Notes: a model not told the origin generated them from the sequence alone. A stretch of 64,000 bases of DNA from Chiloscyllium plagiosum (GCF_004010195.1 NC_057717.1:102793676-102857675); one strand, 5' to 3'. Counted from the stretch's first letter, positions 1-64,000 are shown. Made by a program: numbers and translations.

Positions 1-581
1 CTTCAGACCTGCCCTCCCCCCTCCGTACTGGGTGCCCGAAGATCAGGAGCGTGGGACTGAAATGCAACCAAAAACAGAGAAGATTGTGTCCTTTTTTTTT
101 TTAAAACACTGCCCTTTCTCCTGTTTATTTTTTTTTTTCCTCTTTTTCTTTTTTTTTTCTTTTTTTTTCTTTTTTTCTCTTTTTTTTTTCCCCCCACACT
201 ACCGCCTAAGTGCGGTAGTGCTTATTTTATCCCCAGCACCCATGGTGTGTGTGTGTGCAGGCAGGGATTAAATCAAAATAGTATTGGACGGGGAAATAAT
301 GCACTCCACTCCTTGCGGCGCCCACCTCTCCCTGACAACTCCAGGGTGTTGGTGGACATCGTGTGCTCCTTCTCCAGAGACACCCAGGCTCTAACATAAC
401 CGGAAAAGGGGTAGGCAGTCCACGACCCCCTCCATGGCCCGCTGCCTGGACCTGTTTATGGCCCAGGAGCAGACCCATGAGGAGGTCTTCAGACCTGCCC
501 TCCCCCCTCCGTACTGGGTGCCCGAAGATCAGGAGCGTGGGACTGAAATGCAACCAAAAACAGAGAAGATTGTGTCCTTTT
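1..581 (-). mobile_element. 5'-truncated L1/Tx1-like LINE 3' end (A-rich tail 92-190, UTR ~190-262, ORF2 C-terminal remnant ~280-581), preceded by an identical partial copy (1-95)
   Basis: Minus-strand ORF 227..628 contains FWLHFSPTLLIFGHPVRRG..DLLMGLLLG; T-rich tract on + is a poly(A) tail; same UTR recurs at 23765, 23912 and 26080. Confidence 0.65.
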
Positions 582-684
582 AAAAGGTCAGCCTGGACTC
601 CCTGATTGGACCAGGTTAAAAGCCCCAATTAGGAAACTCATATTCTATGAGGTCCAGCTAGCTGACCTCATTATAATTACGACA
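582..684. mobile_element. fragment of an LTR-like repeat, same family as 36395-36623
   Basis: Shares ctccctgattggac..ag.tta..agccccaat.agg.aac.catat...tgaggtcca.ct..ctgacc with the 36.5-kb copy. Confidence 0.45.
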
Positions 685-789
685 GAGCGATCATTACACA
701 AACATAACTTTGAATTTAACGTAGAAAACCTCAGCGAGTGTGGAGAGAAACCGAGTTGGTATTTCAATCGACAGCCCATTGTCTGAATT

Positions 790-940
790 GGTCACCCCTA
801 TGGTGCTGTGTGTGGGAGCTTGCTGTGCAGAAATTGGCTGCTTTTGTTTCTTACGTTGCAGCAGTGACTACTCTTTGAAGATGCTTCTTTGGCTGTGAAG
901 GGATTATGGGGGTGTCCTGTGGCGCTACAGAAGTGCAAAC
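790..940 (+). mobile_element. DeuSINE (SacSINE1-like) 3' part with L2-type tail
   Basis: tgggagcttgctgtgcagaaattggctgc...cagtgactactctt...ttggctgtgaag resembles the recalled consensus tail. Confidence 0.55.
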
Positions 941-1101
941 CTGGTTTTCTGTTAACCAACAGGTGTGCAGCTGTATGGGTCCAGCAGGGATATGCTGCCC
1001 CCTTGTGGAGAGTGCTCTGCTCAGCAGCAGGTATCAGGTCCTGGTGATCGATCCTAATGTGATAATGTGAACTAATTTGCTGTTTTTCTTCTTGGCCGCA
1101 G

Positions 1102-1209
1102 GGTGAAGTTGGTTTATTGGGCCATCGGGGTGAAGATGGTCTAGAAGGAATCAAGGGTCAGATGGGTCCGATTGGCGAGGCCGGTCCCAATGGGCCATCT
1201 GGTGAAAAG
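1102..1209 (+). CDS. COL5A3: collagen exon 108 bp: [36 protein letters not shown]
   Basis: ccgcag|GGT...AAG|gtcagc; 12 Gly-X-Y triplets. Confidence 0.95.
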
Positions 1210-1339
1210 GTCAGCTCCTGCCTCTTTGGTTCTGAGTATTGGTTTGTGTCCTGGAGACCCTGACATTCAGGAGAAGCAACAGTATCCCTGCCACTCACCC
1301 CATTAGCTCTCTCCAACAAGTGAGCTCCCAGCTGAATCG

Positions 1340-1348
1340 CTCTCTCGA

Positions 1349-1380
<32 letters not shown>

Positions 1381-1826
1381 TCTTTCTCTGTCTCATTCTC
1401 ACTTTTTATCTCTCTACATCTCTCCCTCTATATCTCTCTATCTCTTTTTCTCTTTCTCTATCTCATTCTCACTTTTTATCTTGCTCTCTCCCCCTCTATG
1501 TCTATCTTTCTTTCTCTCNNNNNNNNNNNNNNNNNNNNNNNNNNNNNNNNNNNNNNNNNNNNNNNNNNNNNNNNNNNNNNNNNNNNNNNNNNNNNNNNNN
1601 NNNNNNNNNNNNNNNNNNNNNNNNNNNNNNNNNNNNNNNNNNNNNNNNNNNNNNNNNNNNNNNNNNNNNNNNNNNNNNNNNNNNNNNNNNNNNNNNNNNN
1701 NNNNNNNNNNNNNNNNNNNNNNNNNNNNNNNNNNNNNNNNNNNNNNNNNNNNNNNNNNNNNNNNNNNNNNNNNNNNNNNNNNNNNNNNCATCTCTCCCTC
1801 TCTCTCTCCCCCCCCCTCCCTCTCTC
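1340..1826. repeat. (CT)n-rich microsatellite containing a 270-N assembly gap (1519-1788)
   Basis: Seen directly. Confidence 0.95.
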
Positions 1827-2811
1827 AACCTAGTAATATTTTCAGCCATCGAGAATTCAGCAGGCTTCCTTCTGCTGGCCCCCAGTGTCAGGACAGGGCT
1901 GGAGCTCTGGGAGGGAACGGTTGCCAAGGTCCATCTTTTTAATGGAAGCACTGCTAAACTTGTGACACAGACCTTGCCCTGAATCCCACAGTTCAGCTTC
2001 TGTTTCAAACTCAGACAGAGAAAATAGGAGCAAGAAAGGGCCATTTGAGTCTGCTCAGCCATTCGTGATCACCCAACCCAGTCTCCTCTTCCCGCTTTCT
2101 CCCCATGCCCTTTGATTCCTCCACCCCAAGAAATACATCCGACTCCTTCTTGAAAGCATTTGATGTCTTGGCCTCAGTGTCTGAGAGTTCCACCCCTCTC
2201 TGGGTGACAGTGAAGACTAGAATTTGAACAGTGATCACTACAATACTCCTCCTGGACTGATTGAGACCCTTGTGCAAGTGTTAGGTTTACCTCCAGGAAC
2301 GGGAGAGCTTTTCAGTGTTGGAGTGAAAAGCCACATTCTGACTCGAGCTCTGAATGTTGGTGCTTAGCTATTGCCAGTTCCTTCTCCAGATACCCCCACT
2401 GTTGCTCTCCAGCTCTCTCTCAGGCCCTGTTCGCTCATGATTAGAGACTCCTTAGCTGTAGGTGGGAACTGGACATGGAGGTGGAAGGCTGGTGTGTGCA
2501 GGGAACAAGGGACAATGAATGGTTTGCGTATGTGCTCCCCAAGCCGTCTCCCTCACACACTCATTTTAACACTTAACTCAACCTCAGAGTGAAAATTGGA
2601 GGAGGGCAACCAGCGAGTTACAGGGGAAGGATGGGATCTCAAAAGCACAACGGAGACAGTGCTCAGTTCTCAGGTTCTGTTGGTGTCCGTGATCGTTCGG
2701 AGTAAGCTGTGCGGCAGGCACAAAGACAATGGCGCACCGTTGAAGGGCCAGTCCTGGGGACTGTGAAAACTGCACCCCATTCCTGGCTCAGAGCTCATGA
2801 TGGGCTCACGC

Positions 2812-3112
2812 CCTGGGCTCGATTCCAGCCTCGGGAAGTACCAGCCTGTGTGGAGTTTGTACATTCTCCCCATGTCAGTGTGAGTTTCCTCTGGGTGTTC
2901 CAGTTTCCTCCCACAATCCAAAGATGTGCAGGTCAGGTGAATTGGCCATGGGTAATTTGCCCATAGTGTTCAGGGATGTGTAGGTTAGGTGCATTAATCA
3001 GGAGTAAATGTAGAGCAATAGGGTAGGGGAATGGGGCTCGGTGGGTTACTCTTCAGAGAGTCGGTGTGGGCGTGTTGGGCCGAATGGCCTGTTTCCACAC
3101 TATAGGGATTGT
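2812..3112 (+). mobile_element. HE1-type SINE, head eroded
   Basis: tgtgtggagtttgtacattctcccc...ggcctgtttccacact. Confidence 0.85.
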
Positions 3113-3483
3113 ACCATTCTATGATAGACTGCCCATGTCACAAACCACAGGCTGGGAAGCTCTGTGTGAAATGCTCCGTGAGACCCAGTTTCTGGTGGGC
3201 AGTTGTGAAAAACTCGATCCTTGGACTGTTTGAGTTTGACTCATTGACCTGGTGAGCTCAGGGAAGATCCCATGGAGAATGAGAACTCGTGCAGTAAGCT
3301 GGTCCTGTCATCATGGGGACCCGTGTGTGCTGTATCCTAACCACTGAGATGTTGGTTGTTGCAAACTGACCTGAGGAAGCGATCTTGTGTTGCACAGCTC
3401 GTTAACAAAGACCAGTTGTCCTGGCAACAGGAACAAGGTGTAAAAGACCACCATGACTGACAAACCTCAAGCAGATTTACCCA

Positions 3484-3915
3484 GCCACCCAACACCTGGA
3501 GGAAGAACATCTCATCTTCCGCCTCGGGATACTCCAACCACATGGCATCAATGTGGATTTCACTAGTTTCCTCATTTCCCCTCCCCCTCCACCTTATCCC
3601 AGATCCAACCCTCCAACTCAGCACTGCCCTCTTGAACTGTCCCACCTATCCATCTTCCTTCCCACCTATCCAGTCCTCCCTTCTCTCCGACCTATCACCA
3701 TCACCGCCCCACCTCCATCTACCTATCGCACTCTCAGCTATTTTCTCCCCAGCCCCATACCCCCTCCCATGTATCTCTCAGCCCCCGTGGGCCTCCCAAC
3801 ATTCCTGATGAAGACATTGATGCTCCTGCTCCTCGGATACTGCCTGACTTGCTGTGCTTTTCCAGCACCACACTCTCAACTCTAATCGCCAGCATCTGCA
3901 GTCCTCCCTTTCTCC
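3484..3915 (+). mobile_element. Penelope-like element 3' end (ORF C-terminus plus terminal repeat, family A)
   Basis: Frame from 3496 reads LEEEHLIFRLGILQPHGINVDFTSF, resembling the end of the GIY-YIG endonuclease region; followed by a C/T-rich UTR and attcCTGATGA, with stem II deleted. Confidence 0.7.
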
Positions 3916-4074
3916 CAGATTTACCCCCCCAGTCAGGGTAGGATTTTCCTGTGGGTTTCCCGGCTTCCGAAACTTGGCCTATAGTGAGCATTAGTAAGCT
4001 GAACTGCAGCTGTCACATGTGAGTGGGTAGCCTGCTCCCTCCTCTGGGTAAATGGCTTTGAGCAGAGAGAGAGC

Positions 4075-4372
4075 TTAGATTAGATTCCTTACAATGTGGA
4101 AACAGGCCCTTCAGCCCAACAAGTCCACACTGACCCTCCAAAGAGTAACTCACGCAGATCCATTTTCCTCTGACTAATACACCTAACACTATGGGCAATT
4201 TAGCGTGGCCAATTCACCTGGTCTGCACATCTTTGGACTGTGGAAGGAAACCGGAGCAAATCCACACAGACACGGGGAGAATGTGCAAACTCCACACAGA
4301 CAGTTATCCAAGGCTGCAATTGAACCTGAGTCTCTGGTGCTGTGAGGCAGCAGTGATAACCACAGAGCCACT
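4075..4372 (-). mobile_element. HE1-type SINE
   Basis: Reverse complement has the tRNA-like head gtggctc.gtggtta.cactgctgcctcacagcacc and an (aatct)n tail. Confidence 0.9.
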
Positions 4373-4592
4373 GAGTGTGAGAGAGAGAGACTTAGGATTA
4401 CCTGACAACTGAAAATTCCTCTCCCTCACCTTCCCCCACCCCACCCACCCCTGCCCCTATTAGTGGCTGAACATACAGTATTTTGCCTCTGATTGCGAAC
4501 GATGGTTCCTTCAAAGGTGACAGTGAGGAAGGCTAGTGAAGGAGGTGACAATAGTCTAACTACCAATGTTGAGAAAGGACAGAGTATTTTAT

Positions 4593-4742
4593 AAGGCAAA
4601 GTGAGGGCTGCAGATGCTGGAAATCAGAGTCTAGATCAGAGTGGTGCTGGAAAAGCACAACAGGTCAGGCAGCATCCGAGGGAGCAGGAGCATTGACATT
4701 TTGGGCAAAAGCCCTTCATCAGGAATCACACCACTCTAATCA
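4593..4742 (-). mobile_element. Penelope-like terminal-repeat insertion (family A) with perfect 12-bp TSD
   Basis: agagtattttat at 4581-4592 and 4743-4754; decayed hammerhead core on the minus strand at 4692-4726. Confidence 0.8.
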
Positions 4743-5693
4743 AGAGTATTTTATGATGCCAGTAATTGAGATGTGGGGGGCAAAGAAGATTACCTGACAG
4801 AGTCACAACGTTCCTATATCCCGTGATAAACTAGTCATTGGCTGGTTGACCCAATGAAAGCAGCAACAACAGTTTGCAATGATACAGCTCCTTCACTGTC
4901 ATTAAACATGCCAATGCAATTCACAAAAGCATCATCTGCAAAATTTGACATCGAGTCATGTGAGGACAGATGAGTAAGCGAAAGCTTGATCACAGAGCTA
5001 GGTTCTAAAGCGCGGTTTAAGGAAGGAAGGTGAGAGAGAGAGAGATGAAAGAGGCAAGTGGTCTAAGGAGGGAGTTGTACAACTTGGGAGCCAGGCACCT
5101 GAAGGCAAAGCCACCAGGGGTGGAGGGATTATTCTCTGAGATGTACAAGAGGGTCGTAGGGCTGGAGGGGGTTACAGAGATAAGGAGGGTGTCTTTACAG
5201 GAGAATTTTTTAAAAACAGAGTTAAGAATATTAAAGATGTCTTTAAAAAGCAGATAATCTGACAGAATGGTCTTGCCATCAAAGGACAGAAGAAGTAATC
5301 AGTGAGCTGGAGGCAAGTGAGGATGGTTTTCTCATCTGTTAATAGGAGCTGTGGCTCTCAGATTGCTTTCCATGCCTTGTCTTGACAGAATAGAGTGATT
5401 GCTTTTCAGGTGTGAGACTGCAGGGCAGTCTGTTAGAAAATTGAAAGAATTTGGCTTGTTACAGGAACTCGACTGATTGGTGTTTGGATTCTGAACCGTG
5501 GGCGCTTTTCGTAATGTGTCAGAAAGCCGATGGAGCTTTTATTGGAAGGAGAAGGTGGCTGACTGTGACTTAAACACCTTCAGTTAAGCTGGGAGACAAA
5601 CTCAATGATTTATTTAGCCCAAGGCCGCCACTTTCTGACACCCACTGGAGTCCAATAGAGAGGGGCTTCCCCAATTACACACTGCTAATTCAG

Positions 5694-5906
5694 ATAAAAA
5701 TCACACAACACCAGGTTATAGTCCAACAGGTTTAATTGGACGCACACTAGGTTTTGGAGCGACGCTCCTTCATCAGGTGATTGTCAGGTGAAGGAGCGTC
5801 GCTGCGAAAGCTAGTGTGCTTCCAATTAAACCTGTTGGACTATAACCTGGTGTTGTGTGATTTTTAACTTTGTACACCCCAGTCCAACACCGGCATCTCC
5901 GAATCA
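5694..5906. mobile_element. fold-back Penelope-like insertion (family B), ~80-bp inverted arms, 11-bp TSD
   Basis: taaaaatcacacaacaccagg...cctggtgttgtgtgattttta; tgctaattcag 5683-5693 / tgctcattcag 5907-5917. Confidence 0.8.
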
Positions 5907-6194
5907 TGCTCATTCAGGGCATCAATAGCAAGCTGCTCCTGCACTTCCCTCCCCCACCCAACTGCCTTACCTCCTGGGAGCACTAACCTATTGTTGGCAT
6001 CAATTCTCTAAGTCCCTGCAAAGATAACAAGTCTACGTTATGTTTCTATGTCTCTTGTCTCACTCTGGGGATGTGTCCAACTCCTGCTGAGATGTATCCT
6101 GGGCAGAGAAAAAAAATATACATGGATCACTCCAATCTTGAGTTATTAATGTCCCTATCTGTTTCTGAGTCTGTTGGAGTTTATCTCCAATAAA

Positions 6195-6497
6195 GGGGGC
6201 TCAGTAGTTAGCACTGCTGCCTCACAGCACCAGGGTCCCAGGTTCAATTCCAGCCTCGGGCGACTGTCTGTGTGGAGTTTGCACGTTCTCCCCGTGTCTG
6301 GGTGGATTTCCTCCGGGTGCTCTGGTTTCCTCCCACAGTCCAAAGATGTGCAGGTCAGGTGAATTAGCCATGCTAACTTGCCCATTGCGTTAGATGCATT
6401 CATCAGGGATAAATGTAGGGAAATGGCTCTGGGTGGGTTACTCTTCAGAGGGTCGGTATGGATTTGTTGGGCCGAAGGGCCTGTTTACACACTCTAT
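6195..6497 (+). mobile_element. HE1-type SINE
   Basis: ggctcagtagttagcactgctgcctcacagcaccagggtcccaggttcaattcc (Pol III A/B boxes). Confidence 0.9.
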
Positions 6498-7592
6498 GGT
6501 GTTTAACCTACCAGTTACTATGAGGTGGGAGGGATGGGTTTGTGAAAGTAAATTGTTGAAACTCTTCTTATCATTTTATTATGATGTGGAGGTGACTGGT
6601 CAGGTGAAGGACCATCATTCCAAAAGCTTGTGGAACTATAACCTGGTATTGGATGATTTCTGACCATATCTTTTTATTGTCAGACTTGCATCACCAAGCA
6701 ATGTCCCCAAAATGCAGAGCACCCAAAAATGGTTGGTGATAGCCAGATAATGAATGGAGCACTTTCATAAATGCAAGGAATTATGGGTATTCCAGCTGCC
6801 ATTGTTGATTGATCAACCCATCAGTCAGGAACTTGGGGAAGTGAATGATTGGGGGCAGGAGGCCATGTAACCTCCTAGATAGGTGACAGAAGCTTGATTT
6901 AAAGCAAAACATCTGAGAGAAGGAAACCTAGGGAGGGAATTCCAGAGTTGAGGATCTGGATATCCGAATTCACTGTTGCCCTGAGTGAAGCTATGGGAAT
7001 TTGGCTAGGGGTGTGGCTGCATTTAAAAAAAAATCAGAATGGAAGAAACACTGAGATCATCAAGGGATTATGATAACGGAAAGTGCTGAAGAAACTCAGT
7101 AGATCTGGCATCGTCAGTGAAACAGGGTTAAGGTTTTGAGTTCGATATAACTCTTCAGCAGAATTGAAAAAGGGTCACTATGGACAGAGGGGGAGGAGAA
7201 GGAAGTGGAATGGGTGATGTCAAAGACCAAATGGTTGCTAATGGTAGTGAAGGGATAATAGAGTTGTGCAAAGAGTGGAAATGAGGGTAGGAAGAGGAGA
7301 GAAATGGTTCATCTGTTAAAGCTTGTCTGACTCCAGGATGTTACAATGAGAGGAAAGAGAAGCGTGGATGACTCTAAAAGAAGGATGAAAATTCTAATAA
7401 TGGAGGAGCCCTCATGGATGAAAGAGCTCAGGGTATTGGCAATGCATTTATAATTAACAGTTGGCCAAACGATTGCATCCCACATTACCGAATAAAGTAA
7501 AATTTGGAAATGTTTCATTATTTTAACAAGCTGTAATGTGTATTAAATAATCACAATTGATTTTTTTAAAAACTCTCTTTTCTGAACAACAG

Positions 7593-7646
7593 GGAGCTCT
7601 CGGTGTTCCTGGCCTACCTGGGTACCCAGGAAGAAAAGGTCCAAAG
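7593..7646 (+). CDS. COL5A3: collagen exon 54 bp: GALGVPGLPGYPGRKGPK
   Basis: caacag|GGA...AAG|gtgagt. Confidence 0.95.
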
Positions 7647-8397
7647 GTGAGTTAAGGGGGGTTAAAGTTCAAAGTTCAAGGTTCGTCACATCAACATCCT
7701 GAGTTAACTTGTGAGAATAGGATGTAGAAAAATGGTATTAATTTGTTTCCCTCATTTTTTAGGAGGTTTAGAGAAAGGTCACAGTTCATCTTGAATTCAA
7801 AAATTCTGCGAATGTTGACCTAAAATGTTTAGTTCACTTCATTCTCAGGATGTGTGCCTCACCGATAAGGTCAGCATTTTTTGCCCATTTGAATAATAAA
7901 CTGCAGTCTTTAATGGCAACCATTGGTGTATCAGATCATTGTAAATCCACATCTGCCCTTTGGCCTGCATGTGACTCCAGACCCATGGCAGTGTGGCCCA
8001 ACAAAATATTGAGTTATCAAGAAGGTAGCTCATCCTGACCTTCTCAAGGGCAGTTAGGGATAGCAGGCAGGAATTGGTCACTCGGAGAGCAGGCAAAGTA
8101 GGAGAGAGATTTGCAACTAAGACAAATGTAGGGATGTGAAGATGAGATCAAAGGGAATACATTTGGGATCCTCCAGCAAAGGGCTAGCACAGGTATGATG
8201 GGATGCTTGGCCTCCTCCATGCACACCATCAATAAAAGCTGCAAGGTTTGCTGTGAACACATAATCTTCCCTTTTCTGTACCTCCAGTTATAGTAATGAT
8301 GGGGAAGGAAGGTTTAATTGTGACATTCAGTCCAATGTTCAACTTTTTATTTTGGTGGAATTTATGTTTCTAAGAAATGTCCTTCCTTCCTTGCCAG

Positions 8398-8451
8398 GGT
8401 TCCACAGGATTCGCAGGACCTCCGGGTCTGAGTGGAGAGAAAGGCAGAAGG
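8398..8451 (+). CDS. COL5A3: collagen exon 54 bp: GSTGFAGPPGLSGEKGRR
   Basis: tgccag|GGT...AGG|gtaagt. Confidence 0.95.
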
Positions 8452-9170
8452 GTAAGTGTGTCTCTGTCCATCATTGTCTGTCTATTCTCCTCAGAACATG
8501 GCTCCTGTATGTCCTGGAAATGAGGAATTCTACAGTCCTTACCCAGCTGGGGCTGTATACGGTTTCAAGCCCACAGCTAATGTACATGATTCCAGCTGAG
8601 CCGGTCACTCAGCTGTTTAGAAAGTTGCTAACCACCGTTGACACACAGAGCAATAGAGTGGTGCAGTGTGTTAAACAGCAGATTAAAGATTGGATAGATA
8701 GAATCCAGCTTCCAGTCAAAGTTTCAATCTAACTCCCACATCACAAAACTCCCACACACTTGTTCCCATGTTTATACACCCACATCCCACTCACTTATCC
8801 CTGAATGAACATACAACTATCATCTGTTCTCTCACTTGGTCTCCAGCATCCCTGCCATAGAATTGTACAGTGCATAAGAGACCCTTTGGCCCATCCAGTC
8901 TGTACTGACAAAAATATACAGTCAGACCTTACTGTATGGTAATGAAGTACAGTTGTATTGAACAGAAAATGCAGTGATTGTAACCTGCAGACTGTTCTTG
9001 GACAGTTGTTTGGCAATAAAATCTTTTCAGTAATACCTGTACCAACTAATAATCCTTGTTGTTGCAACAGAGCAGGTCCTCTGGATTGTTGAAGCACAGC
9101 TATCTTCTGACCCAGATCGATCTGCCAATCCCAATGTAATAACGAAGCCTTTCTTTCAATTGCCTAATAG

Positions 9171-9215
9171 GGTAGAGCCGGGCCGCCTGGAGTCCGTGGA
9201 CAGCGAGGACCCACT
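9171..9215 (+). CDS. COL5A3: collagen exon 45 bp: [15 protein letters not shown]
   Basis: taatag|GGT...ACT|gtgagt. Confidence 0.95.
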
Positions 9216-9319
9216 GTGAGTGTTCCTCTTCGTTACAAAAAAAATGAACTGTTTTATCAACGAAGAAATTCTGGAAGATTTCAGAATGCTATTTCATGAG
9301 TATTCCATGTCTGTGTTCT

Positions 9320-9535
9320 CATTCTCTCATTCTCTTCTTCTCTACCTTCCTCAATCTCCCTCTGATTCTCTCTCTCTCTCTCTCTTTCCCTTGTCTCTCT
9401 GTCTTTCCCACCTCCTTTCTCTGTACTTCCTTAATTTCACTAATGCTATCTCCATCTCTTTTATTTATTTCCTCTCCCCCATTGCCTCTCACTCTTGCTT
9501 CATCCTCTCTCTCGCCCTTTCTCATTTTTTATATA
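9320..9535. repeat. CT-rich low-complexity tract
   Basis: Seen directly. Confidence 0.8.
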
Positions 9536-9624
9536 TATCCCTGTCATAACTTATTTATTATTACACTTCATAAAATATTACTGGGAGGCTTGAGCTTCCC
9601 ACCCAACTGAGCACTTTCCAATCA

Positions 9625-9940
9625 GTGAGGTACTTGGGGAAGTTTAGGCACAGCAGTAGATTTCTGCACAGCAAGATCCCACACCTAGCAAATGATGAGA
9701 AAATCTATTTTAAGACATTGTGAGATGAAAATTGGCCTGCACGTCCCCTACTTATCTTTAAACTAGTGCCATGGAATCCTTTGTATTGAACTAATGGAGG
9801 CAGAAGGGTCCTGAGTCTAACATCTGATCTGAAAGATGTATCTGTGATAGTGCAGCACACTCTCAGTACTATGCAGGGCATACTCAAATCTCAAGAGTAG
9901 GACTTGAACTCTCAAAGTGTTCACTTGAAGCTGCCCACTG
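9625..9940 (-). mobile_element. DeuSINE (SacSINE1-like), degenerate
   Basis: gcacagcaagatcccac...agtgcagcacactctcagtact...ggacttgaac is the reverse complement of the recalled Deu domain and head. Confidence 0.55.
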
Positions 9941-10172
9941 AGACATTGTCCAAGCTCCACCCATTGTGAAAACCGAGGGAGTGATTCTTTTGAATGGGCA
10001 TGGAGCTAGATTGAGTTGAAATGTTAAGGTCACCACCCAGAGGTGCTCAAATGGGTCACCTGGGGGCCGGTAGCACCTCACTATTCCTGGGAGAGGGGGA
10101 GGAAATGGGATTCATCAGAAAGGAAGCTGAGAAAAGTTGATGTGAAGTATAATTTCTGCTTTGTATCATTAG

Positions 10173-10226
10173 GGTGAGCGAGGTGAGAGAGGGCACAGAG
10201 GATCCCCTGGCAAGTCTGGCCCAAAG
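10173..10226 (+). CDS. COL5A3: collagen exon 54 bp: [18 protein letters not shown]
   Basis: cattag|GGT...AAG|gtaagc. Confidence 0.95.
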
Positions 10227-10324
10227 GTAAGCTGTCACAATGAGCCTGCATATCTGTTGAACAAAGTGGGCACTAAAATATATCTTTGCATCTGTTTACA
10301 TCAAAGTGAAGAGCAGTAACAATG

Positions 10325-10745
10325 GATAAAGCATCCCACTTGATTGGCAGCACAATCCACAAATGTCCATTCCCTCCACCATTGACGCTCAGTAGCAGCA
10401 GTGCGTACCATCTACAAGATGCACTGCAGAAACTCATCAAAGAACCTCAGACTGCACCTTCCAAACCCAAGCCCACTTCCATCTAGAAGAACGAGGGCAG
10501 CAGATACATGGGAACACCACCCCCTGCAAGTTCCCCTCCAAGCCACTCGCCATCCTGACTTGGAAACATATCGCTGTTTCTTCAGTGTCACTAGGTCAAA
10601 ATCCAGGAATTCCCTCCTAAAGGGAATTGTGGGTCATCCTGTGGCACAGCAGCAGTTCAAGAAGGCAGCTCACCCCCACCTTCTCAAGGAGCAACTAAAG
10701 ATGGACAATAAATGCTGGGCCCAGCCAGTGACACCCACATCCCGT
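10325..10745 (+). mobile_element. non-LTR LINE 3' fragment (CR1/L2 superfamily)
   Basis: ORF 10401..10817 TIYKMHCRNS..HLPNP..SKSRNSL; related minus-strand fragment at ~28625-28830. Confidence 0.6.
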
Positions 10746-12354
10746 GAGTTTTTTGTCCACCACTGTAAAAAGGATCCTGTTTTGGATGGAGCCACCCTTT
10801 GTGATAGCAGTGTCTAAGTTGGCAAAATGCAATGTAACAGGACTTGACCAGCCAACATCCAGTTGGACATTGATGTAACAGAGACTGCCCCAGTTGTTGA
10901 GTTCCACCTTTGGAGTTTTTCCATTTCACCCATTTCTCAGAAGCATGGTTTCAAAATCCATGCTTGGCACAAAGGGCATCATTGGCAAGGAGGGCATTTA
11001 TTGCCTATCCCGAAAATCCCATGAACCACTGAGCTCCAGGTGGTGTGGGCACTTGTTTGGAGGGATTTTGACAGTGAGGGAATTACTAAATGGTGCCACC
11101 TCAGGATGGTGTGCGTGGCTTGGATGGGAACTGGCAGCTGGTAGTGCTCCCAAGTACTTGTAAACATAGAAACAAGGAATAGGAGGAGGCCATTCGGCCC
11201 TTTTTATCCATCTTGCTTGTAGAGGTTGCATGCTCAGAAATTACTGTTGAAGGAGCATGTTGGAATCTGTGTGAAATTAATAATGGCTGCCTCATGTGGA
11301 ATATTGTTGAGCTACAACAATAATTGCAGAGGGCATTGATTTACCTCTTGTTCAGCATTGTTATAGAGTAATAGAGACCTGCAACACCAACCATAATGAT
11401 GTAGGTTACATGGTTAATGAAAATGGGACAAGTTATGTTTTCACGATGTAAATGCGTGCTAGTTAATGAAGTCTTTCATTAAGATTATTTTGCTGAAATA
11501 AGGCATACCTTGTCCAAGCTCTACTCTCATCTGGACAATTCTCAAGAATGGCAATGTCAGGGGAACCCACCATTTATACATGACATTCTCTGGTTTATTT
11601 CTCAGGGCAATGACTTGATCAATCAGATTCAACCTGCCTTGTTTAAATTTTAAACAAAGGTCAGCAGTCAACTGCCAGTTATCATTAACTGGTGCCTCAA
11701 CCACCCAAAGTCCACTTGCCAACCAGTCTCCTTTCACACAGTATAAATTTTGTTTACTCTTCATGTGGGTATTCCTGCAAAATATCAATGCAAGAGGAAA
11801 GCCTTTGACAATGTGTCTCTTTTCACAAGTACTCTGGTTCTGCTCTCCCAAAAAGCTGTAAGGTTATTTCATAAATGTTAGTGTTTGGGAATGAAGTTCA
11901 GGAGACCACTGTTTGTCCTGATGATGTGATGGGCCTGGCAATGGGAAGGGAGTGGGCTGTTTTTGGGGGAGGGGGGAGGGGGAGAGGGAGTGTGGTACAC
12001 ATTTGCAGTTTCCTAACCTTGTGGAAATGTGGCACCGAGGGTCCCTGGTTTTAATGCCAGAAGCTGATTGTCCACTTCACATGTGATCACAAGACAGGTT
12101 GGCCACATTTTTGAGACTGAGCCCATGGTAGTCTGAAGCCGGCTGTTTAAACTGGCCGAGAAATGGCGGAGCACAACTCTTTCTCTTCTCTCCTCCCCTT
12201 GTTGAAATCCCTATTTCTTGGACTTGACCCTTCCCCAAAGTGATACTGACCTGGACTTGGTGCCAACCTGGGGTTGGGGGTGTGAAGGACCTATTTTTCC
12301 TGTCGATGTTAAGCCCTGGCACATTTCTCAGGGCAGTGACACAATTAATTGGAT

Positions 12355-12638
12355 GGCACGGTGGCTCGGTGGTTAGCACTGCTGCCTCACAGCACCAGGG
12401 TCCCCGGTTCGATTCCAGCCTCTGGGTGACTGTCCGTGTGGAGTTTGCACATTCGCCCCATGTCTGCGTGGGTTTCCTCCAACAGTCCAAAGATGTGCAG
12501 ACCAGGTGAATTGACCATGTTAAATTGCCCATAGTGTTAGGTGCATTATGGGTCTGGGTGGGTTACTCTTCGGAGGGTCGGTGTGGACTGGTTGGGTCAA
12601 AGGGCCTGTTTCCACACTGTGGGGAATCTAATCTAATC
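12355..12638 (+). mobile_element. HE1-type SINE, full length, ending 45 bp upstream of an exon
   Basis: ggcacggtggctcggtggttagcactgctgcctcacagc head; aatctaatctaatc tail. Confidence 0.92.
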
Positions 12639-12682
12639 GACGTCTACCTTTGCTGCTAATGACCTCTTTTGCTCTTCTGCAG

Positions 12683-12727
12683 GGAAATGCTGGCAACGAT
12701 GGCCCACAAGGCGCCCCAGGGGAGAAG
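12683..12727 (+). CDS. COL5A3: collagen exon 45 bp: GNAGNDGPQGAPGEK
   Basis: ctgcag|GGA...AAG|gtaaga. Confidence 0.95.
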
Positions 12728-13940
12728 GTAAGACTTTGACTGTCAAGGCATGCCCCTTGGAATTTGTTGGGATCCTGTACATGGCTCTGGATTCCATATT
12801 ATAAAAAAGGTCATGGAGGGATTGGAGATGACTTGTACTGAGAGATCATAATTATCAGAGAAAATAACGAGGTTGGGGCTCTTTACTCTGAGAAATAGAA
12901 GTCATGGAGCGTGCTACTGTTTGATGCCTTTAAAATTAAGTAAGAGTTTGGCTGTAGAGACGATTCTAATTGGTGTGGTGACTAGGGTTAGGAGCCATCA
13001 ATATGCAATTGTTGTCTGTAAGAATGTAGGAGGAGCAGGGCGGTGATAGGAATACAAGGCTTACTTTCCTGAGCGTAATTGAATAAATTGACAAATTTTG
13101 AGGGAAATCAAGAAAGCCGCACGCAGAAGAAAGGGATAGATGGTTATGTTATTGGGATGAAATGATGAGGATAGGGAGGAGGGCTCAGGTAAAGTGTAAA
13201 TATTGGTATGCACTGGTCGGGATGGGTTCCCTGTTTCTGTAACTTCTGCCGAACTCTAACTACTCTTCCTGAAGTGGGTTTTACAGGCACACACATCTCT
13301 CCCACTACAAAGCAGCAAGTCGGCACTTTGCGACTGTGGAAGTGTTTATTAGCCTTCTCCCCCAGTGCAGTGTGGTCAGTCAGATTAGATAGGGCACTTG
13401 GAAACAAATGTTATCCTCAGGAAAGCTGATTGGTGAAAGGAGCTCCTGCACCCAACCTTTACTCAGTCTAACATCTATTTGTGGATTGAGACATTGCAGC
13501 GTGAAATTCCTAACCCAACCACATCTGAGTCTGAATATTTATTTATAGGTACAAGTAAAGACACCATAGTCTTACCAGACCCCAGGCTGACTCTCTCATT
13601 AGAGGGAGAGAGTTAACTGGTGATGGTTTAACCAGTGGGTCGCCAGTTCAAGTGAAACCCTATTTCATGCATGTATAATTAAACATAACACATCAGCAAT
13701 TAAAACACATGTAATAGAATGTACTCAGTCAGAATTGGTCGATCAGACAATATTCATGGCTCCCTCATTTGCAATTCCCAAGGTTAGTTTACCACTTTTA
13801 AAAAGTATTCTATAAATTTATATCCCCTTGTACAATGTCCCATGTAATGATGACATAGAGGGTTTGGATGTAAGCATTTAGAGATGGTTCCTTAATACTT
13901 CTCAGCCAGTTAGACTGACCATGATTGAAATCACAGTAAG

Positions 13941-14105
13941 TAATCTAAATCCTTTCAAGTATGGAAGCAGGCCATTTGGCCTATCGAGCCCACACTGACC
14001 CTCCATAGAGCTTCCCATCCAGACGGCTCCTCTCTACCCTATGCACATAACCCTGCTTTTCCCATGGCTAATCCACCTAACCTGGACACTATGGACAACT
14101 TAGCA
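13941..14105 (-). mobile_element. HE1-type SINE 3' half
   Basis: ggaagcaggccatttggcc...cccatggctaatccacctaacctg. Confidence 0.7.
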
Positions 14106-15499
14106 TGAGCTGCTTATGTTAAGTCACTTTTAACTATTAACAAGAGATTGCCATTTAGTTTGAGTTACCCTGAGGGGCTAACAATGATTCAGGTACAAAT
14201 GATTGAATGTCAGTTTCTCGTACAAACTCTTTGGTGAAGAACAATAGATAGCATTATATGCAATTGGTTAGAGGCATAAGAATATAAATGAGGTTAAACT
14301 TGTACTGGAGAGTTGCGTCTGTTCAGAAGATAAGTATTTTCCCTGGTTTGTGACCAGCTTCAACCCGCCTACAGTTCAGGCCTTCAGAATAAATACACAG
14401 AGCCACTTTCTCAGGCTCAGCCTCTCCTCTGTTTAACTTGGCAGAAGCTCTGAGAGTATACTGGGAGAACGAAAGCCAAGGATGCCCCCCCCTCGAGGTC
14501 AGAGGAGTCCTTCTTCTGTGGACTTTGGCAGTTTGTTTGCATCCCCAGCAGGCCGCTGTTACACTAGCTCAGACTCACTGATGTGAGACGGACCTCAGAA
14601 AAGGAACCCACCTTCCCTTCCTCATGGCTTCACGCTGCGGTCAAGAATGACGTGGAGTCGGGAGGGGTGGGGGCCGGTGTCTGAGCAGAGCGTGTGACAG
14701 CCACGAAGAATCATGAGCTGGGGACACCCATGAAGCAGACGGTAGGGGAGGATGGAACAGGTCGTGGGAGGTACAAGGAGAGTTGCCTGACTTTGGAGAA
14801 ATAATTCAGGAGGAGTCAGCCTGCTTTTGTCTCTTCGCTGAGCTGGGTATCCGATTACAACACAGATCTGGCCTGGCAACCATTGTGAAGAAAAAGTCAG
14901 AAATGGTGAACAAAAGAGACATTTCCATAAAGTCCTCACCCCAAACCAATAGAAATAATCCATACAGGGTTTAAAGTTAGGTCAATAGAAAGGAAAGATT
15001 TGTTGTTGAATGAGTGGATTCCATTTAAATTTATTTTAGCTCAACAGCAGCATCAAGAATCTGACTTGGCTCTTTGCTGCAAAATAGCAGAGTGAGTTGG
15101 TCAGCATGTCCTGTTACTCAAGTTCTGAGACACCTTGTATTTTCCAGGGTTCTGCATGTACAAAGTCAGGTGTGTATACTATGCACAGATACTATCATGT
15201 GGGACTTTGTCATACAGTTACAAAATATAATATGAGTTGTAATGAAAGAGATCTTTTCATCTGATTTAAGAGTGTAAGACAAGGGCTGTAGTCTCAGGAT
15301 AATGAACCAATCATTTACAACTGAGATGAAATGGAGCTTTTTGGCTCAAAAGATCGTAAATCCATGAAACTCTCTACCCGAGAGGCTTATTTGTGAGCAC
15401 ATTCAAGGTTGAGGTCAATAGATTTTGGCAGCCTAAGGAAATCAAGGGATGGGTTGGGATGGGATGACAAATTTGAGTTATAGTAGAAGTTGAGTTAAG

Positions 15500-15865
15500 G
15501 TAAATGGGTGATCTGATCAAAGTCTTCAAGACATCGACAGGAAAAGACAAGTTATATAAAGATAAACTATTTCCACTGGTTGGGGACTCTACAATAGGGG
15601 CATAGTCTGAGAATTAGGGCCAGACCATTCAGCAGAGATGTTTGGAAGCAATTCCACTCACAAAGGGTGGGAGAGGTTTGGAACTCTCTTCCAGCAGTGG
15701 ATGCTGGATCAGTTATTAGTTTTAAACCTGAGACGAATATATTTTTGTTAAGCCAAAGTATGAAAGGTAGAAATTGGAAGTTGGGCCACAGATCAGCAAT
15801 GACCACATTGAATGGTGGAACAGGTTCAAGGGGGCTAATGGTCTACTCCTGTTCCTATATTTCTA
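15500..15865 (+). mobile_element. CR1-type LINE 3' fragment
   Basis: ORF 15667 starts MGEVWNSLP; tail aatggtggaacaggttcaagggg..aatggtctactcctgttcctat. Confidence 0.7.
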
Positions 15866-16475
15866 TAAGATTAGCCATGAGGAATCTCCACTATGATTCC
15901 TCATTATGTTTCATGTGCACTGCCACTATGTAAGTATAAGAAATTAGATTTTAAAAGTGTCAACTGTATCTGCATGTAGTCAATTCATCCATAACATGGT
16001 AGTAGCATTCTCGCGCGTTCCTGTGTTACAAGAAAATAACCAACACATGCTTTAAATCTTTACATTTTAGAAACAGTATCCCCAAATTCATCAATTGCGT
16101 TATTACAAATTAACATGAATGAAATGTGTGTTATCACAGAACAACCTGTATTGTAAATGGTCTAATTTACTTGGATTTTGTTCAGCATTTTCCCAAAGCT
16201 CATAGTTTGAGTTGACACTATTCAATTTTTAAAGTTTTAAAAAAGTATTCTACAAATCTATTCACCCACATACAATGGCCCATGTAGGGTTTGAGCGTGA
16301 GCATTTAGAGATGGTCCCTGAGTACTTTCCACCAGCTAGAGAGACCATGATTGAAGTTATGTAGGCAAACATATTATCTGTGACATTTCAAGCAATTGCC
16401 CAAATTTCTAACCTACTGCCTGAAGCCTGTAATCTTGATATTGATCTGGCATATTGCTGGGCTGTACAAGAAATG

Positions 16476-16606
16476 GGAGAAAGTGAGGACTGCAGACGCT
16501 GGAGATCAGAATCAAAGAGTGTGTCGCTGGAAAAGCGCAGCAGGTCAGGCAGCATCCGAGGAGCAGGAGAATCGACGTTTCAGGCAAGAGCCCTTCTTCA
16601 GGAAAT
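16476..16606 (-). mobile_element. Penelope-like terminal-repeat insertion (family A) with intact minus-strand hammerhead core
   Basis: Reverse complement of 16571-16604 is ttc CTGAAGA a gggc tctt gcct GAAA cg TC gat. Confidence 0.78.
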
Positions 16607-16743
16607 GCCCAGCTTATGATTCTGACCGATTGCCAGTTGTACCCCTGCTGTAGTATTGCGCGTTCCTTCACCTCAAAGTGGCGTCTGGCTGAGTGCTATC
16701 ACTGCAAGGTGTTAGCTGATGGTATCTTTGTTGTTTATTTCAG

Positions 16744-16797
16744 GGACCACAAGGACCTCAAGGACCCAGTGGATTCCCAGGACCCAAAGGACCCCCG
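16744..16797 (+). CDS. COL5A3: collagen exon 54 bp: GPQGPQGPSGFPGPKGPP
   Basis: tttcag|GGA...CCG|gtgagt. Confidence 0.95.
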
Positions 16798-16940
16798 GTG
16801 AGTAATATTTCCTCGTTCGACTTTATTCAGGAGGTTATGTGGGAGGAGAGGTTCCGATCCGGTGGATCCCTGGTTGTGAGACACACCTGTGGAATCCCAG
16901 CATTCTTCCTTCAATGTCAGCAAAGGGTGGGCATGGTGAC

Positions 16941-17138
16941 ACAAAAACCAAAATTGCTGGTGAAACTCAGTGCGTCTGACAGCGTCCGTGGAGAGAGAGC
17001 AGACCTTTGAGTGAAGGTCACCAGACCCGAAACATTGACTCTGTTTTCCTCTCCACAGATGCTGCTGGACCTACTGAGTTTCTCTACCAATTTCTGCTTT
17101 TTGTTTCCGATTTCCGGCGTCTGCAATTCTTTGTTTCA
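16941..17138. mobile_element. fold-back Penelope-like insertion (family D)
   Basis: aaattgctggtgaaactcag ... ctgagtttctctaccaattt inverted arms; gaaggtcaccagacccGAAAcattgac. Confidence 0.65.
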
Positions 17139-17223
17139 ATCAATGCGTTGGGTGACCTTCAGAGGTGTTTCTTTTTTCCCCCAGAGCAGGGTCCTTGGGA
17201 TGGTGTGCCTTGCTGTTGAATTG

Positions 17224-17501
17224 TAGAACCCCTACAGTGTAGAAGCAGGACATTTGGCCAATCAAGTCCATACCAACCCTCTGAAGAACATCTCACCCAG
17301 TCCCACCACCCCCTACCCTATAACCCCGCATTTCCCATAGCCAATCCACCCTAACTTGTAGGAGGGAACTGGACCAGTTCAAACTCCACACAGAGGCAGG
17401 GACCATGTTCAAACTCCACACAGACAGTCACCCAAGGCTGGGATTGAACCCGGGCCCCTGGCGCTGTGAGGCAGCAGTGCCAACCACTGAGCCACCGTGC
17501 C
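17224..17501 (-). mobile_element. HE1-type SINE
   Basis: ccctggcgctgtgaggcagcagtgccaaccactgagccaccgtgcc. Confidence 0.9.
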
Positions 17502-18280
17502 CACCCCTGATGAGGAAGGTGCAGAGATCATTTGTATCGTGAAAAGGCAACAGAGGGCGCTTTGCCAGTTCTGAGCAAACTGCATCCTTCTACGTTCTGG
17601 TCGTGGGGAGTGGAGAAAATGCGGCTGTGGACTCTTACCTTCCAGCTGTGCTTGAAGGATTTAGACAAAAGTTTATTGAGGCGATGGTTGGCTAGGATGG
17701 AAGTGTGGGATTGGACTGCTGTTGAGCAAGGGGTGGAATAACAAAACCCTGGCCCCCAACTCTCCTTACACACGTGTGTCTGTTTATACACTCTTCAACA
17801 GCCAGACAGAATGCAAAATCACAAACACTTGAGAAAATCCAGCGTGAAATCTGACTGAACCAAATAAAGGGGATTTAGAATCAAATCTGTAAACAGAATG
17901 GGTGCAAGCAGTTCACGAAGCCATTCTGAGATGCTTTAAAATTGTTCATCTATATGCATGAGACAATAAGGTCCGATGTAGTCAGCTTAATCCGTGAGGC
18001 TACGTTAGAATTTGTTTCAAATAAATGTATATCATGCACTTTTTTTCCATAGCTATGTGACGGTCATGTGACACCTGCTGAAATCTACTTTATCTTCCAG
18101 TGAAACTAATAAGGGAGGAACAAGGGATGAGAGTTATTTATAAGGAAAGACTGAGCAGGCTTGGGGTCTGATTGTGAATGTAGAGTAATAAAGCAGAGGA
18201 GCTGTGGATATGACCTAATGCCAGACCTTTTCTATGCTTGGCGTGTTTGTTAGGGTAGATATAGAGAACATGATGCCAAC

Positions 18281-18950
18281 AGGTGGCTCAGTGGTTAGCA
18301 CTGCTGCCTCACAGCGCCAGGGTCCTGGGTTCAATTCCAGCCTCGGGTGACTGTCTGTGTGGAGTTTGCACGTTCTCTGCATGGGGGTCCTCCTTCCACC
18401 GTCTTAAGGTGATGGGCAGGGGTAGGATAAATAGCCAATGTCTCTTCCTCCAGTGTAGTGGAATCTAAAACCATAAGACGGAGGTTTAAGGTGAGAGAGG
18501 AAAGACTTAAAAGGGACACTCAGGGGAAACTTCCTTATACAGAGGGTGGTGCCTGTATGGAATGAGCTGCCAGAGGAAGTGGTGGAGGCTGGTACAATTG
18601 CAGCATTTAAAAGGTTTCTGGATGGGTATATGAATAGGAAGGGTTTGGAGGGATATGGGCCAAGTGCTGGCAAATGGTACTAGATTAATCAAGATATCTG
18701 GTCAGCATGGACGAGTTGAACCAAACGGTCTGTTTCCAAACTGTATGACTCTATGTAGGTTAGGGGGATTGGCTGTGCTAAATTGTCCGTAGTATCCAGG
18801 GATGTGCTGTCTAGGCAGATTAGCCATGGGAAATGCAGGGTTATAGGGATAGGGGGGGGGGGGGGTTGGGTCTGGGTAGGATGCTGTTTGGAAGGATGAT
18901 GTAGACTTGATGGGCTGAATGGCCTCTTATCACACTGTAGGGAATCTATG
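18281..18950 (+). mobile_element. HE1-type SINE interrupted by a CR1/HER1 LINE 3' fragment (~18390-18754)
   Basis: SINE head 18281-18385, then LINE WNELPEEVVEAG segment and tail ctgtatgactcta, then the SINE 3' half. Confidence 0.75.
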
Positions 18951-19080
18951 ATTTCAATAACAGGAAGTCCCAAATTGGTGACAGTAAACTCTGGATGGTC
19001 AGTATTAAATCTGATTGGAGTGTCCTGGAGAAACTTCTGAAGTATTGCTTCACCTTCTTAACTCTCTTCACTCTCTTCAG

Positions 19081-19134
19081 GGTCCCCCTGGAAAGGACGG
19101 GATCCCCGGCCATCCCGGGCAACGTGGCGAGCCT
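19081..19134 (+). CDS. COL5A3: collagen exon 54 bp: GPPGKDGIPGHPGQRGEP
   Basis: cttcag|GGT...CCT|gtaagt; GKDGxPGHPGQRGE is conserved in type V/XI chains. Confidence 0.96.
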
Positions 19135-19691
19135 GTAAGTTTCTCTTTGGTTTTTCATCAGAGGGAGCTTTCCCAATCATCAGTCCTGATGCTCCAGAGG
19201 ACAAAATGTAGATGAGGAAGCCCACTGCTGCTTAGATACGTGGCTCAGTATGTTCTTCCTGTAGCACGAGAAGATGGCTGTCTCTTCACCCTTTGAATTC
19301 TGATGCCCTGGTGCTGCTGCAGCTAATGGAGCAAGGCTGGGTCACTGTGATCAAGGGGTTTGTGCCAAGGATGGGACAGGATGGGATCTGGGGTTAGGAT
19401 AACTCACCGGGGGACCCACTGTATCTGCACTTCAGGTGGCAGGGCCACTGTGCTTGTGTCTAGCACAGAATCGGGTCGGGGTACCCAGGTCAGTCACAAC
19501 GCTAGATCCTGTGCTTCCTGACCTGCCCCTGGTTAGTGGGGTCTAATATTAGTATCACCAATTGAATGAAGTAAACAAATGATGGATATAAATGTTGAGT
19601 GTTAAAGGGTGAACAGGCAAGGTGTTAATTTGATTAAGTGTGTGTGTGAGACTGTGTGTCTGAAGAGGTATTGAAGTCTATGTAGGGTTCT

Positions 19692-19785
19692 TGTGGTGCA
19701 GTGGTAGTGTCCCTACCTCTGGGCCAAAAGATCCAGGTTCAAGCCCTGCTGATGTCTCATAACAAGTTGGTTTCAAAATATGTTT
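19692..19785 (+). mobile_element. second tRNA-derived SINE family (head gtggtgcagtggtagtgtccctacctctg); other copies at ~27214, 27653, 27983, 37575, 46860 (+) and 48795-48880 (-)
   Basis: Recurrent A-box/B-box-like head ending ggttcaagtcc. Confidence 0.6.
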
Positions 19786-19959
19786 AAAGAGACCCCCTTC
19801 CGTAACCAGTGGGTACCACAAGGGCTGGTGTCACCATACTTCCACAAAATGACATTTCATTAAAAACTTTCCTTTGAGACTTTGTCGATATTTACAGTGG
19901 GTTCCTTGGTTTTGTTGGTTTAGCGAAGTAGAGAGACGGGTCAGCCTGGATGAGAGAGT

Positions 19960-20390
19960 ACGAGGAGAATTGTGAAGATGTTTAATAAGATGCTGCCTGG
20001 ATTAGAGGGTACGAGCTATAAGGAGAGGCTGGAAAAACTCTGAATGTTTTCTCTGGAGCGGTGGAGACTGAGGGGAGACTTGATAGAAGGTAGAGTTGAT
20101 GGTCAGAATCTTTTTCCCAGAGTCGAAATGTCTAATAATAGAGGGCATGCTCTTAAGGTGAGAGGGGGAAAGTTCAAAGGAGATGTGAGGGGCACAGTTT
20201 TTATACAGAGTGGTAGGAGTGTGGAACATGCTGCCAGATTTGGTGGTGGAGGCAGGTATGATAGGGCTTTTAAAGGACTTTAAATAAGCACATGGATATG
20301 CAAAGCATGGAGGGATATGGATCAAGGGCAAGCAAACGGGATTAGATTAATTTGGTGTCCTGTTCCCTGTGTTGTACTGTGTTCTATGTA
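19960..20390 (+). mobile_element. CR1/HER1 LINE 3' fragment
   Basis: ORF 20044 FSLERWRLRGDLIE..NLFPRVEMSNNRGHALKVRGGKFKGDVRG. Confidence 0.85.
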
Positions 20391-20479
20391 AGCTGTACGT
20401 CAAAGAAAAGCTTTGAGTCTCAATCTATTACCTTCAAGCTTGGATCCAGTTAACAAGTGTGAGCTGTGTGTACTTTGCT

Positions 20480-21010
20480 TTGGAAGTCTTGCTTCATTTG
20501 TGTAGGAGTTTGTTTGGATCACACCTGGAGTATGGTGTGCAATGTTGGTCTCCTTACTTCAGGAAGGATGTTATTCCCATAGAGGGAGCACAATGCAGGT
20601 TCACCAGACTTGTTCCAGGGATGGTGGGACTGTCCTATCAAGAGAGATTGGGCCTGTATCCTCTAGAGATTTGAAGATTGAAAGCTAATTGAAACTTAAA
20701 TATTATTTAAAGGGGTAGACAGGGTAGGCCCAGGTAAGATGTTTCTCCTGGTTGCAGAGTCTAAAACTGGGGTGGGGGTGGGGCATGTTTTAAAAATCAA
20801 AGGATCTCACACTTACTCAGAGGGTGTGGAAACTCAGTCTTTGACTGTGTTTAAGGGGAAGATTGATGGGCTTCTAACGACCAGCTCTGCACAGGGTTAT
20901 AGGGGTGGGTTGGGAAAAGATGTTGAGGTGTTTGATCAGCATTAACAGCATTGAATGGTAGGGCAGACACGATGGGCTGAATGGCCTTCTCCTGTTGTCA
21001 CATTCCTATC
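20480..21010 (+). mobile_element. CR1 LINE 3' fragment
   Basis: ORF 20459 HLEYGVQCWSPYFRKDVIPIEGAQCRFTRLVPGMVGLSYQERL. Confidence 0.85.
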
Positions 21011-21219
21011 GGTGGGCCACCCGTTGAGTATTGTGTTGTGAACGTGACTTTGATAGATGGCCATGAGGGCAGGTGGGGGGAAGGGTGTGAAGCCAAGGTC
21101 ACAAGTCCTTGCGGCTTGTTTCCCGATGGAATTCCTCAGCTGGGTAACCGTTCCTGAATCCTGCCATTCTCTTTCTCCAGTTGCGGATTGCTTGACTTCC
21201 CTTTCCGTTTTGTTTCCAG

Positions 21220-21273
21220 GGTTTCCAAGGCAAGACGGGACCCCCTGGCCCCCCGGGAGTTGTGGGACCCCAG
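21220..21273 (+). CDS. COL5A3: collagen exon 54 bp: GFQGKTGPPGPPGVVGPQ
   Basis: ttccag|GGT...CAG|gtaagt. Confidence 0.96.
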
Positions 21274-21454
21274 GTAAGTTGGGCGGGCCCCGGCCCTCGA
21301 CCAGGATTTGCTGGGTTAAGACGGAGCGGTTGAAGTGCGTTGAACGCGTCGCCGTCCTCTCCCGGATCCAGCCAGTGCGGTTGAGCAATCTTCGATCGGG
21401 GTCTGCGTTGACCGGAGCAGGCTGCCACACACTGCTCGCTCTTTCACCTCTGAC

Positions 21455-22300
21455 CCGGACTGAGACCCACTTCTCAACGTGAACGCTGCGCCTTGGGTGA
21501 GACTCCGTCCAGCGCGGTACTGACGGAGTGCTGCGCAGTCAGGGATGTTGTCCTTCTCAAGGGACATTAAACTGAGTCCTACCCCTCCCCTTCCCGTTCC
21601 CTTTCAGGTGGATATAAATGGCCTGGAGCACTGTGGTGGCTCAGTCACTGAGCACATCCCAAATTGATGTTCAAGATAAAAATGCGTATGGAGATACTGC
21701 AGGAGAGTGGTTTTGAGTTGGAAAATGATCCATGGTCAGAAAGTTCCTACAGTGTGGAAAGAGGCCATTTGGCCCATTGAGTCCACACCAAACAGCATCC
21801 CACCCCCCGTACCTGATAACCCTGCATTTCCCATGGCTAACCCATCGAGACTGCACACTCGTGGACACTTCGGGACAATTTAGCATTACCGATGCACCCT
21901 AACCTGCACATCTTTAGACTGTGGGAGGAAACTGAAGCACCCAAAAACACAGGGAGAATGCACAAACTCCACATAGACAATTGCCTGAGGGTGGAATCGA
22001 AGCTGGGTCCCTGGCGCTGAGAGACAACAGTACTAACCACTGAGACACTGCTGCCAGTTTAATGGTGGAGCAGGCTTGCCAGGCACCTGTTCCTGTTGCT
22101 GTTTCCTATGTCGCCCTGAACTGAAGGGTTGTCCAGGATGTACTGCCTGATATTTATCCTTCCTTCGAGATCGTGAGAGAAAACAGACCATTCATTCATT
22201 ACTGTTTGTGAGAGCCCGCTGTCCATAAAGTGGCTGTGGTGTTTCCCACACTTACAGCAGCGAACACCATTCTGCATCGTTGGCCGTGAGAGGCGCTGTC
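21455..22300 (+). mobile_element. DeuSINE split by a minus-strand HE1 SINE (21742-22048) and CR1-tail sequence
   Basis: Deu-like gtactgacggagtgctgcgc..caggtggatataaa (21515-21620); tail resumes ~22130; HE1 reverse complement lies between. Confidence 0.55.
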
Positions 22301-22358
22301 TCATTGCACACCTTCCCCTCTTTCGAGAAATGACTCTTGTTTCCGCTTTATCCATCAG

Positions 22359-22466
22359 GGTTCGGCTGGTGACAGTGGGCCAATGGGGGAGAGGGGACAC
22401 CCTGGAGCTCCTGGACCTCCAGGTGAACAGGGTATCCCAGGCACCGCGGGGAAGGAAGGGGGAAAG
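22359..22466 (+). CDS. COL5A3: collagen exon 108 bp: [36 protein letters not shown]
   Basis: catcag|GGT...AAG|gtaagt. Confidence 0.96.
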
Positions 22467-23711
22467 GTAAGTTCACCGGTTGCTGTTTGGATCTTGCAGA
22501 TCCTTGTCTCCATCAGAATTGGGAGAAGGATGCTCCCTCTGTGTCACTGTGGTCAGCAGATTGTATCCTGTCCCCATCCCTCAGCCAGCAAGCTCACTCT
22601 GTCCCTGTCTTCCTGCGCTCAGGTCAACTGAAGCAAGTTAGCCCCATCCCCACTTGTGAAAAATTCCTAGAGGACCCCGATTTGAGAGAGAGCGAGAGGG
22701 GACTGGTGGGGAGGTTAACCTGAGGGTCACTGCACCTTCGGTAAGGGGAGAGATCGAGAAGCCAGGACTTGCGTGGTAACCATGGCCAGTGTGGCAATTG
22801 AACCCATGCTTTTGGTGTCACTTTGCATCTCAAGATAATTGCTATCCAGCCAACTGAGCTAACCGACCTGACCCAGCGGTGATGCCGGCTGAACTCACTA
22901 ATCACAACCTGGGGCATTTCGTAACACTGTCCATGCCATTGGCTGGAGAACCAGCCAGTGTACTCACTCTGCCACATTCTGAAGGTTAATCAGTTACACT
23001 GCACTCGATCAGAAACGCAGACCAAGAGCTGTATGGAGTGGCGAAGGTGATGCTCTGTGGTCGAGAGAGACTCCCGTTTGTGATGCTGTGATTTTCCCAA
23101 TGCCCTCTCTTTCCCCTTCTCTCCCTCGCTCTGATTGGTGATGGTGGTTTGGTATGCCAAGTTGGTGGACCCAGGGAGATGCCCCCAATTGGCAGCATGT
23201 GAAAAGGATGAGGAGACACTTGAATGAAACTGATATCCAGGGAGCTTAACATTTCATCCCTTTGTCCTAGAAACTTGTAGTCATCTGAGAAAAGTAACCA
23301 GGACCAATAATAGGGTCATAAAGGCACAGAAGAAGGCCATTCAGCCCATTGTAATCCAAACCAGCTCTTTGTTGATAAAGTCAATCACTCCGTTTCATCC
23401 TCTTGCTGTACTCCTCATTGCCCCCTGAAGGTTTGGGTCGCTCACATTTCATTTGAAATCCTTCACCATCTCTGCTCCCAAGCCCAGCTTGTAAGCAGCA
23501 AACTCCAGGTCATTAACTACCAGCAGTATTCTTCCCCAGGTTGCCACCACTTGCCCTCATAGTACTTCTATTCAATCATGGGATATGGGCGTCACTGGCT
23601 GGGACAGCTTTTATTTCCCATCTCTGACTGTTAAGGGTCAAACACATGTCCTGTGGGTCTAGACTGACCTGGAAGGACAGCAGACTCCATAGCCCAAGGT
23701 TTCTCCCAGAC

Positions 23712-24290
23712 AGTCTTAACCTCAGATTTTTAAAATCTTATTTTCTTTTTTTTCCTCTTTTTTTTCCCCACACCTAGCAGTGATAGTGCTTATATTTTGC
23801 CCATCACCCATGTTGTGTGTGTGCAGGTGTGAGACACAGTGAAAAACAACAGGTAAGTCTTAACCTCAGATTTTTTAAATCTTATTTTCTTTTTTTTCCT
23901 CTTTTTTTTTTCCCCACACCTAGCAGTGATAGTGCTTATATTTTGCCCATCACCCATGTTGTGTGTGTGCAGTGAAAAACAACAGGTATACAAACCTTTA
24001 TTCAATTTCCACCACCAGGAAGAAAGGAAACACCTGGATAGCCAGTGACAAGTCTCAAAAGGCAATGCTGTGTGATCAAACAGCGAAGGGGAGAGCGGCG
24101 CCCACCTCTCCCTGAACAGCTCAAGGGTATTGGTAGATACCACGTGCTCCTTTTCCAGGGACACCCGAGCTCTGACATACCCGCAGAAGAGGGGCAGGCA
24201 GTTGGCTCTAACAACCCCCTCTATGGCCCAGCCCAGGAGGAGGTCCTTTGACCTACATAGGCAATGAACCATCTTATCACCTGACCTGAC
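23712..24290 (-). mobile_element. L1/Tx1-like 3' end with a 144-bp tandem duplication of its tail
   Basis: Minus ORF 23790..24293 EGVVRANCLPLFCGYVRARVSLEKEHVVSTNTLELFRERWAP; duplicated units start at 23712 and 23856. Confidence 0.7.
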
Positions 24291-24677
24291 CATACATCCA
24301 TACCCTGCACTTTTATTGGATTCAACTTTATCATCTGCCTTGGTGGGATTTGAACACGGGTCACCAGGACATTACCTGGGTCTCTAGATTAATAGCCTAA
24401 TGATGATGCCACTAGTCCATCGCCTCCCCTTTGGGAGTGAAAAGGATGAAAAGTGTCATTAAAATCCATCTCCAAACTGCTTGGGGGGGCGGGAGGAGGA
24501 GGCGGCAATCAGAACTAACACAGACAAAAATGGTGTCTGTAAATTGTCATGTGTTTGACATGCTCAAACAAAATGTTTTGAGGCAACCCAAGGAAATTGA
24601 GTTTAATTCCAGCCAAGATCCCGGGCATTTTGATGGGAATTCTTCTGGAATTTTACCACCTTTCTTTTACCTTGCAG

Positions 24678-24767
24678 GGAGACCCCGGTCCTTTTGGATC
24701 TCCTGGGAAACCTGGTCCTGACGGATTACGGGGATTCGCCGGTGCCCGGGGACTGCCAGGTGCTACG
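24678..24767 (+). CDS. COL5A3: collagen exon 90 bp: [30 protein letters not shown]
   Basis: ttgcag|GGA...ACG|gtaagt; a 90-bp exon here is characteristic of clade-B genes. Confidence 0.95.
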
Positions 24768-25410
24768 GTAAGTCTCTCTCGCTTACAGAAGGTGGGACAA
24801 CAGCAGAGAAACTGCCTCCCCAGAAGATGCCATGACTTTGTTTCTGGGAAAGCGATTTCCTACTAATTATCACTGGCATTGGATGCAATAGCGTGAAGGT
24901 TCACTCGGCTGATAGCTGCAGTGAAGGGACTGTCTTTCGAGTAAAGTTTGAGAAGGTAGGGTCTGTACCTGTGGGAGTCCAGTCATAATATGATAGGACA
25001 GGTCAGTCTGGTGCCTGGATGGTAAGGAGTCAAGAGGGGTATTGAGTGAATTGTCATGTACACAATTCTGCTGGGGCTTGACAGGATAGATGCTGAGAGA
25101 ATCCCCTACCCTGGGGCAGTTCAGAAAGAGGATGCAAATTGAAAAGAAGGGATTTGTCCTCAGACAAAGATGGGAGAAGTTTATTCTATACAAATTGTGA
25201 ATCTTTGGAATTCTCTATGGTAGAGAGGAGTGTGGTCTTGGACTCTGAATAGATTCCGTGCTCAAATACACACGTGTGTGAATGGGAAAGGAATTGTGGA
25301 TAGTGGGGAAACAGGCAAGCAGGTGAAGTTGTGGCCAAGATCAGGGCATTTTATAAACGCAGAGCAAACCCGACTTTGTACACTCACATTATCTGAATGG
25401 TCAGCATGAC

Positions 25411-25695
25411 TCCTTACCACCCAGTTACCAGGCTAACCTGTCCTACCATTTTACCACCCAGTTACCAGGCTAAATCATCCGACCATCTTACCACTCAATT
25501 ACCAGGCTAAACGTTCCTACCACCTTGCCACCCAGTTACCAGGCTAAACCGTCCTACCATCTTACCAACTGGTTACCAGGCTAAACGTTCCTACTACCTT
25601 ACCACCCAGTGACCAGGCTAACTTGTCCTACCATCTTAACACCCAGTTACCAGACTAACCTGTCCTACCATCTTAACATCCAGTTACCAGGGTAA
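25411..25695. repeat. 37-bp minisatellite, ~8 copies (ccatcttaccacccagttaccaggctaacctgtccta)
   Basis: accaggctaa recurs every 37 bp. Confidence 0.92.
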
Positions 25696-26057
25696 GTTGG
25701 CAAGCATCCAAGACACCCGTCCGAAAGTTTTGTTTTGCACTCCAAATTGTTGTGTTTTTTTTGGGGGGGGGGGGTTGGTCCCAGGAAATCACATTGATTT
25801 CAGAGCGCTAAAGTGATCGTGGTCTGAGAATGCAAGCATGCTCACCCTTGACCACTCTAATCTGTGGTGTCCCTCACATCCCAATGAGCTCCCGTTGTAA
25901 GGAAATATTTACGGCCCTCAATGCAATGTGGATTTGATAATTGTAGCTTTGGCCCATGACCCATTGGTCATTTTTATATAACGCCACATCAGAGATGGGA
26001 GATAAGCTCTTACCGCATGGTGATAGTTAACAGTGGGAAGTGTTGATGTGACCGTTT

Positions 26058-26293
26058 ATTTTATTTTCTATTTTTTCCCAAGCTACTGCCTAACTGCGGG
26101 AGTGCTTATATTATCCCCAGCACCCATGTTGTGTGTGTGCAGGGGTGAGACACAGTGAGAGACACAAGGTATACAAACTTTTATTCAGTTTCCACCACCA
26201 GGAAGAAAGGAAACACCCGAGTGGCCAGTGACAAGCACTGCCCTTCTCAGAGGACAATGCTACATGATCAAACAGTGAAGGGGAGGGCAGGGG
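26058..26293 (-). mobile_element. L1/Tx1-like 3' UTR insertion with 14-bp TSD
   Basis: tgatgtgac(c/a)gttt at 26044-26057 and 26294-26307; A-rich tail on the minus strand. Confidence 0.7.
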
Positions 26294-27291
26294 TGATGTG
26301 ACAGTTTTATTTAGTTCTGATGTAAGGTAAACCTACAGAATCTTAGAGCACAAAGCGAGATTAGTGGGCATCAGGCTTGGGGGAGTTGAGCACATTATGA
26401 CCCTCTCAACCACGTTTGGTTTTCAGTTTCTTTTTGAGAACTTTAATTTTGTTACACCGCCTGTTTAAGGGCCTAACGTTCACTAATTTACTCTCATGGG
26501 CTCTTTCGTAATTGGCTACCCACTAGGGTGTGGGAGAGAAAGAGGGTATGGGGATCGAGTTTGGACGGACAGCCACAATTATGTTGAATGGCAGAGCTGG
26601 CTTGAAGGGCAGTCCTGATCGTATTTTCAATGGAAGAGTTTAGCGAGAGACTGCTCGTGGGTTTAGAGGGTGCTGCAGCAGGATATTAAGATGGTTCATG
26701 AACCCGTCTAACCACTTGTCTTTCCTGTGCCCAGGAGGAGTCGGTGGTCCATGTTAGCACGGTGGTACTAACTTTGCAGCATGTCCTCCATTCTTCAGAG
26801 GCACTGCTCCTCATATTTTGTTTGCTGTTCGGCCCCTGATGTTTGGAGGCCTGTGTGCGGAGGGGAGAAGGGGCAAGTTTATGGGTGCATTCAAGGGTCT
26901 TCTTCTGGTTCAGGCCAACTTATTCATTATCATGCCCAGACAGGGGGGCATGCAGGGGTTACCTTGAGAAATGACTGCCCACCAGTCTTCCCTGGTTGTA
27001 CCCCTCCCCAGGTATCTTTGGAGAGGATAGTTTGAGGCCTTCAGAGTCAGTGATCCCCAAGCATTAGCTTTCCCTAAAATTATACTTTCGTTCAATTTCA
27101 AAAAGATGTTATTTTTATTACAGTGCCCCTGTTAAAAGGATGTCAACTAGTTGAGTTGTTTATTTGTTTAACTCATTTAATCAACGAGTGTAAATAGAAA
27201 GACTATCAGGCCCTGGTGGCACAGTGGTAGTGTCCCTATCTCTGAACCAGGAGACCTGGCTTCAAGTACCATCTGACCCAGAGGGTGTGTA

Positions 27292-27603
27292 CAGCTGCCC
27301 AATCGTTTATCCGAAATGCTCAGGACCAGCTGGTTTTCGGAATTCAGAATTTTTGAATTTCAGAATAAGTGACAGTTTGGTGAATTTCTTTTAAAAAATC
27401 TTACCGGAGGGACAGACTCTCGAGGCCTACCAGTGCTGGGCCACGCCCCCTCACGTCGTTTTTGAGTGACACGCATCATGTGGGTGTCGACTTGGGTTAA
27501 CTGTTTACACTCCAAACAATCTTGTCAATGAGAGAAAAAAAAACTTCACAAAAACATCTTCAGACTTCAGGGCTTTTTGGATTTCGGGATTTCAGATAAA
27601 GGG
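27292..27603. mobile_element. Tigger/pogo-type MITE (Tigger4/MER46-like) inserted at TA within a SINE
   Basis: ttatccgaaat ... atttcagataa inverted ends; TA at 27290-27291 and 27604-27605. Confidence 0.65.
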
Positions 27604-28245
27604 TAATACCATCTCTGACCACATCAGTTGGGGAACAAATATCTAGAGGGCTGTTGTGACAGCGGTAATGTCCCTTCCACTGAGCCAGGAGACCTGGGTC
27701 AAGGCCCACTTGCTTCGGAGTTGTGTCGTGATATTTCTGAACAAGTGGCTTCGAAAGTATGGACAAGCTGATTCTCTAGATGCCAGGTGATCTTTCACAG
27801 GCTGTGAGGAAGACTCTACCCTAATCACATCACCATCAACCGTTATCTATGGTGGGTAGGAGGTGGAAAAGTACCGTGGATGATTTAATGATGGTTCGGA
27901 AGGAAAAAAAACTGTTCAGTTTTGTGTAAGAATAGTTCTGGATATAAAAAGAGGGAAAAAAAATGAGAGACTTGGGCCCCCATGTGGTGCAGTGTTAGTG
28001 TCCCAGGTTCTTGATTCACCTGCCCCTGAAGGGTCTCTGGACAGACTGATTAGTAAATATCTATATAGCAGAAAACTGGGAGGTTAGGGTGCTGGGCACT
28101 AAAAAGCAGAGGATTGCAATGTTGCATTCCTTGGATAAACTAGTGATTGAGAATTTGTGTTTAGTTTTGTTCTTCTCCATCTTGGCTCTGGATCTGATTA
28201 ATAGGCTGGCCGCTCGATGACTGGTTTATTCCTCTTGTCTTCCAG

Positions 28246-28299
28246 GGGCCTCCAGGACTGAAAGGAGCAGAAGGACCAATGGGTACACCTGGACCGACG
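28246..28299 (+). CDS. COL5A3: collagen exon 54 bp: GPPGLKGAEGPMGTPGPT
   Basis: ttccag|GGG...ACG|gtaagt. Confidence 0.95.
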
Positions 28300-29537
28300 G
28301 TAAGTAAGATCCCTCATCCATGTTGTATCTATCTCATCAAGCACTGTTCCTTCGAGACTGAATGATCTCAATCCCCTAGTGACTGGATCTCATAACCTGT
28401 GCTCCCAAGCCAGGGATCCAAAGTTTGGATCATGAAGAGGAACTGGACGTACATTTCCTGGGATGTAAAGGATGAAGGGGTTGATATTTTTGAGGATTTT
28501 GGGACGAATCTATTGAGTAGGTAGACAGAAGCTGGTGGAGGGGACCAGGGCAAGGAATCGCAATCTTAAAATCAAAACAAGGCCCTCAGGTTTGTAAACA
28601 AAGTGGAGAGCACTTTTATTTTATCACTTATGTGATGTAAGGGTTACTGGCTAGGCCAGCGTTTTTGGCTCATCCCTCCTTACCCATTGAGAAGCTGATG
28701 GTGAGCTGCCTTTTTGATCCACTGCAGTCCAATGGGTGTAGATAGACCCACAATGCCCTGAGGGAGAGAATTCCAGGATTTTGACCCAGTGACAGTGAAG
28801 GAACAGCCGAATATATTTCAACTTCAGGGTGATGCTGCTGTTGTTTCCCGAACCTTAGTTGATGTCAGATGGTGCATTTGCTTTAATTCCTACTGATACA
28901 ATAGAGCTTGCTTGGGTCAGTTCAGGGGACAGGTAAGAGTCAGCCACATTACTGCGGGTCTGGAGTCATATAGAGGATGGTAGTCTTCCCTCCTCGAAGG
29001 ACAATAGTTAATCTTTAACAACAATCGACAATAGTTTCAGGGGTCTGATTAGGACTTCTAACTATTTTTCAAAACTAAATGCAAATTCCACCATCTGCTG
29101 TGGATGGATTTGGATGCAGGTCCTCAGAGTATTCCCGTCATGTTAATGGTCCAGTGACAATACCACTAGGCTAACTCCTCCCCACACTAAAAGTAACAGG
29201 AGATGCTGAAGCTGGATTAACCATCTGAAACCGGAGTCCCTGTGTCTAAGGGACATGGAACCCTGGTAGGTGGATGGAAGTAGAAATCAGATGTGATGGT
29301 CTATATCTGAGCTGTCTTCAGCCTGCAATGCCTCAACCTGCTCCTATTTCCTGGGTTGCTGTGTCAATGTATTTCTTGCTGTGCTTTTAAAGGCTCTGAA
29401 CTTGCCAATGGCCAACAGAAATGGACATCTTAACCCTCCGCCCAATTGGGTTTGGAGAAGATGTCAGATTCTGGTGATGCCATTCATAGGGACTCTCAGC
29501 AATGTTGGATGACCTAACCCTTGTTGTCTCTCTACAG

Positions 29538-29645
29538 GGGTCCACAGGCGAACGTGGGCCGAATGGTCCAGCTGGTGCTATCGGCCTCCCTGGTCGACCC
29601 GGTAGTCCAGGGCCCCCAGGCCCTATTGGAGAGAAAGGAGCCCCT
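29538..29645 (+). CDS. COL5A3: collagen exon 108 bp: [36 protein letters not shown]
   Basis: ctacag|GGG...CCT|gtaagt. Confidence 0.96.
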
Positions 29646-30315
29646 GTAAGTCCTCCCGTCAGTTTCTAAAACTGAGCCAATTGCCGTTGATCCAGATGAA
29701 TGTTGTCCCTTTTTCGGTCAGGGTGCTTGGAGCTGGAGAGATGGGGAGGGGGCTGAGAGGGAGCTGTGGGGGGTGCAGAGGCTGCACGTTCCTCCTTCTC
29801 ATGTTAGCAATGGCGTTACGGTGTTACTATTGCTGACCAAGAGACATGTTGTTGAAACTCTTCACCTCCCGCTCATCAGGACACAATCGCAAGAACACCA
29901 AATCTTAAAGGGAACGCCAATTTAGCTTGCATGAGATCTGGTCACAGCAGGGGTAGGCCATTCGGTCCAAGTCTGCCCCACCATTCATGGCTGCTCTGAG
30001 AATCCTCAGATCCACTGACCTGCCTCTCCCCCGGTACCCTTGTTCCTTTTTACTGATTGAAAATCTAGCCGAGCTTTGAATACACTGTTTGACCCAGCCC
30101 TCTGCAATACAGATCCCCACAGACTGACTATCTTCAGGGTAAAACAAAACCTCCTGTTCTCTGTTTTACATGCGCGACCCCTTATCCTGAGTTTATGCCC
30201 TCTCCCACAACCTCTCCACGGGAGTGTAAGTCCTGCTGCAGAGAGCTGGGCCCTGAACTGGGGTTGGAACTTGACATTGAGTGAGTGCAGTCACTCTCTG
30301 GAGGGGAAAATAACA

Positions 30316-30695
30316 ATAAAGAAGTGCGGATGCTTGAAATCAGAAACAAAATCAGAAATCGCTGGAAAAACTCAGCAGCACAGATGGTTTCTCTGCACTG
30401 ATGCTGCCAGATCTGCTGAGTTTTTCCAACAATTTCTGATTTTGCTTCTCTCCCCAAAAGGACCTCATCATCACTGACACTCAAAGATCTTGGGCAAAAG
30501 CCAACGATTGGAGCTCTCTAATTTAGTCAAATTTCCGCCAACCTCCAGCAGTTGAGAATCCAGAACCCCGCAGTGAGCGAAACTGACTGTTCCGAAATAT
30601 TAACTCTGCTTTTTCTATCCACGGACGCTGCCAGACCTGCTGAGTTTCTCCAGCACTCTCTGCTCTCATTTCTGGTTGCCAGCGTCTGCGATATA
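30316..30695. mobile_element. two family-D Penelope-like terminal-repeat remnants (30316-30448 fold-back; 30585-30695)
   Basis: ga(t/c)gctgccaga(t/c)ctgctgagttt motif; inverted arms in the first. Confidence 0.6.
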
Positions 30696-31000
30696 ATGTT
30701 ATAATTTGTGTGCCCAGGAGTCCCTTTACTTAAAAATCAGTCAACTGAAGCGCAATCGCCAATTGCGAATGGAATGTGCTGGTCCACACGAAAGGGTTTC
30801 ATCTGCTTAAAAGTGACTGAATTGAAGAAGCCATGAGCTGGCTGTAGAGCGGGTGGTGTTTGCATTGTCAACAATTCGGTATCTTTTAGTTGCATGGTCA
30901 TCCACTGGTGGGCTGGATGCACAAGCGCTGGGTGTTCTAAATGGGAGTGCATGTGTCTAAAGGTGTCCATCATTGACCCTGTTTCTGTTTTCATGTCCAG

Positions 31001-31108
31001 GGCGACAAAGGCCTTCCAGGTCCTGCAGGTGATGACGGTGTCCAAGGTCCCCTGGGTTTACCAGGTCCGACTGGTTCTCAAGGCCCGCCGGGAGATTATG
31101 GCGACAAG
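31001..31108 (+). CDS. COL5A3: collagen exon 108 bp: [36 protein letters not shown]
   Basis: gtccag|GGC...AAG|gtacac. Confidence 0.95.
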
Positions 31109-32053
31109 GTACACTAGATATTCTTTCATACGGTCCCCCAATGGGCCACCTGCAATCGTCTTACACACCGTAGTGTGTGGTTGGACAGCTGTGTTCATAG
31201 CACTGTTAAAGCGAATGGCCAGGTTTATGCGTGCAAAGGGTATACCATAGTCATGGAGAGTAGAGATAGGCCATTCAAGCCCATCAGGTCTGCTCCGCCT
31301 GATCTGAGAGTGTCTGCTGATTGTGACGGAGTCCTGATGGCACCAGAACCACTGCCCTGAGGATGGAGCCAGTGGTTTGAGTTGCGTGCTTGGCCTACCC
31401 TGTTACACGCTCTCTCCTCACTGCTGCGCACGAATGGATTTCCATTCAAGTAGACTAACGGGGTGTCCTATAGCGGTGTCGTGGCACAGTCCCTCCTCCA
31501 GACGTGGTGCTCCGGGTTTGAGTCCTTCCCGGATATTCATGGAGGTCCATTCGTTGGACAGCCAAACAAATTGAGAGTCCACCTGTAGATCCCACTCCAC
31601 TTGTGGAATCGCTGACGCCACAGCCTCTAGTGATAAGCTAACAACGTATCCCAGGAATAACAAGTTGCAGAAATCCTACATAAGGTCTTGTTTTGTCCAC
31701 TCCATCTGTCTCCAGACATGGGGAATCTGAGAGGTATTACCGCTGTAGGGTAAGCAAGCTCCTGGTTCACACTGGTCAGCTCAATACTCTTCCTATGTAT
31801 GTGGCATGAAAGAGTTTTTGACTCTGATAAAATGTTCATTATATCTGGCAGCTGTTTTGTAACTCGCCTCCATGTTGAAAGGACAAGCTTTCATGTTGTG
31901 AGATGATCGCTCAGTGGTGTTGTGGGATCAACCACTGGTGGCTTGTGTTTGAGATTGAGAGCTTCCTATAGAAGGCCACAGGACCTGTCCAGTTAGCAGT
32001 AATAAAGGATCAACCACTGTCAGTGTTAACCAAAAAAAAAGCAACAAACCAGT

Positions 32054-32392
32054 ACAGTGGCTCAGTGGTTAGCACTGCTGCCTCACAGTACCAGGGACCT
32101 GGATTCAACTCCAGCCTTGGGTGACTGTCTGTGTGGAGACTGCAAATTCTTCCTGTGTCTGCGTGGGCTTCCTCCGGGTACTCCGGTTTCCTCCCACAGT
32201 CCAAAGACGTGTCGGTTAGGGTGGATTGGCCATGCTCAATCACTTATAGCATGCAGGCTAGGTGGGTTAGCCATGGAAAGTGCAAGATTAATAGGTTTGG
32301 GGGGGGGAGGTGGATCTGGGTGGGATGCTCTTCTGAGGGTTGGTGTGGATTCAATGGGTCAAATGGCCTGCTTCCACACTGTAGGGATTCTG
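32054..32392 (+). mobile_element. HE1-type SINE
   Basis: gtggctcagtggttagcactgctgcctcacag ... ccacactgtagggattct. Confidence 0.9.
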
Positions 32393-32624
32393 TAAACAAG
32401 ATTGTATAATAGTAACAGGCACAAATTGTATTAAATATCTGGGCATAATGGTTAAGACTAACTAGAGAGGATGGATCTGACTCTACTGGAATCTAGATTC
32501 CTGGATTTTCCACCCAAGACAGTGTGAGATCATCAGATTGACTGAAGCCTAATACAGTCACTGCCACTCACCCTTTCTGAACCATCACCTTATACAATAA
32601 GCACCAAATCCTGACTGCAGAAAC

Positions 32625-33010
32625 AATAAGACCATCGGAGTGGAAGTAAGGCCATTCAGCCCATCGAGTCCACTCCGCCATTCAACCATGGCTGATGGGC
32701 ATTTCAACTTCACTTACCCACACTCTCCCTCAGCCCTTAATTCCTTGCGAGATCAAGGACTTATCAATCTCTGCCTTGAAGACATTTAACGTCCAGCCTC
32801 CGTTGCGCACCGTGACAATGAATTCCACAGGCCCACCACACTCTGGCTGAAGAAATGTCACTTTGTTTCTGTTCTAAGTTGACCCCCTCTAATTCTAAGG
32901 CTGTGCCCACAGGTCCTAGTCTCCCTGCCTAACGGAAACAAATTCCCAGCGTCCACCCTTTCTAAGCCATGCATTATCTTGTAAGTTTCTATTAGATCTC
33001 CCCTCCACAA
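32625..33010 (-). mobile_element. CR1 LINE 3' fragment
   Basis: aggccattcagcccatcgagtcc tail, gaattccacag, attagatctcccctc. Confidence 0.75.
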
Positions 33011-33815
33011 TGGTGACACTGTCGCTCCTGTCCCACAATTGGTAGCCTTCTGTCTTCAGTGAACAGTCAAGGTCATTGGAGCCACAGAAACTCAGCAACT
33101 AACTAACGGAGGTTAACATGACAGTGCAACTCCGAGCGAGAGAGTCACTTTGGGTCACGAGCTAATCTTCTTCATCTGACCTAGTGATCTGTCTGGATGT
33201 TAGAGTCTCGGATACCCATTGACAAAGGGTCTTGTGCTGTCTTGTCCTTCCTACAAATGTACTGTCAGATCTAACTAAGATCTCAGCTTGGTGCCTATAG
33301 TAGGATTTTACCATTTTCAAAACGAATGCTCCGTTTGCACTCCTCCACAGCAGGTCAATGCAGTTCCATTTATCTGAAAGCACTTTGCGATGTTAGTAAT
33401 GCAAGCCTCTCTCCATCTCTGACTCCCGCTTCTCTATCTCTCCCTTCTCCCTCATCCATCTTTTCCTCCCCCCTTTCCTCCTCTGCTCTGCCTGACTTTG
33501 CATTGGCCTTTCCCACTGGACTGAACATAAAAGTGTGTGTAAATGCCGAATGCAGGGACAGTTTGCAGTTCGACTCAATCCATCTTTAAAAAGAGATGCT
33601 GGATATTCTCATACATGTCAGCTGCGATAAGGGTTAATCTTGTTTTACTAGGGCCAGTTGCTGCTCAGGGACTAAAAAGGCAGCTGTGAACAACAGTTTA
33701 TCCACATTGATATTGAGTGTTTGGCCTGACTGCTGTGAGTCACAGAATAACTGAATTATTAACTATTTGGTCCACTGTGCTTGCACTGACTCCTCAAATG
33801 AGCATCGTTAACCCT

Positions 33816-33932
33816 TCCTTATGAACCAAAACGTCAATTCTCCTGCTCCTCGGATGCTGCCTGACCTACTGTGCTTTTCCAGCACCACACTCTCGACTCT
33901 GATCTCCAGCATCTGCAGTCCTCACTTTCACT
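33816..33932 (+). mobile_element. family A Penelope-like terminal-repeat insertion with 12-bp TSD
   Basis: atcgttaaccct 33804-33815 / atcattaaccct 33933-33944. Confidence 0.75.
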
Positions 33933-34924
33933 ATCATTAACCCTGTGCCAATGTCCTCCTTTTCCCCAAAACCCTGCACACCATTTCAATCCAAACAACC
34001 ATCCGATACCCACTCAAGTGCCTCAATTCAACCCACCTCCACCACATTCCCAGGCAGTGAGGACCACCTCCTAACTACTCACCTTGTTAAAGAATGTGGC
34101 TTTTGTTTCACGCCACCCTTGCTCCTTTTGCACATCACTTTAAATCTACGCCTTCTCATTCTCATCCCTTTTATGAGTGGAAACTGCTTCTCCCTCTCTC
34201 ATCTCTCCAGCCCCAGTGATGATCTTGAAAACCACAATCCCCTCCCAGCTGCCTTCACTCTGAGGAAGAACAGACTCGATTTCTTCAACTAATCCACATC
34301 GCTGGAACCATTCTGGTAAATCGCTTCGGCACTCTCTCCAGTGCTGCCACATCATTCCCACATCTTTCCCTAAACTGTACACAATACTTTGGAAACTGGT
34401 TCAGTGTTGTTACCCATCTTTGGCACTGATTGTGAGGTCTGTTAGTCTGTCAATGCCATCTGCAAGCCTTAGATCATCAGACGTAAAAATCCCCAGAAGG
34501 GACTTGATTTAATTTCCTCCACTCTTTCGCCAAACTGTCTGCTAGTTTGTTTTTTGACCTCCCTACCCTTTCTGATCGAATAGAAAGAATCCATTATTTT
34601 TGAAATGGCTGTTCCATGGCCTGGTTTGACAAGTAATCCCATGCATTATAATTGTCCATGCATTTTGATGTATACTCATGAAGAACTTCAATATGAGTTT
34701 CAGCTTTCTGCTTGACATGATGTAGTTGAAAACATAGCCAAAACAGGGAGCCCAGCCGAGGAGGTCAGGCAGCATCCGAGGAGCAGGAAAATCGACGTTA
34801 CGGACAAAAGCACTTCATCCTGCTTTCTCCTAGCCCAGGCTAGAAAGCAAGTTCTAGGCTTCAAAGGTCGAACTCCACAGAATAACGCATAGTTACTTCT
34901 TTTCTGCTGGTTGATTAGATAAGG

Positions 34925-35248
34925 GTACCTCAGTGGTTAGCACTGCTGCGTCACAGCACCAGGGACACTGGTTCGATCCCAGCTTCGGGTGACTGTGTGG
35001 AGTTTGCACGTTCTCCCCATGTCTGCGTGGGTTTCCTCCGGGTGCTCTGGTTTCCTCCCACAGTCCAAAGATGTGCAGGTCAGGGTGGATTGGCCATGCT
35101 AAATTGCCCATGGTGTTCAGGTTAGGTGCATTAGTCAGGGGTAAATGTAGAGTCATAGGGGAATGGGTCTGGATGAGTTACTCTTTGGAGGGTCGGTGTG
35201 GACTTGTTGGGCCAAATGGCCTGTTTCCACACTGTGGGGATTCTATGA
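34925..35248 (+). mobile_element. HE1-type SINE
   Basis: Head and tail as in the other copies. Confidence 0.9.
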
Positions 35249-36394
35249 TCTGTGTGAATCATAGTGAATGGTTTATTCTCAACACTGAGGCACATCCGTC
35301 GGCAGAAACTTATAAGCCTTACAATCATGAGTGTCAATGGAGTGTTGGTGCTCATAATGAGGAATGAAATACTAAGTGTGCCTCCTGCTACAGAGGAATT
35401 AGGAATAGGCAGCAAATGTTCATCTTGCCAGCAACCACGAGAGATGAAAAGTAAGAATGGTCACTGTATATCCAGTCTGTTTGCTTCATGGAGGATGATC
35501 TATCCACTTTGATATCTCACCCATCACTAACACAGTTCCTGTTCTGTCCAATGCTCTATTGGTTGCTGGACGTCTCCCCTGTGCTTGTGTTGCCTTGTTT
35601 CCAATACCCTCCTGACTGCCACGCTTCTTAATTTCCCTCCGCTGTTATACAATGGGGATAGATTTTTACTGCCAGCTTTGGTTTGTGTGTCAGCGTTGGA
35701 TGTTCTGTCAGAAGGCATCAGTTAGTAATTAAGGAATTGGTTTGAAAGCAATGGGCCACTGGCAGGGTGACCTGGTGTCAAAACCGCTGTCCTTGAAACA
35801 GACAAGTGGATCCGGGGAAGTATCTAATCAGTTATGCGGACAAACTTAACAATCGGGGCAATATAAAGCTGTCCCTTTGCAAAACCATTTGAGATAGTCA
35901 GGGGGAGTGGAGAGACAATACCTAGGCTCCATATTCATCATTCACGAACCCTGTTATGAGTGTGAACTGTCCTCCCCAAAGTTTCTCTGAAATACTTTGC
36001 TTTAATTGAACTAGCTGACATTATCGTCCCTTGACTGATTGCTCATGTGTTTCACGAAATGGATTTTACCTCGATTGTGACCAATGGCTCTGTTTGAATG
36101 GGCTCCTCAGTATTGGTTGTCAATTTCAAGCCTTTTAATGAGACATTTCAGTTCGAACTTGTACAGAGTTTTTTTCTTAAATTCACTTATAGATTGCTCA
36201 GCCTCCCGATTATTCACAGCTGCATAAACAGACCATTCAGCCCAGCTCTTCATGCTGTCGCTCGTTCTCCACACAAATCTCAACTCACCCGATCAATGCC
36301 AATATATCCTTCCATTCTCTAATCCTGCAATTATTCACTCAACTTCCCTTTAAGTGCATCAGTGTTAATTATTCCAATATCTTCAAGTGGGAGT

Positions 36395-36623
36395 TGAAAT
36401 AACTCCACAGAGGCTGGTAACCCATCACCAAATCACCCTTTATATACACGGAGAGAGTCCTTGACCCCATGCTCCAGCTCCCTCAGAGCAAGCCCTCAGA
36501 GTGAACAGAACCTCTCACGCTCCTGTTGATATCTGTCAGCCCAGGCTCCCTGATTGGACAAGATTAACAGCCCCAATCAGGGAACGCATATCCTCTGAGG
36601 TCCACCTGACTGACCCTGTTACA
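36395..36623. mobile_element. solo-LTR-like repeat
   Basis: TG...CA ends (tgaaataa...gttaca); second copy at 582-684; no clear TSD. Confidence 0.45.
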
Positions 36624-36776
36624 TGGGTAAATTCCAAATTCCAAATCTCTGAGTGAAGAGGCATTTTTCTAGATTTTCTACCCAATTTAATGGAGAATTT
36701 CTTGTATCTGTTCTCCCTAGTCTTCGGTCTTTCATTTCATCCTCCAAGTGCGAAAGGGAGAAGCTGGGCGAGATTT

Positions 36777-37000
36777 GAAAGTTGAAAAGATTGCTGGAAA
36801 AGCTCAGCAGGTCTGGCAGTATCTGTGAGGAGAAATCAGAGTTAATGTTTCAGTTCCAGTGACCCTTCCTCAGAACCAGTGACTGACCTGAAATGTTAAC
36901 TCTGATTTCTCCTCACAGATGCTGCCAGACCTGCTGAGCTTTTCCAGCAACTTGTGTTTTTGTTTCTGATTTACGGCATTTGCAGTTGTTTTGGTTATTA
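36777..37000. mobile_element. fold-back Penelope-like insertion (family D) with perfect 13-bp TSD
   Basis: ctgggcgagattt at 36764-36776 and 37001-37013; reverse complement of 36841-36876 is gtt CTGAGGA agggtcactggaact GAAA ca TT aac. Confidence 0.8.
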
Positions 37001-37113
37001 CTGGGCGAGATTTTAACTTGTCCATGTTCCACCCACTGGTAAAAGCAATTAAAATCAGGCCTAGCTTTTTCTGTTCATCCTCTATCCTATCAAGCCCTTT
37101 CATCATGTCTCAA

Positions 37114-37404
37114 AGGTGGCTCAGTGGTTAGCATTGCTGCCTCACAGCACCAGGGTCCCGGGTTCGATTCCAGCCTCAAGCGACTATCTGTGTGGAGTTT
37201 GCACGTTCTCCCTGTGTCTGTGTGCGTTTTCTCTGGGTACTCTGGTTTCCTCCCACAATCCAAAGACCTGCAGGTCAGGTGAATTGGCCATGCTAAATTG
37301 CCTATAGTGTTAGGGGGATGGGTCTGGGTGGGTTACTCTTCGGAGGGTCGGTGTGGACTGGTTGGCCCAAATGGGCCTGTTTCCACACTGTAGGGAATGT
37401 AATC
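37114..37404 (+). mobile_element. HE1-type SINE
   Basis: Head and tail as in the other copies. Confidence 0.9.
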
Positions 37405-37690
37405 TTAAAAAACAAAAAGCATTCTCACGGTCAAGGTAACCTGTAGGTTTACTTTGGACGGTTTTACCCGATGAACATGTATTCGATACATCTTAGTTTG
37501 AAAGGCTTTATCAAAGATGGCTTTAATTTCCTAAAATTACTCGGAATGTACAGCGTAAAACTGTGCTGATTTGGAGGCACAGTGGTAATGTTCCACCCTC
37601 TGAATCGGGAGGTACTGATTCAGTCCCACCATCCTGCAGTGGTGTATATTAACTTCGCTGAAGAGGTAGATTAGAAATGTAGAACACTGT

Positions 37691-38010
37691 CGGGGTGGCT
37701 CAGTGGTTCGCACTGCTGCCCTCACAGCACCAGGGACCCGGGTTTGATCCCAGCCTCGGGTATCTGTCTGTGTGGAGTTTGCACATTCTCACCGTGTCTG
37801 TGTGGGTTTTCTCCGGTTTCCTCCCACAGTCCAAAGATGTGCAGGTGAGATGGATTGGCCATGCTGAATTGCCCGTAGTGTTCAGGGATGTGTAGGCTGG
37901 GTGAGTTGACCAGGGGAAATGTGGGTTTACAGGGACAGAGTTGGGGGGTGCAGGTCTGGGTGGGATGCTCTTCGGAGGGTCAGTGCAGACTGAATGGCCT
38001 TTACCACACT
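37691..38010 (+). mobile_element. HE1-type SINE
   Basis: Head and tail as in the other copies. Confidence 0.9.
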
Positions 38011-38722
38011 GATAGAAATAGGCCATTCAGTCCACGTGACCACTGCTCACGTTGAGCATGGCTCAATGAAACAATGGCGGAAACTCACATGACAGGGGCA
38101 CTCCACTGAAGGTGAGCTGACCTCCTGAACTGAGTTACACATTGGCTCGTGATAGCTGGCAGCCCACTCCATGCCTGATCATCGCAGTCCCTTACACGCC
38201 TTTACAAGGAGTGTGCGTGAGACCCTCAAAGCGGGGGTTACACTTGCTACCCCCTGGTTAACCTAGAATGACTCTCCACATGGAAAGGGTTCTCAGACTG
38301 GCCATGTTGTGACTCAAAATTCATGGCCACTGGCTCCTGAGGTAGCACTTGGACCCAAACGCCTCTGGTCCAGAGCTCGAGCCTCAACCCAGTGTACTGA
38401 AAGACCATCTACGAGGTCTGAGTGGGACGGCTGTCTGAAATATGGATGGATTATACATGACAGCAGCATAAATACTAAACAGGGAGGTGTTCTTCAGGGG
38501 GGATATGGGTGGCCTTGAGTAGATGATGATGTCAACAAAGTCAGAAACAGCCTGTTCTGGGTGTAGGACCATTCGGCGCAGCCATTTTGGCGCGAGCGAT
38601 TTGGCGCGGCCTGTTTGGCGCAGCCCATTTTGCCGCTGACCCAGTTAGCTGCAGAATTATTTTGGAACAGCTCCTATTTCTTCCTTTTCAGGCTTAGTTA
38701 AAAGCATTAATGAAAGCAATAA

Positions 38723-39222
38723 NNNNNNNNNNNNNNNNNNNNNNNNNNNNNNNNNNNNNNNNNNNNNNNNNNNNNNNNNNNNNNNNNNNNNNNNNNNNNN
38801 NNNNNNNNNNNNNNNNNNNNNNNNNNNNNNNNNNNNNNNNNNNNNNNNNNNNNNNNNNNNNNNNNNNNNNNNNNNNNNNNNNNNNNNNNNNNNNNNNNNN
38901 NNNNNNNNNNNNNNNNNNNNNNNNNNNNNNNNNNNNNNNNNNNNNNNNNNNNNNNNNNNNNNNNNNNNNNNNNNNNNNNNNNNNNNNNNNNNNNNNNNNN
39001 NNNNNNNNNNNNNNNNNNNNNNNNNNNNNNNNNNNNNNNNNNNNNNNNNNNNNNNNNNNNNNNNNNNNNNNNNNNNNNNNNNNNNNNNNNNNNNNNNNNN
39101 NNNNNNNNNNNNNNNNNNNNNNNNNNNNNNNNNNNNNNNNNNNNNNNNNNNNNNNNNNNNNNNNNNNNNNNNNNNNNNNNNNNNNNNNNNNNNNNNNNNN
39201 NNNNNNNNNNNNNNNNNNNNNN
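38723..39222. other. 500-N scaffold gap (probably a placeholder size)
   Basis: Exactly 500 N. Confidence 0.98.
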
Positions 39223-39481
39223 GGAAATGTGCTGTTTGGGATTTCCTATATTGTTGCCTCCCTTATTCCTGTTGCAAAGACCATCCAGTTTTAACTCGGT
39301 GCTAGAATGGAGGCTGAAGCAGCTCGCCACAGGCCAAAAAAAACGTACATTTGCAACACCAGGTCAATTCTCTGCATTCAGCTCAAACAAGCTCCACTCA
39401 CCGTTCTGTTAGAGGTCAGAGAGTTCAGCTAGGATTCCAGTCCAATGAATAACTATTAACATTTGTTCTCTTTCCTTACAG

Positions 39482-39535
39482 GGTCCCCCAGGACCCATAG
39501 GAATACAAGGTCCAATTGGACACCCTGGTCCCATT
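39482..39535 (+). CDS. COL5A3: collagen exon 54 bp: GPPGPIGIQGPIGHPGPI
   Basis: ttacag|GGT...ATT|gtaagt. Confidence 0.95.
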
Positions 39536-39603
39536 GTAAGTATGGGTTTTGTTTAATTTTCAGCCCCTTCTCTGATGTTTGGCTGAGCTTTACTCGACAA
39601 TAT

Positions 39604-40060
39604 GAGTCATAGAGAGTCTTAGCACAGAAACTGATCCTTTGGTCCAACCAATCCATGCTAACCCTAATCCCCAAACTAAACCAGTCCCACCTCACTGGAT
39701 TTGGCCCATATCCCTCCAAACCTTTCGTATTCATGAACTTATCCAAATGTCTTTTAAACGTTGTAACTGTACTCTCATCCACCACTTCCTCTGGAAGATC
39801 ATTCCATACAAGGATCACTCAGTTAAAACAAAAGTTGCCCCCTCACGACCTTATTAAATCTTTCACCTTAAAAATATGCCCCCCGCCCCCCCCGGTCTTG
39901 AACTGCCCCATCCTTGGGAAAAGACACCTGCCGATCACCTTATCTATACCTCTCTACAAGGTCGTCTCTCAACCTCCTACACTCCACTGAAAAAACTCCC
40001 AGCCTATCCAGCCTCTCTTTATAACTCAAACTCTCCATTTCTGGCAACATGCTGGTAAAA
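39604..40060 (-). mobile_element. CR1/HER1 LINE 3' fragment
   Basis: Minus ORF 39456..39818 VWNDLPEEVVDESTVTTFKRHLDKFMN; gagtcataga tail. Confidence 0.85.
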
Positions 40061-40601
40061 TCTTTTTGTGTGAGCTGGGATGGGGTTGAGGAGGGGGGAA
40101 CGGCAGTTGGATGAGTTACCCTACCTTGGCTGTATAACGAGGGAGGGTGCAATTGGAAGACCCCCAGAATTTGTTTCTCGACTTGGAATGTCATGTTCAG
40201 TTGTGACCTGTTGCAACTGATCTCGGACCAATCGGATTCAAATGCCCAAATCATTTTGTAAACCGGTGTCTTTCATTGACCCTATCTCTCTCCAACTTCA
40301 TCAGTTTCAATGTTGTAATGTACCCTCAGCAATGTTGTATTGTTATGTCATTTCAAAAGGGTTACAATGTGCTTGGATATACACCCAGAATACTATGTCA
40401 CTCCATACTGTACTGTCTTCAGCCAGTTAGAGCAACTTAGCCGATGTAATTTGAGGGAAAGATTTTGAAGGAAGGTCCAGCATTTGTGTCGGGAGTATGG
40501 TGCCAGGCAGAGCAGAAGAAGGAAGCCTTACGGTCTCTCGATTCATTCCCACAACCCTTCCTCCAAGCTAACTGACAGCTCTGTGTTGTTTGTGCACCCA
40601 G

Positions 40602-40709
40602 GGTTCTGACGGTGCCCCAGGTCCGAGAGGCTATCAGGGAATGCGCGGGCAGAAGGGTGACGATGGAATCCGTGGTTTGCCGGGCTCCGCTGGACCAGCT
40701 GGACTTCAG
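40602..40709 (+). CDS. COL5A3: collagen exon 108 bp: [36 protein letters not shown]
   Basis: acccag|GGT...CAG|gtaacg. Confidence 0.95.
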
Positions 40710-41399
40710 GTAACGGAACGTTCAGGCTCCCACTTCCTGGCGACATGACTCCCCAGGACAACGGGGACGATTGGCCCTGATTCTGTGTAACCCTTGGTGT
40801 CACAGAATGGTTATGGCACTGAAGGGGGCCATCGTGCCTACACCATCTCTTCAAATGAACATCACTACCCAATGCCCATCTCCTGTGTTTTCTCCATATC
40901 TTTCCTCACCATTTCTATCGAAATAACCATCCAGTGCCCCTCTTGAATGCCTCAGCTGATCCTGCCTCCACCACGTGTCCATTCCCTAACTGCTGGCTGT
41001 ATAAAATACTTTTTTTCTCTCTCTCTCGCATCAGCCTCACTTAAATTCTACACCCTCTTGTTGCTAATCCTTTTACAAGCAGGAGCAGCCTCTCAGTTTC
41101 TCTAAAACAAAACTTACTGGAGAAACAGACGTATCAGTGGAGGGGAAAACAGTTAACTCTCCCCCTCTCTCCCTCTCCTAAAGCAAAATGACAACACTGG
41201 AGCAACGCTCAGGGAAGTTAACATGGAAACAATCATAGAGTCATACAGTACGGAATCAGACCCTCTGGTCCAACCAATCTGTGCCAATAATGAATAGATT
41301 TGCAACACCGAAACCAAGCAAACAATCAGTTGCAGAAAGTTTGGACAGAAACAGTAAAAAGAAAATAAAGTGCAGAATTTTGGGAAATAGAGGAGTGAG

Positions 41400-42270
41400 G
41401 AATTAAAGTGATTCTGGGGATGGTGGGACTGACTTATGAGGAGGGATTGACTAGGTTAAGATTGTTTTCCCTGGAGCTCAGACAAATGAGGGGAGAATCT
41501 CATAGAGACTTATAAAGTTCTAACAGGACTAGGCAGGGTAGATAGAAGGAGGACGTTCCCAATGTTGGGTGCATCCAGACCCAGGGGTCACAGGATTCAG
41601 GGTGGACCATTTAGGACAGAAATGAGGAGACATTTTTTCACCCAATGAGTGGTGAGCCTGTGGAATTCATTACCACAGGAAGGAGTTGATGCCAAAATAT
41701 TGAATGTATTCAAGAGGTGGCTAGATATAGCACTTGGGGGGAATGGGATCGAAGGTTATGTGGAGAAAACAGGATTAAGCTGTTGGGTTGGACAGGGCAA
41801 AAGTGAGGACTGAAGATGCTGGAAACCAGAGTTTAGATCAGAGTGGTGCTGGAAAAGCACAGCAGGTCAGGCAGCATCCGAGTGAACACTTCAACCCCAG
41901 GGCATCAATGTGAACTTCCAGCAGTGTTCTCATGACCTGTCCTTCCTGCCAATTCCTCTTCCCACCTATCTTCTCCACCCTCCTCTCTGACCTATCACCT
42001 TCATCCCCACCCCCATTCACCTATTGTACTCTTTGCTACCTTCTCCCCAGCCTGGAGGCTTCCTGCCTCTATTCCTGATGAAGGGCTTTTGCCCGAAACT
42101 TTGATTTTCCTGCTCCTTGGATGCTGCCTGACCTGCTGTGCTTTTCCAGCACCACTCTGATCTAAACTATTGGATTGGACAATCAGCCATGACCGTGATG
42201 AATGGCAGAGCAGGTTCGAAGGGCCGAATGGCCTCCTTCTGCTCCTATCCTCTATTTCTACGTTTCTGTA
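41400..42270 (+). mobile_element. CR1 LINE 3' fragment hosting a nested Penelope-like insertion (41795-42166)
   Basis: CR1 tail resumes at 42182; TSD ctgttgggttggaca 41780-41794 / ctattggattggaca 42167-42181; insert has a TLQPQGINVNF remnant and CTGATGA-agggcttttgccc-GAAA at 42075-42098. Confidence 0.78.
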
Positions 42271-43622
42271 TAAAATAGAGCAGGAAATTGCACAAGCTCT
42301 TAGCCTGAGGATGTGGGGGTTGAGAAGGCAGTAGTTTGGCAAGTCTGTTATATCCGCAATGGGAAGGATGGACAGCTCACATGTGTATCATAGTTGTACA
42401 GGATCAAGTTGGAGCCCACCTGGTGATTGTATCCAGGTTTGCTCCCACAGCCCTCAGGAACCTTCGAAGGAGGTTTGCACAGCTTCATCAGGTACTGAGA
42501 GGGAAAGGGTTATGTTTGCACTCCTAGGTATCATCAATGATGCTCATGTTCCCTGGAGTTCAGGAAATGGTGGGGAGATCTAATCATCGTGTTTAAAATG
42601 ATGTAAAGGTTTGATGGAGGTCAGTAGAGAGAAACTGCGGTGCAGAGTTGAATGGGGGAATGTGGGAGGGGCAAGGGTTTGGTCTAGCCCAGAAAAAGGG
42701 AGTGTGTGGTTGGGGATGAGAAGCTTACAAATCAAGCCGGATCTTTGAGAGGTGATGTCAGGAAGCAACTCTTCGCACCAAAGACAGTGAGACCTTTAAC
42801 ACTTTACCCTAAAGAGCTGTTGATGTTTGGAACAGTAGGATAAGGGACCCAATGGCAAATTTAAGAATGGGTGGATAGATTTTTGATGGGTGGGGATATG
42901 AAAGTGGGTATCTGGCAGATCTGCCATGATAGGTGTGAATGACAGAACAGTCTTCAGGAACTGAATTGACCTTCTCCTTTCCCATTTTAACCCCATGGGC
43001 GCCTGTGAACTTCCTGCAGGAGCCATATTGTTTCGATTGAGTTTGGTGGTAGGGTTCAGAGGTCAGGTGGTGCTTGACATTTTGATCACCTGATGAAGGA
43101 AGCATGGGAAGAGGAGCTCATTAAGTCCCTTGAGGCTGTTCCACCATTCAGTGAGTTTATGACTGGCTCTTCCCTCAGCTGCCTTCAGCTTTGACTATTT
43201 AGCACAGTATCGCTGCCTTCCTGTGGAGCTTTAAGGCTGGTTTCAGCACAGTTAATGAAGTACAGGTGACATTTCATCCCATAGCCTCAGTTACGTATTT
43301 CTGGGAAGGTTAAAAAGGGCCCTTAAGATAATTGAAATCAACAATTAGAATAACTCCTGATATTTGGATCAGTCTATTCCTCCCAGAGACCCACTGACTC
43401 CCAGTTTGATTCTGGGCTCCAGACCAGGTGTCAAACTCTGAATAAGTGAGAAATCTTTCAGCATCTTAACATCAAATGGAAAGCTCAGTAGCAAGGGCGA
43501 TGCTCCCAGTGTCCTGATCACGATCCATCTCTCAGTCAGAATCACAAACCGAGTCTATGTCACAGTTTGCACATAGTGGTTCATTGAATGAAAAGGGACA
43601 TAGTAATGCTGGTTCATTCCTC

Positions 43623-43741
43623 TGGTGAAGAGTCATCTAGTTTGCTCTCTCTCCATGGATGCTGCCTGACCCGCTGTGCTGTCCAGCAATTGTTGTTTTC
43701 AGCACGGATTCCAACATCAGCAGTAATTCGCTCTGACATTG
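43623..43741 (+). mobile_element. Penelope-like terminal-repeat remnant with 16-bp TSD
   Basis: tgctggttcattcctc 43607-43622 / tgttggttcattcctc 43742-43757; gatgctgcctgacccgctgtg motif. Confidence 0.65.
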
Positions 43742-45142
43742 TGTTGGTTCATTCCTCACTATCTCTTCTCTTCCTACCCTTTTCCTTTTCGTTTTCTCTC
43801 CTCTTTCTCTCTTTGTTGTTCTTGCTCTCGTTCTCCCTTATCTCTCCCTCTATTTCCCCTTCTCTCTCCTCTTCCCTGTTCCCCCCCCCCCCCCCCCCCT
43901 CCCTGTTTTGTGGTTCTTCTCCTTTCTGTTCTGTACCATCAGCGGAGAGAGACTTGAGCCAATGGCTGAGTGGAATACTGAGTAGACTGACTTCTGAGTT
44001 TTTTCTAGAGACGCGGAAGCTTTGAGATGATTGAGATGACCCTGGAATAATAGGTCTAACCTCATTGCCACCGAGCCCCAGGTTGATAGTTACCAGTCTG
44101 ATGGCTATGTGTTCTGCTGTGATCCAACATTAAACAGCCTCCCAGTTCGGGGAATTATCATCCATCATTTGTCTGCAGCAGAGAAACTGAAGGAAAATGA
44201 GTAAAAGATTTTCACTTACTTCAATTAATTAGTGGGGACTCAGCGTATGGCTTCATGGCTCAGAGGTGAAAGGTCCTTGAGTCACCTCTGACCTGTTCCT
44301 CAGGGGTGGAATCTGTCAGTGAGCAGAGAGGGCTGTGAGACTGTTGATAAGTAAGAGTATACAGAGCCAGCAGTCAAAATCTTATGCCATCCTTAACAGG
44401 GTTTGCTTCTTAATGTCAGGAAGTGGCTTGAAGTGGCTCGGACAGTTTGGGTTTGTCAGACAGTTATTCAGCCACAGTCAGAATTTATAGTTCCTGACAG
44501 CAGAATCAGGCAAACACGTTTCCAGCATGGAGTGAGGAGAAATCTGACTATGCAAAGGCCCAGTGAACAGCGGGGAGCCATTGTTTGAGTACCTTGTACG
44601 TTCTGTAGCAGTCGGTACCTATTTATCCAAGTTTCACTGAATAAGGACGTCATGGAGTGCGGGGGCTGTTTTCCACATACCACTGGAGACTGTCCCTGTA
44701 TGAGACATGCTGACAGGTTGTGTGCTTGTACTCAACAAAAATCCACACAGCTTCCCTCGCACCATTCTTGCTTTTCACTTGGAAAGTTATCGGTGCCACT
44801 GCCCCTCTATGCAATGTCAAGGGAGCATCTCACCAGCAGCAGCACCTCTCTGCTGCCAATGTGAAACAGATAGGGTGTAAGGGATCACGTAGAATCACTC
44901 CAAGCAGAGCAGGGTGTGCCTTGGTCTCCTGGAGGAGATGTTCCACATCCAGCTCCCATTTTCAGCGGTGATTTGACTCATCTGCTGTTCACGAGAGCTG
45001 TCTGTCTGCAAATGAGCTGCAGTTTTGCCGACTTTCGTCCAGCGACTGCACTGAGCATTATAACCCATTTTGCTTTCTTAGAGGGGCACGATGAGACTCC
45101 ACATAAACGCAGAACCGGTGGCATGAGGCTCAATGCACAGAG

Positions 45143-45361
45143 TGAAAGTGAGGACTGCAGATGCTGGAGATCGGAGTCAAGATTAGAGTGGTGCTGGAAA
45201 AGCACAGCAGGTCAGGCAGCGTCCAGGGAGCAGGAAAAATCGATGTTTTGGGCAAAAGCCCTTCATCAGGAATGATGATGGGCTAATGCCTGAAACGTCG
45301 ATTTTCCTGCTCCTCGGATGCTGCCTGACCTGCTGTGCTTTCCCAGCACCACTAATCTTGA
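45143..45361. mobile_element. fold-back family A Penelope-like insertion with perfect 14-bp TSD
   Basis: ctcaatgcacagag at 45129-45142 and 45362-45375; back-to-back hammerhead-like cores at 45239-45303. Confidence 0.85.
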
Positions 45362-45538
45362 CTCAATGCACAGAGCCTTGTGAGCATGTGTTCAGATCAG
45401 GTGACAGTTGTCCTCGATTTTGAGTCAACCTCATCAAGCTTCCATGCTGCCCTTCCATTGATACTCCTTCAGTCGAGAAACTGGGTCAATGAAGTGGAAA
45501 CTAATGCCTTTAACCTCTGACCTATCTTTGTTTTGCAG

Positions 45539-45592
45539 GGTCTGCCTGGTCCTCCTGGAGACAAAGGGGAAAGTGGAGACGTCGGGCCAATG
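45539..45592 (+). CDS. COL5A3: collagen exon 54 bp: GLPGPPGDKGESGDVGPM
   Basis: ttgcag|GGT...ATG|gtaggt. Confidence 0.95.
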
Positions 45593-46544
45593 GTAGGTGG
45601 GCATAACACAGCAGGGGGATCTTCGAGAGCTGGTGGTGTAGTGGTAATGTTCCTGGACTGGTCACACACAGGCTCAGGCTAATGTCCTGGGGTTAGGGGT
45701 TCGAATCTCACCATAGCATATCGTAAGGAGTCTGAATGAATGAATCAGGCATTGAAAGCTAGTTTCAACATTGCTGACCATGACCACACTCACCGATTGC
45801 TGTGGAAATCCATCACTGATCCCTTTTAGCAAAGACATATTGCTTGCTTTAGTCAGCCAGCAGTGCGTTTGGCTCTTAACGCGCCCTGAAATGGCCCAGC
45901 GTGCCACTCAGCTGTGACCAACCCTTATGATGGACGGGCTGTTCAGCATGGTGGGTCAGCACCTTTTCCTCAGGGCAGTTAAGGATGGACGACAGATGCT
46001 GGCTTAACCGGCGACGTCCGAATCTCCGAAAAGAAGGTTCACGAAAGGTTCCCAGTGGCCGTCTCTGTTGCATGGTAACGGTGACTGGTTTACACGTTGT
46101 GTGGAGAGCTGCACTCTGACTCTGAACCCCATGCATTCCTCACACAGCAGATTCAGAAACATCACTGGTATATCAGCGCGGATTGAACAACAAGGGGCGT
46201 GTCAGAAGCCTATGTGGGACATGGACTGTTGACTCAAACCCGTTTTGCTGTCTGACTGATTATAATGGGCAAAAGCCAAAGATCCGGTTAATCCCAACAC
46301 TCCTTATTCCCGAAAGATGACTGACTTGCAAACCTCCTGAACTCAGCACCAGCTACATCTTTGTATCAAAGTGAAAGGTCAAGAGTACCCACAGTACATG
46401 AGCTAAGATTTGGGCATCTAAATTGGGAAATGGGCTATGTTATTGGTTGATCATTTGTGAATGTCAGGCTGGTACTGGTCTATAGGGTAGAACATTGTGC
46501 ACAATGAAGCACCATTTAACATAAATCTCATCCTTTGCCTGCAG

Positions 46545-46598
46545 GGTCCACCCGGTCCTTCAGGAGTAAGAGGAGCTCCAGGCGCCAATGGTGCCTCT
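46545..46598 (+). CDS. COL5A3: collagen exon 54 bp: GPPGPSGVRGAPGANGAS
   Basis: ctgcag|GGT...TCT|gtaagt. Confidence 0.95.
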
Positions 46599-48349
46599 GT
46601 AAGTGACCCTGCTTTCTCATTTCCCTTCCTGTTGTACCTGAGGCTATCCTTTGATTCATAGTTGGCAAAAGGAGCGCGCGTTACGTACATAACTTTGTTT
46701 GATTGAGTCTGGCTCAGTGGGCAGGGAGACACCTCAGGCCCTCGTGAAGTGTATCCTGGAGTGTTTGTCCACTGTCAGTGTTACAAATACAGGTCCCTTT
46801 AAGGAAGGACAGCTCCTGCGTTGGTTGAGAGCAGGTGTCGCAGTTTAAGATCCGGAGCTGTGGCGTTGGAGTGGTAGCATCCCTATCTCTGAGATGGGAG
46901 CCCTGGCCCCAAACCTCACCTACTCCTGAGGTGTGTAATCACATCTCTGAGCAGTTGATTAGAAAATTCAAGAGCTGTGATTTTCCAGCAACACTCTCAA
47001 TGTGGGGGATGGAGTGATCTCTCTGCTTCCCTGACTCCTCTCTGATGTCATCCCCTCCCTCTTTCCCTACCTTTCTGTGACACTTTGTTGTCTCTGCATT
47101 ACCTCAATGGGCCATGCTTATAAATTCTTCTTTTGATTATAAATGTGTGATTTGATGATGATTTAAAAAAATATATATCCTGAGGCATGTAATAACATCC
47201 CTGGACAGACAAAAAGGGGAGAAGAGAGAGTTTCTACTGACAGGCCCCGGTTCAAGTCCCTCCTGCCCCAGGGGTGTTGGCTTCTGTATAGGGAACAGTT
47301 CCAAAAGGGAACTGTGGAAACTGGTGTTTGAGCTAAACTGTCAGTTTATAATAAAACCCTGTGTGTATCTCTCAAAGTTTCTTTGCTGCCTGATTGAGTC
47401 TGATAAAAACCACCTACCCCTCTCCAGATAGTTCACGTGCTCAGAGCTGGTTAGAAGGATGTAGGGGAAAGTGAGGACTGCAGATGCTGAAGATCAGGAG
47501 GCAGCCTCATGATTAAGGGAAGGGAGAAATGTTTATCAGGAAATGGTGGCTTTGGGCTAAGTTAACCTTCTTGATGCCGTGTTCCTTTATTTGAGGAAGA
47601 AAGGAGGACAGAGGGAGGTGGGTGAGCTCCGCAGCTTTAAGGACATGGTGAAAGCATAAGGGAAGAAAGTAGTACAACTTCACCAGAGTACGAATTTGGA
47701 AATATCTCCCCACCTTGAAGATGCTGAGGTTTTATTAAATTGCTTAGACAGGATCCAGACATGTTTCTGTCTGGCCGGAGTTTGATTTCAACTTGGACAT
47801 CACCAAACCTGTTCCCTAAATATGCACCCCACCCCGATTCTCACCCAGTTATCCCTTCATTGATATATAACCATCACCTCTGCCCTAGTCCCTTGGTCTT
47901 GGATGTCCCTGCCACACTCTACTGAGTGATTGAGTTGAAGGGTAAGTTGAAAAGTGGGATCAGATTTTGTAAGGTTAAGATTTTATAGTAGATTGGGTGA
48001 AGTTGAAGACTTGCTCTGACCTAACTGAGTGGCAAAAGTGACTTGAGGACTTGAATGGCCTCCTTTCGTCCTTGTTTCTCTACACTGCAGGGAAAGTTGT
48101 ACACAGCCTTTCAAATTCTTTTTGGATATAAGAGTTGCACTGGTGCGTTTCTGAGCTCCACAATGAATGTCCATGCAGCGCTGTCCTCCCTGAGAGATTC
48201 CAGTGTTTACTTTGGGGCTGTATTAACTGGCACGTGTCTGAAGTGGTATGGAGAACAGCAAAATGGGCAACACAGCAATCCACCAAGTTGTCTACTGCTT
48301 TGCTTATCTCACTTCCTGTGTGGAAAGGTAATTCCCTCGTTCTGGAGGA

Positions 48350-49445
48350 TTGAGAGTAAAATCGAGGCTGACACTCTCCTTGCAGTGCTGAGGGAGAGCT
48401 GCACTGCTGTGGGTGCCATCTTTCAGATTAAATGTCCAACGCCGTGTGCCCCCTAAGGTGCATTATTGTAAGAAGAGCAAAGGAATTCTCCATGGTTCTG
48501 CAGAAGGGTCGCTGAGCTCAAAACGTTAATTCTGTTTCTCTCACCACAGATGCTGCCAGACCTGCTGAGTTTCTCCAGCACTTTCTGTTTTTGTTTGACA
48601 TTTCCCTGGCATTCAGATCAATACTGATGTCTTAACCAATGTGCACTAAATGTTATATTGCTAGCTATCCATTTACTGAAATCAGAATTGGTCTCTTTTC
48701 TGCAATTGTTTTATGTCTGTTTCATCGTTCAATGGAAACGCCAGTCTCCCCTTCCTCAACCTGAGAATAGCCAGTCCTTTTATATTTTCTAATCAACTTG
48801 TTCAGAGACGTCACAGCACATTTCTGCAGCAGGTAGAACTTGAACCCAGACCACCTGGCTCAGAGGTAGGGACACTACTAGTGTCCCACTGATAGCAAGC
48901 TGTTAAAAAAAATTCTCAAAGTAAATATTAGATGCTCTCTAGAATCCCTACAGTGTGGAAACAGGCCATTTGGTCCAACAAATCCACACTGACCCTCCAA
49001 AGAGTAACCCACCCAGACCCATTCCCCAACCCCTATTACTCTCCACTTATCCCCATCTAATGCACCTAACCTGAACACCATGGACAATTTAGCACTGCCA
49101 ATTCACCTATCCTGCACATCTTAGGATTGTGGGAGGAAACCCCCACAGACAGTCACCCGAGGCTGGAATTGAACCTGAGTCCCTGGTGCTGCGAGGCAGC
49201 AGTGCTAATCACTGAGCCACCGTGCTGCCCTGGTGTCTCTGAAACAGATTCCCATTCAACCTTAAACGGACCATCAGCAACAGTGTTGCCACTAAGAATA
49301 TTTATCTCCTCTGTACCATATTGGCTGTTTGTGGGATCTTGCTGTGTACAAATTGGCTGCTACGTCTGCAACATTACAATCATGAAATGTTAAGTGCTTA
49401 GGGACATCCTCAGATGGTGACAGGTGCAATAGAAAGGAAAGTCTA
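48350..49445 (+). mobile_element. DeuSINE remnant with nested family-D remnant (48495-48595) and minus-strand HE1 SINE (48940-49229)
   Basis: gctgacact..gcagtgctgagggagagctgcactg Deu domain; tail gggatcttgctgtgtacaaattggctgc at 49332. Confidence 0.6.
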
Positions 49446-49869
49446 TCTTTTCTCGACAACCAAACCCAAGTAGCTTGAGAAATGACTCCCATCTCTCGCC
49501 CATGACATTGTGTCAGGAATATCGCCGCTTTGTGTGTATCTAGCAGAGCAGCTGGGAGGCAACTGACAGATGGAGACTGACTCTTTGAAATCTTTTATTT
49601 GCATAATTATTTACTTTGTTTAATCAACAGATTTTGCAGGTCTCCAAGGCATGGGAGAGTGTAACAGCAAACACAGATGCTTCAGCTATGTGTATGTGTG
49701 TGTGTGTGCACATAGAAAATGAACTGAATCTATTTACAGTGCGTTAAAGTAACATGGAAGGAAATCTGTCAGGGTGTAAATTCAGCATTGCTCCTTGCTT
49801 GTGAAACCCAGGATTTTGTGTTTTCGAGTCAGGGGGGCCCTGAGCTCACTGTTAAATGTGGCAGAAGTC

Positions 49870-50290
49870 TCAGAATCTTTAGGGGGCACAGAAGGAGGCC
49901 ACTCAGCCCATTGTGTTAATGCCAGCCCTCCGAAGGACCTGGGCTGCTATTGTTTCAGATACTTCCATTCTCCCGTGAAGGCCTTGATTGTGACGAGAGC
50001 GGGAATCAATCACAGACAGCACGTTCCAAATCCCAATCAGTCACTCAGTGAAACATTTGCTTTTCATCTCACTATTGCTGTTTTTACCAATGATCTTAAT
50101 CTGCGCCCTTCTGTTCTAGAACCTTCCACCAGCGGTAATAGTTTCTTCCAATTCCCTCTGCGCAGACCCTCTAGCATTTTGAACATTTTTACCCAGTCTC
50201 TCAGCCTCCAGTGTAAGGGTAACAGACCCAGGGTCCCTGTTCTGCTCACAGGACCGGAGTACCTCACGCTTGGGAACATTCTCGTAAATG
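49870..50290 (-). mobile_element. degenerate CR1 LINE 3' fragment
   Basis: Minus ORF 50064..50297 FTRMFP..LGLLPLHWRLRD..LLPLVEGSRTEGRRLR. Confidence 0.7.
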
Positions 50291-50944
50291 TTTTCATTCA
50301 TCCCTCCAGCTTTTACTCTTCAGCAGAGGTTGAGCCAGATTTATGCAGTCTGTCTGTCCCTTCTGTGAGAATCCTGCCCTTGTCCTGTTATCCATGCAGA
50401 TCCCAGTGAAATCCTGCCATTTTCTCTCTTCCCTTCCCTGTCCCAGGACTGAAGCAGGGTGTGGCACCCATGCTGGGACTGACGGTGATGTGACTGCCTC
50501 CTTAAGGTGTCACTGAGTCAATACACTGGTACTCCCTGCCATTTAACGCAACAGCAGCATCATCCACACGTAGACTGTACTGTACTGTTGAGAGGGTAAG
50601 CTGGTATTTCACAATAACCGCCTAACCTGTCAGAAATACCCACTTCTGAGAAGTTACATTTGATGTCGTCCCAGGTGTACAGTCCACAACTCTCTTGTAC
50701 TTATTCATCCGGAACGAATGCAATCAACTCTATAATCTAGAGTGTGGGAAAACAATTGCACGACAAATCAGATTTCCAGCAAGCAGAGTACATGAGGAGC
50801 TGTGTTCCCAGTCAGATCGCTGGGTACTACAATTCAGCCAAGCACTCACGGTGCAATATGACTGTGCGATCATAGCCCATCCACAGTAAATAACTGTTTC
50901 AATACAGCTTTACTTTCGCTTGTAATTCTAGCTGCATGACAATC

Positions 50945-53900
50945 CAGTCCTGCTGTCTATAGTATGTATTCCCAGGACAGTATTCTGCTGTCTACAGTAA
51001 CCAATCCCAGTACAGGATCCTGCTGTCTACAATAACTAATCCCAGTGCAGTATCCTGCTGTCTACAATAACTAATCCCAGTGCAGTATCCTGCTGTCTAC
51101 AGTATCCAATCCCAGTACAGTTACCTGCCGTCCACAGTGGCCAATCCCAGTACAGTATCCTGCTGTCTACAGTATCCAATCCCAGTGCAGTATCCTGATG
51201 TCTACTATGTCCAATCGCAGTGAGTATCCTGTTGTCAACAGTGACTAGACCCAGTACAGTATCCTGTTGTCTCCAGTGATCAATCCCAGTACAGTATCCT
51301 GCTGTCTACAGTAACCAATCCCAGTACATTATCCTGCTGCCTACAGTATCCAATCCCCGTGCAGTATCCTGCTGTCCACAGTAATCCAACCCCAGTACAG
51401 TGTACTGCTGTCTACAATAACCGATCCCAGTACAGTATCCTGCTGTCTACAGTATGCAATCAGTGCAGTATCCTGTTGTCTACAATAACCAATCCCAGAA
51501 CAGTGTACTGCTGTCTACAGTAACCAATCCCAGTACAGTATCCTGCTGTCTACAGTATGCAATCCCAGTACAGTATCCTGCTGTCTACAGTATCCAATCC
51601 CAGTACAGTGTACTGCTGTCTACAGTAACCAATCCCACTGCAGTATCCTGCTGTCTACAGTATCCAATCCCAGTACAGTATCCTGTTGTCTACAGTGACC
51701 AACACCAGTACATTATCTAGCTGTCTACAGTGACCAATCCCAGTGCAGTATCTGCTGTCCCCAGTGAGCAATCCCAGTACATTATCCTGCTGCCTACAGT
51801 ATCCAATCACCGTGCAGTATCCTGCTGTCTACAGTATCCCATCCCAGTACAGTGTACTGCTGCCTACAGTAACCGATCCCAGTACAGTATCCTGCTGTCT
51901 ACAGTATGCAATCAGTGCAGTATCTTGTTGTCTACAGTAACCAATCCCTGTGCTGTATTCTGATGTCTACAGTAAGCAATCCCAGTACAATATCCTGCTG
52001 TCTACAGTATCCAATCCCAGTGCAGTTTCCTGCTGTCTACAGTATCCAATTCCAGTACAGTGTACTGCTGTCTACAGTAACCAATCCCACTGCAGTATCC
52101 TGCTGTCTACAGTATCCAATCACCGTGCAGTATCCTGCTGTCTACAGTATCCAATCCCAGTACAGTGTACTGCTGTCTACAGTAACCAATCCCAGTACAT
52201 TATCCTGCTGCCTACAGTATCCAATCACCGTGCAGTATCCTGCTGCCTACAGTAACCGATCCCAGTACAGTATCCTGCTGTCTACAGTATCCAATCCCAG
52301 TACAGTGTACTGCTGTCTACAGTAACCAATCCCAGTACATTATCCTGCTGCCTACAGTATCCAATCACCGTGCAGTATCCTGCTGCCTACAAGTACTGTA
52401 TCTTGCTGTCTACAGTATCCAATCCCAGTACAGTGTACTGCTGTCTACAGTAACCAATCCCAGTACAGTATCCTGTCTACAGTATCCAATCCCAGTACAG
52501 TATCCTGTCTACAGTATCCAATCCCAGTACAGTATCCTGCTGTCCACAGTAACCAATCCCAATACAGTATCCTGCTGCCTACAGTAACCAATCCCAGTAC
52601 AGTATCCTGTTGTCTACAGTGACCAATCCCAGTACATTATCTAGCAGTCTACAGTGACCAATCCCTGTACAGTATCTTGCTGTCTACAGTAACCAATCCC
52701 AGGACAGTATCCTGCTGTCTACAGTAACCAATCCCAGGACAGTATCCTGGTGTTTACAGTAACCAATCCCAGTGCAGTATCCTGCTGTCTACAGTATCCA
52801 ATCCCAGTTCTGTATCCTGCTATCGACAGTATCCATTCCCACTGCAGTATACTGCTGTCTACAGTATCCAATCCCAATACAGTATCCTGCTGTCTACAGT
52901 AACCAATCCCAGTGCAGTATCCTGCTGTCGACAGTAACCAATCCCAGTACAGTATCCAGTTGTCTACAGTGACCAACACCAGTACATTATCTAGCTGTCT
53001 ACAGTGACCAATCCCAGTACAGTATCCTGCTGTCCACAGTAACCAACCCCAATACAGTATCCTGCTGTCCACAGTAACCAACCCCAATACAGTATCCTAC
53101 TGTCTACAGTAACCAATCCCAGTACAGTATCCTGCTGCCTACAGTAATGAATCCCAATACAGTATCCTGCTGTCTACAGTATTCAATCCCAGTACAGTTT
53201 CCTGCCGTCTACAGTGACCAATCCCAGTGCAGTATCCTGCTGTCTACAGTATCCAATCCCAGTACAGCATCCTGCAGTCTACAGTATCCAATCCCTGTGC
53301 AGTCTCCTGCTGTCTACAGTAACCAATCCCAGTACAGTATCCTGTTGTCTACAGTGACCAATACCAATACATTATCCAGCTGTCTACAGTGACCAGTCCC
53401 AGTACAGTATCCTGTTATCTACAGTAACCAATCCCTGGACACTATCCTGCTGTCTACAGTATCCAATCCCAGGACAGTATCAGCTGTCTACAGTATCCAA
53501 TCCCAGTGTAGTATCCTACTGTCAACAATATCCAATCCCAGTACAGTATCCTGCTGTCTACTTTGTCCAATCCCAGTGAGTATCCTGTTGTCAACAGTGA
53601 CCAGACTCAGTACAGTATCCTGTTGTCTCCAGTGACCAATCCCAGTGCAGTATCCTGCTGTCCACAGTAACCAATTCCCAGTACATTATCCTACTGCCTA
53701 CAGTATCCAATCCCCGTACAGTATCCTGCTGTCCACAGTAATCCAACCACAGTACAGTTACCTGCTGTCTCCAGTATCCAACCCCAGTACAGCATCCTGC
53801 TGTCTACAGTAACCAACCACTGTGCAGTATCCTGCTGTTTACAGTAACCAATCTCTGTGCAGTATCCTGCTGTCTACAGTATCCAATCCCAGTGCAGTAT

Positions 53901-55825
53901 CCTGTTTGTCTGCAGTAACCAATCCCAGTACAGTATCCTGTTGTCTACAGTATCCAATCCCAGTGCAGTATCCTGCTGTCTACAGTATCCAATCCCAGTG
54001 CAGTATCCTGCTGTCTACGGTATCCAATCTCAGTGCAGTATCCTGTTGTCTGCAGTAACCAATCCCAGTGCTGTATCCTGTTGTCTACAGTAGGCAATGC
54101 CAGTACTGTATCTTGCTGTCTACATTATCCAATCCCAGTACAGTGTACTGCTGTTCAGTTATGCAATCCCAGTGCAGTATCCTGCTGTCTACAGTAACCC
54201 ATCCCAGTACAGTATCCTGCTCTCTACATTAACCAACACCAATACCGTATCCTGCTGTCTGCTGTATCCAATCCCAGTGCAGTATCCTGCTGTCTGCAGT
54301 AACCAATGCCTGTACAGTATCATGCTGTCTACAGTATCCAATCCGCGTACAGTATCCTGCTGTTTACAGTAATCAACCCCAGTGCAGTATCCTGCTGTGT
54401 ACAGTAACCAACCCCAGTGCAGTATCCTGCTATCTACCTTATCAAATCCCAGTACAGTGTCCTGCTGTCTACAGTATCCAATCCCAGTACTGTATCCTGC
54501 TGTCTACAGTATCCAATCCCAGTACAGTATCCTGCTGTCCACAGTAACTAATCCCATACAGTATCCTGCTGTCTATAGTATGCAATACCCGTGCAGTATC
54601 CTGTTGTCTACAGTAACCAATCCCAGTACAGTATCCTGCTGTCTACAGTACCCAACCCCAGTGCAGTATCCTGCTCTCGACAGTAACCAATCCCATTGCA
54701 GTATCCTGCTGTCTACCTTATCCAATCCTAGTACATTATCCTGCTGTCTACAGTATCCATTCCCAGTACAGTATCCTGTTGTCTACAATCACCAATCCCA
54801 ATGTGGTAACCGATGTCTACAGTAATCAATCCCAGTACAGTATCCTGCTGTCTATAGTAACCAATCCCAGTGCAGTATCCTGCTGTCTACAGTAACCAAT
54901 CCCAGTGCAGTATCCTGCTGTGTACAGTAACCAATCCCAGTGCAGTGCCCTGCTGTCTACCTTATCCAATCCCAGTACAGTGGCCTGCTGTCTACAGTAT
55001 CCAATCCCAGTGCAATATCCTGCTGCCTACAGTATCCAATCCCTGTACAGTATCCTGTTGTCTACAATCACCAATCCCAATGTGGTATCCGCTGTCTCCA
55101 GTAACCCATCCCAGTACAGTATCCTGCTGTCTACAATATCCAATCCCAGTACAGTATCCTGCTGTCTACAATAACCAATCCCAGTGCAGTATCCTGCTGT
55201 CTACAGTAACCAATACCAGTGCAGTACCCTGCTGTTTACAGTAACCAATCCCAGTACAGCATCCTGATGTCTACAGTAACCAATCCCAGTGCAGTATCCT
55301 GCTGTCTACAGTAACCAATCCCAGTACCGCATCCTGCTGTTTACAGTAACCAATCTGAGTGTATTTTCCTGCTGTCCAGAGTACCCAATCCCAATGCAGT
55401 GTCCTGTTGTTTACAGTAACCAATCCTAGTGCATTATCTGCTGTCTACAGTGACCAATACCAACCTGTTATCCTGCTGTCATCATTCACCAGTCCCAGTG
55501 CAGTATCCTGAGTTTTACATTGGCCAATCCCAGTGCAGTATTCTCTAGTCTACAGTAACCAATCCTAACACAAAGTTAAAAATCACACAACACAAGGTTA
55601 TAGTCCAACAGGTTTAATTGGAAGCACTAGCTTTCGGAATGATGATCCTTCATCACTCCGAAAGCTAGTGCTTCCAATTAAACCTGTTGGACTATAACCT
55701 GGTGTTGTGATTTTTAACTTTGTACACCCCAGGCCAACACCAGCATCTCCAAATCAATCCTAACACAGTGTCCTTCTGTCTACAGTAACCAATCCTAACA
55801 CAGTGTCCTTCTGTCTACAGTAACC
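50945..55825. repeat. 35-bp tandem satellite (cagtatcctgctgtctacagtaaccaatcccagta), ~4.9 kb, roughly 135 units
   Basis: Seen directly; ORF translations cycle through three frames every 105 bp. Confidence 0.97.
55573..55754. mobile_element. fold-back family B Penelope-like insertion inside the satellite, 13-bp TSD
   Basis: caatcctaacaca 55560-55572 / 55755-55767; same arms as 5694-5906. Confidence 0.8.
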
Positions 55826-56299
55826 CATATGATTCTGTACACCATCCTGTAGTGGTTCTGAACTGCTGCATCTTGTGCCTCTTGGCCTTTTAACTCTATC
55901 TATCCTTAACTGAGTTTCCTACTGCTTGTCTTTAAAACTCTATCCAGTCTTCTGTACTTCTCAGCATTATTTTAAATTGTTTGATATTCTTTCCCTGGTC
56001 CATGGTGCTATTAACCCATTTTTTGACATCCATAAACTTCCCTCTTGGTCAATAATCCCTCATTGTTTGTTAGTTTCTTGCCTTCACTCACTGCTGCCAT
56101 CCGTGATGTCCTCAATCTCTCAATTGAAGATCTCCCACAGTTTCTCAATGACTCCGATCTCAGTCATGAATTTATTGGAGACTCCCAGCTAAAAGCTGGT
56201 CAGCATGTCCTCATGTTTTTTTTTTCCCCATTACAAATCACCCGTGGACCTGAATCAAAGAAAGTCGTTGGTTAATCTTCTCTTGGAAATCCTGAACTA

Positions 56300-56680
56300 C
56301 AGTTCTGGAATCCATACTTTTGGAAGGATATGATGTCATTGAACAGAATGCACAGAAGATTTACCAGGATGTTGCCTGGGCTGGAGAGCTTTGGTAATGA
56401 AGAGAGATTGGACAGACTGGACTTGGTTTCCTTAGAGCAGAGTTGGGGGGGGGCATGATTGAGACATATAAAATTATGAGGGGCATAGACAGGGTAGACA
56501 GAAAGAAGCTTTTCCCCTTGATAGAGGGATCAGTTGTTGAGGGCATGGATTGAATGTAAGGTGCAGGGGGAATAGCGGGGGGATGTGAGGCGAAATCTTT
56601 TCACTCAGAAGGCAGTCTGGAACTTGCTGGCTATAAAGATGGGAGAGGCAGAATGCCTCAAACATTCAAGAAGTACCTGT
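56300..56680 (+). mobile_element. CR1 LINE 3' fragment
   Basis: agatttaccaggatgttgcctggg...tataaaattatgaggggcatagacagggtagac. Confidence 0.8.
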
Positions 56681-57521
56681 ATACACTTTTGCACAAGTCA
56701 AAAGTTTTAGATGTACTTTTTATGGTTAAATTTATGGAGTCAACTATTACATGGATTTTACTCTTCAGGGGCTGAAATTCACACTACAGTCCAAAATACC
56801 ATATCGTTAGCAGAAGCCCAATTGACCTCTAAATGAATTAAAACAAAACACAATAAATTACAGTAATATGACTGTATTCCATGAGGGCTACAGGGGAGCT
56901 CAGCTGAGCTGCACACAAGGTGAGGTTGTCACCTGACTCTGACCTGATGCGTCTTAAACGTTTGCACCAACTTGGCGTTAATTGTACATCAAAACACATA
57001 ATAGCATGAAAGTAAAAATTCATTTCCTCATTGTAACATCGTACAGGATAATACCTTGACTCACAAATGTTGGCCTGTCATCTGTGAAGAACTAGGGTTG
57101 ACCTTTACATGAGATTGATTTTTACTTGAGTATATACGGTATTTAGATGTGCACTTGTAATGCCAAGGCATGAAAGGCCAAGTGTTGGAAAGTGGGACGA
57201 GAACGGTTAGGTGACTGGTGTAAACTTGATGGGCCAAAGGGCCTTTATAACTTTATCTTGCACTCAAATGTTGTGCGAGTCAAAAACCCCTCAGCACCAC
57301 ATCCCTTTCTGTTTCCACTATGCGTAGAGAATATGGCACTGATCTCTACACCACACTCATGCACCTAGGGGAATAGCGAAGACATATTGAAGGGAAGCTG
57401 GATAAAATGAGAGGGGAAATCAATAGAACGTGATGACAAATAGGTGAGATCAAGAGGAGAGGAGCAAGATTGGATGAAGTTTAAAGTAAAGTGTTGGCTA
57501 GCTAAATAGTCTGTATTTGTG

Positions 57522-57793
57522 TAGTGGCTCAATGGTTAGCACTGCTGCCTCGCAGTACTAGGGACTAGGGTTCGATTCCAGACTTGGACAGACTATCTGC
57601 ATGGAGTTTGCACATTCTCCCCTTGTCTGCGTGGGTTTGCTCCGGTTTCCTTCCACAGTCCAAGATGTGCAGGTCAGGTGAATTGGCCATGCTTAATTGC
57701 CCATAGCGATAGGTGCATTAGTGGGTCTGGGTGGGTTACTCTTTAGAGGGTCGGTATGGACTTGTTGGACCAAAGGGCCTGTTTCTAATCTAA
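57522..57793 (+). mobile_element. HE1-type SINE
   Basis: Head and tail as in the other copies. Confidence 0.88.
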
Positions 57794-58012
57794 GTTTGAT
57801 AGAATTTTTTGTAAAACTCAAACAATGTTATCGTGATCCTTTTCAAGAAATGAAAATGTACTGGTCAGTTGGATCTTGGCATGAATTTTTCATTCAGGGG
57901 TTCATTTCTGTCGTAATTACTGAGAGTTTATAAGGAATGGTAACCCCCCGGCTGATGCTTAAGGTCTCACAGTCGTGAACAGAATTAATCATCTCCTCTT
58001 CTGTCCATTTAG

Positions 58013-58066
58013 GGTCCTTCAGGACGCCCAGGTGGTATGGGCTCTCCAGGATCAGTGGGTGAAAAG
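58013..58066 (+). CDS. COL5A3: collagen exon 54 bp: GPSGRPGGMGSPGSVGEK
   Basis: atttag|GGT...AAG|gtgagt. Confidence 0.95.
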
Positions 58067-58391
58067 GTGAGTGTTTCTTCTTTGTGCTTGTGGCCTGAGC
58101 AGGATTATTCGGAAATCACAAAGCATCTAATAAACTACCCGCTGATACCCTGAAGGTACCTCCCCCCTGCCAGCCCCTGAATGATGTGGGCATTGGCAGG
58201 AACATTGGGACAACCAAGTGAGATGGTTGGTAAGGAGCTTCCCGAAGTCAAGAGGAAAGTGTCCCATTTTGAATGACTGTTATTTTCTTGCTGGTGAGCA
58301 GCGAGAGATCTACTGGCATGGACTTGTTCTTGCGTCATATCATCTCACTGATATGCATCACTGGACTAGCAATCCCATCACCAAGTTAACA

Positions 58392-58722
58392 CAGTGGATC
58401 TGTGGTTAGCACCGCTGCCTCACTGCGCCAGGGACCCTGGGTTCGATTCCAGCCTCGGGACGCTTGTGTGGAGTTTGCATGTTCTTCCCATCTCTGTGTG
58501 GGTGTGCTCTGGTTTTCTCCCACAGTCAAAACATGTGCAGGCTAGGGGTAGGTTGGCCCTGCTAAATTGTTCATAGTGTTCAGGGATGTATGAGTTAGCC
58601 GTGGGAAATGTGAGGTCAAGGGGATTGGGTAAGGGGCAGATCTGGGTGGGATACCCTTTCGAGGTTCGGTGAGGACTCAATGGGCCAAAATGGCCTGCTT
58701 CCACACTGTAGGGATTCTATAA
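58392..58722 (+). mobile_element. HE1-type SINE
   Basis: Head and tail as in the other copies. Confidence 0.85.
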
Positions 58723-58885
58723 TTCTCTACAGGAAGCTCTTCAGGTTACAGTTACCCATTTGGGAAGAGAACCTGCCATCCACATTGAAGGTTTTTGTGT
58801 GCACTCGTTCTGGAATGAGACGTTACATGGACTGATTGAGGTCATCTCGGCTCAGTGTAACCGTTGTGTTTGACCTTCCTTACAG

Positions 58886-58939
58886 GGAGAGACAGGAGAA
58901 GCTGGAGACCCAGGCACACCGGGAGAACCAGGTATCGCT
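58886..58939 (+). CDS. COL5A3: collagen exon 54 bp: GETGEAGDPGTPGEPGIA
   Basis: ttacag|GGA...GCT|gtgagt. Confidence 0.95.
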
Positions 58940-59084
58940 GTGAGTACCCAATATTGTCTTAATTCCATTGAAACGCCATTGAAGGTTGTCCACCCATTCC
59001 TACAGTTTCCCTTGCCCCCGAATTGGCCCCCCTCAGCCTGATTGGCAGCAAACCATCTGACAATCTTGCCCATTCCTTGAGGGA

Positions 59085-59578
59085 ACACGATGTGAAACTT
59101 GAAAGGGTTCAGAAAAGATTTACAAGGATGATGCCAGAGATGGAGGATGTTAGAGATAGGGAGAGGCTGAACAGGCTGGGACTGTTTTCCCTGGAGCGTC
59201 AGAGGCTGAGGGGTGACCTTAGAGAGGTTTATAAAATCATGAGGGGCATGGATAGGATAAATAGGCAAGGTCTTTACCCTGGAGTGAGGGAGTCCAGAAC
59301 TAGAAGGTATAGGTTCAGGATGAGATTGGAAAGATATAAAAAGGACCTAAGGGGCAACTTTTTCATGCAGAGGGTGGTGCATGTATGGAATGAGCTGCCA
59401 GAGGAAGTGGTGGAGTCGGGTATAATTACAACATTTAAAAGGCATCTGGACGAGTAGGAAGAGTTTAGAGGGATATGGGCCAAATGTTGGCAAATGGGAC
59501 TAGATTCAGTTAAGATTTCTGGACAGCATGGATGGTTGGACCACAAGATCTGTTTCCATGCTGTACAGTTCTATAACT
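59085..59578 (+). mobile_element. CR1/HER1 LINE 3' end
   Basis: ORF 59023..59457 LERVQKRFTRMMP..LGLFSLERQRLRGDLREVYKIMRG..WNELPEEVVE. Confidence 0.92.
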
Positions 59579-59850
59579 AAGTTTGCAAAAAAAACACTAG
59601 ATGTGGATTTGCAGCTATCTCCCCTACCACATGGTCAGTGATTTCTCCACTCAGGGCAAAAGACGTCACATTGAAACAGTGACGGATTGATGCTAATGGG
59701 AATGCTCTGTATTGAGATGGGAATAGATAGGTGACCATTTGGAACATCAAACCAGAATCTTGATTCAGAGATTGTTTGGAATCCCAAGTTCAGGTGTGAA
59801 ATAACATTGTCCTGCTCTTGTTCTTGAAGGCTCAGGATGGATAAAATTGC

Positions 59851-60138
59851 TCACGAGTTTTGAGAAGATTTGTAGATTGGCTTGAGTTTCTGGATGTAAG
59901 TTTGCTTGCTGAGCTGGAAGGTTCATTTTCAGACGTTTCATTGCCATACTCAGTAACCTCATCAGTGAGGAAATGACATCAGCAACACAGGAAATGACAT
60001 CAGCAATCCAAGGAAACCTAAACACACAAGTAGAAAACAGGCCATAACACCAGTGCTTCACCGAAGGCTCACTGATGATGTTATGATGATGAAACGTCTG
60101 AAAATGAGCCTTCCAGCTCAACGAGCAAACTGACATCC
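59851..60138. mobile_element. fold-back Penelope-like insertion (family C) with perfect 13-bp TSD and two hammerhead-like cores
   Basis: tggataaaattgc 59838-59850 / 60139-60151; cores at 59929-59968 (-) and 60069-60101 (+). Confidence 0.82.
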
Positions 60139-60205
60139 TGGATAAAATTGCGTTTGAACATTTATGGTGTATTTGAAGCATTTTTTTTAACATCTCTTGC
60201 CCAAG

Positions 60206-60313
60206 GGTCCTAAAGGTGAAATTGGTGAGAAAGGGGACACAGGTCCGTCGGGTACAGCAGGACCTGCAGGGGTCAAAGGTCCTCCAGGTGAAGATGGTGC
60301 TAAAGGTGGTGTG
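60206..60313 (+). CDS. COL5A3: collagen exon 108 bp: [36 protein letters not shown]
   Basis: cccaag|GGT...GTG|gtaagt (less common AAG acceptor); the most alpha-3(V)-diagnostic exon. Confidence 0.95.
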
Positions 60314-60499
60314 GTAAGTTGGCCATCCTCTCTCCTTATCCATCCTTGGACAACCAGGCAGGTTCTCCTCAGTGTTGGACACAAGGCCTTGAGAAGTAAT
60401 GAAAGCTCGCCAAGCTGAGGAGATGGGGATTTCTTTTTCAGTCACAGATTGTGGGTGCCACTGTCTAAGCTGGCCTGTTCTGTCCATCCCTACTAGCCC

Positions 60500-61070
60500 C
60501 ATTTCAAAGAACACTTAAGAATCACATAGCGCTTAACCATTGCTGTTGTCTGGAGTCACGTGTTGATCAGACTTGGGTAAGGATGGCAGATTTCCTTCCC
60601 TAAAGGACATTAATGAACCAGATGAGTTTTTATAACTATCAAAAGTGGGCTATTGACTGTTAGCTTCATTTTCTTAATCTGTTTTTTAATTAATTCAAAT
60701 TCCACCATCTGTCATGGTGGCTTTGTTATCTTATTCATTCTCAAAACGTGGTTATCAATGGCCCAGCATCTAATGCCCATCGTTAATTGCCCAGAAGGCA
60801 GTTAAGAGTCAACCCCGTTGCCCTGGGTCTGGAGTCACATGTAGGCCAGACCAGGTAAGGATGGCAGTTTCCTTCCCTAAAGGGCGTTGGTGAACCAGAT
60901 GGGTTTCCCAACAATCGACAATGGATTCAGGGTCACCATTAAACTCTTAATTCCAGATTTTTATGGAATTCCTCTATCTGCCATGGAAGGATTCAAACTC
61001 ATGGCCTTCAGAATGTTACCTGGCTCTGTATGTAGCAAGTCCTGTGACAATGCCACTACATCACGACTTC
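60500..61070 (+). mobile_element. two adjacent copies of an unclassified interspersed repeat (tctggagtcac.tgt...cagac..ggtaaggatggcag..ttccttccctaaagg); also at ~23580, ~28930 and, reversed, ~7930
   Basis: Recurrent motif in the window. Confidence 0.55.
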
Positions 61071-61386
61071 CCTATTATTACTCATTCGGGAGAAGTTGAG
61101 CAGACCACGTCGATACTCCTTGGAGCTTGGGAGGATAAAAGATGATGCCATTGACAGGTGGAAGATTCATCAGGAGGGGGACAGGGTGGGGGGGCTGGGA
61201 GGATGTCTCTGCTGGCTTGCAAATCCATTAGACAAGGACACAGTCTCAGGGTGGGGGGATTAAGGATTGCAATGAAACGTCTTCACTTGGAAGTTATTCT
61301 TGCCCTGTCAGAAGTATTATTGTCTAATCTCTCTTTCTCTCTCTCTGTGTCTCTGTCTCTCTCTGTCTCTGTCATCTGATTCTCAG

Positions 61387-61440
61387 GGTCCGGCTGGTTT
61401 TCCAGGTGATCCCGGTCCAACAGGCGAGCCAGGTATTCCG
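61387..61440 (+). CDS. COL5A3: collagen exon 54 bp: GPAGFPGDPGPTGEPGIP
   Basis: tctcag|GGT...CCG|gtgaga. Confidence 0.95.
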
Positions 61441-61511
61441 GTGAGAAGCTCAACCTCGACACAGGATTCTTTGATTCCGAAGAAAGTCCACACGGGATTC
61501 AAAATGTTAAC

Positions 61512-61545
61512 ACTCTTTCTCTCTCTGTGTCTCTGTCTCTATCTG

Positions 61546-61596
<51 letters not shown>

Positions 61597-61633
61597 TTCT
61601 CTGTCTCTGTCTCTCTCTCTCTCTCTCTCTCTG
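61512..61633. repeat. (CT)n/(CTGT)n microsatellite; shorter tract at 61327-61372
   Basis: Seen directly. Confidence 0.9.
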
Positions 61634-61674
61634 CAGATGCTGGGTATCTCCAGCAATCCATTTGTTTTAGGGCA

Positions 61675-61900
61675 CATGACATTCTGTTATAACGCGCATT
61701 TTGTCAATGCGAATTTGCTGTAACGCGATTGATGAATTGGGGATGCTGTTTCTCCAGCGTGAAATTTTAAAACGTGTGTTGGCTGTCACGCTATTACAGT
61801 GCCAACACTTGAAACGCTGTTTCCAAAGCACGATTTCTCTATAACGTGGGGTTGCACACGAATGCAACATGATTGTCATGTTATAGAACAACTGACTGTA
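61675..61900. mobile_element. Tc1/pogo-type MITE
   Basis: ttctgttataac ... gttatagaacaactgactgTA inverted ends; left end eroded. Confidence 0.5.
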
Positions 61901-62470
61901 TTCCTCTGCACGGTTACTCACACACCAGTGAGGATGTCTTAAAGGGGCCATGTGTGCAGTTGACTGGGTCAAAGGCTGGTATCAGTCACTGCCCCACTCC
62001 TGACTGGCTGGATTATTGGCGTCCATGTTTGGGAAGCTGGGAAAATCCAGAGAATCGCTGGCTCTCCCATTCAGCCAGCGTAGTGACATTGCCCAACTCT
62101 TCCCAGCCCTTTAACAACCGATTTCCTTTTGAGTTTGGGAGCGTTGTCAATCCTTATTCATTCCCCCTCAAAACCTCCACAAACCCTAATTGGCATCCGC
62201 ACAGGAGGAGGCTACTCAGCCCATTCTGACTGTCCAACTCCCTTTGAAAAAGTTCCCCAGTCAGTCCCTACAACATCTCAATGTCTCTAATTCCCTTTGA
62301 AAGCAATTATTCAATCTCCTTCTTACCATTCGTTCATCAGATAGGAACTCATTTTCTTCAAAAAAATCTCCTCATTCATGCCGGACCCCCCCCCCCCCCC
62401 CCCCATTGTTTTCTCAAATGGTTTAACTATTTGGCAGCGGTAACCAATCTTGTTGTGGTTTTTATTTTAG

Positions 62471-62524
62471 GGAATAGATGGTGTAGTTGGTGAAAAAGGC
62501 AGTCTTGGAGACCCCGGCATGATG
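62471..62524 (+). CDS. COL5A3: collagen exon 54 bp: GIDGVVGEKGSLGDPGMM
   Basis: ttttag|GGA...ATG|gtaggt. Confidence 0.93.
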
Positions 62525-62851
62525 GTAGGTGTGTCAGAGTGTCACACTCGTCTTCAGAAATTGCATTATGAGTAATTCTACGGCTCAAACTCTATGCTTC
62601 CGCTCCCCACAACAATGAATGAGAGGTTATGCCTACAACTAGCTCCCAGCCTGAGAAAGAGCAGATCTTAAACATTGTCATTACTTCCTCAAGAGCATGA
62701 GATGGAGCTGTTGCGACAAAGGAAGGGAATTGTGATGTGACAGAGTTTCGAGGTCTTTAATTGGCTACGTTACAAATACGCTCGTTCTTAAAATTGTAAT
62801 TTGACGAGGCCCCAAGACAAACTTAATCCCAAAATGGTCCATTTCCACTTG

Positions 62852-63760
62852 GAGTCATAGAGTCATAATAGACCCTTTGGTCCAACTAGTCCATGTCCAC
62901 CATTATCTCAAACCAAACTAGTCCCAACTGCCTGTGCTTGACTCATGTCCTTCCAAATCTTTTACGTACTTCTCCAAATGTCTTTTAAACACTGTAACTG
63001 TACCTGCGTCCACCACTTTCTCATTCCACACACGAACCACTCTGAGTAAAAAAGTTTCCCCTCATGTCCTTTTTTAAATCTTTGTCCTGTCACCTTAAAA
63101 GTATACCCCCTAGTTTTGAACTCCCCCAGCCTAGGGAAAAGACTCTCGTCATTCACCTTATCTATGCCCCTCATTATTTTATAAACCTCTTTAAGATCAC
63201 CCCTCAACCTCCTACGTTCCAGTGAAAAATGTCCCAGCCTGTCTAGCCTCTCCTTTATGACTCAAACCCTCCACACCCAGGAACATCCTGGTAATTTTTT
63301 TCTGAACCCTCACCAGTTTAATAGTATCTTTCCGATAACAGGGTGACCAGAACTGGTCACAGTACTCCAGAAGTGGCCTCACCAATGTCCTGTGGAACCT
63401 CAACATAACGTCCCAACTCCCATACTCAAAGGACTGAGCAATGAAGGCAAGCATGCTAAACACCCTGTCTTCCTGTGACACAAACTTCAAAGAATTATGT
63501 ACCTGAACCCCAAAGTCTCTTTGTTCTACCCAGTGTCCTACCATTAACAGTATAATTCCTGTCCTTGTTTGCATTCCCAAAATGCAATACCTCGCATTTA
63601 TCAAAATTTAACTCCATCTGCCACTCCTCAGCCCATTGACCCAATTGATCAAAATCTCTTTGTAACTTTAGATGACCTTCTTCACTGTCCATTACACCAA
63701 GTTTGGGGTCATCGGCAAGCTTACCAATAATGTCTGATATTCGCATCCAAATCATTTACA
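62852..63760 (-). mobile_element. CR1/HER1 LINE 3' ~900 bp, frameshifted
   Basis: Minus ORFs: KLADDPKLG..LQRDFDQLGQWAEEWQMELNFDKCEVLHFG; LVRPLLEYCDQFWSP; RGDLKEVYKIMRG; (gagtcata)2 tail. Confidence 0.93.
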
Positions 63761-64000
63761 CAGAGTTTGCAGTGTGGAAGTGTCCTCTCCTGCCTTGGTA
63801 ACCCTATCAAACAGATAGCTATGTTCCGATTGAGTCTGTCATGTCCAGATATCTCTCTCTTCGTAATTACCTGTTCTCATCTACACACGCTCCAAATGTG
63901 GTGTCAATCAGCTTCCTAATCAATCAGCAGCTTTTAGCTCAGTGTCCCATGGTAATGGGGATCACAGTGACAGCATATGCAGTGTGACACACCCTGTCCA

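Follow-up and report, generated by a model that had tools for sequence, protein, structure and literature searches.

Minimal hammerhead motifs in probable Penelope-like element insertions of a Chiloscyllium plagiosum genomic window

Results

The window analyzed here is a stretch of 64,000 nucleotides from Chiloscyllium plagiosum (GCF_004010195.1 NC_057717.1:102793676-102857675), and all positions are counted from its first letter. Its repeat insertions (Table 1) sort by sequence into three groups, one formed by A and its relative D and the other two by B and by C. The original prediction had listed at least four families with a shared hammerhead ribozyme layout. The layout was recovered in A, C, and one D copy, but A and D are related by a common tail sequence and the B ribozyme is a junction chimera. 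The window also contains A and D-like copies beyond those listed originally.

Table 1. Repeat insertions and related copies in the window, with covariance model (CM) E values, direct repeats (DR), and TSDs where available
Feature	Position	Strand	Details
A solo insertion	3483..3915	+	5'-truncated inside ORF; ORF end 3484-3579, pyrimidine-rich 3' UTR, hammerhead remnant (stem II deleted, box from 3805), long tail; DR 3472-3487 / 3916-3931
A head-to-head pair	4598..4742	-	CM E 6e-9; hammerhead 4690-4728 (G12 to A, CG to TG); main arm from 3-4 nt before C3 to long tail; inverted mini-arm of 14-17 nt ends at short site; DR 4581-4597 / 4743-4759
B1 head-to-head pair	5694..5906		TSD 5683-5693 / 5907-5917; arms 5692-5772, 5789-5869; tail right side only
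B3 solo copy	6581..6666	+	DR 6569-6580 / 6667-6678; G12 to A; ends at short site
D-like copy with upstream UTR	7070..7200	-	CM match 7125-7167, E 0.0025, outside seed set
A solo copy	16476..16606	-	CM E 6e-10; hammerhead 16569-16606
D-like inverted pair	16943..17126		CM E 2e-5
D-like tails, inverted arrangements	30326..30689		Without intact hammerhead
A solo copy	33816..33932	+	Begins 2 nt before C3; stem II deleted; long tail at end; DR 33804-33815 / 33933-33944
A fragment	34759..34827	-	Begins within box; CM E 1e-6
D head-to-head pair	36780..37000		TSD 36764-36779 / 37001-37016; long tail right side only
A head-to-head pair	41795..42162		CM E 6e-11; left arm 41795-41884 (minus), tail alone, ends at long site; right arm 41885-42162 (plus), ORF-end remnant 41886-41918, hammerhead 42069-42107, ends at short site; DR 41776-41794 / 42163-42181 (84%)
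Decayed A/D-like copy	43613..43723	+	Decayed
A head-to-head pair	45143..45361		Arms meet at hammerhead 5' edge; hammerheads 45237-45275 (minus), 45267-45304 (plus); long site left end, short site right end; 14-bp TSD, 100% identical
D-like copy	48492..48625	+	CM E 9e-7
B2 head-to-head pair	55573..55756		Arms begin within stem II; 33-nt tail right side only; host sequence a 35-bp minisatellite
C head-to-head pair	59851..60138		13-bp TSD, 100% identical; hammerheads 59927-59971 (minus), 60065-60103 (plus); tail left side only

The A, B, C, and D insertions all display hallmarks of Penelope-like retroelements (PLEs), i.e., target-site duplications (TSDs), head-to-head 5'-truncated pairs, and a one-sided tail of 33-41 nt. 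Insertion with a TSD, a one-sided tail, and an inverted partner truncated at its 5' end is specific to PLEs (PMC8557442, PMC11167929). Seven head-to-head pairs are bounded by direct repeats of 11-19 bp, and one arm runs 33-41 nt beyond the other in all seven. This extension measures about 36 nt in the A pair at 45143-45361 and 37, 33, 41, and 39 nt in B1, B2, C, and D, respectively, while the remaining two A pairs likewise have one long and one short end. Two further inverted pairs (16943-17126 and 30342-30449) are without a verified TSD, and a search around the former found none. The distance from motif to insertion end is fixed within each family, with the predicted cleavage site 81-103 nt before the long end. 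Only solo copies or inverted pairs were found, and no tandem (head-to-tail, pseudo-LTR) pairs of these units occur in the window; as this is expected of 5'-truncated dead copies, it says little about master elements.

The arms of the foldback pairs are 88-97% complementary, as they might be if the B, C, and D hairpins were foldback DNA transposons (MITEs) or microRNA-like hairpin genes in which the hammerhead words are incidental. Sub-threshold Rfam matches to mir-9 at 55607-55688 (53.7 bits, gathering score 58.6) and to MIR1886 at 36824-36915 point the same way. However, no Rfam match attains its gathering score, one arm is always the longer, and the centres of B1 and B2 differ. Moreover, TSD length ranges over 11-19 bp, non-palindromic solos exist in the form of B3 and two D-like copies (7125 and 48492), and the D tail is shared with the ORF-linked family A. 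Hairpin elements of this kind are thus a very improbable source of the insertions.

PLE-like ORF ends had been proposed at 3496 and about 41885. The first was confirmed at 3484-3579, which comprises the last 32 codons of an ORF with 75% identity to residues 422-453 of P0013 from the whale shark, Rhincodon typus (tblastn, E 3e-10), while the second is a remnant at 41886-41918. P0013 matches GIY-YIG with 23.2 bits (cut-off 22.6) and RVT_1 with 22.7 bits (below the cut-off of 29.6), and its linker carries C-x4-C-x2-C. RVT_1 and GIY-YIG matches were obtained for the ORF relatives in whale shark and zebra shark. The A hammerhead lies on the same strand as the ORF, approximately 160-250 nt downstream of its end; the plus strand carries both ORF end and motif in the copy with 3484-3579 (motif at 3805) and in that with 41886-41918 (motif at 42075). 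No RT-coding sequence was found within the window. Family A is thus physically continuous with the end of a putative RT/GIY-YIG ORF, and the single Cys motif would place the shark ORF in a Neptune-type clade.

A minimum of 17 insertions in the window, all of them dead, probably derive from canonical EN+ (endonuclease-bearing) PLEs, each representing the 3'-terminal module of the element RNA. The join of A to the ORF and the PLE-type insertion anatomy support the core of the original prediction, namely that a shark-type genome carries hammerheads of Penelope-like elements.

A minimal hammerhead descriptor (CTGANGA, 0-1 extra nt, stem II, GAAA, NN, TH, and stem I of at least 2 bp) matched 5 sites in the window, compared to a mean of 0.02 and a maximum of 1 in 100 dinucleotide shuffles. 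Two of these sites are in family A (16571 and 42072), two in C (one on each strand), and one in D; since they fall in three repeat groups, they count as 2-3 independent events and not 5. A looser descriptor with helix III of 0-30 nt gave 4 matches versus 0.37 expected, with a shuffle maximum of 4. This result, together with a B layout that is itself a junction accident, would agree with chance matches selected by eye in repeat-rich DNA. The excess under the minimal descriptor contradicts such an origin, as does the placement of each family's motif at its own fixed distance from the insertion ends, and chance is hardly credible as an explanation. A hammerhead search against Rfam had also been proposed; release 15 returned 0 matches in the window at gathering thresholds, and relaxing E to 10 gave 14 matches without a hammerhead among them. 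The Rfam hammerhead models probably expect a helix III hairpin.

Minus-strand motifs were confirmed for A (16569-16606), C (59927-59971), and D (36839-36879). The A copy is the best-preserved hammerhead of the window, with CTGAAGA, an extra A, a 4-bp stem II, GAAA, ACGT, C17, and a 2-bp helix I. The majority sequence over 8 A copies retains an intact core; the full box is present in 5 of the 8, and 2 pass the whole descriptor. Among the 7 A copies retaining position 12, 4 have G there, and the ACGT palindrome is kept in 4 of 7. Both C arms pass the whole descriptor and contain ACGT, and they derive from one insertion event. The plus-strand C arm (60065-60103) had been overlooked originally.

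The D hammerhead reads CTGAGGA with one stem II mismatch, and the plus-strand arm of this pair begins within stem II. One of 4 D-like copies passes the whole descriptor. The copy at 7070..7200 has the box CTGCTGA and AAAAC in place of GAAAC, so its core is dead, and the copy at 48492..48625 has CTGCAGA and G12 changed to A; in both, position 6 is C and position 12 is A. The plus arm of the D-like inverted pair retains a hammerhead remnant (17002-17041) that has T in place of C3 and whose box contains a 1-nt insertion.

The B ribozyme, which had been reconstructed from two separate sites, was not upheld, as no single arm carries the layout. Its CTGATGA word (minus strand, 5770-5776) was rejected as a real box because it spans the junction of the head-to-head pair. 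None of 5 B arms passes the whole descriptor, and the two that reach the box, the right (plus-strand) arm of B1 and the independent solo copy B3, both read CAGGTGA, with the upstream 14 nt identical. This box differs at positions 4 and 6, both fixed in the published descriptor. A possible fifth family at 29851-29882 was likewise not supported: a CTGATGA word is present, but a GAAA box in place, a PLE tail, and a second copy are all missing within the window.

The hammerhead layout is thus present in A, C, and one D copy and absent from B. An unpaired nucleotide between A9 and G10.1 is A in families A, B, and D, while the two C arms have either G or T there. Stem III had been described as a 4-nt palindrome, ACGT or AGCT. 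This holds as ACGT for A and C, but the arms of the D pair at 36841 read ACAT and ATGT, both products of CpG decay, although the D-like copy at 48492 retains ACGT; AGCT occurs in 3 of 5 B arms. The published G10.1-C11.1 pair (PMC4209133) occurs in A, and the pair is GC in B; in the A/D alignment it is GC in 5, GU in 3, and unpaired in 1 of 9 copies. Both C arms have GU instead of GC, and the D hammerhead likewise pairs G10.1 with U. As C11.1-G12 is a CpG, C to T decay may be the cause. Helix I measures 2-4 bp in the window motifs.

Co-varying stems had been claimed across the families; support is moderate and applies within the alignable set of 9 A/D copies. There, 79% of cells are paired compared to 7-51% with the partners slid, and two stem pairs carry compensatory changes on both sides, while the covariation score is attained in 27 of 500 shuffles, which keeps the support moderate. 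A covariance model from A and D yielded 19 matches, which included a B arm at an E value of only 0.084 and no C arm. The whole 130-nt unit folds no better than shuffles (z +1.59 and -1.11). In cofolding of two A copies, the palindrome regions are predicted to pair between copies, a result that concerns pairing and not catalysis.

Discussion

The window motifs are genuine but ordinary, as PLE hammerheads are a known phenomenon, and the copies that carry them are neutral, dead relics. CpG-decay changes affect G12 or the palindrome in most copies. Head-to-head pairs are not expected to cleave because their transcript contains one sense and one antisense copy.

An alternative is that the motif derives from a hammerhead that lost its ribozyme function in shark lineages and is kept or tolerated in a folded leader bound by the reverse transcriptase. 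B and two D-like copies (7125 and 48492) are altered at descriptor-fixed positions; the B change is common to two separate insertions, and the two D-like copies share theirs. Helix I is short, and conservation peaks in tail blocks and not in the hammerhead. Mutating the hammerhead left in vitro insertion unaffected (PMC11167929), and Naiad PLEs flourish although they lack hammerheads (PMC8557442). On the other hand, the A majority over 8 copies retains every core position, and departures from it fall mainly at CpG sites (G12, ACGT), as for neutral decay after insertion. The whole core is also kept in both C arms, and the palindrome and extra nucleotide recur among groups whose flanks do not align. 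Loss of function is accordingly regarded as unlikely.

Under the preferred reading of dead PLE insertions, each insertion would contain a minimal type I hammerhead motif, beyond which 40-64 nt or 81-103 nt of sequence lead to an end at one of two reverse-transcription start sites. Judging from other PLEs, the motif may lie within a pseudo-LTR or leader of master elements. It would have no helix III of its own and become active only once two copies pair via the ACGU (or AGCU) palindrome, probably aided by the element's protein, with cuts predicted after GUC in A and C or GUU in D.

Minimal dimer-type hammerheads (min-HHR) were published for PLEs of fishes, amphibians, and reptiles in 2014, and the window hammerheads are a further case of this motif (PMC4209133). 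They share with the min-HHR of metazoan PLE pseudo-LTRs the type I layout that has no helix III hairpin, the palindrome at 15.2-16.2, the extra nucleotide after A9 in all window families, and a short helix I (PMC4209133). Many consensus families per genome, a prevalence of single, truncated copies, and opposite-strand motif pairs 100-700 bp apart are common to both (PMC4209133). Helix I spans 2-4 bp here, compared to 4-5 bp in Schistosoma and 2 bp in D. virilis, while helix II has 4-6 bp instead of 7-8 (PMC4209133). In the part of that work consulted, Cervera and de la Pena (2014) named Xena, Poseidon, and Neptune of fishes, coelacanth, Xenopus, and reptiles, and sharks are not among the hosts named there (PMC4209133).

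Animal non-LTR retrozymes are likewise short and non-coding, carry a type I hammerhead, and are kin to PLE pseudo-LTRs (PMC7229834). In the portion available of a preprint by Li et al. (2026), they are reported in 1 of 1 sampled Chondrichthyes, and dispersed monomers are described (doi 10.64898/2026.07.22.740005). Retrozymes are, however, defined by tandem arrays able to give circular RNAs (PMC7229834; doi 10.64898/2026.07.22.740005), and the window contains no such array of the present units.

[quoted passage not shown] A further comparison is with PAc, a Poseidon element of Anolis carolinensis (Frangieh et al. 2024, PMC11167929), in which the hammerhead also lies upstream of two internal RT start sites. 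These sites are 30-40 nt apart and give rise to an optional tail, and the cut site precedes the RT start by 85-92 nt, compared to 81-103 nt to the long end in the window (PMC11167929). PAc did not require its hammerhead to insert in vitro, and the cut site was not represented among the read ends (PMC11167929). PAc belongs to the Penelope/Poseidon clade, whereas the shark ORF relatives have the extra Cys motif of Neptune/Nematis; its hammerhead overlaps the ORF start, whereas the window copies have an early stop after the motif (PMC11167929). Cutting and extension of both DNA strands by PAc (PMC11167929) fits the head-to-head pairs of the window.

Hammerhead motifs of families A, C, and D

The hammerhead-like sequences ascribed to repeat families A, C, and D by the original prediction were found in place on the minus strand. 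A descriptor for the minimal type I hammerhead was composed of the box CTGANGA with at most one additional nucleotide after it, a stem II that had to form four or more pairs and could contain one mismatch, then GAAA, any two nucleotides, T followed by a non-G base, and a helix I of two or more pairs. It matched five sites on both strands of the window, compared to a mean of 0.02 and a maximum of 1 in 100 dinucleotide-preserving shuffles. As these matches fall in three repeat groups, the number of independent events is two or three, which is still far above chance. Rfam at gathering thresholds yielded no hammerhead match over the window, and none of the 14 matches obtained at E up to 10 was a hammerhead; they were hairpin look-alikes over palindromes. 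Folding of 130-nt units gave no better fold than shuffled sequence.

Hammerhead descriptor matches, head-to-head insertions, and solo copies in the window
Feature	Family	Position	Strand	Remark
Descriptor match	A	16571		Two A copies matched in all
Descriptor match	A	42072
Descriptor match	C (arm)	59927-59971	minus
Descriptor match	C (arm)	60065-60103	plus	Absent from the original prediction
Descriptor match	D	36839-36879		One D copy
Head-to-head insertion	A	4598-4742		Bounded by direct repeats (11-19 bp over all seven pairs)
Head-to-head insertion	A	41795-42162		Bounded by direct repeats
Head-to-head insertion	A	45143-45361		Bounded by direct repeats
Head-to-head insertion	B (B1)	5694-5906		Bounded by direct repeats
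Head-to-head insertion	B (B2)	55573-55756		Direct repeat ambiguous
Head-to-head insertion	C	59851-60138		Bounded by direct repeats
Head-to-head insertion	D	36780-37000		Bounded by direct repeats
Solo copy		3483-3915		Bounded by direct repeats
Solo copy		33816-33932		Bounded by direct repeats

The extra nucleotide of the layout was present in every family, and the palindrome was either ACGT or AGCT. The G10.1-C11.1 pair was kept in A and B and was G-U in C and in the head-to-head pair of D. Helix I measured 2, 3, and 4 bp in A, C, and D, respectively; published helices I have 4-5 bp, or as few as 2 bp in D. virilis, according to PMC4209133, where motif pairs on opposite strands are also noted. 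In an alignment of nine A and D copies, 79% of cells were paired, compared to 7-51% with slid partners. Two pairs were altered on both sides, namely 1.1/2.1 and pair four of stem II, each of which goes from C-G to U-A, and the covariation score was reached in 27 of 500 shuffles. The proposed co-variation of the stems is therefore moderately supported within A and D. It did not extend to B and C, whose flanks do not align, so that these families display independent compliance with the layout and not strict covariation. A covariance model of A and D recovered no C arms and one B arm only at an E of 0.084, and thus contributes no cross-family support.

A further pairing was observed in the 3' modules of A and D (e.g., 45143-45241 on the minus and 36898-37000 on the plus strand), where the block directly following the hammerhead, GGATGCTG, is able to pair with a conserved block within the one-sided tail, CAGCATCTG, so that the short RT-start site and a small hairpin are enclosed. 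Here, 94% of cells were paired in nine copies and 29-53% when slid, with weak covariation (one compensatory pair; score reached in 38 of 500 shuffles). By eye, a comparable complementary block pair occurs in family B.

Family B and the candidate fifth family

The family B hammerhead had been reconstructed from two strands, and this reconstruction did not hold. In the head-to-head pair B1, the arms span 5692-5772 and 5789-5869 with 16 nt in between, and the minus-strand CTGATGA is the complement of 5770-5776, so that three of its bases come from the left arm and four from the centre. The independent solo copy B3 (6581-6666), which has a 12-bp direct repeat on both sides, has the same box as the right arm of B1, CAGGTGA, and agrees with that arm over the 14 nt preceding the box. 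The B1 centre is therefore part of the right arm, and both CTGATGA and the CAC read as helix I arise from the junction. In the second pair, B2, the arms begin within stem II, and the TGATGA words are the complement of the opposite arm's loop.

Both family B arms that reach the box read CAGGTGA, in which positions 4 and 6 are changed. These two positions are essential to the hammerhead according to classical mutational work. They are also fixed in the published minimal-hammerhead descriptor. The extra A is retained, and one B1 arm keeps a stem II of 5 bp that includes the G10.1-C11.1 pair; GAAA and AGCT each occur in three of five arms, and T and a non-G base at 16.1 and 17 in all five. Family B is most aptly described as a degenerate hammerhead. 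The stem II loop TCATCA of B2 (55640-55660) and B3 (6610-6625) was observed to complement the box part TGATGA, so that a head-to-head pair makes box-like words on the opposite strand. Palindromic insertions can thereby mimic an intact ribozyme on the opposite strand, which is a general trap for motif and descriptor searches.

The suggested fifth, decayed family at 29851-29882 was dismissed. It contains a CTGATGA word, but the GAAA box is not in place, the tail is missing, and there is no second copy in the window.

Copies and relationships of families A and D

At least four families had been proposed. Self-comparison of the window agreed with this for B and C, which match only themselves, and not for A and D, which have a common tail block with 88-94% identity. 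A fuzzy search of the window placed this tail at 15 sites, comprising eight family A arms and a D-like remainder. Among the eight family A copies reaching the hammerhead region, the full 7-nt box was present in five, two begin within the box, and one carries a mutated box and a stem II deletion; the whole descriptor was satisfied by only two. Position 12 is G in four and A in three of the seven copies keeping it, and ACGT is intact in four of seven, the other three reading ACAT, ATGT, and ACTT. Most of these departures lie at CpG sites, as expected from decay after insertion, and it is concluded that the intact core is the family state of A and that the window copies are relics.

Only one of the four D-like copies reaching the region has an intact box and GAAA (36839-36879). 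In the copies at 48492 and 7125, position 6 is C and position 12 is A, and the copy at 17002 shows a change of C3 to T and a 1-nt insertion. The family states of B, C, and D are based on two to five arms each. Two more near-exact copies of the tail word TCCAGCATCTGCAG were observed outside the listed insertions, at 47478-47491 and 61631-61644 (both minus strand, one mismatch each); they probably represent additional A-type insertions of which only part of the tail is left.

Link to Penelope-like open reading frames

Pfam searches of 23 ORFs of 115-249 aa, selected from 65 listed with at least 110 aa, detected neither RT nor GIY-YIG, and no candidate emerged when the 41-aa ORF end was used in a word-indexed protein search. 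The peptide from 3469-3579 had 10 short relatives among 1.84 billion representatives (best E 1e-7), one of which (P0011) led to seven longer proteins. These include the uncharacterized proteins P0013 of Rhincodon typus (469 aa) and P0014 of Stegostoma tigrinum (522 aa). In P0013, residues 1-121 matched RVT_1 in Pfam with 22.7 bits, under the cut-off of 29.6, and residues 355-432 matched GIY-YIG with 23.2 bits, over the cut-off of 22.6. Between these regions lies a C-x4-C-x2-C motif, a motif named in PMC8557442 as characteristic of Neptune and Nematis.

The predicted Penelope-like ORF end was confirmed by tblastn, with 75% identity between 3484-3579 and residues 422-453 of P0013 (E 3e-10). A second remnant of 11 residues was located at 41886-41918, and nine shark proteins resembling those of Penelope-like elements (PLEs) matched the window at these two sites only. 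At both, the hammerhead follows about 160-250 nt downstream of the ORF end on the same strand. Judging from codon compatibility, the read-through end of P0014, LMKGLRPKRQ, may be encoded by an identical arrangement of box, stem II, GAAA, and CGTC in the zebra shark.

Insertion anatomy

Tails point outward in all seven head-to-head pairs, and one arm is 33-41 nt longer than the other. This matches exactly the PLE insertion pattern of PMC8557442, in which 5' truncation is frequent, an inverted 5'-truncated copy lies beside the insertion, and a tail of 30-40 bp is often restricted to one end. The one-sided tail has been explained as the sequence separating two internal sites of RT initiation, with both DNA strands cut and extended (PMC11167929). 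From the predicted cleavage site, the short end lies at 62 nt (A), 54-55 nt (B), 40 nt (C), and 64 nt (D), and the long end at 97-99, 89-93, 81, and 103 nt, respectively. The long ends (81-103 nt) compare with an RT start 85-92 nt past the cut site in the anole element (PMC11167929). Based on anatomy and end distances, B, C, and D are also taken to be PLE insertions, though none in the window has an attached ORF. A reading of the hairpins as MITEs or microRNAs was rejected because of their asymmetry, the solo copies, and the shared PLE tail. With at least 17 insertions bounded by target-site duplications in 64 kb, the PLE-specific geometry of two ends and one tail is very clean, and such a dense set could help to test the internal-initiation model in vivo.

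The direct repeat of B2 is ambiguous because B2 sits in a 35-bp minisatellite (51000-55565 and 55755-55825; about 130 units with a 105-bp higher-order period, in a scan that began at 51000, so that the array may start earlier). As B2 interrupts the array, its flanking repeat is either a target-site duplication or merely a satellite unit. The minisatellite also accounts for the ORFs lacking stops and for the strong GC skew in this stretch.

Other features were observed in the window. An open frame at 60206-60300 (plus strand) encodes 31 residues in Gly-X-Y triplets and resembles an exon, 68 nt of sequence separate it from the end of the family C insertion upstream, and a weak Pfam Collagen match occurs at 61276-61689 (plus strand); a collagen gene thus seems to surround the window. 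The N runs at 1519-1788 (270 bases) and 38723-39222 (500 bases) are assembly gaps, the former flanked by a CT-rich simple repeat reading Ser/Leu in three frames.

The hammerhead 5' edge and a possible leader template

In master elements, the motif would sit in a pseudo-LTR or leader and the predicted cut would fall after GUC or GUU, following PMC4209133, PMC6765202, and PMC11167929. A second copy would be required to build helix III via the palindrome, and the element's protein would probably be needed too. The transcript of an inverted pair contains one sense and one antisense copy, so that no dimer can form from it. In the anole element, insertion in vitro did not require the hammerhead, and reads ending at the hammerhead site were absent (PMC11167929).

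Five of the eight family A arms found via the tail alone start from 6 nt before to 2 nt after C3 (4726, 16601-16606, 33816, and 45272/45273; compare 42069-42075), only two reach upstream into the ORF end, and one begins downstream. The long copy at 42072 reads CTATTCC at the hammerhead 5' edge, which we take to resemble the initiator consensus. Tentatively, and with considerable doubt, the region between the hammerhead and the RT start could be a self-contained mini-template, with the hammerhead 5' edge being a real RNA 5' end. Element transcripts would then begin some 4 nt upstream of the hammerhead, initiation at internal sites 60-100 nt further downstream would produce leader-only cDNAs of about 95-135 nt, and these would be deposited from both DNA strands simultaneously, one per RT start site. 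The combination of a long and a short end was found in all seven pairs. In a bolder version of the mini-template idea, the palindromic helix III would join two template RNAs in a dimeric RNP. If the idea is true, shark genomes would hold a natural record of a two-site, two-strand mechanism that has so far been seen only in vitro, for one lizard element. What remains most interesting in the analysis is how regular the two-end geometry is and how many 5' ends accumulate at the hammerhead edge.

Comparison with known Penelope-like elements

A 16-nt word of the B repeat was not found in full-text literature. When the B flank and the A/D tail were sought in metagenomes, two scans gave zero and then four matches, and the four were judged chance by context (non-shark, apparently bacterial contigs). 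In the literature matching Penelope, hammerhead ribozymes, and sharks together, "shark" denoted the motif shape only; the supplementary species lists of PMC4209133 may include cartilaginous fishes.

The elements in the window are shark PLE end modules with minimal hammerheads, and the original prediction was a correct catch of a known kind, in which one of four families was over-read and one pair was not independent. They carry little weight as a discovery; minimal dimer-type hammerheads have already been published and are apparently universal in canonical PLEs. The motif is documented for elasmobranch PLE families. PLEs were reported in all 23 vertebrate genomes compared, including the elephant shark (PMC4350176), and are already listed for the whale shark (PMC8455134).
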